Shown: piece by piece, positions 1 through 61,107 of the stretch
Layout of the letters: the number at the start of each line of letters is the position of its first letter
How positions within the stretch are numbered: position 1 is the stretch's first letter
Source of the DNA: an uncultured Prevotella sp.
GTDB taxonomy: Bacteria > Bacteroidota > Bacteroidia > Bacteroidales > Bacteroidaceae
DNA length: 61,107 nucleotides
Direction of reading: 5' to 3'
NCBI GenBank assembly: GCA_900550635.1
Contig: URSZ01000001.1
Coordinates: 1 to 61,107, forward strand
Program-made: the position numbers and the translations under genes
Notes under the pieces: model-generated
What the model was told of the DNA's origin: nothing
Databases searched by the model: none
What the model saw: only the letters and a program-made list of their open reading frames with translations

Positions 1-1719
1 CTTGATGGTCGACAGGCGGTGGGCTATGGCTATCGTGGTGCGCGTTTTCATGAGACGTTCGAGGGCTTCCTGCACAAGGCGCTCGCTTTCGGTGTCGAGT
101 GCCGAAGTGGCCTCGTCGAGAATGAGTATGTCGGGATTCTTTAGTATCGCACGCGCTATGCTTATGCGCTGTCGCTGGCCTCCCGAGAGGCGGCAGCCGC
201 GGTCGCCTACGGATGTGTCGTATCCGTGCTCCGACTCCATGATAAAGTCGTGGGCATTGGCCACTTTTGCGGCGTTAATCACGTCTTCTTCGGTGGCGTT
301 TTCCACTCCGAAGGCTATGTTGTTGAAAAAGCTGTCGTTAAAGAGTATTGCCTCCTGGTTCACGTTGCCTATTATTCCGCGCAGGTCGGCAATCCTGAGG
401 TCGCGCACATCAATGCCGTCGATGGTTATGCGCCCGCCCGTAACGTCGTGATAGCGCGGTATGAGGTCTACGAGCGTCGATTTGCCCGAGCCGCTCTGCC
501 CCACTATGGCTATCGTCTGGCCGCGCTTTACCGTAAGGCTTACGCCGTGGAGCACCTCGCCGTGCCCGTGATAGCTGAAATGCACGTTGTCGAACACGAT
601 TTCGTCTTTAAGCCCCGAGATTGGAAGGGGAGCTTTCTTTTCGACAATAGGGTTCTTGGAGTTCAGAATCTTGTTAACACGCTCTACCGAAGCCATTCCC
701 TTGGGAATGCTGTAAGAAGCCTTGGCAAAGTCCTTGAGCGGCTGTATGGTGCTGTAGAGTATCACCATATAGAATATGAACGTGGGCGCGTCGATGGGCG
801 AATGCTGCGAGAATATCAGTGTGCCGCCGTACCACAGCACGAAAACAATGAGGCATGTACCGAGAAACTCGCTCACAGGATGGGCCGAAGCCTGGCGCAC
901 GGCCACGCGGCTTGCGGCGCGCCTGAAGGCGTTCGTGCTGGTGTCGAAACGTGCGCACATCTTCTTCTCGGCCGTAAAGGCTTTTATTATGCGCATTCCG
1001 CCAAGTGTTTCCTCGAGCTGCGCCATGGTGTCGCTCCACTTGTTCTGCGCGTCGAGCGACTTGTGTTTCAGCTTGCGCCCTATCTTGCCCATTATCCAGC
1101 CCATAAGCGGGAGCACTATTATCGTGAAAAGGGTAAGTTTCCAGCTCGTATAGATAAGCACGCTGAAATAGCAGATTATAAGTATGGGATTTTTTATGAG
1201 CATTTCAAGCGAACCGGTCACGGAGTTTTCAATCTCGTTTACGTCGCCGCTCATGCGGGCTATGATGTCGCCCTTGCGCTCGTCGGAGAAAAACGAAAGC
1301 GGCAGCGATATGATTTTGTGGTAAACGTTTATGCGTATGTCGCGCACAATTCCCGTGCGCATGGGCACAAGCATTCCGGCCGAGGCAAAGTAACAGCTCG
1401 TCTTCATGAGCGTGGTTACGATAAGGAAAAGGCCTATCAGCAACAGTGTGTACGAAGCACCGTAAAGCTTTATAAGCTCGCCCGTATAGTAATACAGGTT
1501 GTTCACGAGTATGTCCTTCATGTTCATGCCGGCGGCGTCCCACTCAATGAAGCTGTACGTCTTGTTGTCAATGCCGAAAAGCATTTGCAGCATGGGCAGC
1601 AGCGACAGGAAAGAAAACACATTGAGCATTGCCGAAAGCAGGTTGAACACTAACGAGCCGAAAAGGTAACGCTTATAAGGAAGCACGTACTTGACCAGTA
1701 CCTTGAAAAATTCTTTCAT
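1..1719 (-). CDS. ABC transporter ATP-binding/permease fusion (MsbA-like exporter); 3' end runs off the window
   Basis: Absent from the ORF track because there is no stop in the window. Reverse translation in frame with the ATG at 1719-1717 gives LSGGQRQRISIARAILKNPDILILDEATSALDTESERLVQEALERLMKTRTTIAIAHRLSTIK near the window edge (ABC signature and Walker B). The 226-1653 + ORF is its antisense shadow. Confidence 0.9.
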   Translation of the reverse strand, partial: MKEFFKVLVKYVLPYKRYLFGSLVFNLLSAMLNVFSFLSLLPMLQMLFGIDNKTYSFIEWDAAGMNMKDILVNNLYYYTGELIKLYGASYTLLLIGLFLIVTTLMKTSCYFASAGMLVPMRTGIVRDIRINVYHKIISLPLSFFSDERKGDIIARMSGDVNEIENSVTGSLEMLIKNPILIICYFSVLIYTSWKLTLFTIIVLPLMGWIMGKIGRKLKHKSLDAQNKWSDTMAQLEETLGGMRIIKAFTAEKKMCARFDTSTNAFRRAASRVAVRQASAHPVSEFLGTCLIVFVLWYGGTLIFSQHSPIDAPTFIFYMVILYSTIQPLKDFAKASYSIPKGMASVERVNKILNSKNPIVEKKAPLPISGLKDEIVFDNVHFSYHGHGEVLHGVSLTVKRGQTIAIVGQSGSGKSTLVDLIPRYHDVTGGRITIDGIDVRDLRIADLRGIIGNVNQEAILFNDSFFNNIAFGVENATEEDVINAAKVANAHDFIMESEHGYDTSVGDRGCRLSGGQRQRISIARAILKNPDILILDEATSALDTESERLVQEALERLMKTRTTIAIAHRLSTIK

Positions 1720-1779
1720 GTTGATTTTTTACTTTCTTGCGTAATTACAATTCTTCTTTAAATCCCGGCGGGAGGCTCT

Positions 1780-2199
1780 TCATGCCTCGTCGGCGCATTT
1801 GCGCAGTTCGTCGTCGAGCGCATTAAGGGTAAAGACATAACTATTATATATGCGCTGCGCGATGTTGCGCATTTCGCCGGGATTATAAATGTAGTTCCTG
1901 TAATCGCTGTCGCGCTGCATGTCGTGCCATTGCTCCCTGTCGGAAATAATACCGTTGTCGAGCGCAAGCTGTATTATATGCGTAGGGTTCTGCACTTTGC
2001 CGAAATTCCTGTAACGCAGGTAGTCCTGCAGAGTTCTCAGCGCCAGCTCGAATGCAATCTCGAACAGTTTCACAAGTGCGGCCTCGCCGTAAATGTCGAG
2101 CTTCTCGGTGGGACGTTCCCGCCCGGTCAGCGCCACAAGACGCATGCAGGCCTCATGGTAATATTCCCCACGCTCAATCCAACGTTTGCTTGTTTCCAT
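1780..2199 (-). CDS. HEPN-fold protein of the HI0074 / nucleotidyltransferase substrate-binding family; no MNT partner gene present
   Basis: 139 aa. The pattern LVKLFEIAFELALRTLQDYLRY ... EQWHDMQRD ... IYN matches my recollection of the NTase_sub_bind family. It starts 5 nt after the RNase H stop, on the same strand. Confidence 0.7.
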   Translation of the reverse strand: METSKRWIERGEYYHEACMRLVALTGRERPTEKLDIYGEAALVKLFEIAFELALRTLQDYLRYRNFGKVQNPTHIIQLALDNGIISDREQWHDMQRDSDYRNYIYNPGEMRNIAQRIYNSYVFTLNALDDELRKCADEA

Positions 2200-2203
2200 A
2201 AGT

Positions 2204-2872
2204 TTATTTTTTTCGCCCGAAATCGGCCGGAATTTCTCCCCAGCGCGAAGTTTCCCATTTCAGTATGGGAGTGTCGTAACTGTTTTCGCGCAACCATTTT
2301 TCGGCACGGCCTATTATTTTGAAAAGTTCTTCAGTCTTTTCGTTGCGTGGCAGCGTTGTTTTGCATTTTTTCTGTTTTACCCACAGTATTGCGTTGCGGC
2401 TGTCGGAATATACAGCCACGTTTGCGCCGGTTTTCTTTATCAGTGCAAGCGCATGTACTATTGCAAGGAATTCTCCTATGTTGTTTGTGCCGTAGCACGG
2501 GCCGTAATGGAACAAGAGTCTGCCCGTTTTAAGATAAACGCCCCGGTATTCCATCTTTCCCGGATTGCCCGAGCACGCAGCGTCCACAGCCACGGCGTCA
2601 TTCGACACTTCGGGGGGCAACACAGGCGGGATATTCTTTTCCTGCGGCTTTTCTGTGCCGGGCACGTCAGGAACTTTTGCCGCCACGTCGGCCGGACGTT
2701 CGTCCTCAGGCCCGTAAATGAAAGCCTGCTCAGCTTCGGCGGGCGTGGGATAGGCTTTGTACTTCGCTCCCTTGAATCCCGAGGTCTGCTTCACGCACTC
2801 TTCCCACGAAGTATAGATTCCGGGGTCGCGCCCGTACCAAACTACATAGTATTTCTGCTTCTTGCCTGCCAT
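2204..2872 (-). CDS. rnhA: Ribonuclease HI with N-terminal hybrid-binding (viroplasmin-like) domain
   Basis: The N-terminus KYYVVWYGRDPGIYTSWEECVKQTSGFKGAKYKAY resembles a hybrid-binding domain. The C-terminal half carries the RNase H acidic residues in VDAACSGNPG, GEFLAIVHAL and VYSDS. Confidence 0.85.
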   Translation of the reverse strand: MAGKKQKYYVVWYGRDPGIYTSWEECVKQTSGFKGAKYKAYPTPAEAEQAFIYGPEDERPADVAAKVPDVPGTEKPQEKNIPPVLPPEVSNDAVAVDAACSGNPGKMEYRGVYLKTGRLLFHYGPCYGTNNIGEFLAIVHALALIKKTGANVAVYSDSRNAILWVKQKKCKTTLPRNEKTEELFKIIGRAEKWLRENSYDTPILKWETSRWGEIPADFGRKK

Positions 2873-2937
2873 CTGCTGCCTTTCGTTTTGCCTGCCTTCT
2901 GCTTTCCGGCAACCGGCGGGCCGCCTGCGCGCGATTT

Positions 2938-4755
2938 TTACATGCGCTCAGGCATTTCTATACCGAGAAGGTTCATGCCGCTGCGCACTATTTTTGCGAC
3001 GTTGGCAGAGAGCACGAGGCGCAGGCGTTTCTTTCCTTCGTTTTCTTCGCGCAGAATTGAATAGTCGTGGTAGAACTGGTTGTATTCCTTTACAAGATCG
3101 TAGCAATAATTGGCTATTATGCTCGGGCTCATGTCCTCGCCGGCCTGGCGCACCGTGGCGTCGAAATCGGCCAGCAGCTGTATGAGTGCGGCTTCCTTGT
3201 CGTTCACTTCCGTTCCGGCAGGCACGGGCGAGTTTATGTCGAGTCCTTGTGCATTTGCCTTTCTGAGCACCGAGCGTATGCGTGCGTAGGTATATTGTAT
3301 GAACGGGCCGGTGTTGCCGTTGAAATCTATGCTTTCCTCTGGGTTGAACAGCATGTTCTTGCGTGCGTCCACTTTAAGCAGGAAGTACTTGAGCGCTCCC
3401 ATTCCTACAATGCGCGCGGTTTCGGCCTTTTCGTCCTCGGGTATGTCGGCAAACTTGCCAAGCTCTTCGCTTGTTTGCTTTGCGGTGAGCACCATTTCCT
3501 CCATGAGGTCGTCGGCGTCGACAACTGTTCCCTCGCGGCTTTTCATTTTTCCGTTAGGGAGCGTCACCATGCCGTAGGAGAAATGCACGAGGCTCTTGCC
3601 CCATTCGAATCCCAGGCGGTCGAGCAGTATGGACAGCACTTTAAAGTGATAGTCCTGCTCGTTTCCTACGACGTATATCATTTTCTTTATGGGGAAGTCC
3701 TGGTATCGCAGTTTGGCGGTGCCTATGTCCTGTGTCATATACACCGAAGTGCCGTCGGCACGTATGAGCAGTTTTTCGTCGAGTCCTTCGTTGCGCAGGT
3801 CGGCCCAAACACTGCCGTCGTCCTTGCGGAAGAAAATGCCTTTGTCAAGCCCGTCCTCCACAAGGGATTTGCCTACGAGATAGGTATCGCTCTCATAATA
3901 TATCTTGTCGAAGCCCACACCCATCGTGCGATAGGTTTCGTTAAAGCCGGCGTACACCCATTCGTTCATTTTCCGCCACAGTGTGCGCACTTCATTGTCG
4001 CCCTGTTCCCATTTCACGAGCATTTCGTGTGCTTCGCGCATGAGCGGTGCGTCCTGTTCGGCCTGTTTGCGGGCTTCTTCCTCGTTCATGCCCTCGGCGG
4101 TGTATTTTTCGGTAAGTTCCTTTACCTGCTGGCGGTAGTGCTTGTCGAACAGCACGTAGTAGTCGCCTATCAGGTGGTCGCCTTTCTTGCCCGACGATTG
4201 CGGTGTCTCTCCGTTGCCGTATTTGAGCCACGCGAGCATGGACTTGCAGATATGTATGCCGCGGTCGTTCACGATGTTGGTCTTGACAACCTGTTTTCCG
4301 CAGGCTTCCTCTATGTTTGCCAGCGCCCAGCCGAGCAGGATGTTGCGCAGGTGGCCCAGGTGCAGTGGCTTGTTGGTGTTGGGCGATGAGTATTCTATCA
4401 TCCAGAGCGGCGAGTTCTCGTCGGGCTTGTGTATGCCGTAGCTTTCGTCGGCGTTTATGTTCTCGAGCATTTCAAGCCAGCTTTCGTGCGACACGGTGAG
4501 GTTCAGGAATCCCTTTATCACGTTGTAGTCGGCCACGGCATGGCAGTTTTCCTTCAGGTATGCGCCTATGTCGGAAGCCGTGTCTTCCGGTTTCTTGCGC
4601 GACACGCGCAGCAACGGGAATACTACGAGTGTGAGCGACCCTTCGAATTCGCGTTTTGTTTTCTGAAGCTGTATCTGCGCGGCGTCGACGGTTGCGCCGT
4701 AGAGTGTCTCGACGGCTTTTACGACGGCGGCGGTTATGTCTTGCTCTATTTTCAT
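2938..4755 (-). CDS. argS: Arginine--tRNA ligase
   Basis: 605 aa, with the class I HIGH-type motif PLHLGHLRN and a typical ArgS C-terminus ending ...GIEMPERM. Confidence 0.97.
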   Translation of the reverse strand: MKIEQDITAAVVKAVETLYGATVDAAQIQLQKTKREFEGSLTLVVFPLLRVSRKKPEDTASDIGAYLKENCHAVADYNVIKGFLNLTVSHESWLEMLENINADESYGIHKPDENSPLWMIEYSSPNTNKPLHLGHLRNILLGWALANIEEACGKQVVKTNIVNDRGIHICKSMLAWLKYGNGETPQSSGKKGDHLIGDYYVLFDKHYRQQVKELTEKYTAEGMNEEEARKQAEQDAPLMREAHEMLVKWEQGDNEVRTLWRKMNEWVYAGFNETYRTMGVGFDKIYYESDTYLVGKSLVEDGLDKGIFFRKDDGSVWADLRNEGLDEKLLIRADGTSVYMTQDIGTAKLRYQDFPIKKMIYVVGNEQDYHFKVLSILLDRLGFEWGKSLVHFSYGMVTLPNGKMKSREGTVVDADDLMEEMVLTAKQTSEELGKFADIPEDEKAETARIVGMGALKYFLLKVDARKNMLFNPEESIDFNGNTGPFIQYTYARIRSVLRKANAQGLDINSPVPAGTEVNDKEAALIQLLADFDATVRQAGEDMSPSIIANYCYDLVKEYNQFYHDYSILREENEGKKRLRLVLSANVAKIVRSGMNLLGIEMPERM

Positions 4756-4943
4756 AATATATCTGGTTTTTGTTTTTTACGCAACGAATTGACTGGTGCA
4801 AAAATACGCAATTCCGCCGTATTTTCCCGCCTTGGGCTGCGAAATGAGAATAAAATGCCGCTTTTTGGGCATTGCGGCAAAGTATGCGCGCCACGGGCTG
4901 CCCGGATTTCGGCTTCGGTTACGTTGCCGGACATTCGGCCCGG

Positions 4944-5060
4944 GCTTCTTGAAAAGTTTCACGGGACGTAAAAAAATTATCTCTGAGATATTTCAAAATA
5001 TGTCTGACATATTTTAAAATACGTCAGACATATTTTCTGCCGCCTCCAACAGGCAGAAGA
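4944..5060. repeat. Mosaic intergenic repeat, copy 1 (reduced copy; flanks poorly conserved)
   Basis: The core is three 21-bp units at about 4972-5036: AAAATTATCTCTGAGATATTTC / AAAATATGTCTGACATATTTT / AAAATACGTCAGACATATTTT. It lies between the phosphatase-family gene and argS. Confidence 0.8.
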
Positions 5061-5127
5061 GACCAAACGTTCCCGCGGCATGCAGCGGTGCCGGCACACG
5101 GAGTTTGCAGCACTTGCGGGACGGCGT

Positions 5128-6024
5128 TTACTTGAACACGTGCACGGCGGGACGCCCAATCCATGCCTGCGGCTGTTCGAGCCCGAAGATGTAGGCTATC
5201 GTGGCCGCCGTGTCGAAACGCATGTTCACTTCCTTGAACTCTCCTCCCTGCCTGACGTTCTTGCCGGCTATTATGAAGGGCACTTCCATTTCGAGCAGCG
5301 ATTTGCCGCCGTGCCCCTTGTCCTTGCCGCCGTGGTCGCCGGTAAGTATGAATATCGTATCGTCGAACATGCCGGCCTTCTTGGTTGCTTCGATTACCCT
5401 GCCGAGGAACGTGTCGATTCTCTCGAGCGTGGTGTAGTATTCTGGCACGTCAAAGCCGTCGGCATGTCCGGTGTGGTCCAGCTGGTCGTAGCATATAGCC
5501 ACGAAATCGGGTTTCTTTTCCAGTATGTACCGCTCGGCGCGTTCGCATAGCAGGCTCTGCTGCGATTCGTCGAGCACCTCTACGCAATTCACCGCCGCCG
5601 AGTCGATGAGATACTTTATGCCTACCCATTCCATAAGGCATCCCGTCTCGGCTTCGGGCATTTGCTCGCGTATAACGCTGAAAATAGTGGGAAAGATGCC
5701 GCGCTCGTTAACGCAGAACGACGGAATCTCGGGCGTGCGTGAGTTCCATTCGGTGTAGCCGTGCATTTCGGTGCCCGCGCCCATGAACATCGACGCCCAG
5801 TTTATGGCCGACGACGACGGCAACGTGCTGCGCGAATGCAGCGTAAAGCACCCCGAGTCCATAATCTTTCTTATGTTGGGGATGTTTTTTGCCTTGGGAA
5901 CGGAATATCCTCCCCACCCGTCGATGGCGAAAAGCACAACGTGCTTGGCCTTGGGCCGCCCTGCGCTTACGTTGAAAGCCAGCGACACGGCCATTAACAA
6001 GAACAGTAGTTTCTTCATGGTCAT
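5128..6024 (-). CDS. Alkaline phosphatase superfamily protein (nucleotide pyrophosphatase/phosphodiesterase-like), secreted
   Basis: Signal peptide MTMKKLLFLLMAVSLAFNVSA. The metal-site-like motifs FAIDGWG, DHTGH and GDHGG are typical of type I phosphodiesterase/NPP enzymes. Confidence 0.8.
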   Translation of the reverse strand: MTMKKLLFLLMAVSLAFNVSAGRPKAKHVVLFAIDGWGGYSVPKAKNIPNIRKIMDSGCFTLHSRSTLPSSSAINWASMFMGAGTEMHGYTEWNSRTPEIPSFCVNERGIFPTIFSVIREQMPEAETGCLMEWVGIKYLIDSAAVNCVEVLDESQQSLLCERAERYILEKKPDFVAICYDQLDHTGHADGFDVPEYYTTLERIDTFLGRVIEATKKAGMFDDTIFILTGDHGGKDKGHGGKSLLEMEVPFIIAGKNVRQGGEFKEVNMRFDTAATIAYIFGLEQPQAWIGRPAVHVFK

Positions 6025-6248
6025 TATGTTTTAGTTTCAGGTCTACAGTCGGTTGCCTGCACGGCGCATAACGCACCCGTACTTTGGCGCGGCGCGGGGG
6101 AGCGCCAAAAGTTTCACGAACGTAAATTTATGAAAATAATCCGTAACGCAATGCAATCGTGCCGTATTTTGCAGCTCCGTGCAGCAACATGCCGAAGCCG
6201 CACGGGCAAGGCAGCGCGGCAAGTCCGTAAATGTCTGTTTTCAAAGCC

Positions 6249-6385
6249 GGAAAATGAATACTCATTTTCAGCACGTTACGAACCCTCGGAGAAAATGGAA
6301 AATACAAGGCACATATTTTAAAATATGTGCCTTGTATTTTGAAATAGGTCTGAGATATTTTCGCACGGTTTCCCGACGTTTTCTT
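6249..6385. repeat. Mosaic intergenic repeat, copy 2 (hairpin module on the left)
   Basis: GGAAAATGAATACTCATTTTC hairpin, CCCTCGGAGAAAA box, then three units at about 6299-6361. Units 1 and 2 are exact reverse complements (AAAATACAAGGCACATATTTT / AAAATATGTGCCTTGTATTTT). Confidence 0.85.
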
Positions 6386-6589
6386 TATAACAGTTCCAAA
6401 TCTCCGCTCCGGGGCGGCTTTTCCTTTTTTTGTACAACATGTAATCCGGTTCGGCACAGCCAAATTCGGAAACATTTGTTTTCGCTTGCCTCTGCGCCCG
6501 CCTTTCGCTATTTTTGACACACGCACAAGAAATTCACGAAAGAAAACGTTATATTCGCAAGGCAAAACAGAAAAATTCCCGAACAAACG

Positions 6590-7171
6590 ATGAAAGAACT
6601 CGTATTCGCCACCAACAACGCCCACAAGCTGGACGAGATACGCTCCATTCTGGGCGGCAAGATAAAAGTGCTCAGCCTTTCCGACATAGGTTGCCATGCC
6701 GACATACCCGAAACGGCCGACACGCTCGAGGGCAACGCCCTCATAAAGGCCCGCTATGTGTACGAACACTACGGACTCGACTGCTTTGCCGACGACACCG
6801 GGCTTGAAGTGCGCGCCCTCGGCGGGCTGCCCGGCGTACATACCGCCAGGTATGCCTATCCCGACCGCCACGACCCGGAGGCCAACATGGACAAACTGCT
6901 CGGCGAACTGGAAGAAAAAAACGACCGCCACGCAAGATTCCGCACCGTAATAGCGTTAATAGAAAAGGGACGGGAACATCTTTTCGAAGGCGTTGTGGAA
7001 GGCGAAATAACCGCCTCGCGCCAAGGAACCGAAGGATTCGGCTACGACCCCGTGTTCGCTCCCGAAGGCCTGGGCGAGACGTTCGCGCAACTGGGCAGCG
7101 ACATAAAGAACTCCATGAGCCACCGCGCCCGGGCGGCCGAAGCGCTTGCCCGATACCTGGCCGGAGAATAA
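6590..7171 (+). CDS. rdgB: Non-canonical purine NTP pyrophosphatase (RdgB/HAM1 family)
   Basis: 193 aa. [21 protein letters not shown] ... [14 protein letters not shown] ... FGYDPVF is typical of dITP/XTP pyrophosphatases. Confidence 0.93.
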
Positions 7172-7198
7172 GAACATATACGACAAAAGCCACCGAAA

Positions 7199-9499
7199 AT
7201 GCGAAAACTTTCCGCACTGCTCATCATCCTCGTGCTTGCAGCCGCCACGGCTGCGGCAGCCGGACGCTGGACATACTACGGCGCATTCCACAACGCGCTG
7301 CAGAACATACCCGTAAACGGCACTGTATTCTCGCTGTGCGACGGCTCGATTTTCTCATACTCGCCGGGCGACACCGAAGTGCGCGTTTACGACAAAACCA
7401 CCGGACTTAGCGACGTGGACATCAAACTCATGGCCTACTGCCCCGAACAGCAATGCCTCGTACTCGTTTACGACAACTCGAACATCGACCTGTTCTTTCC
7501 CGACAACAGCGGCATAGTAAACATACCGCAGTACATGAACAGCTCGCTGGCCGACAAAACGATAAACGACATATCCGTAGTGGGGTCAAACGCATACCTG
7601 GCCACAAACACAGGAGTGACGGTAATGAACATCGAACGCGGAGAGTTCAGCAACACATACCAGCTCGAAACGGCGGTAAACACATGCACCTTTGCAGGCG
7701 GCAAAATATACGCCTCCACAGCAAAGGGAATGTTTGTGGGCAACACCGACGACAACCTGCTCGACCCGTCGAACTGGACCGCCGCAGGAACGGGGAATTA
7801 CAAGAAAATGCGCACCTTCGGCGCCAACATATATGCCACCGGGGCAGGCTTTTTCAAAATAGACCCGGCCACGGGCGGGGCTTCGCTGCTTGCAACCGGC
7901 ACTCCCGTATTCCTCAACGCCGACAACGGCAATACGCTCATCTGCGGCAACGGCACGGCCATACATATCGTTGACAACTCGGAGAACCTCACTACCATAA
8001 CACAAAAAAACTCGTTCAAATACCTGTCGCTCGCCTCGGGAACCTACTGGGCCAGCTGCGGATACGCGGGGCTGCGACCCTACCGCGCGGGACAGGCGGG
8101 CAACCTCGAGGAAGCCGGAGGCGCGATAGCGATAAACAGCCCCATACGCAACTACTGCGCTTTCATGAACATCACTCCCTCGAACCGCGTGCTCGTAGCC
8201 GGAGGTACGCTCAACTACAACGGACTGAACTACGAAGGCACGCTTTATTATTATGAAAACAACCGCTTCTTCAACTTCGAAGACTCCATAACGCAATACA
8301 CCACCTATCCTTACCGCAACCTTACAGGCATAGCCGAAGACCCCGACGACCCTACGCACCATTTTGCCACTTCGGGCGAGACGGGCCTGTACGAGTTCCG
8401 CAACGGCAGGTACGCCGCGCACTACGACAACTCAAACTCGCCGCTGGCTTCGGCCGTTCCCAAGAGTTCGCAATCCCACATGTACGTGCGCACAGGCGGA
8501 CTTACATACGACGCCGAGGGAAACCTGTGGATGCTGAACAACGAAGTGGACACCGTGGTGCGCGTAAGGCTCAAGGACGGCTCGTGGCAGAGTATCTACG
8601 TTGACGAGGTAAGCGGCTACCCCACGTTCGACCACCTGTTGTTCGACCGCGCGGGCCGCGCATGGTTCACACACCGGCGCACCACCAGCTCGCACCATGC
8701 GGGAGTGGCGTGCCTTGACTACAACGGCACCATAACCGACCCGAGCGACGACCGCAGCTACTTTCGCTACACTTTCGTAAACCAGGACGGCACGTCGTAC
8801 AACCCCAACACGGTAAACGCCCTGGCCATCGACAACAACGGCTACATCTGGGTGGGCACAATAGAAGGCCCGTTCGTCATAACCAACCCCGACAACTTCA
8901 TGAACAGCGGCTTCACGTTCACGCAGGTAAAAGTTCCCCGCAACGACGGCACCAACAACGCCGACTACCTGCTGACGGGCGTTCCCGTGTCGGCCATTGC
9001 CGTCGACGCGGCCAACCGTAAATGGATAGGAACCACGGGCAACGGACTGTACCTGATAAGCGAGGACAACATCGAGACCATAAGCCACTTTACCACCGAG
9101 AACTCGCCGCTCGTAAGCGACAACATACTCTCGCTGGCGGTGAACAACTCCACCGGCGAGGTGATGATAGGCACCGACCGCGGACTAATGGGATTCATGG
9201 GCGAAAAGACGGCCGAACCGAACAAGATAAGCGACGACGACCTGAAGATTTACCCCAACCCCGTGCGCCCCGACTACTACGGCGATGTAACGATTGAGGG
9301 ACTTCCCTACGGGGCTGAGGTAAAGATAACCACCACGGGCGGCCAGGTGGTAACGTCGGGCAAGTCGAGCAACGGCGAGTTCAAATGGGACGTGCGCGAC
9401 GCTTACGGCAACGACGTAGGCTCGGGCGTTTACTTTGTGCTCGTATCGACGGGCAACAGCAAGCACGGCGCGCGCGGCCGGCTGGTAGTAATAAGATAA
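7199..9499 (+). CDS. Beta-propeller (two-component-regulator propeller repeat) protein with a T9SS C-terminal sorting domain; PorZ-like
   Basis: 766 aa with a signal peptide. Reg_prop-like repeats recur (IWVGTIEGPFVI, WIGTTGNGLYLIS, VMIGTDRGLMGF). The C-terminus KIYPNPVRPD...GVYFVLVSTGN...GRLVVIR resembles a T9SS CTD. The size and architecture match PorZ as I recall it. Confidence 0.6.
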   Translation: MRKLSALLIILVLAAATAAAAGRWTYYGAFHNALQNIPVNGTVFSLCDGSIFSYSPGDTEVRVYDKTTGLSDVDIKLMAYCPEQQCLVLVYDNSNIDLFFPDNSGIVNIPQYMNSSLADKTINDISVVGSNAYLATNTGVTVMNIERGEFSNTYQLETAVNTCTFAGGKIYASTAKGMFVGNTDDNLLDPSNWTAAGTGNYKKMRTFGANIYATGAGFFKIDPATGGASLLATGTPVFLNADNGNTLICGNGTAIHIVDNSENLTTITQKNSFKYLSLASGTYWASCGYAGLRPYRAGQAGNLEEAGGAIAINSPIRNYCAFMNITPSNRVLVAGGTLNYNGLNYEGTLYYYENNRFFNFEDSITQYTTYPYRNLTGIAEDPDDPTHHFATSGETGLYEFRNGRYAAHYDNSNSPLASAVPKSSQSHMYVRTGGLTYDAEGNLWMLNNEVDTVVRVRLKDGSWQSIYVDEVSGYPTFDHLLFDRAGRAWFTHRRTTSSHHAGVACLDYNGTITDPSDDRSYFRYTFVNQDGTSYNPNTVNALAIDNNGYIWVGTIEGPFVITNPDNFMNSGFTFTQVKVPRNDGTNNADYLLTGVPVSAIAVDAANRKWIGTTGNGLYLISEDNIETISHFTTENSPLVSDNILSLAVNNSTGEVMIGTDRGLMGFMGEKTAEPNKISDDDLKIYPNPVRPDYYGDVTIEGLPYGAEVKITTTGGQVVTSGKSSNGEFKWDVRDAYGNDVGSGVYFVLVSTGNSKHGARGRLVVIR

Positions 9500-9508
9500 G
9501 CCTCTGCC

Positions 9509-10516
9509 ATGGCCCCGCTTGCAAGCCCCAACGCCTTTTCGCTCATAAGATGGCTGTTCGCGCTGTCGCTCATTCTCTTTCACGGCAGCGTGGCGGCGGG
9601 GCACGCTTACGGCTGGATTGTAAGCCCCCATTCTATAATATGCGTTTTTTTCGTGATGAGCGGAATGCTCACCTACAACAGCTACCTGCTCCACCCCGGG
9701 GCCGGGGCTTTCTACATGCGGCGTATCCGCAAGATTGTTCCGCCATACGCCGCGGTTATAATCCTTGCCGCCGCAGGCGGGGCGTTCGTCTCCACGCTCG
9801 GTGCGGATGAATACTTCACCCACACGGGCACGTTCAAGTACCTTGCCGCAAACCTCACGTTCCTTAATTTTCTTGCGCCCGGGCTTCCGGGAGTGTTCGA
9901 AGGGAACATCGTCACGGCCGTGAACTCGTCGCTGTGGACGATGAAGGTGGAAGTGGCATTCTATATCCTTCTCCCGGGCATGGTGTGGCTCATGCGCTGC
10001 TTCAGGCCGGCGCACGTGATAGCGGCTCTCTACCTGCTGTCGGTGGTATGGAACATAGCGTTCCAGCTCTTGTACCAGTCGACGGGCAACGGCCTTTACG
10101 ACATGCTGCGCCGCCAGGTGTTCGGCCAGATGATGTACTTTGCCGCCGGAATGGCCGCCGTGCACGTGCACACATACCTTCTGCGCCGCAAATGGGCGGT
10201 GCTCGCATGCAGCGTGGCGCTGTGGGCGGTGTGCGACCGCTACGCTCCGCTGCGCCTTGTCGAGCCCGTGGCCATAGCTGCCGCGCTTACTGTGGCGGCC
10301 TGCGGCAGCGCGCGCCTGTCGCGCCTTTCCGCCCGCACGCCCAACCTCACGTATGAGGTGTACCTGCTCCATTTCCCGGTTATCCAGGTGCTCGTGGCAA
10401 CGGGCTTCTTTGCCGCCGCCGGTTTCTACCCCGCCATAACGGCCGCAGCCGCCGTGATACTCCTGCTCTCCCTTGTGCTGCACAAGGCCGTGCACAGGTT
10501 TGCCGCCGCAAGATAG
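9509..10516 (+). CDS. Acyltransferase family 3 (membrane O-acyltransferase)
   Basis: 335 aa and polytopic. The N-terminus FSLIRWLFALSLILFHG and multiple hydrophobic segments are typical of Acyl_transf_3. Confidence 0.8.
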   Translation: MAPLASPNAFSLIRWLFALSLILFHGSVAAGHAYGWIVSPHSIICVFFVMSGMLTYNSYLLHPGAGAFYMRRIRKIVPPYAAVIILAAAGGAFVSTLGADEYFTHTGTFKYLAANLTFLNFLAPGLPGVFEGNIVTAVNSSLWTMKVEVAFYILLPGMVWLMRCFRPAHVIAALYLLSVVWNIAFQLLYQSTGNGLYDMLRRQVFGQMMYFAAGMAAVHVHTYLLRRKWAVLACSVALWAVCDRYAPLRLVEPVAIAAALTVAACGSARLSRLSARTPNLTYEVYLLHFPVIQVLVATGFFAAAGFYPAITAAAAVILLLSLVLHKAVHRFAAAR

Positions 10517-10627
10517 GGCAGCGCGTTCCCCGTGCAAAGGCACAAAGCCATTCCGCCCGGAAACCTTTACTCGGCACACGGCGTAAAACTCCCGTCCTTT
10601 ATTGTCCGTTTATTCAACCGTGTTTTC

Positions 10628-10757
10628 TTACCCGTTTCGGAGGGGGCGAAAAATATGTCTGAGATATTTTAAAATATGTCAGACATAATTCAAAATATGT
10701 CCGACATATTTTTTATTTGCTCCCAAGGGGGTATAAAAAACTGAATAACAATATTCA
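10628..10757. repeat. Mosaic intergenic repeat, copy 3 (hairpin module on the right)
   Basis: CCCGTTTCGGAGGGGG box, three units at about 10649-10712, then TTATTTGCTCCCAAGGGGG. Confidence 0.85.
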
Positions 10758-10856
10758 CATTCCCGCACCCGAAACAGACATTTCCCCGCCTCTTGACGTG
10801 CACCCGGGAGCACACCTCGCGCCAATGCTCTCCAAGCGCACTAACGTGTCCGGTCT

Positions 10857-10893
10857 GCACGCAATTTGACGAAGCCTGACGGCCGATTTGAGG
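10857..10893. repeat. Second, unrelated short repeat (family B), copy 1
   Basis: GCACGCAATTTGACGAAGCCTGACGGCCGATTTGAGG. About 34 of 37 positions are identical to 61071-61107 at the window end. Confidence 0.6.
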
Positions 10894-11007
10894 TTACGTA
10901 CACGAAAAGGCCGCAATTTACTCCTCCGGTGGAACATCCGCGCCATAAAATACTGTAACAAAACCAAAAAATACGGCTTGCATAGGCCTTAATCGAGCAT
11001 GGTTTCG

Positions 11008-11015
11008 TATATTTG
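11008..11015 (+). promoter_or_regulatory. Bacteroidetes-type -7 promoter box (TAnnTTTG)
   Basis: TATATTTG lies 22 nt upstream of the ATG at 11037. Confidence 0.5.
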
Positions 11016-11036
11016 CACGAAATTAGCGCTTGTTAT

Positions 11037-11933
11037 ATGGATCGACAAACAATATCGCAATGCCCGGCATGCGGTTCGGAGCGGATTCATAAATACGTTT
11101 CTGCAATGAACTATTATGCCACGGGTGAGGCATTCGACATCTACGAATGCGACGCCTGCGGAATGCGGTTCACCCAGGACGCTCCTATCGAAGCCGAAGC
11201 AGCGCAGTATTATTCCTCGCCCGACTACATCTCACACACCGACATACGCAAAGGACTCTTCAACCGCACGTACCACGCGGTGCGCACGGTAATGCTGCGG
11301 CGCAAGGCGCACCTGGTGATGAAAGCCCTGGGCAGCAAGGAAGGACGACTGCTCGACATAGGCGCGGGCACGGGATACTTTGCACGCGAAATGCAGCGGC
11401 GGGGCTTTGCCGTTGAAGCCGTGGAAGTAAGCGAAGACGCGCGCAAGGTGGCCGAAAAGAATGCCGGAATAAAGGAAAAGGACATCAGCGCGCTCGCCAC
11501 GTTCGAAAACGAGAGCTTCGACGCCATAACGATGTGGCACGTGCTGGAACACGTTTACAACCTGGCCGACGAGTGGCAGACACTGCGGCGGCTGCTGAAA
11601 AACGACGGGCGGCCGGTCATAGCCGTGCCCAACTGCGCCTCGCTCGACGCAAAACACTACAGGGAATTCTGGGCCGCATACGATGTGCCGCGCCACTTGT
11701 GGCACTTCAACTCGCACACCATGAAACTCATGGCCGAACAGTACGGCTTCAAGATAATGAGCATACACCCCATGCCGTTCGACGCCTACTACATCTCAAT
11801 GCTGTCGGAAAAATACAGCGGCCGCAAGCCCTACTTCCTGCGCGGCATGATGTTCGGCACATATTCGTGGTTCAAAACCCTGTGCAACAAGAAAAACAGC
11901 AGCTCGCTCATCTACGTGATGAGAAAGCTGTAA
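11037..11933 (+). CDS. Class I SAM-dependent methyltransferase with an N-terminal Cys4 zinc-ribbon-like segment
   Basis: CPACGS...CDACG, then the SAM motif LLDIGAGTGYFA. I prefer the ATG at 11037 over the track's TTG at 11013 because the -7 box sits at 11008. Confidence 0.85.
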   Translation: MDRQTISQCPACGSERIHKYVSAMNYYATGEAFDIYECDACGMRFTQDAPIEAEAAQYYSSPDYISHTDIRKGLFNRTYHAVRTVMLRRKAHLVMKALGSKEGRLLDIGAGTGYFAREMQRRGFAVEAVEVSEDARKVAEKNAGIKEKDISALATFENESFDAITMWHVLEHVYNLADEWQTLRRLLKNDGRPVIAVPNCASLDAKHYREFWAAYDVPRHLWHFNSHTMKLMAEQYGFKIMSIHPMPFDAYYISMLSEKYSGRKPYFLRGMMFGTYSWFKTLCNKKNSSSLIYVMRKL

Positions 11934-11960
11934 ACAGCAAGCTACAACCCGGACTGACAA

Positions 11961-12836
11961 ATGAGCAAAAAAAAGAAGTCGCGCAGCGGACTGCGCCTTA
12001 ATGTCGTAACCTCGTGCATAAGCACCACGCTCGTGCTCGTGCTGCTCGGCGCCGTAGTGTTCTTCGTAACCACGGCAACACACCTGAGCGACATGCTGCG
12101 CGAGAATTTCACCGTGTCGGTAATGCTCGACGACGACATACCCAACAACGAAGCCAACAAGTTGCAACAACAACTGCGCCGGCTGCCATGCGCCGCAAGC
12201 GTAAGCTATATATCAAAGGAACGGGCGGCCGCCGAACAAATCAAGGCAATGGGCTGCGACCCCTCGGAATTCCTCGGCTCCAACCCCATACCGGCCTCGT
12301 TCGAGATACACCTCAAGGCCGACTACACCACGAGCGACAGCCTCGAAACCATCATTCCCGGACTGAAAGAACAGAAATACGTAATGGACGTGGACTACCC
12401 CAAGGAACTGATGGAAAGCATAAACAGCAACATACGCAAAATAAGCATAATCCTGCTCGCCGTGGCACTGCTGCTCACGTTCGTGTCGTTCGTATTGATA
12501 AACAACACCATGCGCCTGAGCATTTACGCACGGCGCTTCTCGATACGCACCATGCAGCTCGTAGGCGCAAAGCCGTCGTTCATACGGCGCCCATTCATGT
12601 CGAACGCCTTTTGGGTGGGATTCATATCGGCAATGTTTGCCTGCGCCCTGCTCGTGTTCGGCATAGACTCGCTCGTGCGCTTCGACCCCTCGATGGCAAA
12701 AGTGGTGACGTGGGAAATAGTGGCCATAACAATGGGCACGGTATTCGGCTGCGGCATAATACTGATACTCCTGTGCGCCTACTTCTCGGTAAACAAATAC
12801 CTGCGCATGAGGGCCGACGACATTTACCGCGCATAA
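11961..12836 (+). CDS. ftsX: Cell division protein FtsX-like permease
   Basis: 291 aa with FtsX topology: one N-terminal TM segment, a periplasmic domain, then three C-terminal TM segments. It sits in the conserved position before DUF3098-uppP-truB. Confidence 0.85.
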   Translation: MSKKKKSRSGLRLNVVTSCISTTLVLVLLGAVVFFVTTATHLSDMLRENFTVSVMLDDDIPNNEANKLQQQLRRLPCAASVSYISKERAAAEQIKAMGCDPSEFLGSNPIPASFEIHLKADYTTSDSLETIIPGLKEQKYVMDVDYPKELMESINSNIRKISIILLAVALLLTFVSFVLINNTMRLSIYARRFSIRTMQLVGAKPSFIRRPFMSNAFWVGFISAMFACALLVFGIDSLVRFDPSMAKVVTWEIVAITMGTVFGCGIILILLCAYFSVNKYLRMRADDIYRA

Positions 12837-12870
12837 CCCAAACGCAACAAACACAACACATCAAATAAAC

Positions 12871-13143
12871 ATGGACAAGAAAAACCTCGCGTTCACACGC
12901 ACGAATTTTATCCTGCTCGCCATAGGAATGGCTGTAGTATTGCTCGGATTCATACTCATGTCCGGCGCAGGCTCGAGCGAAACGGCTTTCAACCCCGACA
13001 TCTTCTCGGCGCGCCGCATTAAAGTAGCCCCGGCAATCAGCTTCATAGGATTCGTATTCATGATTGTCGCAATACTCTTCCCTTCAAAAAGGAAAGAAAG
13101 CAACACAGCCGACATCGCAACTGACGCCAAAACCGAAAAATAA
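12871..13143 (+). CDS. DUF3098-like small membrane protein
   Basis: 90 aa with two TM segments. Its position between ftsX and uppP is conserved in Bacteroidota. Confidence 0.7.
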   Translation: MDKKNLAFTRTNFILLAIGMAVVLLGFILMSGAGSSETAFNPDIFSARRIKVAPAISFIGFVFMIVAILFPSKRKESNTADIATDAKTEK

Positions 13144-13152
13144 CACACGCCC

Positions 13153-13989
13153 ATGGATTGGTTGCAAACCGTAATCATCGCAATAGTCGAGGGGCTTACG
13201 GAGTTCCTGCCGGTATCTTCGACAGGGCACATGATTATAGCCCAAAGCGTACTCGGAATAGAAAGCACGCCGTTCGTAAAGGCTTTCACGGTAATAATCC
13301 AGTTCGGCGCCATTCTCTCGGTGGTTGTGCTCTACTGGCGCAAGTTCTTCTACCCCGAAACAATGCGCACAAAAGGCTACACCTGGTGGCAAGCTATCTG
13401 GAGATTCTATCTCAAGCTCATAGCAGGCGTGCTGCCTGCCGTAGTGCTCGGCCTGGCGTTCAACGACTTCATAGAGTCGAACCTCGGCAACGTTACGCTC
13501 GTGGCGGTAATGCTCATCTTGGGCGGAATCTTCATGCTCTTCTGCGACAGGATATTCAACAAGGGAACGTTCAACGAGCCAAGCTACAAGAAAGCCTTCA
13601 TAATAGGCATAGTGCAATGTATCTCGATGATACCGGGCGTTTCACGCTCTATGGCAACGATAGTGGGCGGCATGTCGCAAAAACTCACGCGCCGCGCCGC
13701 CGCCGAGTTCTCTTTCTTCCTTGCCGTGCCCACCATGCTGGGAGCCACATGCCTTGAAACCTACAAACTCGTGTTCCACGGCGACGGCAACATACTCCTG
13801 CAGGGCAACAACATGCCCATGCTTATCCTTGGCAGCATTGTAGCGTTCATCGTTGCAATGGCGGCAATAAAGTTCTTTATCGACTACGTAAGCAAGTACG
13901 GCTTTGCGGCGTTCGGCTGGTACAGGATAATTGTCGGGGCAGTAATAATAGTGCTCGGCCTGCTCGGCGTGGACATGCAAATAGAGTAA
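13153..13989 (+). CDS. uppP: Undecaprenyl-diphosphate phosphatase
   Basis: The N-terminus AIVEGLTEFLPVSSTGHMII is the BacA/UppP signature. Confidence 0.95.
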   Translation: MDWLQTVIIAIVEGLTEFLPVSSTGHMIIAQSVLGIESTPFVKAFTVIIQFGAILSVVVLYWRKFFYPETMRTKGYTWWQAIWRFYLKLIAGVLPAVVLGLAFNDFIESNLGNVTLVAVMLILGGIFMLFCDRIFNKGTFNEPSYKKAFIIGIVQCISMIPGVSRSMATIVGGMSQKLTRRAAAEFSFFLAVPTMLGATCLETYKLVFHGDGNILLQGNNMPMLILGSIVAFIVAMAAIKFFIDYVSKYGFAAFGWYRIIVGAVIIVLGLLGVDMQIE

Positions 13990-13996
13990 GAGGAGA

Positions 13997-14710
13997 ATGA
14001 ATTTCTTCGAAGGACAAGTACTTGCTTTCGACAAGCCCTATCGTGCCTCGTCGTTCAACGTAGTTTACGGAGTGCGCAACACGCTTAGCGCACACATGGG
14101 CGGAAGAAAGATAAAAGTGGGCCACGCAGGCACGCTCGACCCCTTGGCCACCGGAGTGCTGCTGATATGCACCGGACGGGCCACCAAACGTATCGAAGAA
14201 CTGCAGCAGATGGGCAAGGAATACGTGGCAACCCTGAAACTCGGGGCCACAACCGCGAGCTATGACATGGAACACCCCGAAAACGCCGTGTTCCCCACCG
14301 AACACATCACCGAGCAACTCGTGCTCGACACACTGCAACGCTTTGTGGGCGACATACAACAGATACCGCCCGTTTACTCCGCCTGCAAAATAGAGGGCAA
14401 ACGCTCATACCACCTCGCACGCCGCGGAAAAGAAATACAGCTCAAGCCCAAAACGCTGCACATCGACGAGATAGAGCTCCTCAAATACGACATGCCCGAG
14501 ATAACGATACGCGTATCCTGCGGCAAAGGCACATACATACGCGCCCTGGCCCGCGACATAGGCGAGGCGCTCGGAAGCGGGGCATACCTTACCGCACTGC
14601 GCCGCACCAGGGTAGGAAACTTCCTGGCCGACGAATGCATGAAGCCGGCCGACTTCCCGGCATGGCTCGAAAACGTGGAAATAGAAATGCCCGACATGGA
14701 GCAGGCATAA
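13997..14710 (+). CDS. truB: tRNA pseudouridine(55) synthase
   Basis: The [21 protein letters not shown] catalytic Asp motif and [16 protein letters not shown] are present. Confidence 0.95.
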
Positions 14711-14736
14711 AACCTATAAAGACACAATCAACCGTT

Positions 14737-15789
14737 ATGAAACTATCCCAATTCAAGTTCAAGCTACCCGAAGACAAGATTGCCCTCTATCCGCCCCTGC
14801 ACCGCGACGAGGCACGCATGATGGTGCTGCACCGCAAGACAGGAAAGATAGAACACAAAATCTTCAAGGACATACTCGACTTTTTCGACGAAAAAGACGT
14901 GTTCGTCTTCAACGACACCAAAGTATTCCCGGCACGCCTGTACGGACTAAAGGAAAAAACAGGGGCACGTATCGAAGTGTTCCTCCTGCGCGAGCTTAAT
15001 CCGGAGTTGCGCCTGTGGGATGTGCTTGTCGACCCTGCACGCAAGATAAGAATAGGCAACAAGCTCTTTTTTGGCGAGGATGGCAGCATAATGGCCGAAG
15101 TAATAGACAACACCACGAGCCGCGGCCGAACGCTGCGCTTCCTCTACGACGGCCCGCACGACGAGTTCAAGCAGCAGCTCTACGCACTGGGCGAGGCGCC
15201 GCTGCCCAAAATCATCAAGCGCCAGGCCGAAAAGGAAGACATCGAGCGCTTCCAGTGCATATTCGCCAAGAACGAAGGCGCCGTTACCGCTCCGGCCTCG
15301 GGCCTGCACTTCTCGCGCGAGCTGATGAAACGCATGGAGATAAAGGGGATAGAATTCGCATTCCTCACAATGCACTGCAGCCTCGGCACATTCCGCTCAA
15401 CCGACGTGGAAGACCTCACGAAGCACAAAATGGACTCCGAACAGATGTTCGTCGACAAGGACTGCTGCGACAAGGTGAACCGAGCGCACGCCGAAGGCCA
15501 CAAGGTGGTGGCCGTGGGAACCACCGTGCAGCGCGCAATGGAAACCGCCGTCGGCGCCGACAACAACCTGAAGGAATACGAGGGATGGACAAACAAGTTC
15601 ATCTTCCCGCCCTACGACTTCCACCTGGCCGACGCGATGATTTCCAACTTCCAAATGCCCCTCAGCACGCTGCTAATGCTCACAACCGCCTTTGGCGGCT
15701 ACGAGAACACCATGGCGGCCTACAAGGTGGCACTCAAGGAAGACTACAAGTTCGGCCCTTACGGCGACGCAATGCTCATTATCGACTGA
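14737..15789 (+). CDS. queA: S-adenosylmethionine:tRNA ribosyltransferase-isomerase
   Basis: [19 protein letters not shown] is the canonical QueA N-terminus. The in-frame ATG at 14737 is chosen over the longer track ORF starting at 14635. Confidence 0.95.
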
Positions 15790-16283
15790 TGCACTCTGTT
15801 TACATAGGCCTCGGCTCCAACCTCGGGCGCCGCGGCGACAACATACGGCGGGCCTTGGATCTCCTCACGCAGGACGGTTCAAGGCTCGCCGCCGTTTCAT
15901 CGTTCCACGAAACAGCACCCGTAGGCTTCACCTCGAGCCATTCTTTCCTCAACGCGGCGGCCCTGGTGCTTACGCCCCTCCCGCCCGAAGCATTCCTCGA
16001 CGCCACGCAACGGGTGGAGCGTGCGCTCGGGCGCACCGTCAAGTCGGAAAACGGCATATACCACGACCGCACCATCGACATCGACATGCTTTTCTACGAC
16101 GACATCGTGCTCAACACGCCACGCCTCGCCATTCCGCACCCCCACATGTGCGGCCGCGCATTCGTGCTCGCGCCGCTCTGCGAGATAGCCCCCGCCATGG
16201 TGCATCCCGCAAGCGGCATGACCGTTGCGCAAATGCTCGCAGCCCTGCAAAACAACAGCACCGCCGGAAGCGTAAAGCCGTGA
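15789..16283 (+). CDS. folK: 2-amino-4-hydroxy-6-hydroxymethyldihydropteridine diphosphokinase
   Basis: VYIGLGSNLG ... RTIDIDMLFYDD ... IPHP are HPPK motifs. The start overlaps the queA stop (ATGA at 15787-15791). Confidence 0.9.
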   Translation: MHSVYIGLGSNLGRRGDNIRRALDLLTQDGSRLAAVSSFHETAPVGFTSSHSFLNAAALVLTPLPPEAFLDATQRVERALGRTVKSENGIYHDRTIDIDMLFYDDIVLNTPRLAIPHPHMCGRAFVLAPLCEIAPAMVHPASGMTVAQMLAALQNNSTAGSVKP

Positions 16284-16310
16284 ATTTTGAAAACAGACAA
16301 AAAAAGCACA

Positions 16311-16455
16311 CCCCTTTGCCGCTGAAAAACAGGCATGTTAGATGTGCGCAAAAAAAGGTCGGACATATTTCGAAATATGTGCCTTGAATTTTAAAATATG
16401 TCCGACTAATTTTTTTCTTTCTCCCACCCCCGTAAAATCGTGTCATTTTGGCGCA
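16311..16455. repeat. Mosaic intergenic repeat, copy 4
   Basis: Three units at about 16351-16413, then TTTCTTTCTCCCACCCCCG and an AAAATCGTGTCATTTT hairpin. Confidence 0.8.
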
Positions 16456-16571
16456 CCGTTTTTCTTGAACGATAAACCGCCTTTTTGCAGACATTTGCGG
16501 CAGCAGGGCACACCGTTTCCGACACACCCGCGTAAAGGATTTATTTTTCGCCGCAGCAACGAAAAAAGTTA

Positions 16572-16579
16572 TATCTTTG
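16572..16579 (+). promoter_or_regulatory. -7 promoter box (TAnnTTTG)
   Basis: TATCTTTG upstream of the glycosyltransferase operon. Confidence 0.5.
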
Positions 16580-16651
16580 CACTGTCCCGCAGCAGCAAAA
16601 CCTCACGGCAAAACCCTGACATGCAGCCCCGGGCAACATATCAACCATATT

Positions 16652-17914
16652 ATGAGAGTATTACTCGTAAACACTTCGGAACGCACCGGCGGCGCGGCAA
16701 TAGCAGCCAACCGGCTGTGCGAAGCATTGGGAAACAACGGCGTAAAGGCCAAAATGCTCGTAAGCCGCAAAGAAACCGGACTTATCACCGTTACCGAGCC
16801 CCACAACCGTTTGCAGTACAAGCTCAACTTCCTGCGCGAAAGGCTCACCATACTGGCGGCCAACAAATTCCGCCGCCACCGCCTCTTCGAGGTCGACGCC
16901 GCCAACTGCGGCATAGACATCACCGGGCTGAAGGAATTCCGGCAAGCCGACATAATACACCTCCACTGGGTTAACCAGGGATTCATATCGCTTGCCGGGA
17001 TAGCCAAAATAGTAAAATCCGGAAAACCCGTGGTATGGACCATGCACGACATGTGGCCCTTTACCGGCATTTGCCACTACACGCGCTCGTGCGAACAATA
17101 CAAGGACGAATGCGGCAACTGCCCCATACTCTACGGCGGGGGCGCGCCCAACGACCTCTCACACCGCGTGTTCGTTAAAAAACTCAGGCTGCTGGGCAAC
17201 GCACGCATAGCCTACGTGGGGTGCAGCGACTGGCTCGCCAACTGCGCGCGCGAAAGCCGCCTGCTCGAAGGGAAAAGGATACTCAGCATACCAAACCCCA
17301 TCAACACCAAACTCTACCAGCCCGACAGCAAAACAGAAGCACGCAAGGCACTCAAACTGCCGCAAGACAAAAAACTGCTCCTCTTTGCGGCATTCCGCGT
17401 GACAAACAAAATAAAAGGCATCGACTACCTGTGCGAGGCAATACGCATGCTCGTCGAGAAAAATCCCGCGCTCGGCAACGAAATAGCAATCGTGGCCGTG
17501 GGAAAAGAATCCGAGGCACTCGCCGGCGCACTGCCCGTAGACGTCTATCCCATGGGCTACATCACCAACGAACACAGGATGATAAAAACCTACAACGCCT
17601 GCGACCTCTTCCTCATACCCACACTCCAGGACAACCTGCCAAACACAATAATGGAATCAATGGCATGCGGCGTGCCCTGCATAGGATTCGACATCGGCGG
17701 CCTGCCACAGATGATAGACCACCTCGAAAACGGATACATCGCACGATACAAAGATTCAGCCGACTTTGCCCGCGGCATAGAATGGGCACTCTCGCAAACC
17801 GACACACGAGCACTCGGCGAAAAGGCACGCACCAAGGTGATGGCCTCGTTCTCCGAAACGGCAGTGGCAAAACTCTACACCAAACTATACAAAGAGCTTA
17901 GCGGAAAAGAATGA
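16652..17914 (+). CDS. Glycosyltransferase family 4 (GT-B)
   Basis: MRVLLVNTSERTGGAAIAANRL at the N-terminus and the C-terminal EX7E-like region PNTIMESMACGVPCIGFDIGG. The ATG at 16652 is chosen. Confidence 0.85.
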   Translation: MRVLLVNTSERTGGAAIAANRLCEALGNNGVKAKMLVSRKETGLITVTEPHNRLQYKLNFLRERLTILAANKFRRHRLFEVDAANCGIDITGLKEFRQADIIHLHWVNQGFISLAGIAKIVKSGKPVVWTMHDMWPFTGICHYTRSCEQYKDECGNCPILYGGGAPNDLSHRVFVKKLRLLGNARIAYVGCSDWLANCARESRLLEGKRILSIPNPINTKLYQPDSKTEARKALKLPQDKKLLLFAAFRVTNKIKGIDYLCEAIRMLVEKNPALGNEIAIVAVGKESEALAGALPVDVYPMGYITNEHRMIKTYNACDLFLIPTLQDNLPNTIMESMACGVPCIGFDIGGLPQMIDHLENGYIARYKDSADFARGIEWALSQTDTRALGEKARTKVMASFSETAVAKLYTKLYKELSGKE

Positions 17915-18690
17915 ACCACAAGCCCGTAAAAATAACAGTAGCCACAGTTACGTACAACGCCGTGGGCGTGCTGCAACGCACCCTCGACAGCGTTGCCGCC
18001 CAAGACTATGCCCACGTGGAGCACCTAATCATCGACGGCAACTCGCACGACGGCACGCTCGCCCTTTTCCAGCATTACCAGGAAAACAACAGCCGCGCCG
18101 GAGTGATACACGAGGTGAACGCCATAAGCGAACCCGACAGGGGAATCTACGACGCAATGAACAAGGCCCTTGCCATGGCCACGGGCGACTACATCGTGTT
18201 CCTCAACGCCGGCGACGTGTTCCACAGCCCCGACGTGCTCACCCGCATAGCCGCCGCAGCCGGCGGAATGCCCGCCGTAATATACGGCAACACCGACATC
18301 GTGGACAACGAAGGCCGTTTCGTGCGCCACCGCCGCCTTGCACCGCCGCGCCGCCTCACGTGGCACAGCTTCCTGCACGGAATGCTCGTGTGCCACCAGG
18401 CATTCTTCGCACGCTGCGACATAGCACGCACCACCCCCTACAACCTGCGCTACCGCTTCTCGGCCGACTACGACTGGTGCATACGAATCATGCGCACCGC
18501 CGCACGCAGGAAACTGCCAATGAAAAACGCAGGAATCATTGTGGCCGACTACCTCGACGGCGGAATGACCACACAAAACCACCGGCGCTCGCTCATGGAA
18601 CGCTTCCGCGTCATGGCGCACCACTACGGAATCATTACCGCCGCCGCAATGCACCTGTGGTTCGTGGCAAGAGCCGTGGTGAAAAAATAA
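17911..18690 (+). CDS. Glycosyltransferase family 2
   Basis: ITVATVTYNAVGVLQRTLDSVAAQDY ... IIDGNSHDGT ... the DxD-like FLNAGD. It overlaps the upstream stop by 4 nt. Confidence 0.85.
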   Translation: MNHKPVKITVATVTYNAVGVLQRTLDSVAAQDYAHVEHLIIDGNSHDGTLALFQHYQENNSRAGVIHEVNAISEPDRGIYDAMNKALAMATGDYIVFLNAGDVFHSPDVLTRIAAAAGGMPAVIYGNTDIVDNEGRFVRHRRLAPPRRLTWHSFLHGMLVCHQAFFARCDIARTTPYNLRYRFSADYDWCIRIMRTAARRKLPMKNAGIIVADYLDGGMTTQNHRRSLMERFRVMAHHYGIITAAAMHLWFVARAVVKK

Positions 18691-18719
18691 ACTCCCGCGA
18701 AACATTACCCGCACCCTTT

Positions 18720-18870
18720 CCGGAAAACACAGTTTGCCACCCGGCAAAAAATACGTGCCTTGTATTTCAAAATATGTCCGACATATTTTAAAATATCTCA
18801 GACATATTTTCCGTTTTCTCGGAGAGGCATGTAACTCACTGAAAATCAAGACGCCTTTTTTGTCTGCATA
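18720..18870. repeat. Mosaic intergenic repeat, copy 5
   Basis: Three units at about 18746-18810, then TTTCTCGGAGAGG, CACTGAAAATCAAG and the edge box CCTTTTTTGTCTGC. Confidence 0.85.
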
Positions 18871-19010
18871 AAAGGACTTTACGGCACAAAAAAACGGGCC
18901 TTTCCTTCTCCGAACCCCGACAAAGCAAAACGCGGTTGCCGGAAAAGGGTCACATTAAAAAAAGCCCTAACAATTATTTGGCCAAACCTGCCTTTACAAC
19001 CAAAAATTCG

Positions 19011-19018
19011 TAATTTTG
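19011..19018 (+). promoter_or_regulatory. -7 promoter box (TAnnTTTG)
   Basis: TAATTTTG lies 20 nt upstream of the rpoN ATG. Confidence 0.5.
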
Positions 19019-19037
19019 CTTACGTCAAACAAAAGAC

Positions 19038-20498
19038 ATGCCGCAGAAACTCATACAGACCCAAACCCAGACCCAGACGCAGACGCTCACACCGCAGCAG
19101 CTTCTGCAAGTGCACCTTTTGGAACTGCCGCTCAAGGACTTCGAAGAACGAGTAAACGAAGAACTGCTCGAAAACGAAGCACTCGAACAGGGCAATGACG
19201 AGGAGCAGGGCAACGAAGACTTCAACGGCGGGGAGGAAGAGTACGGCACCCAAGGCAACAGCGAAGCCGACGCACTGGCCGACTACGTGTCGGACGACGA
19301 AACGCCCGACTACCTGCTCGCGCGCGCCTCGGCAGCCGAAAACACCGCAGAAAGGCTGCCTTTCGGGCAGTCGGTGTCGCTCTACGAAGAGCTGAAGGCA
19401 CAGATAGCCGAAAACGACCTCGACGACCACGAGAAGGAAGTGATTACCTACCTCATCGGCTCGCTCGACTCCGACGGCTTCCTGCGCAAGGACGCGGCAC
19501 GCATAGCCGACGAACTGGCCATTTACCACGACATCGAAACCACGCCCGACGAGGTAGAACGTCTCACCAAAATACTACAGACCTTCGAACCGAAAGGCAT
19601 AGGAGCGCACTCGCTGCAAGAGTGCCTGCACATACAGCTTGCCTCGCCCGAGTTCTCGTCGCCGTTGCGCAAGCAGGAACTTACCGTTATCGACAAGTAT
19701 TACGACGACTTCATACACAAACGCTGGGACAAGATACGCCAGCGCTTAGGTGTCGACGCGCCCACGATTGAGAAAATACGCACCGAAATACAGCGCCTCA
19801 ACCCCAGGCCCGGAAGCGCACTCAACGAAACGGCTTCGAACGCCGCACAGGAGATTACGCCCGACTTCATGGTGGAAAACGACGGAAACGGAACGCTCAC
19901 CGTTACACTCAACGAGGGCGACGTGCCGCCGCTGCGCGTGAGCAGCTCGTTCCGCGCTACGCTGGACGACTTTGCAAACAACCGCCTGAAGCTGACAAGG
20001 GAACAAAAGGACACCTACGCCTACGCACGCCAGAAGATAGAGGCCGCACAAACGTTCATCGAGGCCGTGCGCCGCCGACAAACCAACATGCTCGCAACAA
20101 TGGAAGCCATAGTGGATTTCCAGAAGCCGTTCTTCCTGGAAGGTGACGATACACTGCTCCGCCCGATGATTCTGCGCGACATTGCAGAGCGCACAGGGCT
20201 GGACATATCGACCATTTCGCGCGTGAGCAACAGCAAATACGTTGAAACATACTTCGGGATTTTCCCGCTAAAATACTTTTTCAACGACAAGTTCGTAACA
20301 GAGGAGGGCGACGTACACTCGACGGTGAAGATACGTAAGGCCCTCGAAACGATAATAAACGAAGAAGACAAGAAGAACCCGTTGTCCGACGAGGCGCTTG
20401 CCGCCATGTTAAAGGAGCAAGGCTTCCCCGTGGCACGGCGCACCGTTGCAAAATACCGCGAGCAGATGGGAATACCTGTTGCCCGCCTAAGAAAATGA
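19038..20498 (+). CDS. rpoN: RNA polymerase sigma-54 factor
   Basis: Gln-rich region I, an acidic region II, and a C-terminal HTH plus RpoN box (ARRTVAKYREQMGIPVARLRK). Confidence 0.95.
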   Translation: MPQKLIQTQTQTQTQTLTPQQLLQVHLLELPLKDFEERVNEELLENEALEQGNDEEQGNEDFNGGEEEYGTQGNSEADALADYVSDDETPDYLLARASAAENTAERLPFGQSVSLYEELKAQIAENDLDDHEKEVITYLIGSLDSDGFLRKDAARIADELAIYHDIETTPDEVERLTKILQTFEPKGIGAHSLQECLHIQLASPEFSSPLRKQELTVIDKYYDDFIHKRWDKIRQRLGVDAPTIEKIRTEIQRLNPRPGSALNETASNAAQEITPDFMVENDGNGTLTVTLNEGDVPPLRVSSSFRATLDDFANNRLKLTREQKDTYAYARQKIEAAQTFIEAVRRRQTNMLATMEAIVDFQKPFFLEGDDTLLRPMILRDIAERTGLDISTISRVSNSKYVETYFGIFPLKYFFNDKFVTEEGDVHSTVKIRKALETIINEEDKKNPLSDEALAAMLKEQGFPVARRTVAKYREQMGIPVARLRK

Positions 20499-21112
20499 GA
20501 GACAAGTACATAATCAAGATTGCACGCGCCATTTCGCTGCTTTTCACGCCTTTTTACTTCCCGGTAATAGCATTCCTGGCCCTGTTCATGTTCAGCTACA
20601 TGAACCTGCTGCCCCTGACGCTTAAGATAACCGTGCTGGTAATAGTTTACCTGTTTACCGTGGCGCTGCCGTTGCTGTCGATTTACCTTTACCGCAAGAT
20701 AAACGGCTGGACCACGCACCAGGCAAGCCACCGCACGCGGCGCTACGTGCCCTACCTGCTTAGCATTACGAGCTACGGCTGTTGCTTTTACGTAATGGAG
20801 CGTATGCGCATGCCCCATTTCATGATGGGAATCATCGTGGGCGCGCTGTCCATACAGGTGTTGTGCTCGATTATCAACACACGCTTCAAGATTAGCACCC
20901 ACTCTGCCGCTTCGGGCGGTGTGGTAGGCGCACTGCTCGCCTTTTCGCTGATATTCGCGTTCGACCCCACGTGGTGGCTGTGCTTGTCAATCATACTGGC
21001 CGGCGCGGTAGGCTCGAGCAGGATAATACTCCACCAGCACACGCTCGCACAAGTTACCACAGGCACCATACTGGGCTTTATCTGCGGGTTTGTAAGCATA
21101 TTGTACGTATAA
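20495..21112 (+). CDS. PAP2-family membrane phosphatase
   Basis: 205 aa and polytopic. The motifs SHRTRR, ISTHSA and SRIILHQHT resemble the PAP2 motifs. It overlaps the rpoN stop by 4 nt. Confidence 0.7.
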   Translation: MRDKYIIKIARAISLLFTPFYFPVIAFLALFMFSYMNLLPLTLKITVLVIVYLFTVALPLLSIYLYRKINGWTTHQASHRTRRYVPYLLSITSYGCCFYVMERMRMPHFMMGIIVGALSIQVLCSIINTRFKISTHSAASGGVVGALLAFSLIFAFDPTWWLCLSIILAGAVGSSRIILHQHTLAQVTTGTILGFICGFVSILYV

Positions 21113-21126
21113 ACACCAACATAACA

Positions 21127-21633
21127 ATGAAACCTTTAGTAAGCATAATCATGGGCAGCACGTCCGACCTGCCCGTAATGGAAAAGGCTGCCGCCGAGCT
21201 TGACTCGATGGGCATACCTTTCGAGATGAACGCCCTCTCGGCCCACCGCACGCCCGACGAGGTGGCCGCCTTTGCAAGGGAAGCCGCCCCGCGCGGAGTG
21301 AAAGTAATAATAGCCGCAGCAGGCATGGCCGCAGCGCTGCCCGGGGTAATTGCCGCGCACACCACGCTGCCCGTAATAGGCGTGCCCATAAAGGGAATGC
21401 TCGACGGCCTGGACGCACTGCTGTCGATAGTGCAGATGCCGCCCGCCATACCGGTGGCGACCGTGGGAGTGAACGCCGCAAAGAACGCGGCCATACTGGC
21501 CGAGGAAATCCTCGCCCTAACCGACGAAGGCATACGCGCCCGCGTGGCAGAACAGAAGGCAAAACTCAAGGACAAGATTGTGGCAGCCAACGAGGAGCTC
21601 GCCAAAGTGAAATACGCCAACAAGACAAACTGA
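21127..21633 (+). CDS. purE: 5-(carboxyamino)imidazole ribonucleotide mutase
   Basis: VSIIMGSTSDLPVM ... SAHRTPD ... IIAAAGMAAALPGV is the PurE signature. The ATG at 21127 is chosen. Confidence 0.95.
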   Translation: MKPLVSIIMGSTSDLPVMEKAAAELDSMGIPFEMNALSAHRTPDEVAAFAREAAPRGVKVIIAAAGMAAALPGVIAAHTTLPVIGVPIKGMLDGLDALLSIVQMPPAIPVATVGVNAAKNAAILAEEILALTDEGIRARVAEQKAKLKDKIVAANEELAKVKYANKTN

Positions 21634-21790
21634 CCCGCCCGAGAGCAGGAGATATATTATAATGCGTACCCGCAACATTTGCCGGGCACGCATTTTTTAT
21701 ACGCACCTTTTCCGGAAGCCCTGCCGCCACGCGGCAAGGCGGACATTCGCTGCCGCAAAACCCGGGACGGGGAACACCGTTTTTCAACCA

Positions 21791-21965
21791 CGGAAAACGA
21801 AAACTCATTTTCACTCCGTCGCACTCCTCGGGGAGCAAATAAAAATTATGTCTGAGATATTTTAAAATATGTCAGACATATTTCGAATTATGTCAGACAT
21901 ATTTTTGCCCTCCGGAAACCCGCATGAAAACTCGGGGCACAAAAGCTGCCTTTTTTGTCCGTATA
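21791..21965. repeat. Mosaic intergenic repeat, copy 6
   Basis: CGAAAACTCATTTTCAC hairpin, CTCCTCGGGGAGCAAATAAAAA box, three units at about 21841-21905, GCCCTCCGGAAACCCGCATGAAAAC, and the edge box CCTTTTTTGTCCG. Confidence 0.85.
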
Positions 21966-22031
21966 ACTATTTTAAACATCAGTGCACCTATTTTACAAAC
22001 CGCCGGGCGGCACTTATACACAGTTAAATAG

Positions 22032-22039
22032 TATCTTTG
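22032..22039 (+). promoter_or_regulatory. -7 promoter box (TAnnTTTG)
   Basis: TATCTTTG lies 30 nt upstream of the ATG at 22069. Confidence 0.5.
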
Positions 22040-22068
22040 CACACTATAACCTTTCAAACCAGATATTA

Positions 22069-23640
22069 ATGAAAAAGATATTTTCCTTCCTCATCGCCAT
22101 ATCCTGCCTCACGTCCGTGGCCGCACAGACCAAGGAACAGGAAACAGCCGCGGTGCGCAAACTCGGGATAGCCCAGTATGCCGTGTCGCACCTGTACGTC
22201 GATTCAGTAGACCTCACGAAAATCACCGAAGGGGCGATAAAAGGAATGCTCTCCACCCTCGACCCGCACTCCACATACACCAACGCCGCCGAAACAAAGG
22301 CAATGAACGAACCGCTCGAAGGGAACTTCGACGGCATAGGCGTGCAGTTCAACATGCTCGACGACACGCTGCTCGTAATCCAGACCGTCGACAAAGGCCC
22401 GTCGCAAAAAGCCGGAATACTGGCCGGCGACAGGATTGTGCGCGTAAACGACACCGTTATAGCCGGCGTTAAAATGCCGCAAACCGAGATAATGAAACGC
22501 CTGCGCGGAAAGAAGGGCACTACCGTGCACCTCGGCATTCGCCGCACCGGTGTGGCCGAAGAAATACAGTTCGACGTGGTGCGCGACAAGATTCCCGTAC
22601 ACACACTCGACGCAGCCTACATCATAGCACCCAAGGTGGGATACGTGCGCTTCGGCTCGTTCGGCAAGACAACCCACGACGAAGTACGCAACGCCATACT
22701 CGGCCTTAAGGAAAAAGGAGCCGAAAGCCTCATAGTCGACGTGCGCGAAAACGGCGGCGGCTTCCTCGAAGCGGCAATCGAAGTGGCCAACGAATTCCTC
22801 GCCAAGGGCGACATGATAGTCTATACCCAGGGTCGCGCCGTTCCCAAAGTGGAATACAAGGCACGAGGCGGCGGCATATTCACCGAAGGCAAGACCGTGG
22901 TGCTCGTCGACGAGTTCTCCGCTTCGGCGTCCGAAATACTAGCCGGCGCACTCCAGGACCAGGACCGCGCAACCATAGTGGGCGTGCGCAGTTTCGGCAA
23001 AGGACTTGTGCAACAGCCGGTGGGACTTCCCGACGGCTCGCTCATACGCCTCACCGTGGCGCGCTACTACACGCCGGCCGGACGCTGCATTCAAAAACCC
23101 TACAAGCCCGGAGAGAACGAGGCTTACAACCTTGACGTGCTCAACCGCCTGCGCGGGGGAGAACTGACCAACGCCGACAGCATTCACCACAACGACTCCC
23201 TGCGCTGCTACACACTGCGCAAACACCGTCCCGTATATGGCGGGGGCGGGATAATTCCCGACCATTTCGTGCCGCTCGACACCACGGTATACACCAATCT
23301 TTACCGCAACCTATCGCGCAAAAACCTCGTGCTGCCCGCAATATTGAAATACAACGACACACATCGCGACGAACTGAAGAAAAAATACTCTTCCTTCGAG
23401 AAATTCAAGAAAGACTACACCTGTCCCGACGAAATAATCGACTCCATTCTCGCCGAAGGCGAAAAAGCCAAGATAAAACCCAAGGACGACGACGAACAGA
23501 AACGCACGCGCAAGCTGCTGGGCAAGATACTCAAGGCAATAACCGCGCGCGACATCTGGGACATGACACAATATTTCGAAATAATGAACGACGGCGACGC
23601 TACCATACAGAAAGCGCTCGAAGTAATAAGCCAATCATAA
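22069..23640 (+). CDS. S41 family C-terminal processing peptidase
   Basis: Signal peptide, a PDZ region (GIGVQF...DKGPSQKAGILAGDRIVRVND), and the catalytic region VLVDEFSASASEILAGALQD...GVRSFGKG. Confidence 0.9.
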   Translation: MKKIFSFLIAISCLTSVAAQTKEQETAAVRKLGIAQYAVSHLYVDSVDLTKITEGAIKGMLSTLDPHSTYTNAAETKAMNEPLEGNFDGIGVQFNMLDDTLLVIQTVDKGPSQKAGILAGDRIVRVNDTVIAGVKMPQTEIMKRLRGKKGTTVHLGIRRTGVAEEIQFDVVRDKIPVHTLDAAYIIAPKVGYVRFGSFGKTTHDEVRNAILGLKEKGAESLIVDVRENGGGFLEAAIEVANEFLAKGDMIVYTQGRAVPKVEYKARGGGIFTEGKTVVLVDEFSASASEILAGALQDQDRATIVGVRSFGKGLVQQPVGLPDGSLIRLTVARYYTPAGRCIQKPYKPGENEAYNLDVLNRLRGGELTNADSIHHNDSLRCYTLRKHRPVYGGGGIIPDHFVPLDTTVYTNLYRNLSRKNLVLPAILKYNDTHRDELKKKYSSFEKFKKDYTCPDEIIDSILAEGEKAKIKPKDDDEQKRTRKLLGKILKAITARDIWDMTQYFEIMNDGDATIQKALEVISQS

Positions 23641-23660
23641 AGCAAACGAGAGCCAGCAAC

Positions 23661-25475
23661 ATGAATGCAAGAACAATAATCTGCACCGCTGTGGCCGCCT
23701 GCACCATGATACTTACCACTGCAAACGCGGCCAAATACATCCCCGGCGACAAGCGCGTGTTCTCCTTGTACTGCAACGGCGTTCCCTGCGCTGTCGACTC
23801 CGTGGGACGCTCGATATACTGCCCCGTAAAGCCCGTCGACGGCGACTCGATAACCGTGGTGTTCACCTCGCCCATGCACGATTCCGTAAGCATAAACTTC
23901 AACTTCATCAAGATGGGCGACAGCGTAAAGTTCGCAAACAAGTTTTCGCAAAACCACCGTACATTTTTCTCAGGAACACGCACGGTATGGAACCTTTACT
24001 TCACCACGCTGCCCGTTGTGCTTCTCGACGCCACGGAACTTGAAAAAGACGTGCGACATCCGGGATACATAACAATTATCGACCCGTGGTGCCGCACCGA
24101 CGGCGTGAACAACCTGTTCATACACTACGCCGGAGTAAAGATACGCGGCGCCACAGCCGCCACATACCCCAAAAAACCGTTCGGCGTGGAACTGTGGGAC
24201 GAGAACAACGAGGAAACCGACGCTACCATAATGGGAATGCGCAGCGACGGCGACGTAATACTCGACGCCATGTACATCGACAAGGCCAGAATGCGCAACC
24301 GCCTGTGCTTCGACCTCTGGAACACCGTGGACCGCCTGCCGTACAACGACGACCCGGACGACAACCTTAACGGAACAGAAGGAACATTCGTCGAAGTGCT
24401 CGTAAACGGAGAATACAACGGCCTGTACTGCCTTACCGACAAGATTGACCGCAAGAAGCTGCAACTAAACAAATACAAGGTCGACCCCGCAAGCGGCGAA
24501 ATAGCGCAACATGGCATGCTCTACAAGGCCACCGACTGGACCGGCGCAACGCAGTTCAATGGCTACGACACATCAGCCTCGACACAAGCGCTCAATTGGT
24601 TTGGCTGGGAGCAAAAATACCCCGACGAAAGCAACGCCTTTGCCAACTGGACGCCGATGATAAACCTCATAGAATACGCCGCGCCCGACCTGTACCCAAA
24701 CAAAACCCTATTCTCGGCACTGCTCGAAAGAAGGTTCTACGTGCAGAACCTCGTGAACTACGTGCTGTTCCTCGGCGTAATGCACATTACCGACAACAGC
24801 TGCAAGAACACCTACATCAGTTTCCGGGACGTCAAGGCCTCGCCGTCGCTCGCGCTGTTCACCCCGTGGGACATGGACGCCTCGTGGGGGCGAGAATGGG
24901 ACGGCTCAATGCGCGACGAACAAGGCTTCGACAAGATAATGGAAGACTGCGGGCTGTTCAAACGCCTCATCAACGACAACCCCGCCGACTTCCACCGCCG
25001 CATGCACGACACATGGATACGCTGGCGCAACTCATCCTTCTCAATCGATTCGGTAACGGCACGCATAAATGCCTACAGCGACCTGTTCACCAGTTCCGGC
25101 GCGTTCCTGCGCGAGATGAGAAGGTGGCCCGGCACGGTAGTGACAATCAACACCGAAACAAGATACATGCTTACCTGGTACAAGAAGAGCTTCGACTTCA
25201 TAAATGAGTTCCTCAAAGACTATCCCACAAGCATACAAAGCGTCACCGCCGGCAACGACATGCAAATAAGCGCCACAACCGACGGGGCGAACATCATCGT
25301 CAACGGCACAACAGGCAACGAAGCGCACATACGCATATACGACACCGCGGGAACGGCAGTGGAAAGCACCGACGCGGCCCTGCCATACCGGAGCGGCAAC
25401 CTCGCGCCGGGCATATACATAATAAACATAAGCGTGGACGGCACCACAGTGCGCAAGAAAGTGGCCGTCTTCTGA
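23661..25475 (+). CDS. CotH kinase-family protein with a T9SS C-terminal sorting domain
   Basis: CotH-like core (MRNRLCFDLWN, VEVLVNGEYNGLYCLTDKIDRK, WDMDASWG). The C-terminus IRIYDTAGTAV...GIYIINISVDGTTVRKKVAVF resembles a CTD. Confidence 0.7.
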   Translation: MNARTIICTAVAACTMILTTANAAKYIPGDKRVFSLYCNGVPCAVDSVGRSIYCPVKPVDGDSITVVFTSPMHDSVSINFNFIKMGDSVKFANKFSQNHRTFFSGTRTVWNLYFTTLPVVLLDATELEKDVRHPGYITIIDPWCRTDGVNNLFIHYAGVKIRGATAATYPKKPFGVELWDENNEETDATIMGMRSDGDVILDAMYIDKARMRNRLCFDLWNTVDRLPYNDDPDDNLNGTEGTFVEVLVNGEYNGLYCLTDKIDRKKLQLNKYKVDPASGEIAQHGMLYKATDWTGATQFNGYDTSASTQALNWFGWEQKYPDESNAFANWTPMINLIEYAAPDLYPNKTLFSALLERRFYVQNLVNYVLFLGVMHITDNSCKNTYISFRDVKASPSLALFTPWDMDASWGREWDGSMRDEQGFDKIMEDCGLFKRLINDNPADFHRRMHDTWIRWRNSSFSIDSVTARINAYSDLFTSSGAFLREMRRWPGTVVTINTETRYMLTWYKKSFDFINEFLKDYPTSIQSVTAGNDMQISATTDGANIIVNGTTGNEAHIRIYDTAGTAVESTDAALPYRSGNLAPGIYIINISVDGTTVRKKVAVF

Positions 25476-25630
25476 ACCCCGGCCCCCTCGGTGCACAAGA
25501 GCGCAACCGCATTCGCGGCGGCACGCACGGCCAATGCGGACAAACAAGGCACCGCGCAGGGCGCATTCCGCCGTAGCGGAAAATGAAAACTACGGCACCG
25601 TTTTTCCACCCCGCCGTACACCGCTTTTTT

Positions 25631-25770
25631 CCAGCCGTTTGAAACGCCCGAAAATATGTCTGACATAATTCGAAATATGTCAGACATATTTTAAATTATC
25701 TCAGAGATATTTTTTCTTTTCTCCCAAGGGGGTAGAAAACTCTCCGATACAACGCGGACAAACACGGACG
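25631..25770. repeat. Mosaic intergenic repeat, copy 7 (may extend left to about 25575)
   Basis: CCAGCCGTTTGAAACGCCCG box, three units at about 25651-25714, TTCTTTTCTCCCAAGGGGG, and the edge box GCGGACAAACACGG. Confidence 0.85.
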
Positions 25771-25832
25771 GGCACTAAAAATGCACAAAAAGCAACACTA
25801 ACACGGTATACATATTTTACCAAAAAAAGTAG

Positions 25833-25840
25833 TATCTTTG
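25833..25840 (+). promoter_or_regulatory. -7 promoter box (TAnnTTTG)
   Basis: TATCTTTG upstream of leuS. Confidence 0.5.
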
Positions 25841-25895
25841 CGCCCGAAAACACGGCCCGCCCGCAACGGCAGGCATTTAATTATCAACTTAAAAG

Positions 25896-28745
25896 ATGGA
25901 CTACAATTTCAAGGAAATAGAGAAAAAATGGCACGCCCGCTGGGTGGAAAACAAAACGTACAAGGTTACGGAAAATCCCTCCAAGCCGAAATATTATGTG
26001 TTGAACATGTTCCCGTACCCTTCAGGGGCGGGATTGCACGTAGGCCATCCTTTAGGTTACATAGCCAGCGACATTTATGCCCGCTACAAACGCCTGTGCG
26101 GCTACAACGTGCTCAACCCCATGGGCTATGACGCCTACGGGCTGCCGGCCGAACAATACGCCATACAAACAGGCCAGCACCCGGCCGTAACCACGGTAAA
26201 AAACATCGACCATTACCGCGAACAGCTCGACAAGATAGGCTTTTCGTTCGACTGGGACCGCGAGATACGCACATGCGACCCGCAATATTACCACTGGACA
26301 CAGTGGGCTTTCAAACTGATGTTCGAAAGCTATTATTCCTATTCCGAAAACAAGGCACGCCCCGTAAGCGAACTCATAAGCCGCTTTGAAACAAGCGGCA
26401 CCGAAGGGCTCGACGCAGCATGCAGCGAGGAACTCTGTTTCACCGCCGGCGAATGGAAAGCCATGAACGACGTAGAGAAGCAGCAGGTGCTTATGAATTA
26501 CCGCATTGCCTACCTGGGCGAGACCATGGTCAACTGGTGCCCGAAGCTCGGCACCGTGCTGGCCAACGACGAGGTAGTCGAAGGCGTGTCGGTGCGCGGC
26601 GGATACCCCGTGGTGCAGAAAAAAATGAAACAGTGGTGCCTGCGCGTGTCGGCCTACGCACAACGACTGCTCGACGGGCTCGACAACGTGGACTGGACCG
26701 ACTCGCTCAAGGAAACACAGCGCAACTGGATAGGCCGGAGCGAAGGCACCGAAGTGGAATTCAACGTCAAAGGCAGCGACCTTACGTTCACCATCTTCAC
26801 CACACGCGCCGACACAATGTTCGGCGTAACATTCATGGTGCTCGCACCCGAAAGCGAACTCGTTGACAAACTCACAACTCCCGAACAAGCCGGGGAAGTA
26901 AAGGCATACATCGACGCGACAAAGAAACGCACCGAACGCGAACGCATATCCGACCGCAAGGTAACGGGCGTGTTCTCCGGCTCGTATGCCATAAATCCCT
27001 TTACGGGCGAGGAGATTCCCGTTTGGATAAGCGACTACGTGCTCGCAGGCTACGGCACCGGCGCAATAATGGCCGTTCCGGCCCACGACAGCCGCGACTA
27101 CGCATTTGCACGCCACTTCAACCTGCCAATCATCCCGCTGATAGAAGGCTGCGACGTGTCGCAGGAAAGTTTCGACGCCAAGGAAGGCATAGTCACCAAC
27201 TCGCCACGCGCCGGAGTGAAACCGTACATCGACTTCTCGCTCAACGGCCTTACCGTAAAGGAAGCCATAGCCGCAACAAAGAAATACGTAAGCGAACACA
27301 AGCTCGGCCGCGTAAAGGTGAACTACCGCCTGCGCGACGCAATCTTCTCGCGCCAGCGCTACTGGGGAGAGCCGTTCCCCGTGTACTACAAGGACAGCAT
27401 GCCGCAAATGCTGCCCGACGAATGCCTGCCCCTCGAGCTGCCCGAAATAGACAAGTACGAGCCCACCGAAACGGGCGAGCCGCCACTCGGCCGCGCACAG
27501 AAATGGGCGTGGGACACGGAAAAGAAAACAGTAGTCGAAAAAAGCAAGATAAACAACACAACCATCTTCCCGCTCGAACTGAACACCATGCCGGGATTCG
27601 CCGGCTCGTCAGCCTACTACCTGCGCTACATGGACCCGCACAACGACCGCGAGCTCGTAAGCAAGGCAAACGACGAGTACTGGCGCTGCGTAGACCTCTA
27701 CGTCGGAGGCACGGAGCACGCCACGGGACACCTCATCTACTCCCGCTTCTGGAACAAAGTTCTCCACGACTACGGCTACAGCGTTGTGGAAGAACCGTTC
27801 GCCAAACTCGTGAACCAGGGAATGATTCAGGGACGCTCCAACTTTGTTTACCGCGTGAAGGAAGGAACGGAGCAAGGCAAGTTCGTTTCGCTCAACCTGA
27901 AAGACAAATACGAAGTAACCCCAATACACGTTGACGTAAACATCGTAAGCAACGACGTGCTCGACATCGACGCCTTCCGCAAATGGAGGCCCGAGTATGC
28001 CGACGCCGAATTCATACTCGAAGAAGACGGCAAGTACATCTGCGGCTGGGCCATCGAAAAGATGTCGAAAAGCATGTACAACGTAGTCAACCCCGACCTC
28101 GTTGTAGAACGCTACGGGGCAGACACGCTGCGCCTTTACGAGATGTTCCTCGGCCCGATAAACCAGAGCAAGCCGTGGGACAGCAACGGAATAGACGGTT
28201 GCTCCCGCTTTTTGCGCAAGCTCTGGAACCTTTTCTTCGACAAGTCAGGAAACTTCGTTCCCGATTCCGCAGAGCCTTCCGGCGACAACCTGCGCTCGCT
28301 CCACAAGCTGATAAAGAAAGTTACCGACGACATGGAAGTTTTCTCCTATAACACTTCCATAAGCGCCTTCATGATAGCCGTAGGGGAATTGGCCGCACAA
28401 CGCTGCACCTCGCGCGAAGTTCTCGAAAAACTTGTAATACTTGTTGCCCCGTTTGCGCCTTTCATTGCCGAGGAGCTTTGGGAAAAACTCGGCAAGGAGG
28501 GTTCTGTTTGCGACGCACAGTGGCCTGCCTGCGACGAGAGCTACCTTCGTCAGGACAACGTGACGATGAGCATTTCGTTTAACGGAAAGACGCGCTTCAC
28601 CCTCGACTTCCCCGTCGACGCAAGCAAGGAAGAAATCGAAAAGGAAGCACTCGGCTGCGAACAGTCGCAAAAGTATCTTGAAGGCAAGACAGTCGTAAAG
28701 GTTATAGTCGTACCGAAGCGCATTGTCAACATAGTTGTAAAATAA
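25896..28745 (+). CDS. leuS: Leucine--tRNA ligase
   Basis: 949 aa with a HIGH-type motif ([14 protein letters not shown]) and the KMSKS motif (EKMSKSMYN). Confidence 0.97.
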
Positions 28746-28755
28746 GGCGAGCACC

Positions 28756-29688
28756 ATGAACATAGCAAAGTCCATTCCGGCGCTGAAGCTGAAGCCCAGC
28801 CAGATTATCCACGACTACTTTTTCATCACCCTGGGGCTGCTGTGCTATTCGATAGGCTTCTGCTGTTTCATTCTGCCCTACCATATCACCACAGGGGCCG
28901 TTACCGGTTTGGGCGCGTTGATTTTCTACGCCACCAACGGCGCTTTTCCGGCGCAGTACACTGTGCTGCTCGTCAACGCGGTGCTGCTTATAGCGGCCAT
29001 ACGTGTGCTGGGCGCAAAGTTCTTCGTCAAGACGATATACGCCGTAGTGGTGCTCAGTATTTTCTTAGGCATTGTGCAGGAGCTGATAACCGACATGCCG
29101 GGCTATACGCTGAACAGCGAGCGCCTGCCCATGTTCCTCGACGACCAGGGCTTCATGGCGTGCGTCATAGGTGCCTTGCTCGAGGGCATAGGCATAGGAA
29201 TAGTCTTCCTGCAAGGCGGCAGCACGGGCGGCACCGACATCATCTCGGCCATTGTAAACAAGTACCACGACATCACGATAGGCCAAATGCTTATTATATG
29301 CGACCTGCTTATCGTCACGTCTTCGCTGCTCACTCCGGTGGGCGACCTGCAGCACCTGCTCTTCGGCTACTGCACGCTCATGATAACCAACTACACGCTC
29401 GACTACGTTCTGAACAGCGGCCGCCAGAGCGTGCAGTTCCTCATCATCTCGCGCCATTATGCCGACATAGCTTCGGCCATTACCATTTACCACCGCGGCG
29501 TTACCGTTCTCGACGGCCACGGTTGGTACACCAAGCAGGAGCAGAAAGTTGTCATCGTTCTTGCCCGCCGCAGAGATATCAAGAACATTTTCCGCATTAT
29601 AAAACAAATCGACCCCAACGCTTTCATCTCGCAAAGCAAGGTGATAGGCGTTTTCGGCGAAGGGTTCGACAAGCTCAAGGTCAAGTAA
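28756..29688 (+). CDS. YitT-family membrane protein (with a C-terminal DUF2179-like domain)
   Basis: 310 aa with five to six TM segments, then the soluble tail TIYHRGVTVLDGHGWYTKQEQKVVIVLARRRD. Confidence 0.8.
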   Translation: MNIAKSIPALKLKPSQIIHDYFFITLGLLCYSIGFCCFILPYHITTGAVTGLGALIFYATNGAFPAQYTVLLVNAVLLIAAIRVLGAKFFVKTIYAVVVLSIFLGIVQELITDMPGYTLNSERLPMFLDDQGFMACVIGALLEGIGIGIVFLQGGSTGGTDIISAIVNKYHDITIGQMLIICDLLIVTSSLLTPVGDLQHLLFGYCTLMITNYTLDYVLNSGRQSVQFLIISRHYADIASAITIYHRGVTVLDGHGWYTKQEQKVVIVLARRRDIKNIFRIIKQIDPNAFISQSKVIGVFGEGFDKLKVK

Positions 29689-29724
29689 CGCCGTGTCTCC
29701 CGGCTGCAACATACGTCCCGGAAC

Positions 29725-30600
29725 ATGAACAACCCCGCAATGCAGCATACGCCGCCCCTTGCGCCCGCGCTTACGGGGGCGTCGCTCACGGTGGCCGTTG
29801 AAGGCGGCTTGTGCAACCGCATGCGTGCCGCTCTTTCGGCGGCAGGTGTTGCCGCGGCAAGCGGCTGCCCGGTGCGCGTGTCATGGAGCTCGGGCAGCGA
29901 GTGCGGCTGCCGCTTCGACGATGTGTTCGCCTATCCTTTTGAAGGCTGCGCGGGCATTCCCGGCAGTTTGTCGGTGCACCCGCCGCGCCTGTACGACATT
30001 CCCTCCTCGCGCCGCAACCTGCGGCTGCCGTCGCTGCTCAGGCGGTTTGCCTACCGTGCCTGCCGCAGCAACTACCAGGGCGGCGAGGGCGACGACGTGC
30101 TTTCACTGCTTGCCCGTTACGGCAAAGTCTACATCTCCACCTGTTACGAGTTTTTCGAAAGTGCCGTTGAAATGAAAGACCTTTTCCGCCCCTCGCCGCA
30201 TGTGCTGGAAACCGTGCGGCAGCTCTCGGCGGGATTCAACGAAAACACCTTAGGCATACACATACGCACGGGCGACAACGTTATGTCGCGCCTGCACAGC
30301 CCCGCACGCCTGTTCATCGAGAGGGCGCATGCCGAAGTCTCCCGCAACCCGCAGGCACGTTTCTTCCTTGCCACCGACAGCGCCGAAGTCAAGTCGGCAT
30401 TTGCGGGCGAATTCCCCGGCAGGGTAATCACCGCCGACGCACAACTGTCGCGCTCCACCTACGGCGGAATGGTAGCTGCCGCCGTGGATTTGTTCGCACT
30501 GGCGCGCACAACGCGCATACTGGGCAGCTACTACTCGTCGTTCTCGGGCACGGCCGCCGAATTGGGCGGAATACCGCTCGAAACGTTAAAAACACATTGA
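29725..30600 (+). CDS. Putative GT-B fucosyltransferase-like glycosyltransferase (function uncertain)
   Basis: 291 aa. The motifs GGLCNRM, HIRTGDN, LATDS and SSFS resemble the conserved motifs of the O-FucT/NodZ/GT11 superfamily as I recall them. It is very Ala/Gly/Arg-rich. Confidence 0.45.
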   Translation: MNNPAMQHTPPLAPALTGASLTVAVEGGLCNRMRAALSAAGVAAASGCPVRVSWSSGSECGCRFDDVFAYPFEGCAGIPGSLSVHPPRLYDIPSSRRNLRLPSLLRRFAYRACRSNYQGGEGDDVLSLLARYGKVYISTCYEFFESAVEMKDLFRPSPHVLETVRQLSAGFNENTLGIHIRTGDNVMSRLHSPARLFIERAHAEVSRNPQARFFLATDSAEVKSAFAGEFPGRVITADAQLSRSTYGGMVAAAVDLFALARTTRILGSYYSSFSGTAAELGGIPLETLKTH

Positions 30601-30636
30601 ATTTCTGTTTTCACAGTTTTTTCCTCCTTTCCGGGT

Positions 30637-30776
30637 CGTTTTTTGTCTGCCGCCCCGTAAAGGGGGTCAGAGGAAATTAAAATCAGGTCTGAGAAAATTC
30701 AAAATATGTCTGACATATTTCGAAATATGTCAGACATATTTTTGCCCACCCCTAAAAGGGTGTTTTTCAGCGCCCG
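30637..30776. repeat. Mosaic intergenic repeat, copy 8
   Basis: Edge box CGTTTTTTGTCTGCC, three units at about 30679-30743, then TGCCCACCCCTAAAAGGGTG. It lies between convergent genes. Confidence 0.85.
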
Positions 30777-30872
30777 TACGGAGTGCTTTTTTCTTTACCT
30801 TAAAAATGACTTTCCGGCTGTCCGGAATTGTCTTTCGCTGCAATGCACGTGCTGCCGCGACGGACATGTATT

Positions 30873-31649
30873 TTAATACGAGGCCGTGGCCGGGAATCCT
30901 GCTTCGTTTATGCGTTTCACTATGTCGTCGAGCTCCTCGTGCGTGGCCTTGCGCAGCTTTTGGTCGGGCGTCTCGCGGTCTATGGTGTAAATCATCACCA
31001 TCTGCGGCCTTATCTCCTTTATAGCCTCGAGCCAGGGCGTTACGTACTCGTCGCCCGTGTTGGTGAGCGATTCCTCGCCGTCCGTGCCGTGCAGGAACAT
31101 GGTCTGCACTATCACGTGCCCGTTGAAGAGCTTCATGTTTTCGATAATGCGCCTCACGTCGTATACCCCCGTGGGCCTGTTCATGCGTTCTATGTATGCA
31201 GGGTTGGCGGTGTCGAGCTTCAGTATGTTGTTGTCCACCTTCATGAGCGCGTCGCGCACGGCCGGCCGTGTTATCATCGTTGCGTTGCTCAGCACGCTTA
31301 TCTTAGCCTGCGGGAAATACTCGTCGCGCAGCTCTGCAACATCGTCCACTATTCCCGCAAAGTCGGGGTGCGCCGTAGGTTCGCCGTTGCCTGCAAACGT
31401 AAGCACGTCGGGCTTCGGGCCGTCGGCTTTCATGGCGCGCAGCTTTTGCCCGAGGGCGGCCTTCACCTCGGCGCGCGTGGGGCGCGGCAGCCTCGGGCGG
31501 CGCTCGGCGTTGAGCCCGCACTCGCAGTACAGGCAGTCGAACGTGCAGACTTTGCCGTCGGCCGGCATGAGGTTTATTCCTAACGACACGCCTAACCTGC
31601 GGCTGTGTATGGGGCCGAAAATCGGTGCGGGATAGATTACCGTTGACAT
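30873..31649 (-). CDS. Radical SAM protein
   Basis: 258 aa. The CTFDCLYCEC motif (CxxxCxxC) is near the N-terminus. Confidence 0.85.
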   Translation of the reverse strand: MSTVIYPAPIFGPIHSRRLGVSLGINLMPADGKVCTFDCLYCECGLNAERRPRLPRPTRAEVKAALGQKLRAMKADGPKPDVLTFAGNGEPTAHPDFAGIVDDVAELRDEYFPQAKISVLSNATMITRPAVRDALMKVDNNILKLDTANPAYIERMNRPTGVYDVRRIIENMKLFNGHVIVQTMFLHGTDGEESLTNTGDEYVTPWLEAIKEIRPQMVMIYTIDRETPDQKLRKATHEELDDIVKRINEAGFPATASY

Positions 31650-31844
31650 AATACTGTTTTTTACGTTATGTTTTGTGCAGGCAAAGTTACTCGTTTAACG
31701 CTTTGCCGGTACGGATTGCCGTACAAAAAGTAAACATTTGCGTGCCATAAATGCCGAATTAACTATTATTGCGACACACAAGCCCGCACGCCACCCGCTT
31801 TTTGCTATCTTTACAGCCGGTGAACCATAAAAACACGCAATATC

Positions 31845-33506
31845 ATGGAACAAACCATAAACGTATTCTGCAAGAACAACGGCCAGTCGGTCGAAATGCC
31901 CGTGGGAAGCACGGCCATAGAGGCTTACAACGCTTTCGGGCTGGACATGCCCTACGGCGTTACCTGTGCACGGGTGAACAACAAGTCGGAAAGCCTGCAT
32001 TTCCCCCTTTTCAAGGACAGCGACGTGGAGTTTCTCGACGTGTCCGACCCTTCGGGCATGAGAACCTACACGCGCTCGCTTTTCTTCGTGCTCTACAAGG
32101 CCGTTGAGGACCTATTCCCCAAAACAACGGTGCGTATCGACACGCCCGTGTCGAACGGTTACTATTGCCGCCTGCTCATAGGGCGCGATGTCACCCCCGC
32201 CGACGTGGCGCGCCTGCGCAGCCGCATGGAGGAAATCATTGCCGCCGACATGCCGTTCCGCCGCATTGTGTGCCGCACCGACGAGGCCGTGGAACGCTTC
32301 CGCAACCTCGGGCTCGAAAGCAAGGCAAAGCTGCTCAAAAGCGTGGGAACGCTCTACACCACTTACTTCATGCTCGACGGCACGATGGACTACTACTACG
32401 GCTCGCTGCTTCTCTCAACGGGGCAGCTCAAGGTGTTCGGCCTGGAGGAATACCACGACGGCGTGCTGCTGCGCGTGCCCGACCCGTCGTGCCCCGACAG
32501 GCTCCTGCCCATGGTGAAGCAGGAAAAGATGTTCGAAGTGTTCCGCGAACACCACGAGTGGCAGCATATCGTGGGGCTGAACTCGATAGGCGACCTGAAC
32601 GAGGTATGCGTAAACGGACACACAAACATGCTCGTGAACGTTTCCGAAGCACTGCAGGAAAAGAAGATAAGCCGCATTGCCGACATGATTGCAGCCAACC
32701 CCGACATACACGTGGTGCTCATTTCCGGGCCTTCGTCGAGCGGCAAGACCACCTTCAGCAAACGCCTTTCGGTACAACTCATGGCCTGCGGCCTGAAACC
32801 GTACCCCATATCTATCGACGATTACTTCGTAGACCGCGACAAGACACCCAAGCTCCCCGACGGCGAGTACGACTTCGAGTCGCTCTATGCCGTAAACATA
32901 CCTTTGCTCTCGCAACACCTCAACGACCTTATCGCCGGCAGGGAAGTGGAACTGCCGCGCTTCAACTTCCAGACCGGCAAGAGCGAACGCAGCGGGCAAT
33001 ACCTGAAACTCGACCCCAACATGATTCTCATAATGGAAGGCATACACGCCCTGAACCCCGAACTGACGCCGCAAATTCCCGACAGCAGCAAGTTCCGCGT
33101 GTACGTCTCGGCCTTGACATCCATACTGCTCGACGACCACAACTACATACCTACCACCGACAACCGCCTGCTGCGCCGCATTGTGCGCGACTACAAATAC
33201 CGCGGCTACTCCGCGCGCGACACCATAAAACGCTGGCCGAGCGTAAGGGCGGGCGAGGCAAAATGGATTTTCCCCTACCAGGAAAACGCCGACGTGATGT
33301 TCAACTCGGCGCTGCTCTTCGAACTGGCGGCGCTGCGGCCGCAGGCCATGCCGCTGCTTGAACAGGTGGACGAACGCTACGAGGAATATTCCGAGGCATA
33401 CCGCCTGCACAAGTTCCTCTCGTACATCAAACCCATACCCATCGACGGCCTGCCGCCCACGTCGTTGCTGCGCGAATTCCTCGGCGGCAGCACATTCAAC
33501 TACTGA
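31845..33506 (+). CDS. Nucleoside (uridine)-kinase-family P-loop protein with an N-terminal TGS-like / tRNA-synthetase second-additional-like region
   Basis: 553 aa. Walker A ISGPSSSGKTTFSKRL sits in the C-terminal half, and the architecture is common in Bacteroidales. Confidence 0.75.
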   Translation: MEQTINVFCKNNGQSVEMPVGSTAIEAYNAFGLDMPYGVTCARVNNKSESLHFPLFKDSDVEFLDVSDPSGMRTYTRSLFFVLYKAVEDLFPKTTVRIDTPVSNGYYCRLLIGRDVTPADVARLRSRMEEIIAADMPFRRIVCRTDEAVERFRNLGLESKAKLLKSVGTLYTTYFMLDGTMDYYYGSLLLSTGQLKVFGLEEYHDGVLLRVPDPSCPDRLLPMVKQEKMFEVFREHHEWQHIVGLNSIGDLNEVCVNGHTNMLVNVSEALQEKKISRIADMIAANPDIHVVLISGPSSSGKTTFSKRLSVQLMACGLKPYPISIDDYFVDRDKTPKLPDGEYDFESLYAVNIPLLSQHLNDLIAGREVELPRFNFQTGKSERSGQYLKLDPNMILIMEGIHALNPELTPQIPDSSKFRVYVSALTSILLDDHNYIPTTDNRLLRRIVRDYKYRGYSARDTIKRWPSVRAGEAKWIFPYQENADVMFNSALLFELAALRPQAMPLLEQVDERYEEYSEAYRLHKFLSYIKPIPIDGLPPTSLLREFLGGSTFNY

Positions 33507-33533
33507 CGGCACGCCGCACGCGCAACGTGCACC

Positions 33534-33756
33534 GCTCACCGGCAGACAAAAACGGAGCGAAAAACGAAGCGGGAAAACAGCCGCCCGGGGCGCGGAAAAG
33601 TGAAAACTGATTTTCACGCCGTTAAACCCACATGGGAGCAAAGAAAAAATATGTGCCTTGTATTTCGAAATCCGAGCCACTAATTTTAAAAAGCAAGCCA
33701 CTAATTTTTCGCCCCCCGGAAACCCTTTCCGAAACCGCCCCGGAAAGGCCGACAAA
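33534..33756. repeat. Mosaic intergenic repeat, copy 9; left member of the 223-bp direct repeat flanking the R-M cassette
   Basis: Aligned by eye to 36525-36747 (offset 2991). It is identical except for one C/T difference (CCCCGGAAAGG vs CCCTGGAAAGG). The three units are at about 33644-33709. Confidence 0.95.
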
Positions 33757-33876
33757 ATGCAGACACCGCGAACCTTTTGCAGGCAGCCGACGTTTTTATA
33801 AGGATTTGTACGACATGTTTTGCACGAACAGGGTAACTTTACGGCATATTATCATGAAAGCATAAAGCAGTGCATT

Positions 33877-34389
33877 TTGGATATTTGGGATAAGGACAAG
33901 CGTTCCGCCGTAATGGCTAAAATCCACAGCAAGGACACCAAGCCCGAGTTGCTTGTACGCCGTTACTTGTGGCAGCGGGGATACCGTTACCGCAAAAACG
34001 TGCGCGGTTTGCCGGGGACTCCCGACATTGTTTTACGGAAATATGGCGTGGTTATTTTCATCCATGGTTGTTTTTGGCACGGGCACGACGTTGACGGGCA
34101 CATACCGCAGACCAACAGCCTATTCTGGAAAGAAAAAATTGAACGCAACAAATTGCGTGACGAGCGCAACAAGGCGGAACTGAAGCGGTTGGGTTGGGGC
34201 GTGATGACCATTTGGGAATGTCAACTGAAACCTGCCGTGCGCGAACAGACTTTGCTCGAAATGGAATATTGGATTAACCATTCCTATTTGGAACGCCTTA
34301 GGATGAAAACTGGAAAGACGTATGGCGAAACAGCTTGCCGCAGCGTCATGGCCGCCGAGGACGAAACCGTTTACGGCAAGGACGGCTAA
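33877..34389 (+). CDS. vsr: Very-short-patch repair endonuclease
   Basis: DKDKRSAVMAKIHSKDTKPE ... PGTPDIV ... IFIHGCFWHGH ... WGVMTIWECQL is the Vsr pattern. The start is ambiguous: TTG at 33877 best matches the E. coli Vsr N-terminal spacing, and the alternatives are TTG at 33820 or ATG at 33913. Confidence 0.9.
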   Translation: MDIWDKDKRSAVMAKIHSKDTKPELLVRRYLWQRGYRYRKNVRGLPGTPDIVLRKYGVVIFIHGCFWHGHDVDGHIPQTNSLFWKEKIERNKLRDERNKAELKRLGWGVMTIWECQLKPAVREQTLLEMEYWINHSYLERLRMKTGKTYGETACRSVMAAEDETVYGKDG

Positions 34390-34391
34390 CG

Positions 34392-35114
34392 CTACCGGTA
34401 TTTGCCCTCTATCTCCGACCAGCGCGGTATAGACAGTCTTTTTCCATAAAATTTTTGGTATGATTGCAACAAGTCGGCCAGCCACGTGCCGGCTTGGTTG
34501 TGCGTCTTGGGGTTTTGGTACACTGTTTCCTGCATTGCCGAAATGAAATCCTCCAGGCAATCGAAAGGCTTGAACTTGCAAGCCTTTGATGAGAACCAAA
34601 CGGCGGGACGTATCTTGTGTACCACATTGTCCTTGATTTGCAGGTTCAACGGCCATTTTTCCATGCTGCGGCACATGCCCCACAAGTTTTCAAGCCACAA
34701 ACGTTTGATAGTAACATACCCGTCGTCAGACATGTCATATCCAAAAACCAAGTATTTGCAATAAAGCATATAAGGCTTCTCCTTTATTTCAGCTTGGAAG
34801 CTGTTGAAATCAGCAATGTCGAAAGCGGGCGACTTGCTGTTGTTGAACGCCTTAACCTCAAGCAAATCTGCCGTTGTATCTTCGGGGTTCAAATAAAAGT
34901 CGGGCGGCATTTGGCTGTTGGGGTTAGGCTTGTAGTCAATGCCTTTCTTCCGCAGCCAGCCTTCGAGCCATTCCTGCATGATGTTGCCTACTACATCGCG
35001 CTGTTTGACAATAATATCAACATCACCCAAATAAAAGCGTATTTGTCCTTTTACTTCAAGGATTTTATCGTCATCTACTAATTTCCGGTAAAGTTCTTCT
35101 GCTGTTAATTTCAT
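34392..35114 (-). CDS. Type II restriction endonuclease, PD-(D/E)XK-like; specificity unknown
   Basis: 240 aa, immediately downstream of the m5C methyltransferase on the same strand. The candidate catalytic motif is PPDFYL ... DLLEVKAF. The function rests on context plus that motif. Confidence 0.65.
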   Translation of the reverse strand: MKLTAEELYRKLVDDDKILEVKGQIRFYLGDVDIIVKQRDVVGNIMQEWLEGWLRKKGIDYKPNPNSQMPPDFYLNPEDTTADLLEVKAFNNSKSPAFDIADFNSFQAEIKEKPYMLYCKYLVFGYDMSDDGYVTIKRLWLENLWGMCRSMEKWPLNLQIKDNVVHKIRPAVWFSSKACKFKPFDCLEDFISAMQETVYQNPKTHNQAGTWLADLLQSYQKFYGKRLSIPRWSEIEGKYR

Positions 35115-35125
35115 GGTTAGAATTT

Positions 35126-36427
35126 TTATAGGTTCAAATAAACGTCCAACAAGCGGCCGGACACTGCTTTTATTACCGGCACGGCTACCGTGTTGCCCAA
35201 AAGGTCATAACCCTCTTTTACGGGTATATCGAAGACATAATCGTCGGGATAGCCGAAAAGACGGAGACCTTCCGTTAGCGTAAGCGTGCGCAAGCCGCCG
35301 TTATCTGCAACGAACAGTTTCTGCATATCCATGGCCACAAGCGTAGGAGCGACATCGTTTGGCGACAATACCTTGCTTACTTCAAAGCTCAATTTGCCTG
35401 TTACTATGTTATACCCCAAAGGAAGGTTCGGGTCTTGTTCCCTGTAAAATCTCGTCCTGCCGTCAATCAAAGTTTCTTGTACCAATGCTTTGGGGTGTTC
35501 TTTCTTAACATATCCTTTGTGAACAAGGTCTTCTAACATATCTTCCAAATCCGGGCTGCTGTTGAATGTGGATATTTGCTGCAACGTCAGTGGCATACCG
35601 TCCATCCATGCAATGCCGAACTCTTCGGCCCATTTCTTTTTACGTCTCTCTTTCAACAGCTGGTTAAGCAATCTTTTTTGGTTTTCGGTAACTTTACCTT
35701 TAAGACCTATGTCCCAACTGTGGATGTTGTCTTTGCCGCCACGTTTGTCTTTGATTGCCTTGCCGTAAAGTTGTTCTATGGAGTAAGTTTTCAAAAGAGC
35801 ATCAATGAAAGGGCTTTTCACGGTTGGAAGTCCGTGTTCAAGGACGCTTTTTAAACTGCGTTCATATGGTTTGAAACCAGTTAACGAGGGCTTACATTTC
35901 AACGTTCCTGCTATGTAAACCCGCTTACGTTCTTGCGGAAGCCCGAAATAACGTGAATTAAGGCACGCCCATTCGACTTTATACCCCAGATTTTCCAATC
36001 GGTCTAATATAGTTTCCAGTGTGCGGCCTATTTTCTTTGTCTTGTCAATCTTGTCGTGGTTTATTAAACCCTCAACGTTTTCCAATAGGAACGCAGCAGG
36101 CCTTTTTTCCGACAAAATACGTTCTACGTCAAAAAAAAGTGTTCCGCGTGTATCCATGAACCCGAGCCTTTTCCCCGCTGCCGAAAAAGCTTGGCAAGGG
36201 AATCCTGCCAATAAAAAATCAAAATCCGGGATTTCACTTACAGGTATTTTTGTAATGTCGCCATGGATTTCTTCGCCGGGGTGGTTTTGTTTAAGCACTG
36301 CAATTGCTGCCGGTTTGATTTCCGACGTAAAGACACACTCGGCCTTTACGCCGCGTTCAGCCGCCGCCAGTTCCAAACCTTTGCGTATTCCGCCTATGCC
36401 TGCAAACAAATCTATGAACTTTATCAT
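35126..36427 (-). CDS. DNA (cytosine-5)-methyltransferase
   Basis: Motif I FIDLFAGIGG, motif IV GFPCQAFS, motif VI ENVEGL and motif VIII QERKRVYI. The ATG at 36427 is preferred to the track's TTG at 36445. Confidence 0.95.
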   Translation of the reverse strand: MIKFIDLFAGIGGIRKGLELAAAERGVKAECVFTSEIKPAAIAVLKQNHPGEEIHGDITKIPVSEIPDFDFLLAGFPCQAFSAAGKRLGFMDTRGTLFFDVERILSEKRPAAFLLENVEGLINHDKIDKTKKIGRTLETILDRLENLGYKVEWACLNSRYFGLPQERKRVYIAGTLKCKPSLTGFKPYERSLKSVLEHGLPTVKSPFIDALLKTYSIEQLYGKAIKDKRGGKDNIHSWDIGLKGKVTENQKRLLNQLLKERRKKKWAEEFGIAWMDGMPLTLQQISTFNSSPDLEDMLEDLVHKGYVKKEHPKALVQETLIDGRTRFYREQDPNLPLGYNIVTGKLSFEVSKVLSPNDVAPTLVAMDMQKLFVADNGGLRTLTLTEGLRLFGYPDDYVFDIPVKEGYDLLGNTVAVPVIKAVSGRLLDVYLNL

Positions 36428-36524
36428 TTTATGAATCGCTATCAACTCCTTTACGCTTACAAAAATACAACAAAGCTTGCTATTTGGGATTTTCCGCTTG
36501 TAATTTGTTACGGTCTCGTGCTCT

Positions 36525-36747
36525 GCTCACCGGCAGACAAAAACGGAGCGAAAAACGAAGCGGGAAAACAGCCGCCCGGGGCGCGGAAAAGTGAAAACTG
36601 ATTTTCACGCCGTTAAACCCACATGGGAGCAAAGAAAAAATATGTGCCTTGTATTTCGAAATCCGAGCCACTAATTTTAAAAAGCAAGCCACTAATTTTT
36701 CGCCCCCCGGAAACCCTTTCCGAAACCGCCCTGGAAAGGCCGACAAA
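36525..36747. repeat. Mosaic intergenic repeat, copy 10; right member of the 223-bp direct repeat flanking the R-M cassette
   Basis: See copy 9. The three units are at about 36635-36700. Confidence 0.95.
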
Positions 36748-36975
36748 CGCGGACACCATTTTACGCTGCTGCAAAACAGGTGAAGAATCATTCGCTTTCT
36801 GCCGCGGCCTGCGAAAAATTATTTGCAAATTCACGGCCCGGCGTTCGGCATTATTCCGCGGAAATCCATATTTTTGTAAAATATGTTTAACTCCTTACGC
36901 TTTCCCGCTCCTCAGCGACGGGAAGCGGGCCTATTTCTGTTGCCACGATATAAAGGACTTTAAAAAGAACATGCC

Positions 36976-37464
36976 ATGAAAAGGAAATTCTTGTTCACAC
37001 TGCTGCTCCTTGCGGCCGCATTCTGCAGCCCTGCCCGGGCCATGGACGTGTACGTGTACATAAACGGGAGCTACGTACCCGTAAACGTTTCCGAAAACAT
37101 CTACAAGATTGTCTTCGAAGATGAATACACACATTTCATCACAGCCTCGGGCGAGACGGCCACGTTAAGGAACGAAGCCTTCTCGTTCCTCACTTTCCGC
37201 AAGCTGGAAACGCCCGTAGGCATAAACGCCGCAAAGGCCGAAGCCGTCACCATAACCTATGAAAACGAAGGCATACGCGTGAAAAGCGCAAGCGTGCCGG
37301 CCAACGTAAGGATTATCGACACGGCCGGGAACGTAATGGCCGACATAACGCCCCGCAACGCCGACATGTTCTTCTCGCTGTGCGGAATGCCGGCCGGAGT
37401 GTATATTGTAACAGCCGGCGACGGGAAAAACGTAACCGTAAAGAAAATAACGAAAAACAAGTAA
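36976..37464 (+). CDS. Small secreted protein with a T9SS C-terminal sorting domain
   Basis: Signal peptide MKRKFLFTLLLLAAAFCSPARA and the C-terminus VRIIDTAGNVMADI...GVYIVTAGDGKNVTVKKITK. Confidence 0.65.
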   Translation: MKRKFLFTLLLLAAAFCSPARAMDVYVYINGSYVPVNVSENIYKIVFEDEYTHFITASGETATLRNEAFSFLTFRKLETPVGINAAKAEAVTITYENEGIRVKSASVPANVRIIDTAGNVMADITPRNADMFFSLCGMPAGVYIVTAGDGKNVTVKKITKNK

Positions 37465-37468
37465 ACCC

Positions 37469-39742
37469 ATGGCAACCGACATAATAACCAGAACACGGAC
37501 GGCATTGCTCGCACTCTGCATAATGGCAGGCACTGCCGCAAAAGCACAGGACTACTTTCATTTCTACCGCGACGGACAGGTGGCCGAACGGGTGCAGGCA
37601 ACGCTCGTAGACAGCATTAGCTTCGGCGCTACCGGCAGGTCGATAATGGTTTACGACAAGGAAAAGAAACGGCTTTACTCGGCGCGGCGCAATGTTATCG
37701 ACAGCGTGGTCATCAAGCCGTTCATCGACTACACTTCCTACCCCGCGCTCAACCTCACGTCAGGATACAACAACGTTGAAGCCACCTACGACAACGATAC
37801 GAATGTATATTCCATACACGTAACCGGCGGCGACCCGTACATACTCACCGAAACGCTGAAAAGCGACCTGCCCGCCGACTCGTGCGTGCTTACGTTCGAA
37901 TACAACTGCCCCGCAGGCATAAACGAATTCCAGATATTCTTCTGCCCGCCCGCCGCCGAAAACCTCTCGGCCAAGGTAGGCTCTATTACTCCCACCGTGG
38001 GCACCGAATGGCGCACCTATTCCGTGCCCATAAAGGACTACCGCGAAGACTTCTCATGGGGCTCGCGCAACGATTACCTGAGGTTCGACTTCGGAACAGT
38101 GCCCGACGTAGACATATCGCTCAGGAAAATAAGCATACGTTCGTTCACGCCCGAAGAACAACGCGAACAAGCCGAAAAAGACAGTATCAAAGCAGCTAAA
38201 GAACGCATGGCCGAAAACATAAAAGCCTATCTCAACGCCACGTATGCCTCGAGCGTAAAGCAAGTAAACGTCACGGCCGACGAAGTTACCGTTACCGGCG
38301 AATGCTCCGGCGACGGAACGTTCGCGCTGGCCGACATAGCGCCATACGACGACGTTACCGAAGAAACGGAGTACTACATCGCGGCCTCGCTACCCAACGG
38401 GCAGTTCTCGGTAACGCTGCCGCGCATGGCCGAACGCTCGGGATTCAACTACGACCGCGTGCTCTCGAAGTGGGCAATAGTGAAAACAGACGGCGAAAGG
38501 CACACGCTCGCCTCGCACGCCCGCTATGCCGACGAGGTCACGCCGCAGTACGTGGCCGAACCGGGAGTGCTTAAAGGCAAGAAAGGTATTGCCGCCGGGC
38601 TCGGGGCAACGTACATCTCCGACTTCGACAACCTGCAGGCGCACAGCATTACGATGAACATAGTGCTCAACACTTTCATCAGCACCTCGTACCAAAGCGG
38701 CTGGACGTCCTATTCCTACGGCGGCCGCACGTACTACATCAACCAGGGGGCCTTTACACAGCTCGACGAGGTGACCCGCGCGGCCCACGAACGCGGAGTA
38801 ATCGTTTCGGGAATACTGCTCACGTCCACCGGCTCCATTTTCAACGACCCGGAGAACACCGGAGGCTACTACACCATGCCCAACATGACCACACCCGACG
38901 CGGTGAACACCTACGCCGCCGCACTGAATTACCTGTTCAGGCGTTACACCTCGGGCGAATACGGGCGCGTGCACCACTGGATAGTACACAACGAGGTCGA
39001 CGCCGGCGACTCGTGGACCAACATGGGCGAACAGCCCGAAATGCGCTACTACGACCGCTACATGAAGTCGATGCGCATGTGCTACAACATCATACGCCAG
39101 TACGACCCCAACGCTTCGATACTCGGCTCATATACGCACAACTGGAACTTCGAGGCCGAGATAAACTCGCCCCGCCTGATGCTCGAGCAGAACGTGCAGT
39201 ATTCCGAAAAGGAAGGCGACTTCCGCTGGGGAGTGGCCTATCATCCTTACCCCATAGACCTCACGCGACCCGAGTTCTGGAAAAACGACCGCGCCAATGC
39301 CACTTTCAGCAACAACTCCACATACGTAACGTTCCTCAACCCCGAAGTAATCAACGCCTGGATTCTCGACCCGGCGCACTTCTACAAGGACGGCACCAAG
39401 CGCATACTCTTCTTCAGCGAACAGGGAACAAACTCGCCCGACTACACCGAAAACTCGCTGCAGCTCCAGGCTGCCGGCGCGGCGTGGATATGGAAGAAGA
39501 TAAGCCGCCTCGACGGCATTGACGCAATGCAATGGCACAACTGGGCCGACAACGTCACGGAGTTCGGCCTGCGCATAGGCCTGCGCTCGTTTGCCGAAGG
39601 CAACTTCAACAACCTCGACCCCAAGCCCGTGTGGTACGTATGGCAAGCCGCCGGCACCGACCGCGAGGACGAGGTGTTCGAACCTTACCTCGACATAATA
39701 GGCATAGACAGCTGGGACAACATAATCCAACCCGTGGAGTGA
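37469..39742 (+). CDS. Putative TIM-barrel glycoside hydrolase (DUF5722-like)
   Basis: 757 aa with a signal peptide. The C-terminal half has a GH-like pattern (WIVHNEVD, candidate acid/base NE). This is a family recollection only. Confidence 0.5.
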   Translation: MATDIITRTRTALLALCIMAGTAAKAQDYFHFYRDGQVAERVQATLVDSISFGATGRSIMVYDKEKKRLYSARRNVIDSVVIKPFIDYTSYPALNLTSGYNNVEATYDNDTNVYSIHVTGGDPYILTETLKSDLPADSCVLTFEYNCPAGINEFQIFFCPPAAENLSAKVGSITPTVGTEWRTYSVPIKDYREDFSWGSRNDYLRFDFGTVPDVDISLRKISIRSFTPEEQREQAEKDSIKAAKERMAENIKAYLNATYASSVKQVNVTADEVTVTGECSGDGTFALADIAPYDDVTEETEYYIAASLPNGQFSVTLPRMAERSGFNYDRVLSKWAIVKTDGERHTLASHARYADEVTPQYVAEPGVLKGKKGIAAGLGATYISDFDNLQAHSITMNIVLNTFISTSYQSGWTSYSYGGRTYYINQGAFTQLDEVTRAAHERGVIVSGILLTSTGSIFNDPENTGGYYTMPNMTTPDAVNTYAAALNYLFRRYTSGEYGRVHHWIVHNEVDAGDSWTNMGEQPEMRYYDRYMKSMRMCYNIIRQYDPNASILGSYTHNWNFEAEINSPRLMLEQNVQYSEKEGDFRWGVAYHPYPIDLTRPEFWKNDRANATFSNNSTYVTFLNPEVINAWILDPAHFYKDGTKRILFFSEQGTNSPDYTENSLQLQAAGAAWIWKKISRLDGIDAMQWHNWADNVTEFGLRIGLRSFAEGNFNNLDPKPVWYVWQAAGTDREDEVFEPYLDIIGIDSWDNIIQPVE

Positions 39743-39915
39743 CATCCCGCGGCAGGTAGCCCCGCAAACACACAAACGCGCAAACACCGCAACAGCAGGC
39801 GAGGCCATGCAAAGGCCGCGCCTGCATTTTTTCCTAACCGGTGTGCCTGTTGCGGGTGCTTGGGGGCGCAAAAACAGCCCGTCCCGCCGCACCGCAAAGC
39901 GCGTCTCCCGCGCGG

Positions 39916-40149
39916 TGCGGACAAACGCCCGCATTTGTCCGCATTTTCAGGAGCATTTTCAAACGGGTTTTCAGGGGGCAAAAAATATGTCCGACATATT
40001 TTGAAATAGGTCTGACATATTTTAAAATACAAGGCACATATTTTTTCTTTGCTCCCATGTGGGGTAAACGCACTGAAAATCAGTTTTCACTTTTCCGCGC
40101 CCCGAACGGCCGTTTTTCCGCCCCGGTTTTCGCTCCGTTTTTGTCTGCC
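39916..40149. repeat. Mosaic intergenic repeat, copy 11; full-length, same subfamily as copies 9/10 but inverted
   Basis: Left-edge hairpin GCGGACAAACGCCCGCATTTGTCCGC, CAAACGGGTTTTCAGGGGG box, three units at about 39980-40044, TTCTTTGCTCCCATGTGGGG, GTGAAAA-type hairpin, and right-edge box CCGTTTTTGTCTGCC. The reverse complement of the right half is close to 33541-33650. Confidence 0.9.
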
Positions 40150-40222
40150 GCGGCAACGGCGGCACGGCATAAGCATGTTGAATATAGTACCTCCGGCGCG
40201 TTGCAGTTTCTCGCCATAATGG

Positions 40223-40230
40223 TAACTTTG
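40223..40230 (+). promoter_or_regulatory. -7 promoter box (TAnnTTTG)
   Basis: TAACTTTG lies 24 nt upstream of the priA ATG. Confidence 0.5.
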
Positions 40231-40253
40231 TACCGCAAACCACGAAACAGCAC

Positions 40254-42722
40254 ATGAATTTTGCCGACATACTGCTGCCACTTCCGCTCGACGGCCTGTT
40301 CACCTACGCAGTGCCGCCCGCGCTGTCCGACGCCGTTGCGCCGGGCAAGAGGGTGGTAGTGCAGTTCGGCGCGAAAAAGGAATACTCCGGCATAGTGGTG
40401 CGCCTGCACGACAACCACCCGGGCGAAGGAATAAACGTCAAGCCCGTAATAGACGTGATAGACCCCGAACCCGTGGTAACCCGCGAGCAACTCGCATTCT
40501 GGAAATGGATGGCAGGCTATTACCTGTGCCACGAAGGCGACGTAATGAAAGCCGCGCTGCCCGCCGGCCTAAAACTCGCAAGCGAAAGTATCATAGGATA
40601 CAACGCCGACTACGACGGCAACGCCACGCTGACGCCGCGCGAGCAGCAAGTGGCCGGCGCACTCGAAACCGAAGGCGACATGTCGATAGCCGCGCTCGAA
40701 AAGAAATGCGGCGCAACCAACCTCGTGGCCGTCGTGCGCTCGCTTTACGACAAGGGAGCCATACGAATGCACGAAGAACTGCGCGGCAACTACCGCCCGC
40801 GCTACGAAACGCGCGCCTTACTCACCCGTGAATACTTCAACGAAGCGCGGCTAAACGAAGCGATGGACAAACTCGCACGCGCGCCGCAACAGCTCGCACT
40901 GCTCACCCTCTATCTCGACATGAGCGGGGCCTCGGCCGCACTCACCCTGAAAAACCACGCACTCCTGCGCCCCGTGGCAAAAAGCGCGCTAATGCACGAA
41001 AGCAAAGCCGGCGAAAGCGCATGGGCGGGACTGCTCAAAAAAGGCATTCTCGCCGCAAGGCAGGAGGAAGTGACACGCCTGGCCGGGCACAAGGGCGGAC
41101 GCATGCCGCTGCACTCGCTATCGCCGGCGCAGCAGCAAGCCATAAGCGGGATAAACACCGCGTTCAGCACCAAAAACGTGTGCCTGCTGCACGGAGTAAC
41201 ATCGTGCGGCAAGACAGAAATCTACATACATCTCATAGCCGAAGCCATAAGCAACGGGAAAAGCGTGCTCTACATGCTTCCCGAAATTGCGCTGACCACA
41301 CAGATTACCCAGCGCCTGCGACTTTTTTTCGGCAACGACATGGGAGTGTTCCATTCAAAGTTCCCCGACAGCGAACGAGTGGAGATATGGAAAAAACAAC
41401 TCTCACCCAATCCCTACAAACTGATAGTGGGAGTGCGCAGCTCGCTCTTCCTGCCCATGAAGAACCTCGGCCTCGTCATCATAGACGAAGAACACGAGCC
41501 GTCGTACAAACAAGAGGAACCCGCCCCGCGATACAACGCACGCGACGCAGCAATAATGCTCGCCGGCATGTGCGGCGCAAAAACACTTCTGGGCACAGCC
41601 ACCCCCTCGCTCGAAAGCTACGCCAACGCACGTGCGGGAAAATACGGACTGGTCGAAATAAACGAACGCTTCGGACAAGTATGCCTGCCCGAGATACACG
41701 TTGAAGACGTAAAGGAACTGCGCCGAAAAAAAATGATGACCACACCGCTCGCCCCGCAACTGATTTCCGAAATACAGGCTGCCCTCGACGACGGCCAGCA
41801 AACCATACTTTTCCAAAACCGCAGGGGATACTCGCCGTTCCTCGAATGCCACGCATGCGGATGGGTGCCGCGCTGCGAACACTGCGACGTGAGCCTTACC
41901 TATCACCGCGGCACAAACAGCCTGGTTTGCCACTACTGCGGCGCGGTTTACCGTGTGCCCGAACGCTGCCCCGCCTGCGAAGGCACACAGCTCGACGACC
42001 GCGGCTTCGGCACAGAGAAGATAGAGGACACCGTGCGCGAGCTTTTCCCAAAAGCGCGTGTGGCACGGCTCGACCTCGACACAACACGCTCGCGTTCCGC
42101 CTACGACAGGATTCTGTCAGCCTTCCGCGACGGAAAAACCGACATACTCATCGGAACGCAAATGGTATCGAAAGGCTTGGACTTCGACCGCGTGCGCGTG
42201 GTGGGAGTGCTCGACGCCGACGCGGCCATGAACGTACCCGATTTCCGCAGCTACGAACGGGCATTCCAGATGATGTCGCAAGTGGCCGGCCGAGCAGGAC
42301 GGCGCGACACGCGCGGCACGGTAATACTCCAGACACGCCGCCCCGAAACGGAGCTTATAGCCCAAGTTGCCGCCAACGACTACACCGGCATGTACGAAAT
42401 GCAAATCCAGGAACGTGAAGCGTTCGGCTATCCACCGTTCTGCCGACTTATATACATTTACCTGCGCCACCGCTCGCAATATGTAGCCGATTGCGCCTCG
42501 CGCGACATGGCCGCCGCCTTGCTCCCCATATTCGGCGACAATCTCCTGGGCCCGGCCAACCCGCCCGTGGCACGCATAAAGTCACTCTTCATACGCCAGA
42601 TAATGCTCAAGGTAGGGCGCACGGCACCTGTGGCGCGCGTGCGCTCGGTATTGCAGCAAACAGCCGCAAAAATAACCGGGCAATACGGCGCAGACGTATA
42701 TTTCGACGTCGACCCGTTGTGA
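40254..42722 (+). CDS. priA: Primosomal protein N' (replication restart helicase)
   Basis: 822 aa. Walker A LLHGVTSCGKTE, DEEH box IIDEEHE, and the Cys-rich zinc region CHACGWVPRCEHCDVSLTYH...CHYCG...CPACEG. Confidence 0.95.
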   Translation: MNFADILLPLPLDGLFTYAVPPALSDAVAPGKRVVVQFGAKKEYSGIVVRLHDNHPGEGINVKPVIDVIDPEPVVTREQLAFWKWMAGYYLCHEGDVMKAALPAGLKLASESIIGYNADYDGNATLTPREQQVAGALETEGDMSIAALEKKCGATNLVAVVRSLYDKGAIRMHEELRGNYRPRYETRALLTREYFNEARLNEAMDKLARAPQQLALLTLYLDMSGASAALTLKNHALLRPVAKSALMHESKAGESAWAGLLKKGILAARQEEVTRLAGHKGGRMPLHSLSPAQQQAISGINTAFSTKNVCLLHGVTSCGKTEIYIHLIAEAISNGKSVLYMLPEIALTTQITQRLRLFFGNDMGVFHSKFPDSERVEIWKKQLSPNPYKLIVGVRSSLFLPMKNLGLVIIDEEHEPSYKQEEPAPRYNARDAAIMLAGMCGAKTLLGTATPSLESYANARAGKYGLVEINERFGQVCLPEIHVEDVKELRRKKMMTTPLAPQLISEIQAALDDGQQTILFQNRRGYSPFLECHACGWVPRCEHCDVSLTYHRGTNSLVCHYCGAVYRVPERCPACEGTQLDDRGFGTEKIEDTVRELFPKARVARLDLDTTRSRSAYDRILSAFRDGKTDILIGTQMVSKGLDFDRVRVVGVLDADAAMNVPDFRSYERAFQMMSQVAGRAGRRDTRGTVILQTRRPETELIAQVAANDYTGMYEMQIQEREAFGYPPFCRLIYIYLRHRSQYVADCASRDMAAALLPIFGDNLLGPANPPVARIKSLFIRQIMLKVGRTAPVARVRSVLQQTAAKITGQYGADVYFDVDPL

Positions 42723-42830
42723 TTGCCTGCAAACGAAGAACGCCGGCGGCAGGTAAGCAAATTCCCCTTTTTGAACTTCCGGGAATATTCCCTCTGTCAT
42801 GCAAAACAAAACGGAAACAGGAATTTTTTT

Positions 42831-43000
42831 ACACTGAAAAACGAAAACCGTTTTTCGACTTTTTACCCTCCCCTTGAAGCCAAGAAAAAATATGTCTGAG
42901 ATATTTTAAAATATGTCTGACATAATTCGAAATATGTCAGATGTATTTTTTATTTGCTCCCACTCGGGTTAAATATGCAGAAAACCAGTTTTCATTTTCC
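42831..43000. repeat. Mosaic intergenic repeat, copy 12
   Basis: Three units at about 42885-42950, then TTATTTGCTCCCACTCGGG and a GAAAACCAGTTTTC hairpin. Confidence 0.85.
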
Positions 43001-43039
43001 GGCATGAACCTCCCTGCAACTGCCAGGCCCATAAAGCCA

Positions 43040-43077
43040 CCCGCGGGGCAAGCAAATCCTGTTGCTTGCCCCGCGGG
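43040..43077 (-). terminator. Strong hairpin; likely the ancestral terminator of the DUF2795 gene, displaced by the island
   Basis: CCCGCGGGGCAAGCAA-ATCCTG-TTGCTTGCCCCGCGGG, a perfect 16-bp stem. It lies just beyond the left att-like copy of the DUF2795 3' end. Confidence 0.55.
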
Positions 43078-43111
43078 TCGTTTGATTGCTCAAATCTATT
43101 CGGAGAGTGTC

Positions 43112-43131
43112 AATACTCGTCCTCGTTGAAG
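43112..43131. repeat. att-like direct repeat, left (duplicated DUF2795 3' end, encodes FNEDEY-stop on the minus strand)
   Basis: 19 of 20 positions are identical to 46564-46583. Confidence 0.75.
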
Positions 43132-43359
43132 TATGTATTCCTTCGTGGTTATCAATGACATCAGTTAATAATATGTGATTTCGGGGACAGCTATTTCACC
43201 ATGAATGGCAATAAAACGCCATTGTCACTATCTCCTCATCACGTTAATTATCACTCAAATAAGTCTTTCAAAGAACCTATTTATACATGCAAAAGTACAA
43301 AGAAGATGGGTAATCGCAAAGTTTTGTGTTTCCTATTTTGCTGCCTCATAATAAAATCG

Positions 43360-43367
43360 TACCTTTG
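43360..43367 (+). promoter_or_regulatory. -7 promoter box (TAnnTTTG) for the abi gene
   Basis: TACCTTTG lies 70 nt upstream of the ATG at 43437. Confidence 0.45.
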
Positions 43368-43436
43368 CAACAACAGATTCCGCCACGCTTCCCGCAGAAC
43401 AGCGTACCAGGGCGGAACTTTTGCTTTATATAGGTT

Positions 43437-44333
43437 ATGGAATACACAAAACAGCCGATAGATTACCCACAGCAAATCCAAAAGCTGAAAGAACGGGGAT
43501 TGATAATCAAAGACGAAAGACAAGCATTAGAACAACTCCGCATTATTAGCTATTTCCGTTTGGCGAATTACCTGCGACCAATGGAAGAAAATAAGGAAAA
43601 TCATATTTTCAAGCCAAACAGCACATTTGAGAATGCCCTAAACCTTTATTATTTCGACAAAGAACTAAGGGCTTTGATATTTACAGCCATCCAAAGCATT
43701 GAAATAGCCTTACGGACAAAAATCATACATCACGTTTCGTTGAAGTATGGCGCATTTTGGTTTACGGACATTAATCTTTGTACCAACCAACAAATGTTTG
43801 CTGAAAACCTGAACCACATTCAACAGGAATTGCAACGTTCAAAAGAAGATTTCATTTTAGAACACTTCGCAAAATATACAAGTCCGACATTTCCGCCTGT
43901 ATGGAAAACATTGGAAGTCGTTTCTTTCGGTACGCTCTCCAAATTATACTATAATCTGTCAGACAAAGCACTAAAGAAACAGATTGCACAAGATTTGAAT
44001 GTACCACAACATCTTTATTTTGAAAGTTGGATAAAATCCACTACCGTATTACGAAATTGCATTGCTCATCACGCACGTATTTGGAATCGCCGTTTCCCCA
44101 ATATGCCACAACTCCCTAAACGGATGCCGAAAACATGGATAAGCAACACACACCTCCCCATGATGAAACTTTATGCCCAATTATGTTGCATTACCTACTT
44201 GCAGAACAGCATCCACCCTAACAATTCTTTCAAACAAAAGCTGATTGCACTTTTAGAAGCACATCCAAATGTTGATGTAAAAGCGATGGGCTTTCCTACA
44301 AATTGGCGTGAAGAACCCTTGTGGAAAGACTAA
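43437..44333 (+). CDS. Abi_2 (AbiD/AbiF-like) abortive-infection family protein
   Basis: 298 aa. The N-terminus QQIQKLKERGLIIKDERQALEQLRIISYFRLANYLRP and the later AHHARIWNR match the Abi_2 family pattern as I recall it. Confidence 0.8.
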   Translation: MEYTKQPIDYPQQIQKLKERGLIIKDERQALEQLRIISYFRLANYLRPMEENKENHIFKPNSTFENALNLYYFDKELRALIFTAIQSIEIALRTKIIHHVSLKYGAFWFTDINLCTNQQMFAENLNHIQQELQRSKEDFILEHFAKYTSPTFPPVWKTLEVVSFGTLSKLYYNLSDKALKKQIAQDLNVPQHLYFESWIKSTTVLRNCIAHHARIWNRRFPNMPQLPKRMPKTWISNTHLPMMKLYAQLCCITYLQNSIHPNNSFKQKLIALLEAHPNVDVKAMGFPTNWREEPLWKD

Positions 44334-44489
44334 CAAATATTCAAAAATGTTTCTTTGTATAGGCTTGTGAATATATAGAAATACCAATATTTGATGTTTG
44401 TTCTGCAAATCACAATATATCAATAAGTTATGCTATTTTCAAATATTCACTTCTGATTGTTTTTGGATATCTTTATTGATATAGAAAAG

Positions 44490-44519
44490 AAAAGGTTGGC
44501 CGTTGCTGACCAACCTTTT
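44490..44519. terminator. Bidirectional intrinsic terminator between convergent genes
   Basis: AAAAGGTTGG-CCGTTGCTGA-CCAACCTTTT: the stem is flanked by an A-run and a T-run. Confidence 0.65.
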
Positions 44520-44530
44520 GGCATAATTTA

Positions 44531-45052
44531 TTATTTTGTTTTATCAACATAAGGACTGAACGTATATGTCAACAGTTCTCCATTGTTTAGTTCTACCTGA
44601 AATGTCGCTTTCTTTGTTACCTGTAATCTGCGCAAAAGGTCAATAGCATCTTGGTAATCTGCAAGATTAACTGCATTACCTATGGGCCGTTCTGTGTTTA
44701 TAAGGATGTTTTCTCCATCTAACATTAAACTTACAATTGTCATTTTTTCATTGAATGACGGATCTCTTGGATTTTCAGTTTTTGAAGCATCAGCAAGTCT
44801 AAGATACGCCATAGTATGGACATGCGTAGTAACTGCGAATACCAACACAATGGGAATGTTGTTAATCATATGATAATTATCACTATTTATAAATACCCTT
44901 TGTTGATCGTTATTAACAGTAAACCATCCTTTCTGTTTGTAGAAATCTGAAATTTCACTACTATCAACAGTGTTTGAGGTACGGTTGCCACACGCCGTGG
45001 TAAAGACGATAGTCAGTGCTATCATACTTAAGAAGTAAGCAAACTTTTTCAT
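44531..45052 (-). CDS. Hypothetical lipoprotein
   Basis: MKKFAYFLSMIALTIVFTTACGN: a signal peptide plus a lipobox-like Cys. I recognise no family. The ATG at 45052 is preferred to the TTG at 45070. Confidence 0.6.
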   Translation of the reverse strand: MKKFAYFLSMIALTIVFTTACGNRTSNTVDSSEISDFYKQKGWFTVNNDQQRVFINSDNYHMINNIPIVLVFAVTTHVHTMAYLRLADASKTENPRDPSFNEKMTIVSLMLDGENILINTERPIGNAVNLADYQDAIDLLRRLQVTKKATFQVELNNGELLTYTFSPYVDKTK

Positions 45053-45070
45053 CGCAAATGTTATTACCAA

Positions 45071-45313
45071 TTATACACCTTGCTTAATTTTCTCAGCTTT
45101 GATTCCTTTAACGAAAGAAGCCAACTCGTTGACTAAAAATTTTTCTTCTTCTGAAGAATCTTCTGTTGCAGTATGATAGCATTGGGAAATAGTTTCAATG
45201 ATATTTCCACATAGCTCAACTGTAAGCGTAAGATTTTCCTTGCAGAGTCCGTAAAGGCTTTTAATAGCCAATTCTTTCTGTTCTTCCTGTGCCATAATAC
45301 GTTTTTTTAGCAT
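45071..45313 (-). CDS. Hypothetical small acidic protein (80 aa)
   Basis: An ORF directly upstream of, and co-directional with, the lipoprotein gene. I recognise no family. Confidence 0.45.
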   Translation of the reverse strand: MLKKRIMAQEEQKELAIKSLYGLCKENLTLTVELCGNIIETISQCYHTATEDSSEEEKFLVNELASFVKGIKAEKIKQGV

Positions 45314-45665
45314 CTATGGCCCTGCGATGCGGTTTAATACTTACTTTAATATTGGTAGGCATAAAAGAGAAAAGCGAGGCCGTCATTCTGCCTCATCTAC
45401 TGCGTAGGGTTGGACTCCCTGTAATATGGATAAGGAGAACGAACAGCCCCACTTGGATGTATTTCGTGCTGATATACGAATACAAACCAAGAGAGCGTCC
45501 TTCCCACATATTCCGATATTACTTTTGTAAAGTGTCCAATTTTACGCAGTCGGAATAAGCGAAAATGCGCTTTCTTTCAATATGTCTGCACACTATTTGC
45601 TAATAGTGCGTAACAAAGATACGTACTTTCTTTGGAAGAACGCTCAATAATCCAACAAATTAACT

Positions 45666-46399
45666 CTAAAAATCTAATAGGTTGTATGTTTCAAGCAACT
45701 CTTTTTCTCTTATGTCCAAGTATATTTTAGTAACAGACACATAGGAATGATTGAAAAGCTCTGATAACCTCATCAACGCCATATTAGCATTCTCACCTGC
45801 TGACTCAAAAACCTTTCGCCCAAAAGTCTTGCGCATACTATGAGTAGGGAAATGCTCGATTTTAAGATTGTACTTTTTCTTGATTCTCTTAAATAATATA
45901 TTGATTCTTTGTGTTATATACTATTTTTGGGGTAATCCATCAAGAACTGCCTGAACTTATGTAACGGACAGTAAGCATTATCACGAACTGACACGCCGAC
46001 CTTGCCTAACTTGTATTCCTGCTCTATTGTTTCTATGGCATAGTTCACAAAGTCTGTCTTTGCCGATTTGCCGTTTGGTCTACCCTGTACAAATGCCCGA
46101 AGATTATCTATTGTGAGTCTGCTGTTCTTCTGCATGAACTCATAAATCTGTTCGTCTATGGTACGCCGCTTCTGTTCCAACTGATTATTCAATCTTGCAA
46201 TTTGAAGGTGTTTCCTGCTTACGGCTTTGTTGGCCTCATCCCAGTAAGCCTCCTCAATCCAAACACCCGTTTCCGTCCGTGCGTGTTTCGTGCCCATCAC
46301 GTACTCAAGATAGATTGGCAACTTTCCGTTCGTGTCGGGCTTCCTGTCCTTACGCAAATAAAACTTGCCCGTCAGTTTGCTTGCCTTTACTCTTCCCAT
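45666..46399 (-). pseudogene. Tyrosine recombinase (Bacteroidetes-type integrase), internally deleted and frameshifted
   Basis: 45914-46399 encodes only the N-terminal arm-binding and SAM-like part (161 aa, KFYLRKDRKPDTNGKLPIYLEY...). A different frame at 45666 to about 45905 encodes only the C-terminal end (...HFPTHSMRKTFGRKVFE...HSYVSVTKIYLDIREKEL, carrying the box II His/Arg and the catalytic Tyr). The middle of the catalytic domain is missing. Confidence 0.8.
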
Positions 46400-46561
46400 A
46401 ATTTACTATCCGTTTTTTAGGAATATGCGATGCGAAGATAACGATTTTGGGGACAGTTATTATGCCATAAAAGGCGGTAAAACGAGAAAGTGGGGATTTT
46501 TGTTGTCCCCACTTCCGTTGATTTTCAGTCTGTTGTTCAATACTTTACGCCGACTTTCGGC

Positions 46562-46783
46562 TTAATATTCGTCCTCGTTGAAGAGGAAATCTTCTTTTGT
46601 TGGGTAATCCGGCCATACGTCTTCGATGGTTTCGTAGACATCGCCTTCGTCTTCGAGTTCCTGCAGGTTTTCTATCACTTCGAGTGGAGCTCCCGAACGC
46701 ATGGCGTAGTCTATCAGTTCGTCTTTAGTTGCGGGCCAGGGCGCATCTTCAAGTTTCGAGGCTAGTTCTAATGTCCAATACAT
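46562..46783 (-). CDS. DUF2795 domain protein
   Basis: MYWTLELASKLEDAPWPATKDELIDYAMRSGAPLEVIENLQELEDEGDVYETIEDVWPDYPTKEDFLFNEDEY. The ATG at 46783 gives the usual length of about 73 aa. Confidence 0.85.
   Translation of the reverse strand: MYWTLELASKLEDAPWPATKDELIDYAMRSGAPLEVIENLQELEDEGDVYETIEDVWPDYPTKEDFLFNEDEY
46564..46583. repeat. att-like direct repeat, right (inside the intact DUF2795 3' end)
   Basis: See 43112-43131. Confidence 0.75.
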
Positions 46784-46946
46784 ATTATTATCCTTATAAG
46801 GTTCTTTAAGCGTGCGCAAAAATACAACCTTATTCCAAATAATATGCACTGCGGGAGATATATTTATCGGTATAAATGTTAAAAATTCTTTTACCTCGCA
46901 GAGTATTCTGCCGGTGCTTTGTTTTATGGGCCAAAGTAGTGGTTTT

Positions 46947-47549
46947 TCAGAAACTTACTATATGGTTTTGCTTGTTCAGCTTGCTGTCGAAAAACACGAG
47001 TCCGGCCTCGTAAAGGTCGAATGTCACCACCGAGCGCGGGTCTTTGCGTATGTTCTCCCAGTTCCTGCGTGCGGCGGGCGTGGCGTATATTCCCGCCGCC
47101 ACAAAAAGGCTTCGCGGCCCTGCGCCGGGGGCAAAGCTCATGAATGCCCCGTAGGCGTCCTCGCCTGGTGCGACATAGCAAAGGTCGTACCGTTTGCCGG
47201 CCATGCCTGCCGGGCTGTCGGCCTGCATTACCTGCGCTTTCCTGCAGCCGGCTGCCACGTATTTGCCCGTAACGCCCCTGTTGCGACCCACAATGGCCGC
47301 CTTTTCCGGCCTTACATAGTTGGCCAGGCGGAACATAAGCCTGTCCATCCGTCCGGAAACGCTCAGACGCCCCGCGTAACTGCCGCGCATTCGGGCCAGT
47401 TCGGGATAGGCGTAATACATGTGGCTCTCGTAGATTACTCCTTTTATGAGGTTGTAGGCAAATGGCGAATGCACTCCGTAGCCGTTGCGGTGGCGGAAGC
47501 GCAGTGTCCTTATGTATATACGGTGCAAAAAGGTATGAATATTTGCCAT
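46947..47549 (-). CDS. Conserved hypothetical protein, possibly a SAM-dependent methyltransferase fold
   Basis: The N-terminal motif NGYGVHSPFAYNLI resembles a motif I associate with a Bacteroidota methyltransferase-like family. The ATG at 47549 is preferred because a TATTTTTG box (47557-47564, minus strand) lies inside the longer track ORF. Confidence 0.6.
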   Translation of the reverse strand: MANIHTFLHRIYIRTLRFRHRNGYGVHSPFAYNLIKGVIYESHMYYAYPELARMRGSYAGRLSVSGRMDRLMFRLANYVRPEKAAIVGRNRGVTGKYVAAGCRKAQVMQADSPAGMAGKRYDLCYVAPGEDAYGAFMSFAPGAGPRSLFVAAGIYATPAARRNWENIRKDPRSVVTFDLYEAGLVFFDSKLNKQNHIVSF

Positions 47550-47669
47550 ATCGCGGCAAAAATACTTATTTAACGGCAAAATATCGACTATTTATCTAAT
47601 CAAATCATAAAAAAGCATAAATAAAGGTTATTTCCGCATAGAGGTGTTCGTTTTGCCGAAAAAAACCGC

Positions 47670-47747
47670 TAATTTTGTTACGTGTTTTTCATAGTATTAG
47701 ATTTAAGGTTAACATTAAGATTAGGGTTACGGAGGTAACCCTTTTTT
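47670..47747 (+). ncRNA. Candidate orphan small transcript: -7 box, six TTANNN hexamers, intrinsic terminator
   Basis: TAATTTTG at 47670-47677. TTAGAT TTAAGG TTAACA TTAAGA TTAGGG TTACGG at 47697-47732. GGGTTAC-GGAG-GTAACCC followed by TTTTTTATT at 47724-47747. No co-directional CDS is nearby. Confidence 0.3.
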
Positions 47748-47926
47748 ATTTCCGGCCAACCTTATCCCCGTATTTGTGTATCATGACAGGCTGCCGCGCG
47801 GCCGTGCGGACGCAGCGGCAGGGTGGTTTCCATTTCCATAGTTAGGCGCGATAATTTGTTTTTGATACGCGATGAATTTCGTATCCACGAGTGGAAAATT
47901 TGTGTCTTAAAAAGGCGTTTTCCGGT

Positions 47927-48086
47927 GCGGAAAAATGAAAACTGGTTTTCAGCGCATTTATCCCACATGGGAGCAAATAAAAAATACAAGGCACATATTT
48001 CAAAATATGTCTGACCTATTTTAAAATATCTCAGACATATTTTTGCGAGGGTCGAAACGGGGTGTCCGGAATAAAGACAAACAGCG
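47927..48086. repeat. Mosaic intergenic repeat, copy 13
   Basis: ATGAAAACTGGTTTTCA hairpin, TCCCACATGGGAGCAAATAAAAAA box, three units at about 47979-48044, and an edge box AAGACAAACAGCG. Confidence 0.85.
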
Positions 48087-48209
48087 ACCCGCGTCCTGCG
48101 GGAGCATTATGTAAAGGCAAACACTACCGGCAACATACGCCTGCCGGTTTACCACCCTTATATAATCAATGTGTATTCTTCGGGTTCGGGCAGGCGGGCA
48201 GCAGCAAAT

Positions 48210-48243
48210 AAAAAATGCACTGCCATAACGACAGTGCATTTTA
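48210..48243 (-). terminator. Intrinsic terminator of the ferredoxin gene
   Basis: The minus strand reads AAAATGCACTG-TCGTTATGG-CAGTGCATTTTTT, 26 nt after the stop. Confidence 0.7.
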
Positions 48244-48268
48244 TGATTCTGTTGTTTTTCTGCCTTGA

Positions 48269-48439
48269 TTACTCACCCGGAGCGATAGCACCGCTGGGGC
48301 ATACGTCTGCGCAAGTACCGCAGTCAACGCAAGCATCGGGGTTGATAGAATACTTCTCGCCCTCAGAAATAGCACCGCTGGGGCATTCGTCGATACAAGT
48401 ACCGCATGCAACGCAATCGTCGCTGATTACATAAGCCAT
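48269..48439 (-). CDS. 2x[4Fe-4S] ferredoxin (56 aa; below the ORF-track cutoff)
   Basis: My translation is MAYVISDDCVACGTCIDECPSGAISEGEKYSINPDACVDCGTCADVCPSGAIAPGE, with two CxxCxxCxxxCP clusters. The 48171-48434 + ORF is its antisense shadow. A TAACTTTG box sits on the minus strand at 48489-48496. Confidence 0.9.
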   Translation of the reverse strand: MAYVISDDCVACGTCIDECPSGAISEGEKYSINPDACVDCGTCADVCPSGAIAPGE

Positions 48440-48643
48440 AATAGTATGAATTTAATTGTTAGTAATGTTGTTCTTTCGTAAACCGGTGCAAAGTTACCTT
48501 TTTTCATGAAAAAACAAAATCTGCGTTCCTAAAAATATCACAACGCGCGTTTGTTTGTTCACGCGGCCCGCCAAAATGCGGCAGGCACACGGGCGGAATG
48601 GGCTTTTTGTTAAGCGTTTGTATAAAAGTTAACTGAAAATTTA

Positions 48644-48651
48644 TAACTTTG
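48644..48651 (+). promoter_or_regulatory. -7 promoter box (TAnnTTTG) only 8 nt before the licD-like ATG
   Basis: TAACTTTG, with the ATG at 48659. This implies a leaderless or near-leaderless mRNA. Confidence 0.45.
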
Positions 48652-48658
48652 CGCGGAA

Positions 48659-49495
48659 ATGAGAAGCGAGGTTGATTTCGATGTCAGGGCGTTCCAAATG
48701 AAATGCCTTGAAATTATGGATACTTTCGACGCCGTGTGCCGCGCAAACGGTTTGCGCTACTATATGGCGTGCGGCACCATGCTCGGCGCCGTAAGGCACA
48801 AGGGATTCATTCCGTGGGACGACGACGTTGACGTCTACATGCCGCGGCCCGACTACGACCGCCTTGTAAAGAACGCGCGAAAATGGCTTCCCGCACCGCT
48901 CAAAATGGTGGAATGCGAATCGGACATAACCTTTCCCCACTACTACGGCAAGATAGAAGACGAAAGCACAACCATGATAGAGCGCGTGTACCTCGGCCAC
49001 TTCGGAGGAGTATGGATAGACATCTTCCCCGTAGACGGAGTTACCGACTGCAAACTGTTGCGCAAACTGCATGTGCGACGCTTCAAGTTCTGGCGGAAAA
49101 TGCTTTACTACGTCTACCGTGACCCCTGGAAACACGGCCGCACCCCCGGCGGATACATGGTAAAGGCTATACACGCAATGTTTTCAAAGCAATACGTGCA
49201 CCGCAAACTGCAAAACGTAATAAGGCAATACGACTTCGAAAGCCACAACACACTAATGCCGCACAACGACAAGCAGAAGACTTTCACCCGCGAGATACTC
49301 GGCGAACCTACGGAATACGACTTCGAAGGACGCAAATATTACGGCGTAAAGGATTACGACAAGTATCTTACCATAATATTCGGCGATTACATGACACTGC
49401 CCCCGGTAGAGCAGCGCGTGGTGCACCACAACCTCGTTTGTTGCGACCTTAACCGTTCCTACAAGGAATACATGCGAGAGCACGGAATACAGTAG
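48659..49495 (+). CDS. LicD-family phosphotransferase
   Basis: CGTMLGAVRHKGFIPWDDDVDVYMPRPDY is the LicD signature region. Confidence 0.85.
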   Translation: MRSEVDFDVRAFQMKCLEIMDTFDAVCRANGLRYYMACGTMLGAVRHKGFIPWDDDVDVYMPRPDYDRLVKNARKWLPAPLKMVECESDITFPHYYGKIEDESTTMIERVYLGHFGGVWIDIFPVDGVTDCKLLRKLHVRRFKFWRKMLYYVYRDPWKHGRTPGGYMVKAIHAMFSKQYVHRKLQNVIRQYDFESHNTLMPHNDKQKTFTREILGEPTEYDFEGRKYYGVKDYDKYLTIIFGDYMTLPPVEQRVVHHNLVCCDLNRSYKEYMREHGIQ

Positions 49496-49562
49496 AACGG
49501 ATAAGGCACAGACAACCCACAAAACAAAAACGGTAAACATAAATCATTCAAGCACACAGTCG

Positions 49563-50321
49563 ATGCAGGCAATAATACTGGCGGCAGGAATGGGCAAACG
49601 CCTTGGCGAACGCACACGCGAAAAAGCGAAATGCATGGTCAGCGTGGCAGGAGTGCCCATGATAGACAGAATGCTCAAGCAGCTTGCGGCACTCAGAACG
49701 GAACGGGTAATAATAGTTACCGGCTATATGGCCGACGAACTGAAAAAACACATAGGCAACAGGTACAACAGCCTGATGAAAATAGAATATATCGACAACG
49801 AAGCCTACGCCACAACAAACAACATATATTCGCTCTACCTTGCAAAGGATACTTTTGCCGACGGCAACACACTGCTGCTCGAAAGCGACCTTACGCTTGC
49901 CGACGGGCTGCTCGAATCGCTGGTAAAGAACCCTTGCCCCGATGTTGCGCTCGTTTCAGAATACAAAGACTGGATGGACGGCACTGTGGTAACGCTCGAC
50001 CGGGAAAACAGAATCACACGCTTTATCGGCAAAGGCGGATACCGCACCACCGATAACACTTCTTATTACAAAACGGTAAATATATACAAGTTCAGCAGCG
50101 CATTCCTTTGCGGCACATACCTGCCCGCACTCGAGGAATACCGCCGCACACACGGCGACAACGAATATTACGAGCGCGTGCTCGGCGAAATCGTAACACA
50201 AAACAGTTACCCTTTGTCGGCACAAGTGGTCGACAACAGTCAATGGTATGAAATAGACGACGCCGACGACCTTGCTGCCGCCGAAGAACGTTTCGCCTCT
50301 ACCAACGCCACCGAGAAATAA
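49563..50321 (+). CDS. Sugar/alcohol-phosphate nucleotidyltransferase (LicC/NTP_transferase-like)
   Basis: MQAIILAAGMGKRLG is an N-terminal NTP-transferase motif. 252 aa. Confidence 0.8.
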   Translation: MQAIILAAGMGKRLGERTREKAKCMVSVAGVPMIDRMLKQLAALRTERVIIVTGYMADELKKHIGNRYNSLMKIEYIDNEAYATTNNIYSLYLAKDTFADGNTLLLESDLTLADGLLESLVKNPCPDVALVSEYKDWMDGTVVTLDRENRITRFIGKGGYRTTDNTSYYKTVNIYKFSSAFLCGTYLPALEEYRRTHGDNEYYERVLGEIVTQNSYPLSAQVVDNSQWYEIDDADDLAAAEERFASTNATEK

Positions 50322-50401
50322 CGCCGCAACCAACACCGGCTCGACAGCAACCCGGTGACAACGCAGAAAACGTTCACCGCCATAAGAACAAATACCCTTA
50401 A

Positions 50402-51469
50402 ATGCCCCGACACTACCTTCTCTTTGCTTCACTTGCTTACGCATACCCCATACTGCGCCCGCTCGAAGAAGAAATACGCCGACGCGGAGATGTGGCAGCA
50501 TGGTTCCTCGAACCGGAATGCGAAGACCTTTTGCGCGACGATGAACTGCGGCTGAAAACATTCCGCGAAGTGCGCGACTTTGCTCCGGTAGCTGTGTTTG
50601 CCCCGGGAAATTGGGTGTACGACTTCTTTCCCGGCATAAAAGTAGAGCTCTTCCACGGCTATCCAATAGCCAAGCGAAAAGCTAAGCACGACGACCATTT
50701 TACAATCCGCAACTGGTTCGACATCTACTGCACGCAAGGACCTACTTCGACTGTTCCTTTTAAGAAGCTGGAAGAAAAGCTCGGTTTTTTCAAGGTGTAC
50801 GAAACAGGCTGGAGCAAGGCGGATGCTTTTTTCAGGCAGCCGGCCACGGAAGAAAAGCACAGCGTTACCCCCACAATACTTTACGCAACGACCTTTACGC
50901 GGGGAATCTCCTCCGCATGGGAAATGCCGGAAGTAATCGAACGACTTGCTGAGGAAAAGCCCTGGAACTGGAAAATAATACTGCACCCTAAGATAACCGA
51001 CCTGCAACTTATCGAGCGCTACAAGAGGCTTGCGGAAAAACATTCCAACATTACTTTCCTCGGTATGGCAAACGATGTCGGCATACTGCGAGACAGTGAC
51101 GTCATGCTCAGCGACAGTTCGTCCATAATAGTAGAATACATGCTGCTTGGCAAACCTGTTGTCACTTACCGAAACACAAATCCCGGCCCGCAGCTGATAA
51201 ACGTTCCCGAACTTTCAGAAATAGGCGAAGCGTTGGAAAAAGCGTTAAAGCGTCCGCGTTCTCTTATGGAAACCATAGAACATTACAGCCTAAACCACGA
51301 AGCCCACCGCGACGGGAACAACTGCAAGCGCATTCTTGACGCGGTTGACGATTTCAAGGCCAATTATGAAGGACGTATAAAGCGAAAACCGCTCAACCTG
51401 CTGCGTAAAGTCAAGCTGCGCCGCAAGGTTGCCTCGCAATGGCTGCGTTACGTTTTCAACATAGAATGA
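50402..51469 (+). CDS. CDP-glycerol glycerophosphotransferase (TagB/TagF) family protein
   Basis: ILYATTFTRG ... KIILHPKI ... SDVMLSDSSSIIVEYMLLGKPVV resembles the TagF-like C-terminal domain. Confidence 0.65.
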   Translation: MPRHYLLFASLAYAYPILRPLEEEIRRRGDVAAWFLEPECEDLLRDDELRLKTFREVRDFAPVAVFAPGNWVYDFFPGIKVELFHGYPIAKRKAKHDDHFTIRNWFDIYCTQGPTSTVPFKKLEEKLGFFKVYETGWSKADAFFRQPATEEKHSVTPTILYATTFTRGISSAWEMPEVIERLAEEKPWNWKIILHPKITDLQLIERYKRLAEKHSNITFLGMANDVGILRDSDVMLSDSSSIIVEYMLLGKPVVTYRNTNPGPQLINVPELSEIGEALEKALKRPRSLMETIEHYSLNHEAHRDGNNCKRILDAVDDFKANYEGRIKRKPLNLLRKVKLRRKVASQWLRYVFNIE

Positions 51470-51529
51470 CTCGTTTGCCCATATACTGCAAACGAGGACA
51501 ACACCTAACTACAAATACACAAAACCAAA

Positions 51530-51565
51530 GCCGCATGGTTGCCGTAGCGAGTGCAACCATGCGGC
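51530..51565 (-). terminator. Hairpin terminator downstream of asd
   Basis: GCCGCATGGTTGC-10 nt-GCAACCATGCGGC, a 13-bp stem. On the minus strand it is followed by TTTGGTTTTGTG. Confidence 0.5.
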
Positions 51566-51612
51566 AATATACCTACATGTTTTGCGGGCTTAAAAGCTCC
51601 TTGCGCAAAAAA

Positions 51613-52623
51613 TCATTTTACATTACCTACTTTTACGAGATATTCACCTATCTGTACGGCATTCAACGCCGCACCTTTGCGTATCTGGTCGCCAACAAGC
51701 CAGAAAGCAAGCCCGTTGGGGTTGGCGATGTCCTTACGTATGCGGCCCACGTACACGTCGTCGGTGCCGGCAAGGAACAAAGGCATTGGGTATTTCTTCT
51801 CTGCGGGGTCGTCAACGAGTTGCAAACCCTGTCCGGCGGCAATTGCTTCGCGTGCCTCCTCAACCGAGATTGGGCGTTCGGTCTCTATCCACACGCTTTC
51901 GCTATGCGAGCGGAGCGATGGAACGCGGACGCACGTTGAGCTGGTCACCACGTCGCTGTGCATTATCTTGCGGGTTTCGTTGAACATTTTCATCTCCTCC
52001 TTGGTGTATCCGTTATCGGTAAACACGTCTATCTGGGGAATTACATTGTACGCAAGCTGGTAAGGGAACTTTTCGACCGTTACTTTCTCACCTGCGATAA
52101 CCTGGCGGTACTGCTCGTCGAGTTCTGCCATGGCCGAAGCCCCTGCACCGCTCGCAGCCTGGTAGGTAGCAACATGTATGCGGCGTATATGGCTTATCTG
52201 CTCCAGCACCTTCAGCGCAACGACCATTATTATCGTCGTGCAGTTAGGGTTTGCTATGATTCCGCGCGGACGGTTGAGGGCGTCCTCGGGATTGCATTCG
52301 GGAACTACCAAAGGCACATCATCATCCATGCGGAATGCGCTGGAATTGTCAATCATCACAGCCCCGTATTTGGTTATGTCGGCTGCGAACTCGCGCGAAA
52401 CGCCTGCGCCTGCCGACGTAAAGGCGATGTCCACGCCCTTGAAATCATCGTTATGCTGGAGAAGTTTCACCGTAATGTCTTTTCCGTGGAACTTGCAAGT
52501 GCTCCCCGCGCTGCGTTTCGAGCCAAAAAGCAAAAGTTCGTCGATTGGAAACTCGCGCTGCTCGAGCACGCGCAAAAACTCCTGTCCTACGGCGCCGCTT
52601 GCGCCTACAATAGCTACTCTCAT
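51613..52623 (-). CDS. asd: Aspartate-semialdehyde dehydrogenase
   Basis: [16 protein letters not shown] (NAD fold), the active-site region IANPNCTTI, and 336 aa. Confidence 0.95.
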
Positions 52624-52690
52624 TTTATATTTGTTTTTATTTGTCGGGATATTATGGCCGCCAAAAACATGCTGCCGGCCCTATCTCGCG

Positions 52691-52698
52691 CAAAATTA
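52691..52698 (-). promoter_or_regulatory. -7 promoter box (TAnnTTTG) for asd
   Basis: The minus strand reads TAATTTTG. Confidence 0.45.
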
Positions 52699-52787
52699 TA
52701 CTTTTTTCATATACTCACGGGCAAATATGTAAAGTTTTTCGTTACTTTGCAATAAAATATAACCGTTTATGCCTGTTTCGCATTACG

Positions 52788-53570
52788 ATGTGCCATAATT
52801 CCCTTACAGAACGCACCGCATTGCTGCTCGGCGAAGAAGCCGTGCAAAGACTTGGCGCCGCCAGCGTGCTTGTGGTAGGCGTGGGAGGCGTAGGGGCATA
52901 CGCGGCCGAGATGATTTGCCGCGCGGGAATCGGCAGCATGACCATAGTCGATGCCGACTGCGTTGCGCCATCGAACATCAACCGCCAGCTGCCGGCGCTC
53001 ACAAGCACTGTAGGACAGGAAAAGGTAAATGTGCTCGGCAAAAGGCTCAACGACATAAACCCTGCGCTAAATCTGCGCTGCATGGCCGAGTATGTAGACG
53101 CCGAAAGCGTCCCCGCCCTGCTCGACGGCGGCAAGTTCGATTTCATTGTCGACGCCATAGACACCATAAGCCCCAAGGTAAGCCTTATATGCGGAGCGCT
53201 CGACCGCAAAATCCCCATAATATCGTCGATGGGCGCGGGCGCGAAAACCGACATAAGCAAAATACGCACGGCCGACGTTTGGGAAACATACAACTGCGGG
53301 CTCAGCCGCGCCGTAAGGCAGGCACTGAAAAAGCGGGGCTATTCGCGGCGCAAGTTGCAGGTGGTTTTCAGCACCGAACCGCCCGACATGCAGGCAGTAA
53401 TGGCCGTAACGGGAGAGCGCAACAAGAAAACCACCGTGGGGACGGTGAGTTACATGCCCGCCGCATTCGGCTGCCACCTCGCGCAATACGTAATAACACA
53501 CATAGCAGGCACAAACCGCAACGGCACGCGCACACACGCGGGCACGGCAAACAGCCGCGCAAACCATTAA
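52788..53570 (+). CDS. tcdA: tRNA threonylcarbamoyladenosine dehydratase (ThiF/E1-like)
   Basis: VLVVGVGGVGAYAAEMICRAGIGSMTIVDADCVAPSNINRQ. The ATG at 52788 is chosen. Confidence 0.85.
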   Translation: MCHNSLTERTALLLGEEAVQRLGAASVLVVGVGGVGAYAAEMICRAGIGSMTIVDADCVAPSNINRQLPALTSTVGQEKVNVLGKRLNDINPALNLRCMAEYVDAESVPALLDGGKFDFIVDAIDTISPKVSLICGALDRKIPIISSMGAGAKTDISKIRTADVWETYNCGLSRAVRQALKKRGYSRRKLQVVFSTEPPDMQAVMAVTGERNKKTTVGTVSYMPAAFGCHLAQYVITHIAGTNRNGTRTHAGTANSRANH

Positions 53571-53588
53571 GACAAAAACACCAGCACA

Positions 53589-54269
53589 ATGATAGATTTA
53601 AAAGGAATCAAAAAAAGTTTCGGCAAGCTTGAAGTACTGCGCGGCATAGACCTGCACGTAGGGAAAGGCGAGATAGTCAGCATAGTAGGCCCGAGCGGCG
53701 CAGGCAAGACCACCCTGCTGCAAATCATGGGCACACTCGACCGTGCCGACTCCGGCAGCGTCATGCTCGACGGCGTAGACATCAACTCACTCTCCGGACG
53801 TGAGCTGTCACGCTTCAGGAACAGGAAAATAGGATTCGTGTTCCAGTCACACCAGCTGCTAAACGAGTTCACGGCGCTCGAAAACGTCATGATTCCGGCA
53901 CATATAGCCAAAACCGACAGCAGCGAGGCCAAACGCCGGGCCGAAGAACTGCTCGATTTCGTGGGACTGTCGCAACGCAGCCACCACAAGCCGCTCGAGA
54001 TGTCGGGCGGAGAGCAGCAACGAGTGGCAGTGGCGCGTGCGCTGGTCAACAACCCCACCATAATCCTGGCCGATGAGCCATCCGGTAGCCTCGACAGCAA
54101 AAACAAACAGGAACTCCACCGGCTTTTCTTCGACCTGCGGGAACGCTACGGACAGACATTCGTAATTGTAACGCACGACGAAAACTTAGCCACCCAAACC
54201 GACCGCACAATCCACATGGCCGACGGCCTGATTGTTCCCACCGACCCCGGCACAACACAGGAAATATAA
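53589..54269 (+). CDS. ABC transporter ATP-binding protein (LolD/FtsE-like)
   Basis: Walker [10 protein letters not shown], signature [15 protein letters not shown], and Walker B IILADEP. Confidence 0.9.
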
Positions 54270-54340
54270 TTTCCGCCAGGCTCGTTGCTATTCGGGAACA
54301 GACATATAAAGAACAAAAAAACAACCCTTGAAAACGGACA

Positions 54341-54525
54341 TCCCGAAGGCGAAAAAGTGAAAACTAATTTTCAGTGCGTTATACCCCCTTGGGAGAAAAG
54401 AAAAAATACAAGGCACATATTTCAAAATAGGTCTGACATATTTTAAAATATGTCAGACCTATTTTTTACCCCTTGAAAACCCGTTTGAAACTTGCCCCTA
54501 AAGTGCAGACAAATACGGACTCGCG
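54341..54525. repeat. Mosaic intergenic repeat, copy 14 (full-length; hairpin on the left)
   Basis: GTGAAAA-CTAA-TTTTCAG hairpin, CCCCTTGGGAGAAAAGAAAAAA box, three units at about 54400-54466, CCCCTTGAAAACCCGTTTGAAAC, and the edge box GCAGACAAATACGGACTCGCG. Confidence 0.9.
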
Positions 54526-54682
54526 TCCCTTTTGCGGCAATAACACGCCACGAAAAAGAAGGCTTCGCGTTTTTTTGCCCGAAGCGGAAACGCACGTTCC
54601 GCACAATGGGATGAAAAACAAAGCGGCAGGCTTCCGGAATGTCTCCGGCTGCCTGCCGCCATGCCCTATAGCAATGTGTTTT

Positions 54683-55246
54683 TTACTTCACACGGTTAAC
54701 GTAAGAGCCGTCGCGGGTGTCGATTTCAACCATTTCGCCCTCATTGATAAAAAGAGGTACACGCACCTCGGCACCTGTTTCGAGTTTGGCGGGCTTCGTT
54801 GCGTTAGTAGCGGTATCGCCTTTGAGTCCCGGCTCGGTGTAAGCCACCTTGAGCACTGTCTTGACCGGCATTTCGGCATAGAGCACGGTTTCGGTCGAAG
54901 CGTCGCTCACTACGTCCACGGTGTCACCTTCCTTCATGAAGTCAACGCCCGTTACGAGGTCGTGCGCAATGGGAATCTGCTCGAAAGTCTCCTGGTTCAT
55001 GAAAATGTATTCCTCGCCTTCCTTGTAAAGGAACTGGTAGGGGCGGCGCTCCACACGCACGTCCTCGAGAGCCTCGCCGATGTTAAAGCGACGCTCCAGG
55101 ACACGGCCCGACACCACGTCCTTGAGCGTGGTGCGCATGATTGTGTTGCCTTTTCCAGGTTTTACATGCAGGAAATCAATGCAGAAATAAAGCTTGCCGT
55201 CCAAGCGGATGCAAGTACCTTTTTTAATGTCTTGTGATTTAATCAT
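54683..55246 (-). CDS. efp: Elongation factor P
   Basis: 188 aa. MIKSQDIKKGTCIRLDGKLYFCIDFLHVKPGKGNTIMRTTLKDV is the EF-P N-terminus. The ATG at 55246 is chosen. Confidence 0.95.
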   Translation of the reverse strand: MIKSQDIKKGTCIRLDGKLYFCIDFLHVKPGKGNTIMRTTLKDVVSGRVLERRFNIGEALEDVRVERRPYQFLYKEGEEYIFMNQETFEQIPIAHDLVTGVDFMKEGDTVDVVSDASTETVLYAEMPVKTVLKVAYTEPGLKGDTATNATKPAKLETGAEVRVPLFINEGEMVEIDTRDGSYVNRVK

Positions 55247-55315
55247 ATCTTTATATTGAATATTTTCCACATCCCGGCAAACGCGTCTCGTGGCAGGCTT
55301 GCCGTAAAAACGGTG

Positions 55316-55323
55316 CAAAGATA
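55316..55323 (-). promoter_or_regulatory. -7 promoter box (TAnnTTTG) for efp
   Basis: The minus strand reads TATCTTTG. It is divergent from the rpmH promoter. Confidence 0.45.
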
Positions 55324-55421
55324 TTACTTTCTTTCGGATTACAACGGCCGCACAATGAAAAAGTTGGATTTAAACATCAAACAAACAGTCTTTTCAGTTT
55401 GCACATATCGGAAATAATATC

Positions 55422-55429
55422 TAACTTTG
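55422..55429 (+). promoter_or_regulatory. -7 promoter box (TAnnTTTG) upstream of rpmH
   Basis: TAACTTTG. Confidence 0.4.
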
Positions 55430-55540
55430 CACCCCGAAAGTGCCGGAACACATAAAAAGCACGCGCAGCAGGCACACCCTGGCGCAAGCTGGCGGCCCGG
55501 CGCACGCACAAAACGCAAAAAATAAATAAAACATAAAACA

Positions 55541-55699
55541 ATGAAACGTACATTCCAACCACACAACCGCAAAAGACATAACAAGCACGGTTTCCGCAAA
55601 CGTATGCAGACGGCCAACGGCCGCAGAGTCTTGGCTTCGCGCCGCGCAAAAGGGCGCAAGAAGCTCACCATATCCGACGAAGTTCACGGAAAACGCTAA
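55541..55699 (+). CDS. rpmH: 50S ribosomal protein L34 (52 aa; below the ORF-track cutoff)
   Basis: My translation is [52 protein letters not shown]. Confidence 0.95.
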
Positions 55700-55780
55700 A
55701 AAGGCTTGTAAAACGCCAAGCAAACAAGAAGAAGTAGAGGTTTGAACAGCTGAACCTTTACTTCTTTTGCATTTTGTTGC

Positions 55781-55788
55781 TATCTTTG
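55781..55788 (+). promoter_or_regulatory. -7 promoter box (TAnnTTTG)
   Basis: TATCTTTG lies 37 nt upstream of the ATG at 55825. Confidence 0.5.
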
Positions 55789-55824
55789 CTTGAAATCCAA
55801 ATCCTCCGACAAACCCATACCGGC

Positions 55825-56481
55825 ATGAGTAAAAAGAAAAAAAGCCCGAAACGTTCAGGCCTTTACCTGTGGGGCAACCTGCTTGCCATGGTGGTGGTAG
55901 TATGCCTGCTGGTGTTCCTTACATTCAAAGGGCTGGAAATCTACACGCGCCACGGCCAGGACATAACAGTACCCAGCTTGAAAGGCATGTCGTACGAGAA
56001 AGCAAAGATAACGCTTGAAAGCCTCAAGTTGCAATGCAACGTCGCCGACTCGGGCTACATGCCGCGGCTGCCGGCTAACACAGTGCTCGACCAGTCGGTC
56101 AAGACAGGCAGCAAAGTCAAGGAAGGACGAGTTATAAACGTTACCATAAACTCGGCAACGCCGCCCACCATCGTAATGCCCGACCTGGCCGACAACAGTT
56201 CGCTGCGGGAAGCCCAGTCAAGGCTGCGCGCCATAGGACTGACCCTTACACCCACCGAATACATCAACGGAGAGAAAGACTGGGTGTACGAAGTAAAATG
56301 CGACGGGAAAAACATTGCCGCCGGCACACGCATATCCATTACCTCGAAAATAACACTCGTGGCAGGAGACGGGATGACAAACGAATACTTCCAGTTTGAA
56401 GACGACTCGCTTTGGAACGACGACAGTTACGGCGAAGAAGTAAACTTTGACGAAATCAAGGAAAATGAAATTTCCGAGTAA
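55825..56481 (+). CDS. PASTA-domain membrane protein
   Basis: One N-terminal TM segment, then two PASTA-like repeats (ITVPSLKGMSYEKAKITLESLKL..., IVMPDLADNSSLREAQSRLRAIGL...). Confidence 0.75.
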   Translation: MSKKKKSPKRSGLYLWGNLLAMVVVVCLLVFLTFKGLEIYTRHGQDITVPSLKGMSYEKAKITLESLKLQCNVADSGYMPRLPANTVLDQSVKTGSKVKEGRVINVTINSATPPTIVMPDLADNSSLREAQSRLRAIGLTLTPTEYINGEKDWVYEVKCDGKNIAAGTRISITSKITLVAGDGMTNEYFQFEDDSLWNDDSYGEEVNFDEIKENEISE

Positions 56482-57568
56482 CGAAACCGAAAGCCTGCCC
56501 ATTCCGGCAGAAGACACCTTTACACCAGACGACGAAGCCCTTGCCGACGACGAAAGCGGGCAACTATACGAACATTTCCGCATAACAGCCGACAAAGGGC
56601 AGCAGCTACTGCGTATAGACAAGTTCCTGTTCGACCACCTGCCCGGAACATCGCGCAACAGAATACAAAAGGCGGCCGAAGTGGGCTTCGTGCACGTTAA
56701 CGACAAGCCGGTAAAAAGCAACTACCGCGTAAAGCCGTTCGACGTCGTAACGCTTATGCTCGACCGCCCGAGGTACGAAACCACCATCGAACCCGAAGAC
56801 ATTCCCCTCGACATAGTTTATGAAGACGACAGCCTGATGGTTGTAAACAAACCAGCCGGGCTCGTGGTACACCCGGGGCACGGGAATTATACCGGCACAC
56901 TCGTTAACGCCATAGCCTGGCACATGCGCAATAACCCGGCCTACGACCCGAACGACCCGGCCGTAGGACTGGTACACAGAATAGACAAAGACACATCGGG
57001 GCTGCTCGTAATAGCAAAGACACCTGAAGCAAAAACAAGCCTGGGCCTGCAGTTCTTCAACAAAACTACGCGACGGAGATACGAGACGCTCGTATGGGGC
57101 GACTTCGCCGAACAGGAAGGCACAGTAGAGGGAAACATAGCACGCAATCCCAAAGACCGCCTGCAGATGAGTGTCTTTCCGCCCGGCTCTGGAATAGGAA
57201 AAACCGCCGTTACCCACTACCGCGTAATCGAACGCTTCGGATACGTAACCCTTCTCGAATGCCGTCTTGAAACAGGACGCACACACCAAATCCGTGCTCA
57301 CATGCGACATATCGGACACCCAGTATTCAGCGACGAACGATACGGAGGCGACGAGATACTGCGCGGCAAAACATCGAACAGTTACAAGCAATTCATTACT
57401 AACTGCTTTAAAATATGCCCGCGCCAGGCGCTCCATGCACGAACTTTGGGATTCCTACATCCGGCCCTTGGCAAAGAGATGGACTTTGAAGCGCCGCTAC
57501 CTAAGGACATGGACGAGCTAATCGGGAAATGGAGAAAATTCGCAGGCAGCGCCGCCGACAGGCAATGA
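56465..57568 (+). CDS. rluD: RluA-family 23S rRNA pseudouridine synthase (RluD-like)
   Basis: S4 domain (RIDKFL...SRNRIQK) and the catalytic motif GLVHRIDKDTSGLLVIAK. The ATG at 56465 overlaps the upstream gene's end. Confidence 0.9.
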   Translation: MKFPSNETESLPIPAEDTFTPDDEALADDESGQLYEHFRITADKGQQLLRIDKFLFDHLPGTSRNRIQKAAEVGFVHVNDKPVKSNYRVKPFDVVTLMLDRPRYETTIEPEDIPLDIVYEDDSLMVVNKPAGLVVHPGHGNYTGTLVNAIAWHMRNNPAYDPNDPAVGLVHRIDKDTSGLLVIAKTPEAKTSLGLQFFNKTTRRRYETLVWGDFAEQEGTVEGNIARNPKDRLQMSVFPPGSGIGKTAVTHYRVIERFGYVTLLECRLETGRTHQIRAHMRHIGHPVFSDERYGGDEILRGKTSNSYKQFITNCFKICPRQALHARTLGFLHPALGKEMDFEAPLPKDMDELIGKWRKFAGSAADRQ

Positions 57569-57688
57569 ACTTCGCAAACACAAACAACAGCAGACACACA
57601 TTATTATATTAAGGCTGCAGAAATTTCCAACCACAAAACCCTTACAAAAAACAAATATACGGCAACAAGGCCGCCAAAAACAAAAGAA

Positions 57689-58681
57689 ATGAAACGCACA
57701 ATAGCTATTGTAGCAGGAGGCGACTCCTCTGAGCACGATGTTTCGTTAAGAAGCGCACAAGGTATAAAATCGTTCCTTGAAGAAACAGAATATGTAACTT
57801 ACATCGTTGAAATCAAAGGCACGAAATGGGAAGCCCATACGGGAAACGGCCTCCGCGCAAAGGTTGATTTGAACGATTTCTCATTCATAGACAACGGCAC
57901 TAAGGTAAAACCCGACTACGCATACATCACAATCCACGGCACGCCGGGCGAAAACGGCATTCTCGAAGGATATTTCGACCTCATAAAGCTACCATACTCA
58001 ACGAGCGACGTATTGGTCGAGGCCATGACGTTCAACAAATTTGCCCTTAACCAGTTTCTCAGCGCACAGGGAGTCAATATAGCAAAGAGCGTGCTTATCC
58101 GCAAAGGGCAAGCCTCACGCCCCACAGACAAGGATATTATAAACACGGTAGGCCTGCCCTGCTTTGTAAAACCCAACGCAGGCGGCAGCAGTTTCGGAGT
58201 AACAAAAGTCAAGCATGCCGAAGACCTCGACACAGCTATCGATAAAGCCATGGCCGAAAGTCCCGAAGTCATAATAGAAAGTTTCATGCAAGGCACCGAG
58301 ATTACCTGCGGCTGCTACAAGACAAAGACATCCGGCGTTGTTTTCCCTATTACCGAAGTTGTTACGTCAAACGAATTCTTCGACTACAACGCCAAATACA
58401 ACGGCCAGGTAAAGGAAATCACTCCTGCACGCCTTAGCGCAGAAACAACAGCCCGCGTACAGGCAGAAACGTCGAAGATTTACGACCTTCTCGGCTGCCG
58501 CGGAATAATACGCATTGACTATATCCTCACGGGCACGCAAGGAAACGAACAGATAAACCTGCTCGAAATAAACACCACGCCCGGCATGACAGCCACGAGC
58601 TTCATACCCCAGCAAGTCAGGGCTGCCGGGCTTAAGATGTCCGACGTGCTTAGCGACATAATAGAGGACAGTTTCTGCTGA
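57689..58681 (+). CDS. ddl: D-alanine--D-alanine ligase
   Basis: IAIVAGGDSSEHDVSLRSA ... IHGTPGENGILEGYFDL ... EINTTPGMT. Confidence 0.95.
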   Translation: MKRTIAIVAGGDSSEHDVSLRSAQGIKSFLEETEYVTYIVEIKGTKWEAHTGNGLRAKVDLNDFSFIDNGTKVKPDYAYITIHGTPGENGILEGYFDLIKLPYSTSDVLVEAMTFNKFALNQFLSAQGVNIAKSVLIRKGQASRPTDKDIINTVGLPCFVKPNAGGSSFGVTKVKHAEDLDTAIDKAMAESPEVIIESFMQGTEITCGCYKTKTSGVVFPITEVVTSNEFFDYNAKYNGQVKEITPARLSAETTARVQAETSKIYDLLGCRGIIRIDYILTGTQGNEQINLLEINTTPGMTATSFIPQQVRAAGLKMSDVLSDIIEDSFC

Positions 58682-58774
58682 GCCCGCACAAAAATCCCCA
58701 AATGCCCGAAGCAAAAGCAGCGCACGGCAAACACGGGACGACCACCATAAAAATACAGATACAGAAACAACGAA

Positions 58775-59932
58775 ATGAACGTTCCATCCGAATTCGACGA
58801 GATACGACCATATAATCCCGAAGAGTTGCCCGGAGTTTTCGAAGAACTTATAAACGACGAAGACTTCCGCAAGGTAATTTCACAGGTATTCCCCGCAATG
58901 CCTTTCGAAGCATTTGCAGCAAGGCTGCGCGCATGCCGCACAAACCAGGAAGTGCAGGAAGCATTCGCTTACGGCTTGCTCGGCGACATAGAGAAGAAAT
59001 GCACAAAAGGCGTAAGCATGGACACCGACGGGCTTTCGCCCGAAAAACGATACACATTCGTCTCCAACCACCGCGACATAGTGCTCGACTCGGCCTACCT
59101 GTCGCGCGAACTGGTGCGCCACCACTTTCCATGCACCGTCGAGATTGCCATAGGCGACAACCTGCTTATTTATCCGTGGATTCGCCGCGTTGTCAGGGTC
59201 AACAAGTCGTTCATCGTGCAGCGCTCGCTGCAAATGCGCGAAATGCTAATGAGTTCCGCACGGATGAGCCGCTATATGCACTATGCCATCAACGTGAAAA
59301 AAGAAAACATCTGGATAGCACAGCGCGAAGGCCGGGCCAAAGACTCCAACGACCGCACCCAGGACTCGATACTGAAGATGATGGCCATGGGCGGCAAGGG
59401 AGATGTGATTGAGAGCCTTACCGACCTGCACATCGTGCCGCTGAGCATTTCATACGAGTACGACCCCTGCGACTTCCTCAAGGCTAAAGAATTCCAACAA
59501 AAGCGCGACAATCCCGACTACGTAAAGACCCGCGAAGACGACCTGCGAAACATGCAAACGGGAATCTTCGGCTACAAAGGACATGTGCATTACAAACCCG
59601 CGCCATGCCTTGACGAATGGCTCGCAAAACTCGACAGCCGCATACACAGGAACGAGATTTTCGACATAACAGCCAAGCACATCGACCGCGAGATATACAA
59701 AGGCTACCGCCTGTATCCCGGGAACTATGCCGCAGCCGACCTGCTGCTCGGCGATAAAAGATTTGCAGGCAAATATTCTGAACAAGAGCTGCAAAACTTT
59801 GAAAAATACATCGCCTCGCGCATTGAAATGGTAGACCTTCCCGACAAGGACACCGCTTTCCTGCGCGAAAGGCTTCTCACCATGTATGCAAACCCCGTAA
59901 TAAACAAGGAACGCGCCCTTGCTGAAGAGTAA
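58775..59932 (+). CDS. Glycerol-3-phosphate/lysophospholipid acyltransferase family protein
   Basis: A VSNHRDIVLDSAYL acyltransferase-type motif. 385 aa. The position after ddl is conserved in Bacteroidales as I recall. Confidence 0.7.
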   Translation: MNVPSEFDEIRPYNPEELPGVFEELINDEDFRKVISQVFPAMPFEAFAARLRACRTNQEVQEAFAYGLLGDIEKKCTKGVSMDTDGLSPEKRYTFVSNHRDIVLDSAYLSRELVRHHFPCTVEIAIGDNLLIYPWIRRVVRVNKSFIVQRSLQMREMLMSSARMSRYMHYAINVKKENIWIAQREGRAKDSNDRTQDSILKMMAMGGKGDVIESLTDLHIVPLSISYEYDPCDFLKAKEFQQKRDNPDYVKTREDDLRNMQTGIFGYKGHVHYKPAPCLDEWLAKLDSRIHRNEIFDITAKHIDREIYKGYRLYPGNYAAADLLLGDKRFAGKYSEQELQNFEKYIASRIEMVDLPDKDTAFLRERLLTMYANPVINKERALAEE

Positions 59933-60611
59933 CGGCAAGCACAAAACGAAACCAACGCCCATTAATGTGACGCATTTTATATATGCTGCCCTCGTAGCGT
60001 CCACAGCGGCGTTTTTCATATCGTGCGAGGACGATAATTACCGCGCTGCAACCCAACGGCTCGACCTTGTCGACTTCATAAGCGACGAAAACGGGCTTTC
60101 CCACAAAATGGTGCTCGACAACGGCGACACGCTGCGCCTCACTCACCCCGAAGGTGGCTTCCTGCCCGACACGATATGCCGCTGCCAGGCTGTGTACAGG
60201 CCTGCCGGAGGGGCAGACAACGGCGTTGTCGAGGTAACGTCCCTGGGGCAAATCCTTACATTGCCCCCGCTGCGATATAACATCGTGTATGCCGACCCCG
60301 TAAGCGTAACATCGGCATGGTTGGGCGGGAACTACCTGAACCTAAGACTTCTGCTCCGCACAAAAGGCTCGGCGCACGCCATCGGGTTCGCCTTTCTGGG
60401 CTATTCCGAGGCGGACAACGGAGCGCAGACGCTCGAACTGATGTTGTATAACAACAGCGGAAACGACGACGAGTATTTCTCGCGCGAGACATTCGTGTCG
60501 TGCGCACTGCACGGCTACATCGACAACCTGAAACCGGGACGCGATTCCGTGGCAATAAAAGTGAACGAATACGACAAGGGTTTCGTAGACCACAGGCTCC
60601 CCCTGCGATAA
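59919..60611 (+). CDS. NigD-like lipoprotein
   Basis: Lipobox AAFFISCEDD, and a C-terminal part resembling the NigD-like domain. The real start may be the GTG at 59967 rather than the TTG at 59919. Confidence 0.6.
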   Translation: MLKSNGKHKTKPTPINVTHFIYAALVASTAAFFISCEDDNYRAATQRLDLVDFISDENGLSHKMVLDNGDTLRLTHPEGGFLPDTICRCQAVYRPAGGADNGVVEVTSLGQILTLPPLRYNIVYADPVSVTSAWLGGNYLNLRLLLRTKGSAHAIGFAFLGYSEADNGAQTLELMLYNNSGNDDEYFSRETFVSCALHGYIDNLKPGRDSVAIKVNEYDKGFVDHRLPLR

Positions 60612-60633
60612 CCCTTTACGGACATATAAAATC

Positions 60634-60815
60634 CGCGAGTCCGTATTTGTCTGCACTTTTGGGGCAATTTTCAAACGGGTTTTCAGGGGGTAAAAAATAG
60701 GTCTGAGATATTTCAAAATATGTCTGACATATTTTGAAATATGTGCCTTGTGTTTTTTCTTTGCTCCAAAGGGAGTATAACGCACTGAAAATTAGTTTTC
60801 ACTTTTTCCTTCCGA
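60634..60815. repeat. Mosaic intergenic repeat, copy 15; same subfamily as copy 14 but inverted
   Basis: CGCGAGTCCGTATTTGTCTGC edge box, CAAACGGGTTTTCAGGGGG, three units at about 60692-60757, TTCTTTGCTCCAAAGGGAG, and CTGAAAATTAGTTTTCAC. Its reverse complement aligns along the whole length of copy 14. Confidence 0.9.
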
Positions 60816-61002
60816 AAAGTGCCATTTTCCGCCTTGTTTTTTCCACTTTCTCACGTATCACCCACAGCCTGCCGGCGGCAAACGCGAGATACCGGCATAC
60901 AACTGAACTGCACGCATTTATCCCAAAACGGTCATTAGGGAATTAAGCAGTAACGTCAAGTGCGGTTCCTTCGCCAACTTACGCACTTCTGCCGCCACCT
61001 GT

Positions 61003-61053
61003 CTTCCCGCCCGGCTTTGCCGTAGCCCGCTACGCCTTCAGCCGGGCGGGAAG
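61003..61053. other. Long perfect hairpin (14-bp stem, 23-nt loop) in non-coding DNA near the window end
   Basis: CTTCCCGCCCGGCT ... AGCCGGGCGGGAAG. It is flanked by a second, imperfect pairing: CTTCGCCAA at about 60969 with TTGGCGAAG at about 61080. Confidence 0.5.
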
Positions 61054-61070
61054 CTATCTGCCAAACATAA

Positions 61071-61107
61071 GCACGCAATTTGGCGAAGCCTAACGGCCGA
61101 TTTGGGA
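61071..61107. repeat. Family B short repeat, copy 2 (truncated by the window end)
   Basis: GCACGCAATTTGGCGAAGCCTAACGGCCGATTTGGGA, compared with 10857-10893. Confidence 0.6.

Follow-up and report, generated by a model that had tools for sequence, protein, structure and literature searches.

The described systems closest to the repeat family reported here are the REP/BIME/REPIN sequences of Enterobacteria and Pseudomonas (RAYT/TnpA_REP), the BrickBuilt element of Porphyromonas gingivalis, BOX of Streptococcus pneumoniae, and the Correia and intergenic mosaic elements of Neisseria. Our family resembles REP/BIME/REPIN sequences in its hundreds of strictly extragenic copies, in short imperfect palindromic units that often form inverted doublets and are combined with other short motifs into mosaics, in long vertical persistence with genome-specific variants, and in serving as sites of recombination. 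Its units, however, are AT-rich 21-mers without a GTAG or CGTC foot and follow each other directly at a fixed phase of 21 bp, as a rule three to an array, whereas REP units are separated by linkers; moreover, divergent gaps are used freely and a RAYT gene was not found in the DNA sampled.

The BrickBuilt MITE is always intergenic and is composed of a leader, spacer-less tandem 23-nt units and a tail; the units are direct repeats, an element having 1 to 22.8 of them and a genome only 19 elements (PMC4596501). It shares with our family the bacterial order, the exclusively intergenic location, the leader-units-tail architecture and the occurrence of copies with a partial leader or tail, but the units described here have dyad symmetry or form inverted pairs, nearly always number three, and belong to an estimated several hundred elements per genome. 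BrickBuilt is compared here by its described architecture, its 23-nt repeat having been published as a sequence logo.

BOX elements have the organization boxA - boxB(n) - boxC, with a variable number of boxB units of 45 bp each. They too are modular intergenic repeats with conserved end modules round tandem internal units and possible secondary structure, but the variable boxB count, the phylum and the sequence distinguish them, and we know of no description of unit-cassette swapping in BOX. In Neisseria, Correia elements carry 26-bp terminal inverted repeats and a TA target duplication, while dRS3 is a 20-bp inverted repeat targeted by phage integrases. Together, the dRS3/RS and Correia elements resemble our family as dense intergenic mosaics and recombination hotspots that flank horizontally exchanged gene cassettes between conserved genes; however, neither 26-bp terminal inverted repeats, nor a TA duplication, nor the integrase target dRS3 was seen in the present family.

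The stretch analysed here (the window) comprises 61,107 nt of an uncultured Prevotella sp. In our best explanation, to which we give as a whole a probability of about 0.5, it contains a previously undescribed high-copy, AT-rich intergenic mosaic repeat of the REP/BIME/REPIN kind, which is non-coding and non-autonomous. Its hosts are a group of Bacteroidales of the Prevotellaceae type from the human gut, in which it lies in the DNA between operons. Its units are swapped and recombined between near-identical strains, and we therefore regard it as a new element akin to REP/BIME and as a hotspot for genome change.

A nhmmer profile built from the copies detected exactly 15 loci in the window, with no additional hit at E<1, all of them at the places proposed by an earlier, sequence-only reading (Table 1). 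The 19-bp unit core AAATATGTCNGACATATTT was found there 28 times with up to 2 mismatches, and not once in any of 100 dinucleotide-preserving shuffles. Alignment of the copies (~166 columns, 67% mean column identity) recovered the module order given in that reading. Its description of AT-rich islands, confined to intergenic DNA and present in both orientations, also held: element GC is 0.32-0.50 versus ~0.55 for the window, 15/15 copies lie between genes backed by Pfam matches or database gene calls, and 8 are forward and 7 reverse. The statement that nearly every gap holds a copy was overstated: of the window's 23 gaps of 100 bp or more, 14 hold an element and 9 have none, with copy 15 standing in addition at the window end. 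ORFs overlapping elements (e.g. 6128-6931, 39841-40257) were dismissed as spurious.

Table 1. Repeat elements and associated features in the window.
Feature	Coordinates	Strand	Evidence and remarks
Element 1	4932..5064	+	nhmmer E=3e-28; units 4975-4993, 4996-5014, 5017-5035; L side degenerate
Element 1 neighbours			phosphodiesterase 3' end (5128-6024, minus) and ArgRS start (2938-4755, minus)
Element 2	6245..6382	+	nhmmer; divergent gap between 5128-6024 (minus) and 6590-7171 (plus)
Element 3	10614..10769	-	nhmmer E=1e-41; three units at 10651-10711
Element 4	16307..16468	-	nhmmer; 28 bp past HPPK stop codon, 197 bp before GT4 start codon
Element 5	18726..18864	-	nhmmer; GT2 gene on one side, rpoN on the other
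Element 6	21790..21948	+	nhmmer; centre base of unit 3 (21895) varies among strains
Element 7	25611..25753	-	nhmmer; CotH gene on one side, leuS on the other
Element 8	30665..30774	+	nhmmer; convergent gap
Element 9	33526..33767	+	left direct repeat of restriction-modification (R-M) cassette; units 2 and 3 of GCCACTAA type
Vsr / NgoBV-like endonuclease / Dcm methylase cassette	33820..36427		gene calls and Pfam families; between elements 9 and 10
Element 10	36517..36757	+	right direct repeat of R-M cassette
Element 11	39937..40101	-	nhmmer E=1e-44; fullest copy
Element 12	42835..43004	-	nhmmer matches on both strands, each with L module; symmetric copy
Element 13	47923..48064	+	nhmmer; rearrangement breakpoint between strains at 48044, where unit 3 ends
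Element 14	54348..54509	+	nhmmer
Element 15	60650..60810	-	nhmmer; array swapped in L090 and L094

Each copy is built on a core in which an A-run is followed by three 21-bp units, set head to tail and with A4/T4 arms, and then by a T-run; mosaic modules flank this core on both sides. The consensus of the unit is AAAATATGTCnGACATATTTT, and most units are 10-1-10 palindromes, a dyad symmetry absent from the earlier description. The modules round the core are interchangeable and include a TGAAAACTGATTTTCA palindrome, a CCCnnnnGGGAGCAAAGAAAAAA box, a CCCCCTGAAAACCCGTTTGAAA box and TTTGTCTGC edge boxes, the last often paired in inverted orientation. The edge box TTTGTCYGY has 14 matches in the window (2.7 expected), which may point either way and often form inverted pairs; 12 of these are placed inside or at the edge of an element and one more lies 95 bp upstream of element 7. 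Element 11 bears edge hairpins at 39917-39942 and an additional edge box at 40140-40148, and in element 12 the hairpin+GGGAGCAAA (L) module flanks the array on both sides.

Three units is the usual array size (198 of 300 arrays). In many arrays, far above chance, neighbouring units are near-exact reverse complements, an inverted-doublet architecture that had likewise gone unmentioned; two such adjacent units make up an AT-rich palindrome of 42 bp that can fold into a hairpin or cruciform. These pairs are ~six-fold enriched: perfect doublets occur in 21 of the 227 distinct arrays versus 3.5 expected (maximum 8 in 500 shuffles), and doublets with at most one mismatch in 57/227 versus 15.5 expected. 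For the centre bases of neighbouring units, the combination (T,A) was counted 111 times and (A,T) 20 times. Units 1 and 2 of element 2 (ACAAGGCACAT / ATGTGCCTTGT) are exact reverse complements and make a perfect 42-bp palindrome, as do units 2 and 3 of element 8 (30701-30742), with a 19-pair stem; element 14, taken as single-stranded DNA, folds through its doublet (z = -4.95). Within units, pairing is not favoured, non-palindromic combinations of S positions being more frequent than palindromic ones (243 versus 123), and mismatches are mainly W/W and S/S transversions, a pattern that degenerate protein half-sites fit as well as hairpins do. The GCCACTAA-type units are unrelated in sequence to the common type and are not self-palindromic, and they also build three-unit arrays with an exact 42-bp inverted doublet, i.e. 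the array architecture outlasts a change of unit sequence.

Beyond the window, 141 copies were counted in 485 kb of a second Prevotellaceae species, and gut-metagenome contigs of several species contained 226 copies over 898 kb, the second-species and other related loci having been picked for containing the pattern, which biases densities and co-occupancy upwards. With 15 copies in the 61 kb of the window, these counts bear out the expectation of hundreds of copies per genome. No copies of the family were found in the viral contigs searched. Many contigs terminate within a repeat copy.

Intergenic enrichment extends to the second species, where none of the 141 copies lies inside a predicted gene, although 79% of the DNA is coding. 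In these pattern-selected loci 56/133 tandem, 19/31 convergent and 13/28 divergent gaps are occupied, 31 copies are oriented with the direction of transcription and 25 against it, and in tandem gaps the element lies a median of 122 bp from the upstream stop codon and 213 bp from the downstream start codon. The view of an old, maintained family agrees with its presence in at least two species sharing ~78% nucleotide identity in orthologous genes and in metagenome contigs of further species. Between two diverged genomes, again at selected loci, 6 of the 10 gaps occupied in either are occupied in both, with a genome-specific flavour of the elements; the gap of element 14 is also occupied in the second species (L069 6592-6696). 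The second species further contains a ~175-bp subfamily of 35 copies that are at least 90% alike and have unrelated flanks, a likeness that may reflect past copying and was counted in its support.

Comparison of strains at 97-99% identity revealed no presence/absence difference in ~24 elements (8 of the window species and 16 of the second species), and element positions are thus stable within species. Array sequences change at 2-40 times the rate of coding sequence or other DNA of the flanks; the changes come in blocks the size of a unit, with entire units or entire arrays being substituted. In L002 and L003 unit 1 of element 9 (33647-33665) has become the exact reverse complement of unit 2, a replacement found in a strain with just 6 differences across 19.8 kb of coding sequence. 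Arrays have been exchanged while their flanks stayed unchanged in elements 13, 14 (as in L090) and 15, and strains whose identity to the window is ~97-99% (99.9% at the R-M locus) carry GCCACTAA-type arrays at loci where the common type otherwise stands; such an array occupies the element 13 site in L089 and L190.

This regularity of position and structure might suggest that the arrays are functional chromosomal cis elements bound by a dimeric protein at 7-1-7 inverted half-sites (AWTATSTC n GASATAWT), and that the bound arrays are nucleoid-organising or insulating sites between transcription units; in another version, the AT-rich palindromes would extrude cruciforms and buffer supercoiling. 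The fixed count of three units at an exact period of 21 bp, i.e. two helical turns, would place three dimers on one face of the helix. The occurrence of one copy per inter-operon gap, in all gap types and without polarity, is consistent with such a role, as are positions that are stable in a species and often common to different species, W and S positions that behave as independent half-site positions and not as base pairs, and the reappearance of the TGTCTG core in edge boxes. We nevertheless consider it unlikely, since arrays of the GCCACTAA type, with unrelated inner sequence, substitute at the same loci in close strains, so that a single sequence-specific protein cannot account for the arrays; besides, the window has its nine empty gaps, and no candidate binding protein was identified. 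REP and Correia elements can also act at the RNA level, as a terminator, mRNA stabiliser or RNase III target. An analogous element in 3'/5' untranslated regions, such as a bidirectional terminator, would explain why an A-run and a T-run bracket the arrays, why long hairpins are possible and why elements in tandem gaps lie nearer the upstream stop codon. Yet RNAalifold gave no consensus structure, sense-strand G·T mismatches show no significant preference over A·C (78 versus 59), orientation is unbiased and divergent gaps are occupied, genes carry their own GC-rich terminator hairpins adjoining the elements, the stems are AU-rich and Rfam yielded no match, which leaves this the least probable of the readings considered.

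Mobile DNA offers two further explanations. The inverted 21-mer doublets could be REP doublets whose replication depends on a Y1 (HUH) transposase, present in single copy and acting on single-stranded DNA hairpins. Imperfect palindromic units, enriched inverted doublets, high copy number, intergenic location, vertical persistence and genome-specific flavours are all hallmarks of REPINs (PMC3116915, PMC6006769), and Bacteroidetes have their own TnpA_REP subclass, 2.6, linked to atypical REPs (PMC6006769), which also counts in favour. However, the units lack the GTAG or CGTC foot, their stems are AT-rich and they abut in phase without a spacer, whereas subclass 2.6 is listed with REPs that form GC-rich hairpins, have a GCT[AG]G foot and in no case come from Bacteroidales. 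Although REPs normally flank RAYT genes, searches with Y1 protein sequences and with a motif regex found no Y1/HUH gene in the ~1.6 Mb around >380 copies, and no multi-copy protein family linked to the repeats was found in the same DNA; we therefore hold this replication system to be somewhat less likely even than a protein-bound array. Classical MITEs, i.e. deletion derivatives of DDE insertion sequences moved by cut-and-paste or copy-and-paste into intergenic DNA, would account for the young ~175-bp subfamily at unrelated loci and for some near-symmetric copies, which have hairpin-like ends (CCTGACATTTTTGTCAGG ... CCTGACAAAAATGTCAGG) or, as in element 12, an L module on both sides. This origin seems distinctly improbable: among the copies compared there were no consistent terminal inverted repeats, target-site duplication or clean filled/empty site pair, so that we infer past transposition from copy number only; the boundaries are fuzzy, with conservation fading outward, the ~24 elements show no insertion polymorphism, and no related transposase gene was found in the sampled DNA. 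The earlier impression that the family is not a described one persists, as Rfam has no match, the unit and box sequences were not found in the literature searched, and they are unlike the REPs listed for Bacteroidetes Y1 transposases.

If the family is a new REP/BIME-like mosaic repeat, as we prefer, it would have seeded intergenic sites in the past, probably by means of a trans-acting factor recognising the hairpin or the TGTCnGACA core. Its present-day uniformity within each genome would then result mainly from concerted evolution, through hairpin-driven template switching (quasi-palindrome correction) and ectopic gene conversion among hundreds of copies. A benefit for the host, if any, would be secondary.

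Rearrangements have their crossovers at the elements, and so do insertions that are bracketed by duplicated copies. To the left of the element 13 array, GlyRS-Fer4 is found in most strains; L081 and L083 match the window at 99.9% identity as far as 48044, beyond which they run into different genes. Elements 9 and 10, previously taken for independent old copies, are instead a recent 242-bp direct duplication (1 mismatch in 223-bp copies) flanking the R-M cassette, and alignment showed the cassette region (33767-36517) to be missing from L001, L004 and L006. Both this recent origin and the recombination activity of the arrays had escaped the sequence-only reading. In L122, element 14 is duplicated around a 570-bp insert.

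All 15 repeat copies listed by the sequence-only reading were found in the window, and its claim that they belong to one family was borne out: the copies can be aligned over approximately 166 columns with a mean column identity of 67%. A profile made from them matched these 15 loci and nothing further in the window, and the 19-bp core of the repeated unit, AAATATGTCNGACATATTT, occurs there 28 times with up to 2 mismatches and not once in any of 100 shuffles. The same reading had placed every copy between genes and in both orientations, which is indeed the case for all 15 (8 run one way and 7 the other). A copy is present in 14 of the 23 window gaps of at least 100 bp, copy 15 is located past the last gene, and 4 of the empty gaps lie within a foreign low-GC island. 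The window has a G+C content of about 55% and carries ordinary chromosomal genes (ArgRS, PorZ, RpoN, LeuRS, PriA, Asd, EF-P and Ddl); the FopS small RNA listed in the table assigns it to Bacteroidetes.

The family is a mosaic repeat of high copy number, found between genes in either orientation and built around a phased core of three units. In this core (the array) an A-run is followed by three abutting 21-bp units and a T-run, with an L module and an R module on either side, i.e. a layout of leader, spacer-less short units and tail. The unit consensus is AAAATATGTCnGACATATTTT and the common unit is a 10-1-10 palindrome, AAAATATGTC-n-GACATATTTT; pairing inside the 21-bp units reaches 79.9% of cells over the 15 window copies, versus 27-53% for slid partner columns. 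The L side comprises the palindrome TGAAAACTGATTTTCA, then CCCnnnnGGGAGCAAAGAAAAAA, and the R side GCCCCCTGAAAACCCGTTTGAAA. As for the mosaic character of the modules, element 12 (elements are numbered by position) has an L module at both sides of its array, and the L side of element 8 is interrupted by an insertion. Edge boxes, TTTGTCYGY, occur 14 times in the window versus 2.7 expected; 12 of the 14 are in an element or at its edge, and a further one is found 95 bp upstream of element 7. They take either orientation, are commonly found as inverted pairs, and have the core TGTCTG in common with the unit.

Among the matches listed from all sources, 300 arrays comprised three units in 198 cases, two in 101 and four in one; the units are dyad-symmetric or inverted, and do not form direct tandems of variable number. 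At the position beside the unit centre (368 units), the mutually reverse-complementary forms GTCTGAG/CTCAGAC were counted 243 times versus 123 for the palindromic forms, and since the non-complementary position is the commoner, units outside the window species are for the most part asymmetric. Neighbouring units prefer to stand head-to-head, with centre bases (T,A) 111 times versus (A,T) 20 times. Inverted doublets, i.e. two neighbouring units that are near-exact reverse complements and so form a 42-bp palindrome, are enriched: among 227 distinct arrays, delimited by junction periodicity only and with the inner sequence ignored, 21 contained a perfect (21/21) doublet versus 3.5 expected (maximum 8 in 500 shuffles), and 57 contained one with at most one mismatch versus 15.5 expected. 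The single-stranded DNA fold of element 14 passes through such a doublet (-25.5 kcal/mol, z = -4.95). In a second unit family, with units TTAGTGGCTCGGAT, TTAGTGGCTTGCTT and AGCAAGCCACTAAT, the inner sequence is unrelated and not self-palindromic, and the architecture of three units, A4/T4 arms and two units that are exact reverse complements is retained. The retention of this architecture by unrelated unit families speaks for a constraint, either structural or in the mechanism of copying, and this is a testable idea.

The family occurs in several gut Prevotellaceae-type species, a taxonomic breadth based on metagenome contigs beside one MAG, all of which were searched with an exact pattern spanning the unit junction. 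In this MAG (CAJKQZ01, the second species), whose genes are only ~78% identical to those of the window, at least 141 copies were found in 485 kb among the matches listed, 71 on the plus and 70 on the minus strand; none of the 141 is inside a predicted gene, while 79% of the same DNA is coding. Copies occupy 56 of 133 tandem, 19 of 31 convergent and 13 of 28 divergent gaps, and a subfamily of 35 copies of ~175 bp is at least 90% conserved, with unrelated flanks. The metagenome contigs comprised at least 120 loci (898 kb) with at least 226 copies among the matches listed. Source labels, where given, are all human gut; the loci have a local G+C of 0.36-0.58 and are 70%-99% identical to the two reference species. 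A phage origin was rejected, as the unit-junction pattern had no match in viral contigs.

Within species, the positions of the elements are stable and their arrays turn over rapidly, through replacement of units and of whole arrays. A comparison of presence and absence among close relatives, proposed by the sequence-only reading, was run on same-species contigs retrieved via exact protein look-up, and none of 8 window-species and 16 second-species elements differed at 97-99% identity: each of the six window-species strains has all eight elements of the interval 15.9-41.7 kb, and 16 of 16 align through in second-species strain pairs of 97-98% identity. The arrays are the fastest-evolving DNA between strains, with change in unit-sized blocks. 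Strain L003 differs from the window at 6 of 19,816 coding sites and at 14 of 1,197 element sites, and L001 at 0.9% of coding and 5.7% of element sites; in the second species the arrays are again the faster-evolving (4.3% versus 2.0%). As the fastest-evolving sites between near-identical strains lie in elements, these could be of use in strain typing.

Element 9 of L002 and L003 has a unit 1 that exactly matches the reverse complement of unit 2, a simultaneous change of five bases that gave a perfect 42-bp palindrome. Quasi-palindrome correction via template switching is a known mutagenesis mechanism, and the change in element 9 reads as its signature, or as that of conversion from another copy. 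Elsewhere whole arrays were swapped with the L and R flanks unchanged: elements 14 and 15 in L090, element 15 in L094, and element 13 in L089 and L190. In such exchange the architecture is kept while the sequence changes.

In a comparison of 17 orthologous gaps between genome pairs 72-85% identical, a small sample biased by the choice of loci, 6 gaps held an element in both genomes and 4 in just one, 7 were empty in both, and in those occupied in both the flavour of the element is specific to each genome. Shared gaps, flavours of each genome's own and the 35-copy subfamily indicate long residence at sites with homogenisation within genomes, and in one or more earlier phases the elements must also have been copied to new sites.

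The elements also take part in rearrangements, as well as in insertions that have a duplicated copy on each side (see the table). In two strains, L081 and L083, identity to the window is 99.9% as far as the end of unit 3 in element 13, after which their sequence runs into RibD-PrmC-RecX, and the left neighbour of the element 13 array in most strains is GlyRS-Fer4; both observations indicate that the window is a recombinant, with its crossover within ~95 bp of identical L box and array. PriA-island-FopS is joined to LicD in the window and L082 and to RibD-PrmC-RecX in L081 and L083, all of one species, and most window-species strains have GlyRS-Fer4 beside LicD. A restriction-modification cassette is bracketed by elements 9 and 10, which form direct repeats of 242 bp; the window, L002, L003, L005 and L081-L084 have the cassette, and L001, L004 and L006 lack it. 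Its methylase gene is called with 231 aa in some strains versus 433 aa, so that it may be disrupted there. In L122, a 570-bp insert lies between two copies of element 14; it holds a truncated 149-codon ORF without a start codon, apparently a gene fragment, and the extra element copy has units of the GCCACTAA type.

Coordinates of features in the window and in related loci
Feature	Sequence	Position	Strand	Remark
Vsr, NgoBV-like restriction endonuclease and Dcm methylase cassette	window	33820-36427		between elements 9 and 10
FopS small RNA (Bacteroidetes; Rfam RF04319)	window	47682-47751	+	72.6 bits versus gathering score 56; 176 bp upstream of element 13, outside the element
End of unit 3, element 13	window	48044		limit of identity with L081 and L083
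Large rearrangement between strains	L081	17791-21414		
Large rearrangement between strains	L087; L093 (reverse complement)	250-420		
Insert between element 14 copies	L122	1700-2268		orthologous to window ~54520
Low-GC island	window	43131-46562		G+C 0.30-0.42
Site without the island	L190	2248-2269		window alignments overlap by 22 bp
GC-rich terminator hairpins at gene ends	window	51520-51570; 54630-54670		separate from repeats
GC-rich terminator hairpin at gene end	L069 (second species)	3770-3800		separate from repeats
~2.9-kb difference between second-species strains	L044; L196	1846-1849; 3871-6808		in one strain only
~60 bp extra in L152	L152; window	642-703; 18242-18248		inside glycosyltransferase gene 17911-18690

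The ends of the low-GC island, which carries an Abi_2 gene, small ORFs and an integrase Arm-DNA-binding fragment and is absent from L190, do not coincide with repeat elements, and neither does the junction of the ~2.9-kb difference in the second species fall at a repeat. The ~60-bp difference in L152 may reflect a true indel or an artefact of assembly.

We considered what kind of element this might be. With Rfam 15, the whole window gave no match at the gathering score bar FopS, the region 33400-40300 gave none at E up to 5, and tRNA was the only match in five related loci; a known structured RNA family was thus rejected, the elements having no covariance-model match at gathering and permissive thresholds. 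RNAalifold predicted no pairs and no consensus structure for the family, and the G·U wobble asymmetry on the sense strand (G·T 78 versus A·C 59) was not significant. An element acting at the RNA level would be expected to show a conserved fold and polarity, and as both are absent this is the least probable of the explanations weighed. Intrinsic terminators were rejected, since the stems are AT-rich, orientation relative to transcription is without bias (31 same and 25 opposite in the second species), divergent gaps are occupied, and separate GC-rich terminators stand beside elements. The conventional hairpin GCCGCATGGTTGC...GCAACCATGCGGC is an example of such a terminator at a gene end. A promoter role was rejected because the Bacteroidetes -33 TTTG / -7 TAnnTTTG motifs, judged by eye, misfit in spacing, and sigma-70 matches inside arrays were set aside, that consensus being irrelevant to the phylum. 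That the family is a classical MITE is very unlikely: the 35-copy subfamily has neither terminal inverted repeats nor a target-site duplication and its conservation fades outward, hairpin-like inverted ends are found in only 4 copies, and no insertion polymorphism was seen. The ends of the subfamily are fuzzy, and in gaps filled in one species and empty in the other the intergenic DNA is too diverged for boundaries to be defined.

In behaviour, the closest known families are REP/BIME/REPIN, which likewise have an imperfect palindromic unit of 20-40 bp in high copy number outside genes and, in REPINs, units in inverted pairs, as in the perfect doublets counted here. REPs are defined by a GT[AG]G (or CGTC) tetranucleotide at the hairpin foot (PMC3733652, PMC6006769), which is absent from the present unit. 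In the Bacteroidetes-dominated Y1 subclass 2.6, the tabulated REPs are hairpins rich in GC whose foot reads GCT[AG]G; they are drawn mainly from non-Bacteroidales Bacteroidetes genera (e.g. Flavobacterium, Zobellia), a few being from other phyla and none from Bacteroidales (PMC6006769), and were therefore rejected as the identity of our repeat. A true REPIN-RAYT system would account for the paired palindromes, but appears improbable, as the GTAG foot is absent and no Y1 transposase was found in ~1.6 Mb around more than 380 copies, either by an HUH...Y regular expression or by tblastn with IS608 TnpA and E. coli RayT sequences. Nor did all-against-all clustering of 2254 ORFs from element-centred loci yield a linked multi-copy protein family, the clusters being small and resembling orthologues from different genomes. 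The rival in which the arrays serve as a host protein-binding or topological platform is unlikely too, given that arrays of unrelated sequence substitute at the same loci. Nearest in layout (leader, units, tail) are pneumococcal BOX and BrickBuilt of P. gingivalis, compared by description (PMC4596501); in contrast to these, the present units are not direct and their number is not variable. Neisseria intergenic mosaic elements are alike in population behaviour. Within the literature searched, the unit and box sequences appear in no paper, topical matches being analogues only. The present family is unusual in that its units are phased at exactly 21 bp, their number is fixed at three, and arrays are exchanged like cassettes.

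Based on these observations, we suggest, with a probability of roughly one half, that the family is REP/BIME-like and maintained by recombination. The palindromic doublets would form hairpins or cruciforms, which may promote template switching and ectopic gene conversion among hundreds of copies and thereby the concerted evolution of arrays, at sites seeded by a putative trans-acting factor. There is also a small chance that the arrays are more than selfish repeats, i.e. a maintained inter-operon DNA device combining a phased platform or cruciform palindrome with an actively exchanged inner cassette. The platform or cruciform would then organise or insulate transcription units, and a dedicated recombination would swap the inner 'cassette' between loci and strains, with the A-run and T-run arms as exchange points. 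If this were true, the elements would in addition offer portable landing pads to gene cassettes, the restriction-modification system being one example.

Much is known of REP-like families in Proteobacteria, and to our knowledge they are barely described in Bacteroidales, a dominant order of the human gut. The family described here, common to several uncultured Prevotellaceae-type species, is found at breakpoints of rearrangements and at cassette insertions in natural populations. It fills about one in two inter-operon gaps, from which several hundred copies per ~2.3-2.6 Mb genome are expected. Metagenome assemblies are visibly broken by the repeat, as many contigs end inside a copy. In MAG CAJKQZ01 (L007-L080), many pattern matches lie at or within ~50 bp of contig ends, which indicates that the repeat fragments short-read assemblies of second-species genomes. 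One 2979-bp contig with a single element (L030) is binned as 'uncultured Firmicutes', which is probably a binning error.

What the first reader, a model, noticed from the sequence alone, without database searches (positions are those of the whole stretch)
33534..36747. Vsr + REase + m5C-MTase cassette bracketed by 223-bp direct repeats that differ at a single base
33534-33756 and 36525-36747 (offset 2991 bp) are both copies of the mosaic intergenic element. Reading them side by side, they are identical except for one C/T difference. Other copies of the family in this window differ from one another at many positions.

The 2768 bp between them (33757-36524) is visibly lower in GC. It contains only vsr (+) convergent with a REase-MTase operon (-). 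The pattern fits insertion of a restriction-modification unit with a long target duplication. It also fits capture between two element copies followed by homogenisation. R-M units flanked by long direct repeats are an established mode of R-M mobility. The repeats also provide a ready substrate for precise loss of the cassette by homologous recombination, leaving one element copy.
Basis: partly seen in the sequence, partly recalled or inferred. Interest (0 to 1): 0.7.

Follow-up and report, generated by a model that had tools for sequence, protein, structure and literature searches.

The report
Restriction-modification cassette inserted with element duplication
A three-gene DNA-defence unit (cutting enzyme, protecting methylase, mismatch-repair nuclease) entered one intergenic spot of an uncultured human-gut Bacteroidales bacterium and duplicated a 242-bp repeat element on both sides, which is a clean new example of an already described way for such units to move.

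Summary
33534-33756 and 36525-36747 are 223 nt with one mismatch. The true duplicated segment is 33526-33767 / 36517-36757 (242/241 nt, 6 differences).

Between the copies lie 2749 bp at 45.6% GC (host 52.9%). They carry vsr, an NgoBV/NlaIV-family REase and an m5C MTase. There is no integrase, transposase, tRNA or terminal inverted repeat.

Conspecific metagenome contigs include eight empty sites with exactly one element copy. At least four cannot be assembly collapses. [quoted passage not shown]

Cassette diversity is about 10-fold below that of the flanking genes. Occupied and empty strains interleave, so the cassette is young and spreads or is lost by recombination.

GGNNCC is the most depleted short palindrome in host DNA (69 observed, 218 expected) and is absent from the cassette. 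This fits the predicted specificity.

The near-identity of the repeats is not universal. Other strains differ at 0-30 core positions. The two copies change in parallel, and variant patches match a paralogous element 6 kb away, so the copies are homogenised by gene conversion.

Verdict: real, a new member of a known kind, moderate-low interest.

The parts
31845..33506 (+). Left flanking core gene: 553-aa PRK/uridine-kinase-family protein
   Evidence: Pfam PF00485. Present next to both occupied and empty sites.
33526..33767 (.). Left copy of the duplicated mosaic intergenic element (242 nt).
   Evidence: Its 3' end GACAAAATGCAGACACC is the same in 14 of 15 occupied strains and is also an allele at empty sites (L007, L010).
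33768..33876 (+). Cassette-specific left end, upstream of vsr
   Evidence: Absent from empty sites. It has no match elsewhere in the window or in other loci.
33877..34389 (+). vsr, very-short-patch-repair endonuclease (170 aa from TTG 33877)
   Evidence: PF03852, TIGR00632, PADLOC Vsr. The start matches the gene calls on other contigs. The FIHGCFWHGH motif is visible in the translation.
34392..35114 (-). Type II restriction endonuclease of the NgoBV/NlaIV family (240 aa). Predicted specificity GGNNCC.
   Evidence: PF09564 matched 1-238/238, 6.9e-110. PADLOC REase_II. The family is assigned to NgoBV and NlaIV in PMC3424549.
35126..36427 (-). C5-cytosine DNA methyltransferase (433 aa from ATG 36427)
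   Evidence: PF00145 and TIGR00675. Motifs FAGIGG, GFPCQ and ENV are in the translation. Homologues are also 433 aa.
36428..36516 (-). Cassette-specific right end, upstream of the M-R operon. It contains TATTTTTG (36460-36467, minus strand), which matches the Bacteroidetes -7 promoter consensus TAnnTTTG.
   Evidence: That this is a promoter is an inference from the known consensus, not a test.
36517..36757 (.). Right copy of the duplicated element (241 nt).
   Evidence: The 5' end is CGTGCTCT in 13 of 14 occupied strains. The 3' end is GAC-AAACGCGGACACC in 13 of 14.
36976..37464 (+). Right flanking core gene: 162-aa protein with a T9SS sorting domain
   Evidence: TIGR04183. Present next to both occupied and empty sites.
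39934..40150 (-). Closest paralogous element copy (79.5% identical). Likely donor of conversion patches seen in alleles at the cassette locus.
   Evidence: Exact 24-38-nt patches are shared with variant alleles.

Best explanation
A compact type II restriction-modification unit inserted once into the kinase/T9SS-gene spacer of an uncultured human-gut Bacteroidales species. The unit has a GGNNCC-type NgoBV/NlaIV-family endonuclease, a cognate m5C methyltransferase, and a convergent Vsr nuclease that repairs T:G mismatches from m5C deamination. It came from a lower-GC donor and carries no recombinase. The insertion duplicated a 242-bp target that corresponds to essentially one whole copy of a resident interspersed mosaic element. 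This is 'insertion with long target duplication'.

Shown: one origin (identical junctions), genuine empty sites, no mobility genes or terminal inverted repeats, cassette diversity 10-fold below that of the flanks, occupied and empty strains interleaved, and parallel change of the two repeat copies.

Inferred:
- The primary joining was illegitimate or microhomology-mediated (CGTGC at the right junction).
- The cassette then spread between strains by homologous recombination through its flanks.
- The two repeats are kept alike by intragenomic gene conversion. The same process shuffles patches among all family members.
- The repeats allow precise loss or tandem amplification, and loss is opposed by post-segregational killing.
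For: Empty sites:
- Eight contigs have one element copy and a 478-480-bp spacer.
- Four of them (L002, L004, L007, L010) carry the junction ...[AG]CAGACACC / GCGGACACC + [AT]TTTTACGC with a left-copy-type 3' end. That junction does not exist in occupied genomes, so these four cannot be assembly collapses.

Occupied sites:
- The window and 15 other contigs from different samples and assemblers are occupied. Every junction these contigs cover is the same.

No mobility machinery:
- No integrase, transposase or tRNA.
- No terminal inverted repeats, and the cassette ends are unique.

Foreign and young:
- GC is 45.6% against 52.9%.
- Nucleotide diversity is 0.0007 in the cassette against 0.006-0.009 in flanking genes.
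- Nearest neighbours in flanking sequence mix occupied and empty strains.

Intact and functional-looking:
- The cassette variants seen across the occupied contigs are mostly synonymous. Three are amino-acid changes (two in vsr, one in the MTase).
- There is one nonsense lineage.

Specificity:
- GGNNCC has obs/exp 0.32, z = -9.7, the most depleted of 64 short palindromes.
- It occurs 0 times in the cassette against 6.3 expected.
- NlaIV recognises GGNNCC, and GGNN5mCC methylation is documented.

Concerted evolution of the repeats:
- Left and right copies differ less within strains than between strains (7.9 against 15.8 differences; permutation p = 0.00035).
- The window and its near-clonal relative L009 differ at 7 sites in 7.5 kb of flank. 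They also differ at the same 7 positions in both repeat copies.
- Variant patches are identical to the paralogue at 39934-40150.

Precedent: Furuta 2010, PMC2853133.
Against: - The mechanism of the primary insertion is not observable from sequence.
- The two copies carry fixed, different allele types at their 3' ends in nearly all occupied strains. A pure duplication of one allele does not predict this without an early extra recombination event.
- The duplication boundaries lie within about 2-15 nt of the element family's own boundaries. Random staggered breaks do not explain that.
- Four of the eight empty sites could in principle be assembler collapses.
- No donor genome was found. The closest foreign cassettes are only about 73% identical in DNA.
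- Enzyme activity and methylation were not measured.
- The strain sample was picked by exact protein identity, which deflates non-synonymous diversity in the kinase and the REase.
Confidence: 0.8

Rival explanations
1. The direct repeats at this locus were made by homologous integration, not by duplication at a break. A circle, or a linear fragment broken within the repeats (an 'ends-in' substrate), carried the cassette plus one element copy. It recombined with the resident element in a Campbell-type or gap-repair reaction, so the repeat length equals the length of shared homology. The same reaction would regenerate matching repeats each time the cassette moves into a new strain.
For: - The repeat spans almost exactly the whole element.
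- The cassette-proximal ends are fixed: right copy 5' CGTGCTCT, left copy 3' AAAATGCAGACACC. The distal and central parts vary like resident alleles.
- Left and right copies share strain-specific alleles, including rare ones.
- The repeats themselves could produce a 2991-bp circle.
Against: - It only moves the question of the first insertion to another genome or locus.
- Paralogues in the window are at most 80% identical, which is poor substrate for homologous recombination.
- The right copy's 3' end is nearly invariant (13 of 14) although empty-site alleles are split about 50:50. Repeated ends-in transfers into diverse recipients do not predict this.
- No circle or second insertion site was found. 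All 24 longest contigs carrying the REase place it at this locus.
Confidence: 0.15
2. The cassette was captured between two element copies that already lay side by side. Those copies were later homogenised.
For: - The element family is abundant, with about 13 loci in 61 kb.
- It undergoes gene conversion.
Against: - Every empty site has exactly one copy, and its spacer length equals the occupied length minus 2991.
- A sister species has neither the cassette nor a tandem pair after the kinase gene.
Confidence: 0.03
3. The unit is a transposon, an integrative element or a MITE-bounded composite, moved by a recombinase acting in cis or in trans.
For: - R-M units are often linked to integrases or transposases.
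- A fragment encoding an Arm-DNA-binding domain lies 9 kb away.
Against: - There is no recombinase gene in the cassette or within 9 kb.
- There are no terminal inverted repeats, no short target-site duplication and no tRNA.
- The Arm fragment belongs to a separate AbiD island with its own roughly 20-bp junction repeat.
- Homologous cassettes in other genomes lack flanking repeats.
- Empty sites keep one element copy, so the repeats are target DNA, not element ends.
Confidence: 0.02

Closest known systems
R-M gene insertion with long target duplication (Nobusato et al. 2000; Furuta, Abe & Kobayashi 2010, PMC2853133)
   Same: - R and M genes lie in a short insert.
- There are no mobility genes.
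- The direct repeats are far longer than transposon target duplications; published H. pylori cases reach about 400 bp.
- Both repeats align to a single sequence at a conspecific empty site.
- The insert has a deviant GC content.
   Different: - The host is a gut Bacteroidales, a group absent from the published list.
- The unit also carries vsr.
- The duplicated target is a full copy of a multi-copy interspersed element. Furuta et al. filtered out high-copy repeats.
- Population data here add evidence of a single origin, spread by recombination, and concerted evolution of the repeats.
NlaIV / NgoBV type II R-M systems of Neisseria (GGNNCC; GGNN5mCC methylation)
   Same: - The REase matches PF09564 over its full length.
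- The partner is an m5C MTase.
- The genome shows strong GGNNCC avoidance.
   Different: - The REase family is widely spread. The closest non-self relative found is 87% identical and comes from metagenomes, not from Neisseria.
- Specificity is inferred, not measured.
Dcm-Vsr and other m5C-MTase/Vsr pairings
   Same: A Vsr gene is packed tightly against an m5C MTase system, presumably to repair T:G mismatches from deamination of the methylated cytosine.
   Different: - Here vsr is convergent with the REase gene (2-nt gap), not overlapping the MTase gene as in E. coli dcm-vsr.
- The M-R-Vsr trio recurs as a module in at least three other genomic contexts.
REP/BIME-type interspersed palindromic mosaics as insertion targets (PMC1525189)
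   Same: The target is an intergenic, multi-copy mosaic of short palindromic modules. Such elements are known insertion hot spots.
   Different: - No RAYT or IS is involved here.
- The element is duplicated, not interrupted.
- Whether the element is truly REP/BIME-like is untested.

Membership tests
R-M insertion with long target duplication (Furuta 2010 criteria) | The inserted sequence contains both R and M gene homologues | tested here: met
   RE_NgoBV and DNA_methylase lie inside 33768-36516.
R-M insertion with long target duplication (Furuta 2010 criteria) | Insert shorter than 20 kb | tested here: met
   2749 bp of cassette-specific DNA.
R-M insertion with long target duplication (Furuta 2010 criteria) | Target duplication longer than 30 bp, with both repeats aligning to one sequence at an empty site in a conspecific genome | tested here: met
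   The repeats are 242/241 nt. Eight empty sites have one copy, and four of them are provably not assembly collapses.
R-M insertion with long target duplication (Furuta 2010 criteria) | No linked mobility genes, and not a tRNA or site-specific att repeat | tested here: met
   No integrase or transposase among neighbouring genes. No tRNA in the window. No terminal inverted repeats.
R-M insertion with long target duplication (Furuta 2010 criteria) | The repeat is not a high-copy repeat that merely happens to flank the genes | tested here: inconclusive
   The repeat belongs to a family with about 13 loci per 61 kb. However, the locus holds one copy when empty, and paralogues are at most 80% identical. 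Chance flanking is therefore excluded, although the original screen would have filtered this case out.
NgoBV/NlaIV-type type II R-M (GGNNCC) | REase belongs to PF09564 | tested here: met
   366.6 bits, positions 1-238 of 238.
NgoBV/NlaIV-type type II R-M (GGNNCC) | Recognition and methylation of GGNNCC | tested here: inconclusive
   The support is indirect. GGNNCC is the most depleted of 64 palindromes (obs/exp 0.32) and is absent from the cassette. No enzymatic or methylome data are available.
C5-cytosine DNA methyltransferase | Conserved motifs I (FxGxG), IV (PCQ) and VI (ENV), and a family HMM score above cutoff | tested here: met
   FAGIGG, GFPCQ and ENV are in the translation. TIGR00675 scores 336.6 bits against a cutoff of 100.65.
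Vsr endonuclease | Family HMM score above the curated cutoff | tested here: met
   TIGR00632 scores 136.4 bits against 97.85. PF03852 scores 115.5 against 27.
Transposon / composite MITE element | Terminal inverted repeats and a short target-site duplication, with the repeats absent from the empty site | tested here: not met
   No terminal inverted repeats. The repeats are present once at empty sites.
Integrase-mediated island / integron cassette | A linked tyrosine or serine recombinase and a short conserved att core | tested here: not met
   No recombinase lies within 9 kb. The repeat is 242 nt and variable.

The most novel reading that the evidence does not exclude
The duplication matches a whole copy of an interspersed, hypervariable, gene-converting mosaic element. 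The two copies also track each other's strain-specific alleles. The most novel reading is that this element family acts as a recombinase-free landing pad. Cassettes bounded by element copies would excise or break within them and re-enter any strain's resident element by ends-in gap repair, regenerating matched repeats at each transfer. That would be a general homology-guided cassette mobility system in gut Bacteroidales, not a one-off illegitimate insertion.
Probability: 0.1. Interest if true: 0.6.

Novelty: new member of a known kind. Interest (0 to 1): 0.33.

Why it matters
This is a well-resolved natural example of recombinase-free R-M mobility in an abundant but uncultured human-gut Bacteroidales.
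- It has genuine empty and occupied alleles in the same species.
- It has a dated-by-diversity single origin.
- It carries a genome-wide restriction-site avoidance signature.
- It extends the 'long target duplication' class beyond the Proteobacteria-dominated published list.
- It shows that the flanking repeats are not passive scars. They are kept alike by gene conversion, which preserves the substrate for loss or amplification.

The presence/absence polymorphism also predicts strain-level differences in the GGNNCC methylome and in barriers to phage and gene transfer.

Tried and rejected
- **Organism identification.** It returned nothing closer than 70% identity, namely mislabelled MAGs followed by Prevotella and Paraprevotella at about 65%. 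Cluster look-up gave no organism names. A LeuRS search gave only 'Bacteroidaceae bacterium' at 78%. The first attempt failed on an off-by-one coordinate.
- **Outgroup.** The sister-species locus (L172) has different synteny after the kinase gene, so it cannot polarise the element state. L174 and L175 lack the locus.
- **Donor.** The closest foreign cassettes are about 73% identical in DNA and have no flanking repeats.
- **Wider repeat scan.** Seventy-one NgoBV-family loci were scanned for flanking repeats. Only this species showed them, plus one unrelated 37-bp case with a possible integrase and one 1-kb duplicate that does not flank the R-M genes.
- **RNA families.** Rfam found nothing in the repeats or the cassette.
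- **Transposon structure.** No terminal inverted repeats were found, and the cassette ends match nothing else.
- **Promoter and terminator scan.** The sigma-70/terminator scan was no better than shuffled sequence.
- **MTase pseudogene idea.** Many contigs call the MTase as 231 aa. This is a gene-caller artefact, because the DNA is identical to the window.
- **Second element-flanked island.** The AbiD island at 43132-46563 was examined. It is not bounded by element copies.
Full report
**1. Observation**

Reading outward shows that homology continues on both sides.
- On the 5' side the copies read CGTGCACC (from 33526) and CGTGCTCT (from 36517).
- On the 3' side they read GACAAAATGCAGACACC (to 33767) and GAC-AAACGCGGACACC (to 36757).

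The duplicated segment is therefore 33526-33767 / 36517-36757, 242/241 nt with 6 differences. In one other strain (L111) the right copy begins CGTGCGCC, the form found at empty sites. This shows that CGTGC is part of the repeat and not cassette DNA. The cassette-specific DNA is 33768-36516 (2749 bp).

The element family is real. A 16-mer from it occurs 15 times in the window against 0.96 expected, and an 18-mer hairpin occurs 7 times against 0.08 expected. The closest paralogue in the window (39934-40150, minus strand) is only 79.5% identical. The two flanking copies are therefore exceptional within the family.

**2. Gene content**

The cassette holds three genes.
- **vsr**, 33877-34389 (+), 170 aa from a TTG start. 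It matches PF03852 and TIGR00632 above cutoff.
- **REase**, 34392-35114 (-), 240 aa. It matches PF09564 RE_NgoBV over its full length (6.9e-110).
- **m5C methyltransferase**, 35126-36427 (-), 433 aa. It matches PF00145 and TIGR00675, and motifs FAGIGG, GFPCQ and ENV are present.

vsr and the REase gene converge with a 2-nt gap. GC is 45.6%, against 52.9% for the rest of the window. The neighbouring core genes are 57-58%, with GC3 of 75-80%.

Several features of mobile elements are missing.
- There is no integrase or transposase in the cassette or within 9 kb.
- There is no tRNA in the whole window.
- The cassette ends have no terminal inverted repeats, and they match nothing else in the window or the other fetched loci.

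**3. Related genomes**

Exact-protein look-ups with the flanking kinase and with the REase returned long contigs of the same species from many human-gut metagenomes. A JGI/ENA scan added three more.

*Empty sites.* Eight contigs are empty: L001, L002, L004, L005, L006, L007, L008 and L010. In these the kinase gene is followed after 478-480 bp by the T9SS-domain gene, and the spacer holds exactly one element copy. The occupied spacer is 3469 bp, and 3469 - 2991 = 478.

An assembler could in principle skip a repeat-bounded loop and create a false empty site. Four of the eight cannot have arisen that way. L002, L004, L007 and L010 carry a left-copy-type 3' end joined directly to the right flank. 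That junction does not exist in occupied genomes.

*Occupied sites.* Including the window, sixteen contigs are occupied. L009 and L016 are the same record. L003 and L113 appear to come from one individual (P61). Wherever these contigs cover a junction it is the same, although two of them (L111, L112) end before one junction, so there was a single insertion event.

*Sister species.* A sister species (LeuRS 89% identical) has neither the cassette nor the same downstream genes.

*Host.* The host could not be named. It is an uncultured Bacteroidales whose nearest named relative is 'Bacteroidaceae bacterium', at 78% LeuRS identity.

**4. Age and spread**

Nucleotide diversity among 13 occupied strains is 0.0007 in the cassette. 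In the radical-SAM gene, the kinase gene and the DUF5722 gene of the same strains it is 0.0067-0.0086. One caveat applies: the sample was chosen by exact identity of the kinase or REase protein. vsr and the MTase were not constrained and are equally uniform.

In flanking sequence, occupied and empty strains are each other's nearest neighbours in several cases. The cassette is therefore younger than the species' core diversity, and it has moved onto, or been lost from, many backgrounds by homologous recombination.

Most cassette variants are synonymous, and three are amino-acid changes (two in vsr, one in the MTase). One lineage (L003/L113) has a nonsense mutation in the REase, Y223*.

The MTase calls of 231 aa on many contigs are a gene-caller artefact. 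They are caused by an antisense ORF that runs into the right repeat. The DNA itself is unchanged.

**5. Specificity**

PF09564 is the NgoBV/NlaIV family (PMC3424549). NlaIV cuts GGNNCC, and the cognate Neisseria methylation is GGNN5mCC (PMC4676702).
- In the host part of the window GGNNCC occurs 69 times, against about 218 expected under a third-order Markov model (obs/exp 0.32, z = -9.7).
- This is the strongest depletion among 64 four-base palindromes with 0-3 central N.
- The cassette has 0 sites against 6.3 expected, and only 0.2% of simulations give zero.

This fits long exposure of the species to a GGNNCC system, through restriction avoidance, m5C deamination or both. It is the only test of specificity available here.

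**6. The repeats evolve in concert**

The near-identity seen in the window is not general. Over a 204-column core, the left and right copies of a strain differ as follows:
- at 0 positions in five strains (window, L009, L012, L013, L113);
- at 2-6 positions in four strains;
- at 19-30 positions in four strains.

Within-strain left/right differences average 7.9, against 15.8 for left/right pairs taken from different strains (permutation p = 0.00035; shared ancestry is not corrected for).

Three rare allele types are present in both copies of the same strain: the window's own hybrid module arrangement, and those of L013 and L020.

The clearest case is the window against L009. These two strains differ at only 7 sites in 7.5 kb of flank, yet both repeat copies differ between them at the same 7 positions.

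Variant patches at this locus are exact copies of the paralogue at 39934-40150. Examples are TTTTCAGTGCGTTTACCCCACATGGGAGC, the 'alpha' module string, and CCCCCTGAAAACCCGTTTGAAAAT. The family therefore undergoes non-allelic gene conversion. The same process, acting between the two flanking copies, explains the single-base difference in this strain.

**7. What the mechanism is likely to be**

The structure meets the published definition of R-M insertion with long target duplication. That definition requires R and M in the insert, an insert under 20 kb, a duplication over 30 bp, alignment to a conspecific empty site, and no mobility genes (PMC2853133). Repeats of about 400 bp are on record for H. 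pylori. The mechanism of that class is not established in the literature.

Here the right junction shows a CGTGC microhomology, which suggests illegitimate joining. Two features are not explained by a simple staggered break.
- The duplication ends within about 2-15 nt of the element family's own boundaries.
- The two copies carry different, nearly fixed allele types at their 3' ends. Both types also occur at empty sites.

A homologous 'ends-in' or Campbell-type integration of cassette plus element would explain both features, and I keep it as the main rival. It does not explain the first insertion, and it predicts more variation at the right copy's distal end than is seen.

Other explanations are contradicted by the data.
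- Capture between two pre-existing copies is contradicted by the empty sites.
- Transposon or integrase models fail their defining features.

The same M-R-Vsr trio occurs in at least three other genomic contexts in other bacteria, at about 73% DNA identity and without flanking repeats. The trio is therefore a travelling module, and the long repeats are specific to this insertion.

**8. Verdict**

It is a new member of a known kind, not a new kind. The additions are the Bacteroidales host, the vsr passenger, a multi-copy mosaic element as the duplicated target, and population evidence for a single origin, recombinational spread and concerted evolution of the repeats.

Noticed in passing
window 4974-5062, 10597-10784, 16351-16439, 18694-18836, 21789-21931, 25630-25739, 30680-30768, 39929-40150, 42833-42996, 47927-48069, 54283-54513, 60641-60828: An abundant intergenic mosaic element occurs at about 13 loci in 61 kb, in both orientations. 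It is built from 21-nt modules (AAAAT + ~11-nt core, often palindromic, + ATTTT) next to conserved hairpins (GTGAAAACTGATTTTCAC; CCCACATGGGAGCAAAGAAAAAA). At orthologous loci the module cores differ completely between strains that are otherwise about 99% identical. The variant patches match paralogous copies, so non-allelic gene conversion appears frequent. The layout resembles REP/BIME elements. Its function is unknown.
   Followed up: partly
window 43132-46563: A 3.4-kb island of 38% GC carries AbiD (Abi_2, 43437-44333) and a fragment encoding an Arm-DNA-binding (integrase N-terminal) domain (45914-46399). It is absent from L002, L006 and L008, where the junction shows an overlap of about 20 bp. 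Other strains carry different genes after priA (FRG, SMODS/DncV-like, AAA_22/nSTAND3), so this is a defence-island hot spot.
   Followed up: partly
window 47682-47751 (+): Rfam match to RF04319, the Bacteroidetes FopS family of paralogous sRNAs (72.6 bits against a gathering score of 56). It lies about 180 nt upstream of an element copy.
   Followed up: no
whole window (host DNA): GGNCC is the second most depleted short palindrome (90 observed against 170 expected, z = -6.2). This hints at a second R-M specificity (GGNCC type) in the history of this species.
   Followed up: no
L003 and L113 (window equivalent 34446): A nonsense mutation, Y223*, removes the last 18 residues of the REase in two contigs that seem to come from one individual (P61 / P61old). 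The MTase stays intact. This may be early decay toward an orphan methylase.
   Followed up: partly
window 36263-36601 (+), antisense to the MTase 5' end: A 112-aa antisense ORF runs into the right repeat. On many public contigs it makes the gene caller truncate the MTase to 231 aa, although the DNA is identical. Automated annotation would wrongly report a broken MTase.
   Followed up: yes
L017, right repeat copy (window equivalent about 36666-36686): Exactly one 21-nt module is deleted. This is consistent with slippage or unequal exchange between modules.
   Followed up: no
window 39877-39930: A stretch of about 55 bp beside the paralogous element is replaced by unrelated sequence in several strains (L001, L007, L008, L011, L015, L018). 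This is another hypervariable spot tied to the element family.
   Followed up: no
L155 2383-2419 and 7623-7659: Another NgoBV-family R-M unit from a human-gut metagenome (REase 58% identical) is bracketed by 37-bp direct repeats that are 92% identical. The repeats enclose M, R and a 412-aa ORF that may be an integrase, so this is probably site-specific integration.
   Followed up: no

Follow-up and report, generated by a model that had tools for sequence, protein, structure and literature searches.

What could be the role of a run of exactly three abutting 21-bp units in the DNA between genes, and does it act as DNA or as RNA? The question is raised by an array at 39982..40044 (minus strand) in the window examined here, a 61,107-nucleotide stretch of an uncultured Prevotella sp. 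It reads AAAATATGTCCGACATATTTT / GAAATAGGTCTGACATATTTT / AAAATACAAGGCACATATTTT; in element orientation, with the GGGAGCAAAG flank first, unit 1 is the asymmetric ATATGTGCCTTGTAT. The original prediction, made from the letters alone, was that all copies of this array consist of three tandem units of period 21, and it proposed either a phased set of protein sites or three weak hairpins acting in RNA. The period and the tandem arrangement hold throughout. A search by TRF, by repeat finding, and by a fuzzy scan with the consensus yields 15 arrays, each of exactly 3 × 21 bp, about one per 4 kb, starting at 4974, 6299, 10650, 16351, 18748, 21843, 25651, 30680, 33646, 36637, 39982, 42887, 47981, 54403, and 60694. 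All 30 window matches to the consensus 21-mer (≤5 mismatches) fall within these arrays, and the window therefore contains no solo units. A loose A-tract/T-tract unit test likewise finds three-unit runs at 15/15 loci, and the same test applied to 50 shuffles of the window returns no three-unit run and a single run of two.

At ~150–230 bp, the full element is a polar mosaic repeat of high copy number, intergenic and found in either orientation, with the three units at its core. Its order is flank A (a small A/U-rich hairpin plus GGGAGCAAAG), the three 21-bp units, and flank B. Once the copies are oriented and aligned, the spacing from flank to flank is exactly 63 bp in every one, and 14 oriented copies align in register. 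The flank sequences are found nowhere except beside arrays. In the focal element, flank A (40045..40110, minus strand) carries CTTTGCTCCC, the reverse complement of GGGAGCAAAG, together with the small hairpin CTCCCAtgTGGGG and a TGAAAA-TCAG-TTTTCA hairpin at about 40074-40090, both of which have compensated variants in other copies. Flank B (39917..39981, minus strand) contains CCCCCTGAAAACCCGTTTGAAAA as reverse complement and a distal hairpin, GCGGACAAA...TTTGTCCGC. Fold z-scores of the flanks lie near 0, giving no sign of structured RNA there. A short internal inverted repeat, GGGAGCAAAG / TTTGCCCCC, adjoins the array in some copies only.

Most long inter-operon gaps of the window are occupied by the element, and each of the tandem gene gaps exceeding 300 bp (about 10, as tallied from gene calls) contains exactly one array. 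A gene 3′ end faces the gap in 14 of the 15 cases, the array lying a median of ~140 nt past the upstream stop, and element orientation is independent of gene direction. The first array (4974..5036, unit types c a a) has degenerate flanks and is left unoriented. That at 6299..6361 (plus) lies in a divergent gene gap and confirms the predicted inverted pair at 6299-6340, its unit 2 being the exact reverse complement of unit 1 and the two together making a 42-nt palindrome. Arrays follow at 10650..10712 (minus), 16351..16413 (minus; the middle unit is the asymmetric one), and 18748..18810 (minus), the last between a GT2 gene and rpoN, a locus at which the sister species L052 has a decayed orthologue and L043 lacks the element. 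The array at 21843..21905 (plus) is preceded by the purE terminator and followed by the next gene's promoter, that at 25651..25713 is on the minus strand, and that at 30680..30742 (plus) occupies a convergent gap. The ninth, at 33646..33708 (plus), has unit types d' e1 e2 and almost no fold potential, and is represented in other strains by e1' e1 e2 or d' a a; the tenth, at 36637..36699 (plus), is its duplicate, 99% identical, on the far side of a restriction–modification (R-M) cassette. Beyond the focal element, the array at 42887..42949 (minus), the eleventh counted from the PriA side, has two flanks of the hairpin (A) type and adjoins a strain-variable defence island. The array at 47981..48043 (plus) lies at a synteny breakpoint, other strains breaking at 47933 or 48044 as assembled, and has e-type units in strain L061. 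At 54403..54465 (plus), in the gap where the ABC ATPase and EF-P genes converge, strain L059 has all three units replaced, and at 60694..60756 (minus) strains L054, L058, L059, and L061 have the three units replaced together with the proximal B flank.

The units themselves are less uniform than first described. The palindrome given as their example, AAAATATGTCAGACATATTTT, is a TRF consensus absent verbatim from the window; a perfect palindrome that is present, at 4995 and 60715, is AAAATATGTCTGACATATTTT. Most units are indeed palindromic, but 11 of the 42 non-redundant ones are not. The predicted unit types are all seen, as is the asymmetric unit at position 1, 2, or 3 and in both orientations. 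The proposed shuffling of unit order proved correct insofar as positions vary, but it is not free: the place beside the GGGAGCAAAG flank usually goes to the variant or asymmetric unit, and the middle one to the canonical unit. Copies 9 and 10 (33646, 36637), which had been set apart for their units, are a single element duplicated around the inserted R-M cassette. Across 44 distinct units, A2A3, A6, T9C10, and G12A13 never vary, and T5, T16A17, and T19T20 hardly ever do. The A4...T4 frame, a TTTT/AAAA junction per 21 bp, and the total length are common to unit types a to e.

Mirror pairs mismatch in 35–36% of cases among 92 palindrome-class units, and at each variable mirror position about a third of the distinct units are unpaired. 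Variation is instead linked within 10.5-bp half-sites, with an odds ratio of about 10 inside a half-site as against about 1.2 and 3 across the dyad. The array can thus be read as six 10.5-bp half-sites (AAAATATGTC-like) of alternating orientation, an arrangement that places dyad axes once per helical turn on one DNA face. Conserved dyad-symmetric half-sites around a free centre, and integral helical phasing without indels at a period of exactly 21 bp in all copies, are the marks of operators and iterons, and both are found here. Asymmetric units tend toward adjacent inverted pairs (6299; strains L046, L054, L059, and L061), and in a four-unit sister lineage such pairs prevail 28:6.

Is the number three a property of the array or of the lineage? 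Among 24 conspecific strains, unit number changed in 0 of 104 array-by-strain comparisons, which bears out the view that the array is not a product of slippage, and it stays at three even where unrelated units have replaced all three. The 23 complete arrays found in other genomes all have three units (23/23), as does each array of a Prevotellaceae MAG, in which a subfamily of the element is conserved across ~190 bp with sharp ends. The sister lineage L041, on the other hand, has four units in 116 of 129 arrays, the remainder being fives, threes, or frame-slipped fours. Unit number is a lineage property, three or four; the assertion that arrays never have two or four units is accordingly right for the window species and too strong for its relatives. 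The unit consensus and the hybrid and asymmetric unit types are common to the window species, the MAG, L017, and L018. The Prevotellaceae MAG was among the matches listed when a genome collection was scanned with one unit, a scan returning at least 34 stretches, mostly chance matches. The viral contigs scanned gave only two chance matches, which argues that phages do not carry the element. Among the genomes compared, the element is confined to a single clade of uncultured gut Bacteroidales. Named relatives of the window species are distant, the nearest to its RpoN being a Bacteroidaceae MAG (57%) and Paraprevotella (51–52%).

The selection on the array that had been proposed is supported by polymorphism. 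Within the species, 18 of 756 array sites are variable compared with 121 of 2148 flank sites; polymorphism in orthologous arrays is about 3-fold below that of the flanks, and third codon positions are variable at about 4.2%. Half of the variable array sites (9/18) are the dyad-centre base (P = 4e-8); with dyad-centre sites and one unit swap set aside, arrays are about 8-fold less polymorphic than flanks. Gene conversion that homogenises copies could add to this low polymorphism. At a greater distance, unit 2 of the array upstream of rpoN keeps 19 of 21 positions in a sister species with 85% RpoN identity, where the spacer around it is unalignable. Whole units, meanwhile, are swapped in frame between strains at 33646, 36637, 47981, 54403, and 60694, and strain L046 has an exact inverted duplication of an adjacent unit. 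The pattern suggests arrays that evolve without slippage, in which point substitutions are almost entirely limited to the dyad centre and units change by in-frame exchange between copies, probably through ectopic recombination at the TTTT/AAAA junctions, and by inverted duplication of a neighbour. The elements as a whole appear, from comparison of genomes, to be gained and lost on the timescale of species and to be stable among strains: sister species differ in presence and absence, no insertion polymorphism was seen at 12 loci among the 24 conspecific strains, and empty sites occur only in other species (L043, L052), whose spacers no longer align, with no filled/empty pair within the species. 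Element copies lie on both sides of the inserted R-M cassette, elements coincide with synteny breaks (as assembled), and contigs end in arrays.

Taken together, these features point to an array that works at the level of double-stranded DNA, offering a phased platform to a putative dimeric DNA-binding protein, with a unit number set by lineage, a reading to which we give an even chance on sequence evidence. The protein-site half of the original prediction, with sites on one face of the DNA, fits the invariant symmetric positions, the free centre, and the linkage within half-sites (odds ratio about 10). The candidate protein, which would probably oligomerise, may be a nucleoid or boundary protein or an enzyme that once mobilised the element; it would recognise half-sites and tolerate a few half-site classes, and would need a fixed count of helical turns between the flanks, three units here and four in the sister lineage. 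A complication is that a locus with canonical units in one strain can have e-type units, with unrelated cores such as ATCCGAGCCACTAAT, in another, and therefore one sequence-specific protein cannot explain every array. A second specificity of the putative binder, or the sufficiency of one good half-site per unit, must be assumed. The inverted pairs and strong folding also fit a hairpin or cruciform role or template-switch mutagenesis. A bolder version, which we regard as speculative and improbable, makes the arrays chromosome-wide boundary elements, with a three- or four-site platform in most long inter-operon gaps and a predicted oligomeric binder. That binder would have interchangeable specificity modules for canonical and e-type units, and the array could serve as an insulator, a topological barrier, or a recombination anchor that channels the integration of defence cassettes. 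Of the original prediction as a whole, the observation, the constraint, and the absence of slippage have stood, the protein-site option agrees with the data, and the RNA option finds little support. That the array is just the centre of a larger mosaic, that unit number is specific to lineage, and that whole units are exchanged between copies lay beyond it.

The RNA option, three weak A/U-flanked hairpins acting as a bidirectional intrinsic terminator, an insulator, or a 3′-end stabiliser, draws on real features: every unit consists of an A-tract, a palindrome, and a T-tract, the arrays end in A6 and T6, 14/15 lie in gaps facing at least one gene 3′ end, and they fold far better than shuffles on both strands. 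The unit stems, however, are short A/U-rich 7–10-mers, and the stable GC-rich stem followed by a U tract that typifies intrinsic terminators is absent from them. Nor are the arms compensated: in the proposed test for compensatory changes, 85.5% of cells are paired compared with 84.2% in shuffles, and the observed covariation score is equalled or exceeded in 39 of 500 shuffles. At 33646 the array hardly folds as DNA (z = −1.1). A canonical GC-rich terminator of its own follows purE before the element is reached, and the ferredoxin gene near 47981 appears, from a reading of the sequence, to have one as well. Element orientation does not follow gene direction. In L041 the linkers are A-rich on one strand and lack T-tracts, and arrays spread evenly over gap types (24/25/26/23 over tandem, convergent, and divergent gaps, 23/98 being divergent, on crude ORF calls). 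A strand-specific G·U signature of RNA was considered for this four-unit lineage and rejected, as its G·T and A·C mismatches are balanced between strands. This RNA role therefore strikes us as quite improbable. A hairpin spanning the array by pairing unit 1 with unit 3 was also set aside, variant units being mismatched and the sister lineage having no excess complementarity between these units, as was a promoter, the Bacteroidetes −7 box TAnnTTTG standing at an array edge in only 3/15 copies and the real promoters lying 180–220 nt downstream. At gathering and E-value thresholds Rfam has no family matching the arrays, on which only sub-threshold chance matches to microRNA models occur; a FopS match elsewhere in the window is unrelated to them.

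The remaining alternatives concern the DNA itself. The element might be a selfish, nonautonomous MITE- or REPIN-like repeat devoid of host function, with a transposase such as a RAYT or an IS200-type HUH enzyme recognising its units as single-strand hairpins and with a constant unit number inherited from master copies. It is indeed short, noncoding, and dispersed, with 15 copies of ~200 bp in 61 kb; it is a mosaic with flanks and sharp-ended subfamilies, it has been gained and lost among sister species, synteny breaks and contig ends fall at its arrays, and its architecture resembles that of the BrickBuilt MITE (PMC4596501). In the L041 lineage, moreover, 46% of arrays have a GTAG-type GC-rich REP hairpin 25–50 nt upstream of unit 1, and 21 arrays have a doublet. 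Against this, neither terminal inverted repeats nor target duplications were found in the copies aligned, the shared end motif GCAGACAAA being direct; no Y1 transposase was seen among the window proteins scanned; the 12 loci compared show no insertion polymorphism among the 24 strains; stems are not kept by compensation; and the lower polymorphism of arrays relative to flanks and third codon positions is unexpected of a neutral passenger. We consider purely selfish DNA unlikely, if the more serious of these contenders. Alternatively, what defines the array could be its shape: a segment that is flexible or readily extrudes cruciforms, taking up supercoils between transcription units or setting a topological boundary there. 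The frame, junctions, and length shared by all unit types favour this notion, as do the adjacent inverted pairs, which restore long perfect palindromes, and the inverted unit duplication of L046, a signature of template switching at hairpins. Shape alone, however, does not predict that non-tract arm positions are as invariant as the tracts, a sister lineage does without T-tracts, and T4A4 junctions are not known to be intrinsically curved, all of which leave it with a slim chance, on a par with the RNA role or slightly below. An ordinary slippage minisatellite or chance repeat accounts for tandem units of period 21 and for little else; with no three-unit run in window shuffles, units within an array that have diverged and sometimes face opposite ways, and a strain comparison (0/104 copy-number changes, unlike the polymorphism of a VNTR or microsatellite) that refutes it, its probability is negligible.

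How does a phased platform of this kind compare with known systems? Tandem ARG boxes, to which hexameric ArgR binds, have their centres 21 bp apart, and plasmid iterons recur at ~22 bp. The analogy extends to dyad-symmetric sites, integral helical turns, a single face, a fixed number, and conserved half-sites with a free centre. ArgR-type operators, though, are single-locus regulatory sites at promoters, whereas copies of the present array, facing either way, come up about once per 4 kb and clear of promoters. A middle module that is repeated within a modular intergenic element is also seen in the pneumococcal BOX (boxA-boxBn-boxC), the neisserial mosaic, and Correia elements, which are abundant, lie at operon boundaries, and are tied to recombination and cassette exchange, much as the R-M cassette here is flanked by element copies. 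The boxB count ranges from 0 to 8, terminal inverted repeats and a TA duplication mark Correia elements, and we know of none in these three families with a phased array of dyad-symmetric 21-mers. REP/BIME binders include gyrase, IHF, and Pol I. With BIMEs and REPINs the element shares its high copy number, its extragenic mosaic form, palindromic units in alternating orientation, and specific linker motifs, and in the sister lineage with four units, arrays are physically linked with GTAG-type REP hairpins. The present units differ in being AT-rich, abutting 21-mers, fixed at three or four in exact 21-bp phase, without a GTAG or CGTC head (GTAG hairpins occur only beside L041 arrays), and with stems not kept by compensation. 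The RNA-hairpin option resembles one of the roles proposed for REPs. REPs and BIMEs are reported to bind several proteins (PMC2817692), and REPINs to be stable and vertically inherited. The BrickBuilt MITE of Porphyromonas gingivalis, also of the Bacteroidales, is always intergenic, with 19 copies per genome, and consists of a leader, spacerless tandem 23-nt units, and a tail, some copies being without leader or tail (PMC4596501). The present element has the same order and setting, with flank A, 3 × 21 bp, and flank B as leader, ~20-nt spacerless tandem repeats, and tail. BrickBuilt is bounded by small terminal inverted repeats, and its repeats vary freely in number, from 1 to 22.8 (PMC4596501), in contrast to the invariable three here (mode four in L041), the mostly dyad-symmetric units, and the far greater density of one per 4 kb. 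In the portion of the literature that could be searched, none of the unit sequences appears in any paper, and BrickBuilt is the only comparable Bacteroidales repeat; the best reading is a BIME/BrickBuilt-like mosaic repeat that is itself previously undescribed.

If evenly spread, the element would number several hundred copies and make up a few percent of the genome, as extrapolated from the window, in a common uncultured bacterium of the human gut. Its unusual combination of a strictly fixed unit number and phase, strong purifying constraint within the species, and cassette-like exchange of units offers a clean system in which to weigh interspersed repeats as domesticated protein-binding platforms against selfish DNA. 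As arrays flank the R-M cassette and coincide with synteny breaks, they probably shape strain-level rearrangement and gene gain. They also break metagenome assemblies.

The array at 39982-40044, composed of three abutting 21-mers (AAAATATGTCCGACATATTTT, GAAATAGGTCTGACATATTTT and AAAATACAAGGCACATATTTT), is the core of a larger, previously undescribed, high-copy and polar intergenic mosaic repeat. Tandem Repeats Finder, a repeat finder and a fuzzy consensus scan together place 15 arrays in the window, starting at 4974, 6299, 10650, 16351, 18748, 21843, 25651, 30680, 33646, 36637, 39982, 42887, 47981, 54403 and 60694. All 30 window matches to the consensus 21-mer at ≤5 mismatches fall within these arrays, and there are therefore no solo units. 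Under a loose A-tract/T-tract frame test, three-unit runs occur at 15/15 loci and are absent from 50 window shuffles, which yielded a single two-unit run. Reading of the array sequences recovered the unit types of the original prediction, the asymmetric unit in variable positions and both orientations, and the inverted neighboring pair at 6299-6340. The example unit then offered matches the consensus but has no verbatim copy, copies 9 and 10 truly start at 33646 and 36637, and the description of units as palindromes suits most of them but not 11 of the 42 non-redundant units.

Oriented by their flanks, the copies align in register, with exactly 63 bp separating two different flanks. Flank A, GGAAAAGTGAAAACTGATTTTCAGTGCGTTTACCCC-n-TGGGAGCAAAGAA, contains two small hairpins with compensated variants in single copies (e.g., TGAATA/TATTCA and CGAAAA/TTTTCG); flank B, TTGCCCCCTGAAAACCCGTTTGAAAA...GCAGACAAA, is less conserved, and the flank motifs were found only adjoining arrays. 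About seven elements face one way and seven the opposite way, with one unassigned. A variant unit (asymmetric d, hybrid b or c type) usually adjoins flank A and a canonical palindrome usually occupies the middle; unit order is therefore polar, not freely shuffled as had been proposed. Rfam holds no family matching the element, and its unit sequences were not found in the literature searched.

The window is chromosomal Bacteroidales DNA bearing housekeeping genes (ArgRS, LeuRS, PriA, RpoN, TruB, BacA, PorZ), from a common species of human-gut metagenomes, whose RpoN protein occurs in identical form in 393 blocks of the collection; among named organisms, RpoN is closest to that of a Bacteroidaceae MAG (57%) and of Paraprevotella (51-52%). 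GC skew is negative across the whole window and nearly all genes lie on the + strand, so the window probably sits within a single replichore. By a hand tally from gene calls, each of the ~10 tandem gaps longer than ~300 bp holds exactly one array, as do 2/4 convergent gaps and 1 of ~4 divergent gaps (array 6299). Element 21843 comes after purE's canonical terminator and ahead of the next gene's TAnnTTTG promoter; Bacteroidetes-type promoter boxes were not a regular component of the window copies checked. In public assemblies, spurious ORFs are sometimes predicted over elements (for example L004 12529-13005 and L046 6010-6363, in two comparison sequences).

Each lineage has a fixed unit number and phase. 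Across 24 strains and 12 loci, unit number changed in 0 of 104 array x strain comparisons, which excludes a slippage repeat, as originally argued. No array gain was found in this panel, and the one loss, in L185, came along with a replaced island. Counting the same array type only, variable sites amount to 18/756 in arrays versus 121/2148 in the 100-nt flanks (P = 1.5e-4), a deficit that bears out the suspected constraint on the array; the corresponding figures are ~4.2% for third codon positions and 3.2% for other intergenic DNA. The dyad-centre base supplies 9 of the 18 variable array sites (P = 4e-8), and a single unit swap at 33646 accounts for 5 of the 18.

Strains also differ by in-frame exchange of whole units at loci that are otherwise nearly identical: at 54403 in L059, at 60694 in four strains (part of flank B included), in unit 1 of 36637 in three strains, at the 47981 locus in L061, and at 33646, which has three allele classes. 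Arrays still measure 3 x 21 bp after these swaps, even though the cores of the e-type units that come in (AAAATCCGAGCCACTAATTTT, AAAAAGCAAGCCACTAATTTT and their complements) are unrelated. At 33646, the other two alleles seem to have recombined at a unit junction to give the window allele (d' e1 e2). In L046, unit 1 and the unit beside it are exact reverse complements, a template-switching signature, and asymmetric units often form adjacent inverted pairs, in the sister lineage likewise (28:6). Elements 33646 (33526-33756, +) and 39982 (39905-40165, -) are a closely related inverted pair, their extended flank A ~85% identical by eye, bracketing a 162-aa gene and a DUF5722 gene. Array 33646 in L182, L187 and L189 is nearly the reverse complement of array 39982, which suggests gene conversion between the two.

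Three-unit arrays sharing the window's unit consensus, along with its hybrid (GTCTGAG/CTCAGAC) and asymmetric (ATACAAGG...) types, are found in a Prevotellaceae MAG (20 complete) and in the comparison sequences L017 (2) and L018 (1). The sister lineage represented by L041, which is more distant (66% RpoN identity), has a related unit, AAAyTAyrTCnGAyrTAgrAA, four per array. A metagenome scan with the L041 terminal unit returned 129 unique arrays: 116 with four in-frame units, 4 with five, 3 with four units and a 1-2-nt frame slip, and 6 scored as three, of which two look like frame-slipped fours and the others have a degenerate unit 1. Unit number over both lineages is therefore strongly modal and lineage-specific, not absolutely invariant; the predicted constancy of three stands throughout the window and conspecific strains, but four is modal in the L041 lineage, with rare threes and fives. 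No arrays occur in the ~20 kb covered from each of three relatives (Paraprevotella, a Bacteroidaceae MAG and one other), and the element is limited to one Bacteroidales clade. In L041 and loci L062-L181, 46% of arrays also have REP-like hairpins 25-50 nt upstream of unit 1, never downstream; these hairpins are GC-rich and GTAG-headed (GTAGGGGCGTATTGCATACGCCCCTAC) and often come as inverted doublets.

The arms are not kept by compensation, the check that the original prediction had called for. Among 92 palindrome-class units, mirror pair 8/14 reads GC 39, CG 19, GG 15 and CC 16 (35% non-complementary), and mirror pair 4/18 reads AT 53, TA 6, TT 16 and AA 17 (odds ratio ~1.2), whereas positions 4 and 8 of the same half-site are tightly linked (odds ratio ~10). 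Among 44 distinct units, a hairpin model pairs 85.5% of cells versus 84.2% in column shuffles, and covariation does not exceed the shuffles, 39/500 of which reach the observed score. Palindromy therefore reflects two conserved half-site copies, not pairwise constraint. Positions that never vary lie symmetrically (A2A3, A6, T9C10 and G12A13; nearly invariant T5, T16A17 and T19T20). Watson-Crick pairs make up only 61-78% of mirror cells in the four-unit lineage, G.T and A.C mismatches show no strand bias, and cores occur in both orientations while linkers stay A-rich on one strand; together, low pairing, mismatch balance and core orientation argue against a hairpin in RNA of a defined strand.

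Variation by half-site, symmetry of the invariant positions and a free centre, together with indifference to orientation and gap type and a unit conserved between lineages, point to action on double-stranded DNA. The array is most likely a platform for a dimeric, oligomerising protein, predicted to bind six 10.5-bp half-sites that alternate in orientation along one face of the helix. Of the two possibilities originally put forward, phased dimeric-protein sites are thus favored, and a bidirectional RNA terminator is a weak candidate given uncompensated arm changes and strand-balanced mismatches. The main difficulty for the protein-site reading is the replacement of canonical units by e-type units, which would imply a second specificity or that one good half-site per unit is enough. 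Rival explanations are a cruciform or supercoil element defined by shape alone and a REPIN- or MITE-like element that is purely selfish. The REP hairpins coupled to arrays in the sister lineage speak for the latter; the polymorphism deficit in arrays, the absence of insertion polymorphism among the conspecific strains and the missing terminal inverted repeats speak against it.

Pneumococcal BOX elements and neisserial mosaic elements resemble this repeat, but the repeat number of BOX is variable whereas here it is fixed per lineage. MITEs have terminal inverted repeats and target duplication, neither of which was found for the element, the only empty sites lying in other species, where spacers no longer align; REPs are GC-rich, GTAG-headed, compensated stems, features that the window element lacks. 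Among published repeats of the same order, the nearest counterpart is the P. gingivalis BrickBuilt MITE, consisting of a leader, 23-nt repeats and a tail, in which repeat number varies from 1 to 22.8 (PMC4596501), unlike the fixed number seen here. BIMEs, described as regularly spaced REPs of alternating orientation bound by several proteins (PMC2817692), show a functional and architectural resemblance. Because defining features of MITE, REP, BrickBuilt and BOX are each missing, we class the element apart as an interspersed intergenic mosaic repeat.

Elements are gained and lost between species and also coincide with synteny breaks. The GT2-rpoN spacer is compact and element-free in L043 (a 79%-identity relative) and holds a partly decayed three-unit array in L052 (85%), with unit 2 conserved at 19/21; L052 has no element after purE. 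L053, the other 85% relative, has arrays on both sides, and its contig ends inside arrays, as do contigs of the window species (L050, L051). Alternative synteny joins at 47933 and 48044 fall exactly on the two edges of element 47981, which has GlyRS, FKBP and GH106 on its left in most strains and RibD, PrmC and RecX on its right in L046 and L048; these joins may reflect genuine rearrangement or chimeric assembly caused by the repeat. A low-GC cassette at 33757-36516, encoding Vsr (33820-34389, +), an NgoBV-like endonuclease (34392-35114, -) and a C5 DNA methylase (35126-36445, -), is bracketed by 231-bp element copies (33526-33756 and 36517-36747) that are 99% identical, and 8/10 other strains have a single element copy and no cassette. 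This layout suggests cassette integration by recombination through the element, the expected outcome for a circle bearing one copy.

Downstream of PriA lies a strain-variable hotspot (~43132-46563), with arrays 42887 and 47981 on either side, which holds an Abi_2 gene and integrase-arm remnants in the window strain and SMODS-SAVED (CBASS-like), AAA_22/nSTAND3, FRG-domain or other genes, or nothing, in others. In a low-GC island ~230 nt upstream of array 47981, and unrelated to it, the Rfam family RF04319 (FopS, paralogous Bacteroidetes sRNAs) matches at 47682-47751 (+), scoring 72.6 bits where the gathering score is 56; this match has its own terminator hairpin. A 67-nt direct repeat (48272-48338 and 48356-48422, 79% identity), likewise unrelated to the element, is an internal duplication of the two cluster-binding halves of a 56-aa 2x[4Fe-4S] ferredoxin gene (-).

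Follow-up and report, generated by a model that had tools for sequence, protein, structure and literature searches.

A probable non-autonomous remnant of an integrative island carrying an AbiD/F-type gene in the 3′ end of a DUF2795 gene of an uncultured Prevotella

We analyzed a 61,107-nucleotide stretch of DNA (the window; contig URSZ01000001.1) from an uncultured Prevotella species. Its segment 43132-46563, a foreign island of 3.45 kb seated in the 3′ tail of a DUF2795 gene, is very probably (probability about 0.88) the non-autonomous remnant of an integrative island, with deletion-fused recombinases, an exchanged cargo slot and an AbiD/F-type payload. The features of the island and its borders are:

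43039-43078, minus strand: native hairpin downstream of the DUF2795 gene, with a 17-pair stem including 12 G-C pairs; host DNA.
43110-43131, minus strand: distal att copy (attL-type), CTTCAACGAGGACGAGTATTGA, a second DUF2795 3′ end, moved away from its gene and encoding FNEDEY-stop.
43177-43195, minus strand: candidate arm-type integrase-binding site (P′ side), AATAGCTGTCCCCGAAATC, matching 46443-46461 at 17 of 19 positions.
43360-43367, plus strand: promoter-like TACCTTTG, fitting TAnnTTTG and lying 70 nt ahead of the start codon of Abi_2.
43437-44333, plus strand: intact Abi_2 (AbiD/AbiF-type) gene, 298 aa (Pfam PF07751, 1.2e-54).
44441-44519, minus strand: distal slot boundary, comprising block D2 (44441-44470) and hairpin/terminator D1 (44485-44519).
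44531-45052, minus strand: cargo gene 2, its 173-aa product predicted to be a lipoprotein (signal peptide, Cys21), convergent to Abi_2.
45071-45295, minus strand: cargo gene 1, a 74-aa ORF, 100% identical to the 74-aa gene of contig L017.
45307-45665, minus strand: conserved leader from small recombinase to cargo, ~340 nt, apparently structured.
45666-45920, minus strand: residues 113-196 and the stop codon of a separate 196-aa tyrosine recombinase (C-terminal fragment), located by tblastn.
45938-46399, minus strand: residues 1-155 of the tyrosine integrase of the island itself, ~440 aa when complete (N-terminal fragment; Pfam Arm-DNA-bind_5, 2.1e-16).
46443-46514, minus strand: P-arm region, with the candidate arm-type motif AATAACTGTCCCCAAAATC at 46443-46461.
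46562-46583, minus strand: gene-proximal att copy (attR-type), CTTCAACGAGGACGAATATTAA, forming the present DUF2795 end with an island-type wobble base and a TAA stop.
46562-46783, minus strand: intact DUF2795 gene, 73 aa, the integration target (Pfam PF11387, 4.8e-18).

The island lies between the copies of a 20-nt direct repeat at 43112-43131 (AATACTCGTCCTCGTTGAAG) and 46564-46583 (AATATTCGTCCTCGTTGAAG), which are identical at 19 of 20 positions and are its only matches in the window at up to three mismatches (0.01 expected). On the minus strand the right copy ends in TAA and the left in TGA, and both read FNEDEY-stop, as the initial annotation had reported. Its claim of an AT-rich block between the repeats also stands: the GC content of 43132-46563 is 37.8%, compared to 53.4% for the rest of the window, and the island is the window's lowest-GC 3.4-kb stretch, the minimum among equal-sized windows outside it being 46.1%. 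The distal att copy matches the attB of two unoccupied sites (L007 and L009) exactly; the exact crossover point cannot be placed because the host population varies at the core's wobble positions (GAT/GAC, GAG/GAA). The sequence GGGGACAG is present just twice in the window, within the candidate arm-type sites at 43177-43195 and 46443-46461, and the motif of the former is also kept in contigs L005, L011 and L113. In the P-arm region, an island-supplied hairpin (46488-46514) followed by UUUCUCGUUUU now stands after DUF2795.

Sites without the island were found in five same-species metagenome contigs (L002, L004, L007, L008 and L009), in which the DUF2795 3′ end is joined directly to the native hairpin, the very junction predicted for an empty site. 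These run from the DUF2795 stop codon through GACACTCTCC and the hairpin to priA, contain exactly one repeat copy, and have junctions precise to the base. Deleting 43132-46583 in silico yielded a product with one repeat copy, which shares 99.2% identity with L004 across 949 bp. In all five contigs the hairpin begins 32 nt past the DUF2795 stop, in agreement with its earlier description as the gene's apparent original terminator, and it is the native downstream hairpin of the gene; the 87-nt stretch that contains it has a fold energy of -43.9 kcal/mol (z = -6.1), and it is probably the terminator of DUF2795. Together with the repeat encoding FNEDEY-stop, the empty sites bear out the proposal of a site-specific insertion into the DUF2795 3′ end that regenerated its coding end. 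Taken alone they cannot tell which way the event went, because insertion and precise excision are mirror images.

Among same-species contigs, the site is either empty or occupied by this island, by a variant of it with a different cassette, or by other islands that encode an intact integrase. Strains without this island have at least three additional island types there, or none; type A, a composite A variant and type C have intact integrases, and those of the same-species islands include proteins of 451 and 452 aa. The exact Abi protein was found in 13 contigs only, every time at the DUF2795 site. The initial annotation had described the Abi gene as fixed in the chromosome, which is incorrect at the population level, the site being polymorphic.

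The target itself is widespread, with an identical DUF2795 protein in 819 collection blocks and 84-93% identity across Bacteroidota. Among 80 DUF2795 loci of other species, 66 of which have at least 1.5 kb of downstream sequence, five carry a homologous integrase no more than 1.5 kb downstream of the gene. P0005, the nearest intact relative of the integrase remnant, likewise sits behind a DUF2795 gene, ~160 nt past its 3′ end. This gene end serves a clade of tyrosine integrases from Rikenellaceae, Bacteroides, Prevotella and Muribaculaceae as their attachment site. As such, it offers a handy landmark for locating islands and their defence cargo in metagenomes, and a candidate neutral landing site for genetic tools.

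An integrase remnant had been placed beside the right repeat, and an integrase fragment is indeed there, but tblastn revealed fragments of two genes in different frames, together spanning 45669-46399 and meeting at 45920-45938, rather than one decayed integrase. By sequence comparison, the remnant is a deletion chimera (155 + 84 residues) of the DUF2795-targeting integrase and a small recombinase. The integrase part, whose open frame extends to 45914 to give a 161-aa ORF, aligns with residues 1-156 of integrases of 430-450 aa and is 57% identical to residues 1-156 of the 437-aa P0005. Intact homologues occupy its position in L001, L003, L006, L010 and L113, while the window keeps the N-terminal 155 residues only. 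The initial annotation had proposed to seek intact versions of the island with a full-length integrase; among 1.84 billion representative proteins, no intact integrase exceeded 57% identity to the remnant, and its closer relatives are all truncated too, at different points. The second part shows 82-85% identity (tblastn) to its intact 196-aa counterparts in L017 and L010 and has lost the first catalytic Arg and the Lys. The intact 196-aa protein consists of the PF00589 catalytic domain only (Pfam Phage_integrase, 3.9e-21). The earlier claim of lost mobility is therefore retained in a narrower form: the island encodes no functional integrase in cis, but it keeps its two core sites and its candidate arm-type sites undamaged, so it is only non-autonomous.

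The Abi_2 gene, predicted earlier, is present and intact. Its Pfam score is 185.8 bits against a gathering cut-off of 25.6, and it matches PADLOC AbiD (5.9e-78, residues 2-292), PHROG 2158 (1.1e-56) and PDB entry 8VZ6_A (1.4e-64). Its HEPN motif RNCIAH (residues 206-211, nt 44052-44069) aligns to RNSCCH of 8VZ6. TAnnTTTG is the Bacteroidetes -7 promoter consensus, and TACCTTTG is its sole plus-strand occurrence within 43101-43440. HEPN domains include those of Abi2/AbiD/AbiF (PMC3710099), and the AbiF of C. difficile is toxic and has an RNA antitoxin, RCd22 (PMC12373285). The Abi_2 protein would be a toxic RNase that is triggered by phage and mediates abortive infection. The abiF RNA motif, an antitoxin known from AbiF systems of Firmicutes, was not detected upstream, with no Rfam match at E≤10 in 43132-43480 or at E≤1 across the island; this motif is not universal in the family.

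The two genes convergent to Abi_2 had been annotated as a module of unknown function. The module is present and without family match, but its genes are identical to the cargo of unrelated elements and sit in a recognizable variable slot. An identical 173-aa protein occurs in elements with a large serine recombinase (L017-L024). This protein had no match in Pfam, NCBIfam, PADLOC or PHROG, and its AlphaFold model, a beta-sandwich (pLDDT 64.5), gave no convincing fold match; the 74-aa ORF likewise had no family match in Pfam, PHROG and other profile searches. Together, the lipoprotein and the 74-aa gene may possibly have an envelope-related function.

The slot has conserved borders. On the recombinase side, the leader ends in the invariant hairpin GCATCGCAGGGCCATAGATGC (45310-45330), and the cargo starts to vary immediately after it. 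On the distal side, D1 has a 12-bp stem followed by CTTTTCT (z = -3.8); 44485-44516 (32 nt) is 100% identical in at least 12 loci with differing cargo, and D2 is 93-100% identical in at least 20. The leader contains a 12-bp inverted repeat (45634-45645 and 45493-45504), whose arms GAGCGTTCTTCC and GGAAGGACGCTC enclose 129 nt with a promoter-like TAtcTTTG (45614-45621). In its consensus structure, 98.1% of cells are paired, with compensatory changes at 10 pairs (64 cells) versus 22.6 ± 4.9 cells in shuffles and 4-24 in slid controls; Rfam gave no match at E≤1 across the island. Inverted repeats flanking a promoter-like motif would fit an invertible promoter (inverton), a candidate rejected because the leader adjoins the recombinase in the same orientation in 73 of 73 scorable copies, none being inverted. 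An integron was also rejected, given a 196-aa recombinase with PF00589 only, one multi-gene slot per locus and a boundary hairpin that is not repeated within the locus.

Comparing the window with L005, identity is ~99% over 46560-45721, falls to 70-80%, and then gives way to unrelated sequence until 44516, while 45921-44441 is 94.7% identical to L017-type elements. These alignments show clearly that homologous recombination has swapped the cassette inside the island. Many other mobile elements of Bacteroidales have the same order of small recombinase, leader and variable cargo, and the small-recombinase family comprises ~3,900 protein clusters. Nine representative cargo proteins from related loci included Zn-ribbon, DUF6175, DUF805 and WG-repeat proteins and no immunity family. 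We tentatively consider, as a doubtful but conceivable reading, that the cargo slot is the fossil of a very abundant, undescribed Bacteroidales locus type made up of a 196-aa recombinase, a structured RNA or DNA leader and exchangeable gene sets. If this were true, the small recombinase would take up or swap cargo at a specific site, an integron- or rAID-like function distinct from rAID-1 in recombinase and cargo. The unit may merit a study of its own. In loci of the proposed type, gene sets join precisely after a GCATC-N11-GATGC hairpin and end at a 100%-conserved distal hairpin.

The history of the island can be put together as follows. On arrival, we infer, a tyrosine integrase would have joined the attP of the island to the final ~20 bp of the host's DUF2795 gene by recombination, the island bringing a synonymous substitute for the gene's end with a new stop codon, and the original end and its hairpin being displaced by 3.45 kb. 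Sequence comparison shows that an internal deletion later joined integrase residue ~155 to residue ~113 of the downstream small tyrosine recombinase, which inactivated both enzymes, and that the cargo slot behind the small recombinase was afterwards exchanged by recombination with related elements. At present, the AbiD/F-type HEPN protein, with its own promoter-like motif, would be the working payload.

Other readings of the same data were weighed. The island might still be mobile as a satellite, with a cognate integrase (and excisionase) supplied in trans by another element to excise and re-integrate it. Consistent with this, both att copies are intact and nearly identical, TGTCCCC(A/G)AAAT motifs are kept to either side of the core as well as in relatives with an intact integrase, and co-circulating islands with intact integrases use the same attB. 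However, in the arm-binding region the co-resident integrase types share only ~27% identity with the remnant and their islands bear different arm repeats (e.g. TTTGTTTGGACAAAAT in type C), the best intact integrase is as distant as noted above and the close relatives are all truncated, and the exact Abi allele is found at one site only; we consider continued mobility unlikely. Slightly less probable still is that the 161-aa arm-binding ORF has been kept as a functional gene, for example as a repressor or as an att-site blocker against competing islands. It is open and of equal length in the window, L005 and L003, but the surrounding block 46560-45721 is ~99% identical among copies including its non-coding parts, and the crude dN/dS of 0.24-0.37 between copies is uninformative, as it rests on 5-14 substitutions. 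Moreover, the distant relatives P0002-P0004 are truncated at other positions and have unrelated tails, and the remnant does not prevent occupation of the site, because L003 holds both the remnant and an intact type A island.

The least credible alternative is a variable chromosomal region not borne by an integrase, exchanged between strains by homologous recombination via its flanks, with the 20-bp repeat being incidental. The swapped cassette shows that such recombination does occur within the island, and dispersed repeats with a 21-nt period in the flanks coincide with other breakpoints of strain variation. This explanation is already contradicted by the single repeat copy and base-precise junctions of the empty sites, and an integrase fragment adjoins the repeat, while the identical junction also serves unrelated islands whose intact integrases belong to the same family. 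We favor the remnant of an integrative island.

The cargo unit invites comparison with rAID-1, defined by a XerD-like recombinase at the 5′ end with over 44% identity to BF9343_RS08045, followed by at least two co-oriented genes with GC ≤41% and cargo related to interbacterial immunity (Ross et al. 2019). The E-values given for its recombinase, 0 for identical proteins and 1e-100 at 44% identity (Ross et al. 2019), would point to a protein longer than 196 aa. Shared with rAID-1 are a tyrosine recombinase with a conserved sequence directly on its 3′ side, a set of short, co-oriented genes of low GC that varies from copy to copy (35.6% GC for the 74-aa gene and 35.1% for the 173-aa gene, within the ≤41% limit) and a location on mobile elements. 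The recombinase here, a 196-aa protein with the catalytic domain only and truncated in the window, is probably shorter than that of rAID-1; unlike in rAID-1, the cargo consists of lipoproteins and Zn-ribbon/TM proteins, with no recognized immunity families; and there is a single multi-gene slot rather than an array with repeated intergenic motifs.

Accessory and defence hotspots of P2/P4 and ICEs are variable slots between conserved flanks. The present slot resembles them in having interchangeable cargo between conserved flanks, formed by the leader proximally and by D1 and D2 distally, and in the defence gene, Abi_2, of the neighboring convergent slot. It differs in its proximal boundary, base-precise after an invariant hairpin, and in adjoining a dedicated small recombinase. 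The Abi_2 protein itself resembles AbiD/AbiD1/AbiF in its full-length profile and structure match, HEPN Rx4H motif and carriage on a mobile element, and differs from C. difficile AbiF in its Bacteroidales host and in having no detectable abiF RNA motif upstream.

As a whole, the island can be compared with NBU1 and NBU2, Bacteroides integrative and mobilizable elements that insert in the 3′ end of tRNA genes. Unlike these, it targets a protein-coding gene, DUF2795, and carries neither mobilization genes nor an intact integrase. As in NBU1 and NBU2, a tyrosine integrase gene (here a fragment only) adjoins one att site, the att core duplicates the target's 3′ end and so keeps the target whole, the island is richer in AT than its host, and related elements compete for a single site. 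The island in the DUF2795 gene is real but of an ordinary kind, a routine and well-documented example of gut Bacteroidales gaining, and then "domesticating", an abortive-infection gene.

The AT-rich segment between two 20-nt direct repeats (43132-46563) is a decayed integrative island in which an AbiD/F-type defence gene survives intact, beside a conserved gene; the initial annotation was correct in this core interpretation, and the island is an ordinary kind of feature.

Features of the island and its integration target.
43039-43078, hairpin with a 17-bp stem
43112-43131, left copy of the direct repeat, AATACTCGTCCTCGTTGAAG
43177-43195, candidate arm-type site, AATAGCTGTCCCCGAAATC
43437-44333 (+), intact Abi_2 gene (Pfam Abi_2, 1.2e-54)
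45307-45665 (-), leader, ~340 nt
45669-45920, fragment resembling a recombinase C-terminus
45914-46399 (-), 161-aa ORF, integrase remnant
46443-46461, candidate arm-type site, AATAACTGTCCCCAAAATC
46562-46783 (-), DUF2795 gene, 73 aa
46564-46583, right copy of the direct repeat, AATATTCGTCCTCGTTGAAG

The repeat copies (repeat family D12) lie where they had been placed from the sequence, 3,452 bp apart from start to start, with 19/20 identity, and both encode FNEDEY and a stop codon on the minus strand. No other match with up to three mismatches occurs in the window, against a chance expectation of 0.01. The right copy forms the terminus of the intact 73-aa ORF, which matches Pfam DUF2795. The reported AT-richness of the inter-repeat DNA is also borne out, with a GC content of 37.8% compared to 53.4% for the remainder of the window and a minimum of 46.1% among equal-sized windows outside the island. 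The hairpin at 43039-43078 is far more stable than shuffled sequence (z = -6.1).

An exact look-up of the DUF2795 protein in public assemblies gave long same-species contigs whose flanks match the window at 97-99% identity. Five of these (L002, L004, L007, L008 and L009) run directly from the DUF2795 stop codon into GACACTCTCCGAATAG... and then through the hairpin and a dispersed repeat element to priA, a convergent gene; this is the empty-site junction predicted by the initial annotation. Since these relatives without the island carry the junction, the insertion model holds. In-silico deletion of 43132-46583 from the window yielded an end-to-end alignment with L004 (99.2% over 949 bp). The displaced left copy, GACGAGTATTGA, matches exactly the attB of L007 and L009, the empty-site 3' end of the gene; the copy at which DUF2795 now ends, GACGAATATTAA, differs from it in an island-type wobble base and in its stop codon. 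The island also supplies the hairpins now located downstream of DUF2795 (46549-46561 and 46488-46514).

The dispersed element at this site is a very abundant intergenic repeat. Each copy has two to three 21-nt palindromic units, AAATATGTCTGACATATTT, in tandem, and a conserved ~60-nt tail, TGTATTTTTTATTTGCTCCCA...GAAAACCAGTTTTCATTTT, often comes after them. Its core motif has 56 matches in the window versus 0.86 expected, and no Rfam family matches it.

Dispersed repeat in the window (~15 loci).
With palindromic units: 4972-5036, 6246-6361, 10649-10767, 16350-16438, 18763-18810, 21831-21906, 25651-25731, 30670-30743, 39980-40097, 42865-43010, 47926-48065, 54354-54468, 60691-60805
Tails alone: 33593-33651, 36584-36642

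Two copies form a 140-nt inverted repeat (I1) around the island-DUF2795 region. One repeat edge, 42870, is the breakpoint relative to L111, a locus with a restriction-modification cluster in place of priA, and another, 48044, is a strain-variation breakpoint relative to L004 and L105. Outside the island, between a 210-aa gene and the dispersed repeat, lies an FopS-family Bacteroidetes sRNA at 47682-47751 (+) (Rfam RF04319, 72.6 bits versus a gathering score of 56).

The DUF2795 junction is an integration hotspot, occupied by other insertions in further same-species contigs.

Insertions at the DUF2795 junction.
Type A (L001, L010): intact 451-aa integrase, 24-nt repeat
Type A, composite (L003): type A island also holding an inverted copy of the window's remnant
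Type C (L006): intact 452-aa integrase, Mob_Pre relaxase, DUF3987 primase-like gene, type I restriction system
Type B variant (L005): the window's skeleton with another cassette

The exact Abi protein of the window was found in 13 contigs, every time at the DUF2795 site, and the exact DUF2795 protein is present in 819 collection blocks. The view that the Abi gene is fixed in the chromosome has to be abandoned: the site is polymorphic, being empty or otherwise occupied in same-species contigs, and the island should be described as non-autonomous and polymorphic rather than fixed.

Use of this site extends to other taxa. A homologous integrase lies within 1.5 kb downstream of DUF2795 in 5 of 80 other-species loci, where the available downstream sequence reached 1.5 kb or more in 66 of the 80; two of the five are from Prevotella and one each from Bacteroides, Muribaculaceae and Rikenellaceae. 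Among intact integrases, the closest to that of the window is P0005 (437 aa, 57% identity), which likewise lies ~160 nt beyond the 3' end of a DUF2795 gene, at a locus (L113) spanning only 2.6 kb. The DUF2795 protein is itself unusually conserved, with 84-93% identity across Bacteroidota from Prevotella to Chitinophagaceae (L025-L104); the search of genome contigs returned other species only, at no more than 93% identity. The strong conservation of DUF2795 fits a role as attachment site. Downstream sequence is similar in the Rikenellaceae metagenome-assembled genome L103, which, together with the 53% GC and the gut origin, may point to an Alistipes-like host. The literature searched contained no paper linking DUF2795 to integration, and its wide use as an attachment site is a modestly interesting by-product of this analysis.

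What had been called an integrase remnant does contain an integrase fragment, but it is a chimera of two recombinases rather than one gene. The 161-aa ORF carries an Arm-DNA-bind_5 domain and aligns solely to residues 1-156 of 430-450-aa integrases; its closer relatives are all short too, cut at differing positions and with unrelated tails. The adjoining fragment at 45669-45920, in a different frame, shares 82-85% identity with residues 113-196 of a separate tyrosine recombinase of 196 aa, of which L017 and L010 have intact copies. A single deletion has therefore joined the two genes at 45920-45938, at the cost of the large integrase's catalytic domain and of the small recombinase's first catalytic Arg and the Lys. 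L005 and L003 share this junction, so the deletion is older than the split of these variants. For the remnant, dN/dS is 0.24-0.37, but this value comes from only 5-14 substitutions and the adjoining non-coding DNA is equally conserved, so the ratio does not speak for selection on the remnant.

The octamer GGGGACAG occurs twice in the whole window, both times within the candidate arm-type sites flanking the core. Relatives keep this arm motif, among them the one whose integrase is intact; type C islands have a different arm repeat. The island is thus non-autonomous, and its cross-mobilisation by co-resident integrase types looks unlikely. On excision, the attP junction would read ...TGTCCCCAAAAT...core...TGTCCCCGAAAT... 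Two further arrangements were observed. In L003 (14482-15776), a window-type remnant with its copy of the att core lies in inverted orientation ~5.5 kb within a type A island. The integrase of this island is intact, and its distal part is inverted relative to L010, which suggests a nested insertion with a later inversion, or else an artefact of assembly. In L011-L016 (e.g., L011:6914-7692), the integrase N-terminus recurs at 63% identity and with another truncation, together with the same att core (TTCAACGAGGACGAGTATTAA) and the arm motifs; this copy sits downstream of a histidine kinase gene, with no DUF2795 gene upstream, and is followed by a Gp49/HTH toxin-antitoxin-like pair.

The Abi_2 gene listed in the initial annotation is intact, and its product matches PADLOC AbiD over its entire length (5.9e-78), PHROG 2158 and the solved structure 8VZ6 (1.4e-64). 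Residues 206-211 form the HEPN motif RNCIAH; HEPN RNase domains include Abi2/AbiD/AbiF (PMC3710099). The start codon is preceded, at a distance of 70 nt, by a promoter-like TAnnTTTG motif. The predicted 5' UTR contains a G+C-rich nested hairpin (TTCCGCC...GGCGGAA) at 43377-43420 (+), kept in L005 save for two loop changes; taken alone, its fold is not significant (z = -1.5), and no Rfam family matches it. Clostridioides difficile AbiF is a toxin neutralised by an RNA carrying abiF motifs (PMC12373285), whereas no such motif is detectable for the window's Abi_2; the Rfam search of the island detected neither this motif nor any other family.

The convergent two-gene module is present and without family assignment, as described, yet it occupies a recognisable variable slot common to unrelated elements. 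Its 173-aa lipoprotein has no match in Pfam, NCBIfam, PADLOC or PHROGs and homologues in only 9 clusters; Foldseek searches of the PDB with its AlphaFold model (pLDDT 64.5) gave best matches with TM <0.4 and high rmsd, and no credible fold. Protein family searches assigned the 74-aa ORF to no family. Unrelated elements whose integration relies on a large serine recombinase encode identical copies of both proteins, and there the pair follows an intact copy of the 196-aa recombinase.

That recombinase family comprises 3,892 clusters. In the 80 metagenome loci surveyed, the recombinase is followed by the conserved leader (examined in L114-L168, L017, L024, L005, L010 and L001), in the same orientation in 73/73 scorable copies; the leader is undetectable in most loci whose recombinase is less than ~75% identical to the query. 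Its terminal invariant hairpin, GCATCGCAGGGCCATAGATGC (45310-45330 in the window), lies 15-25 nt upstream of the cargo start codon and marks the exact point at which the cargo turns variable. Among ~50 loci there are 20 or more cargo architectures, mainly lipoproteins and zinc-ribbon membrane proteins, and the distal limit of the slot consists of two short conserved blocks, D1 and D2. The 32 nt of D1 show 100% identity even between loci with recombinases that are at least 15% different. Identity between the window and L005 is ~99% up to 45721, then falls to 70-80% and is then lost; the window's cassette therefore came by recombination within the small recombinase gene and leader.

In the consensus secondary structure of the leader, 98.1% of cells are paired, and compensatory changes affect 10 pairs (64 cells, versus 22.6 +/- 4.9 in shuffles and 4-24 in slid controls), often G-U to A-U and specific to the cargo strand. 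Because the structure derives from the same alignment, this covariation is suggestive, not proof, of a multi-helix leader. The leader has no match in Rfam. Inverted repeats and a promoter motif raised the idea of an inverton, yet 0/73 natural copies are inverted, and this reading is rejected. The small recombinase with its leader and variable cargo forms a unit that is a second modestly interesting by-product. The closest described architecture is rAID-1 (10.1101/471110; PMC12247911); the accession of protein P0189 matches none of the listed rAID recombinases, and recombinase length and cargo types argue against membership of the slot in rAID-1.
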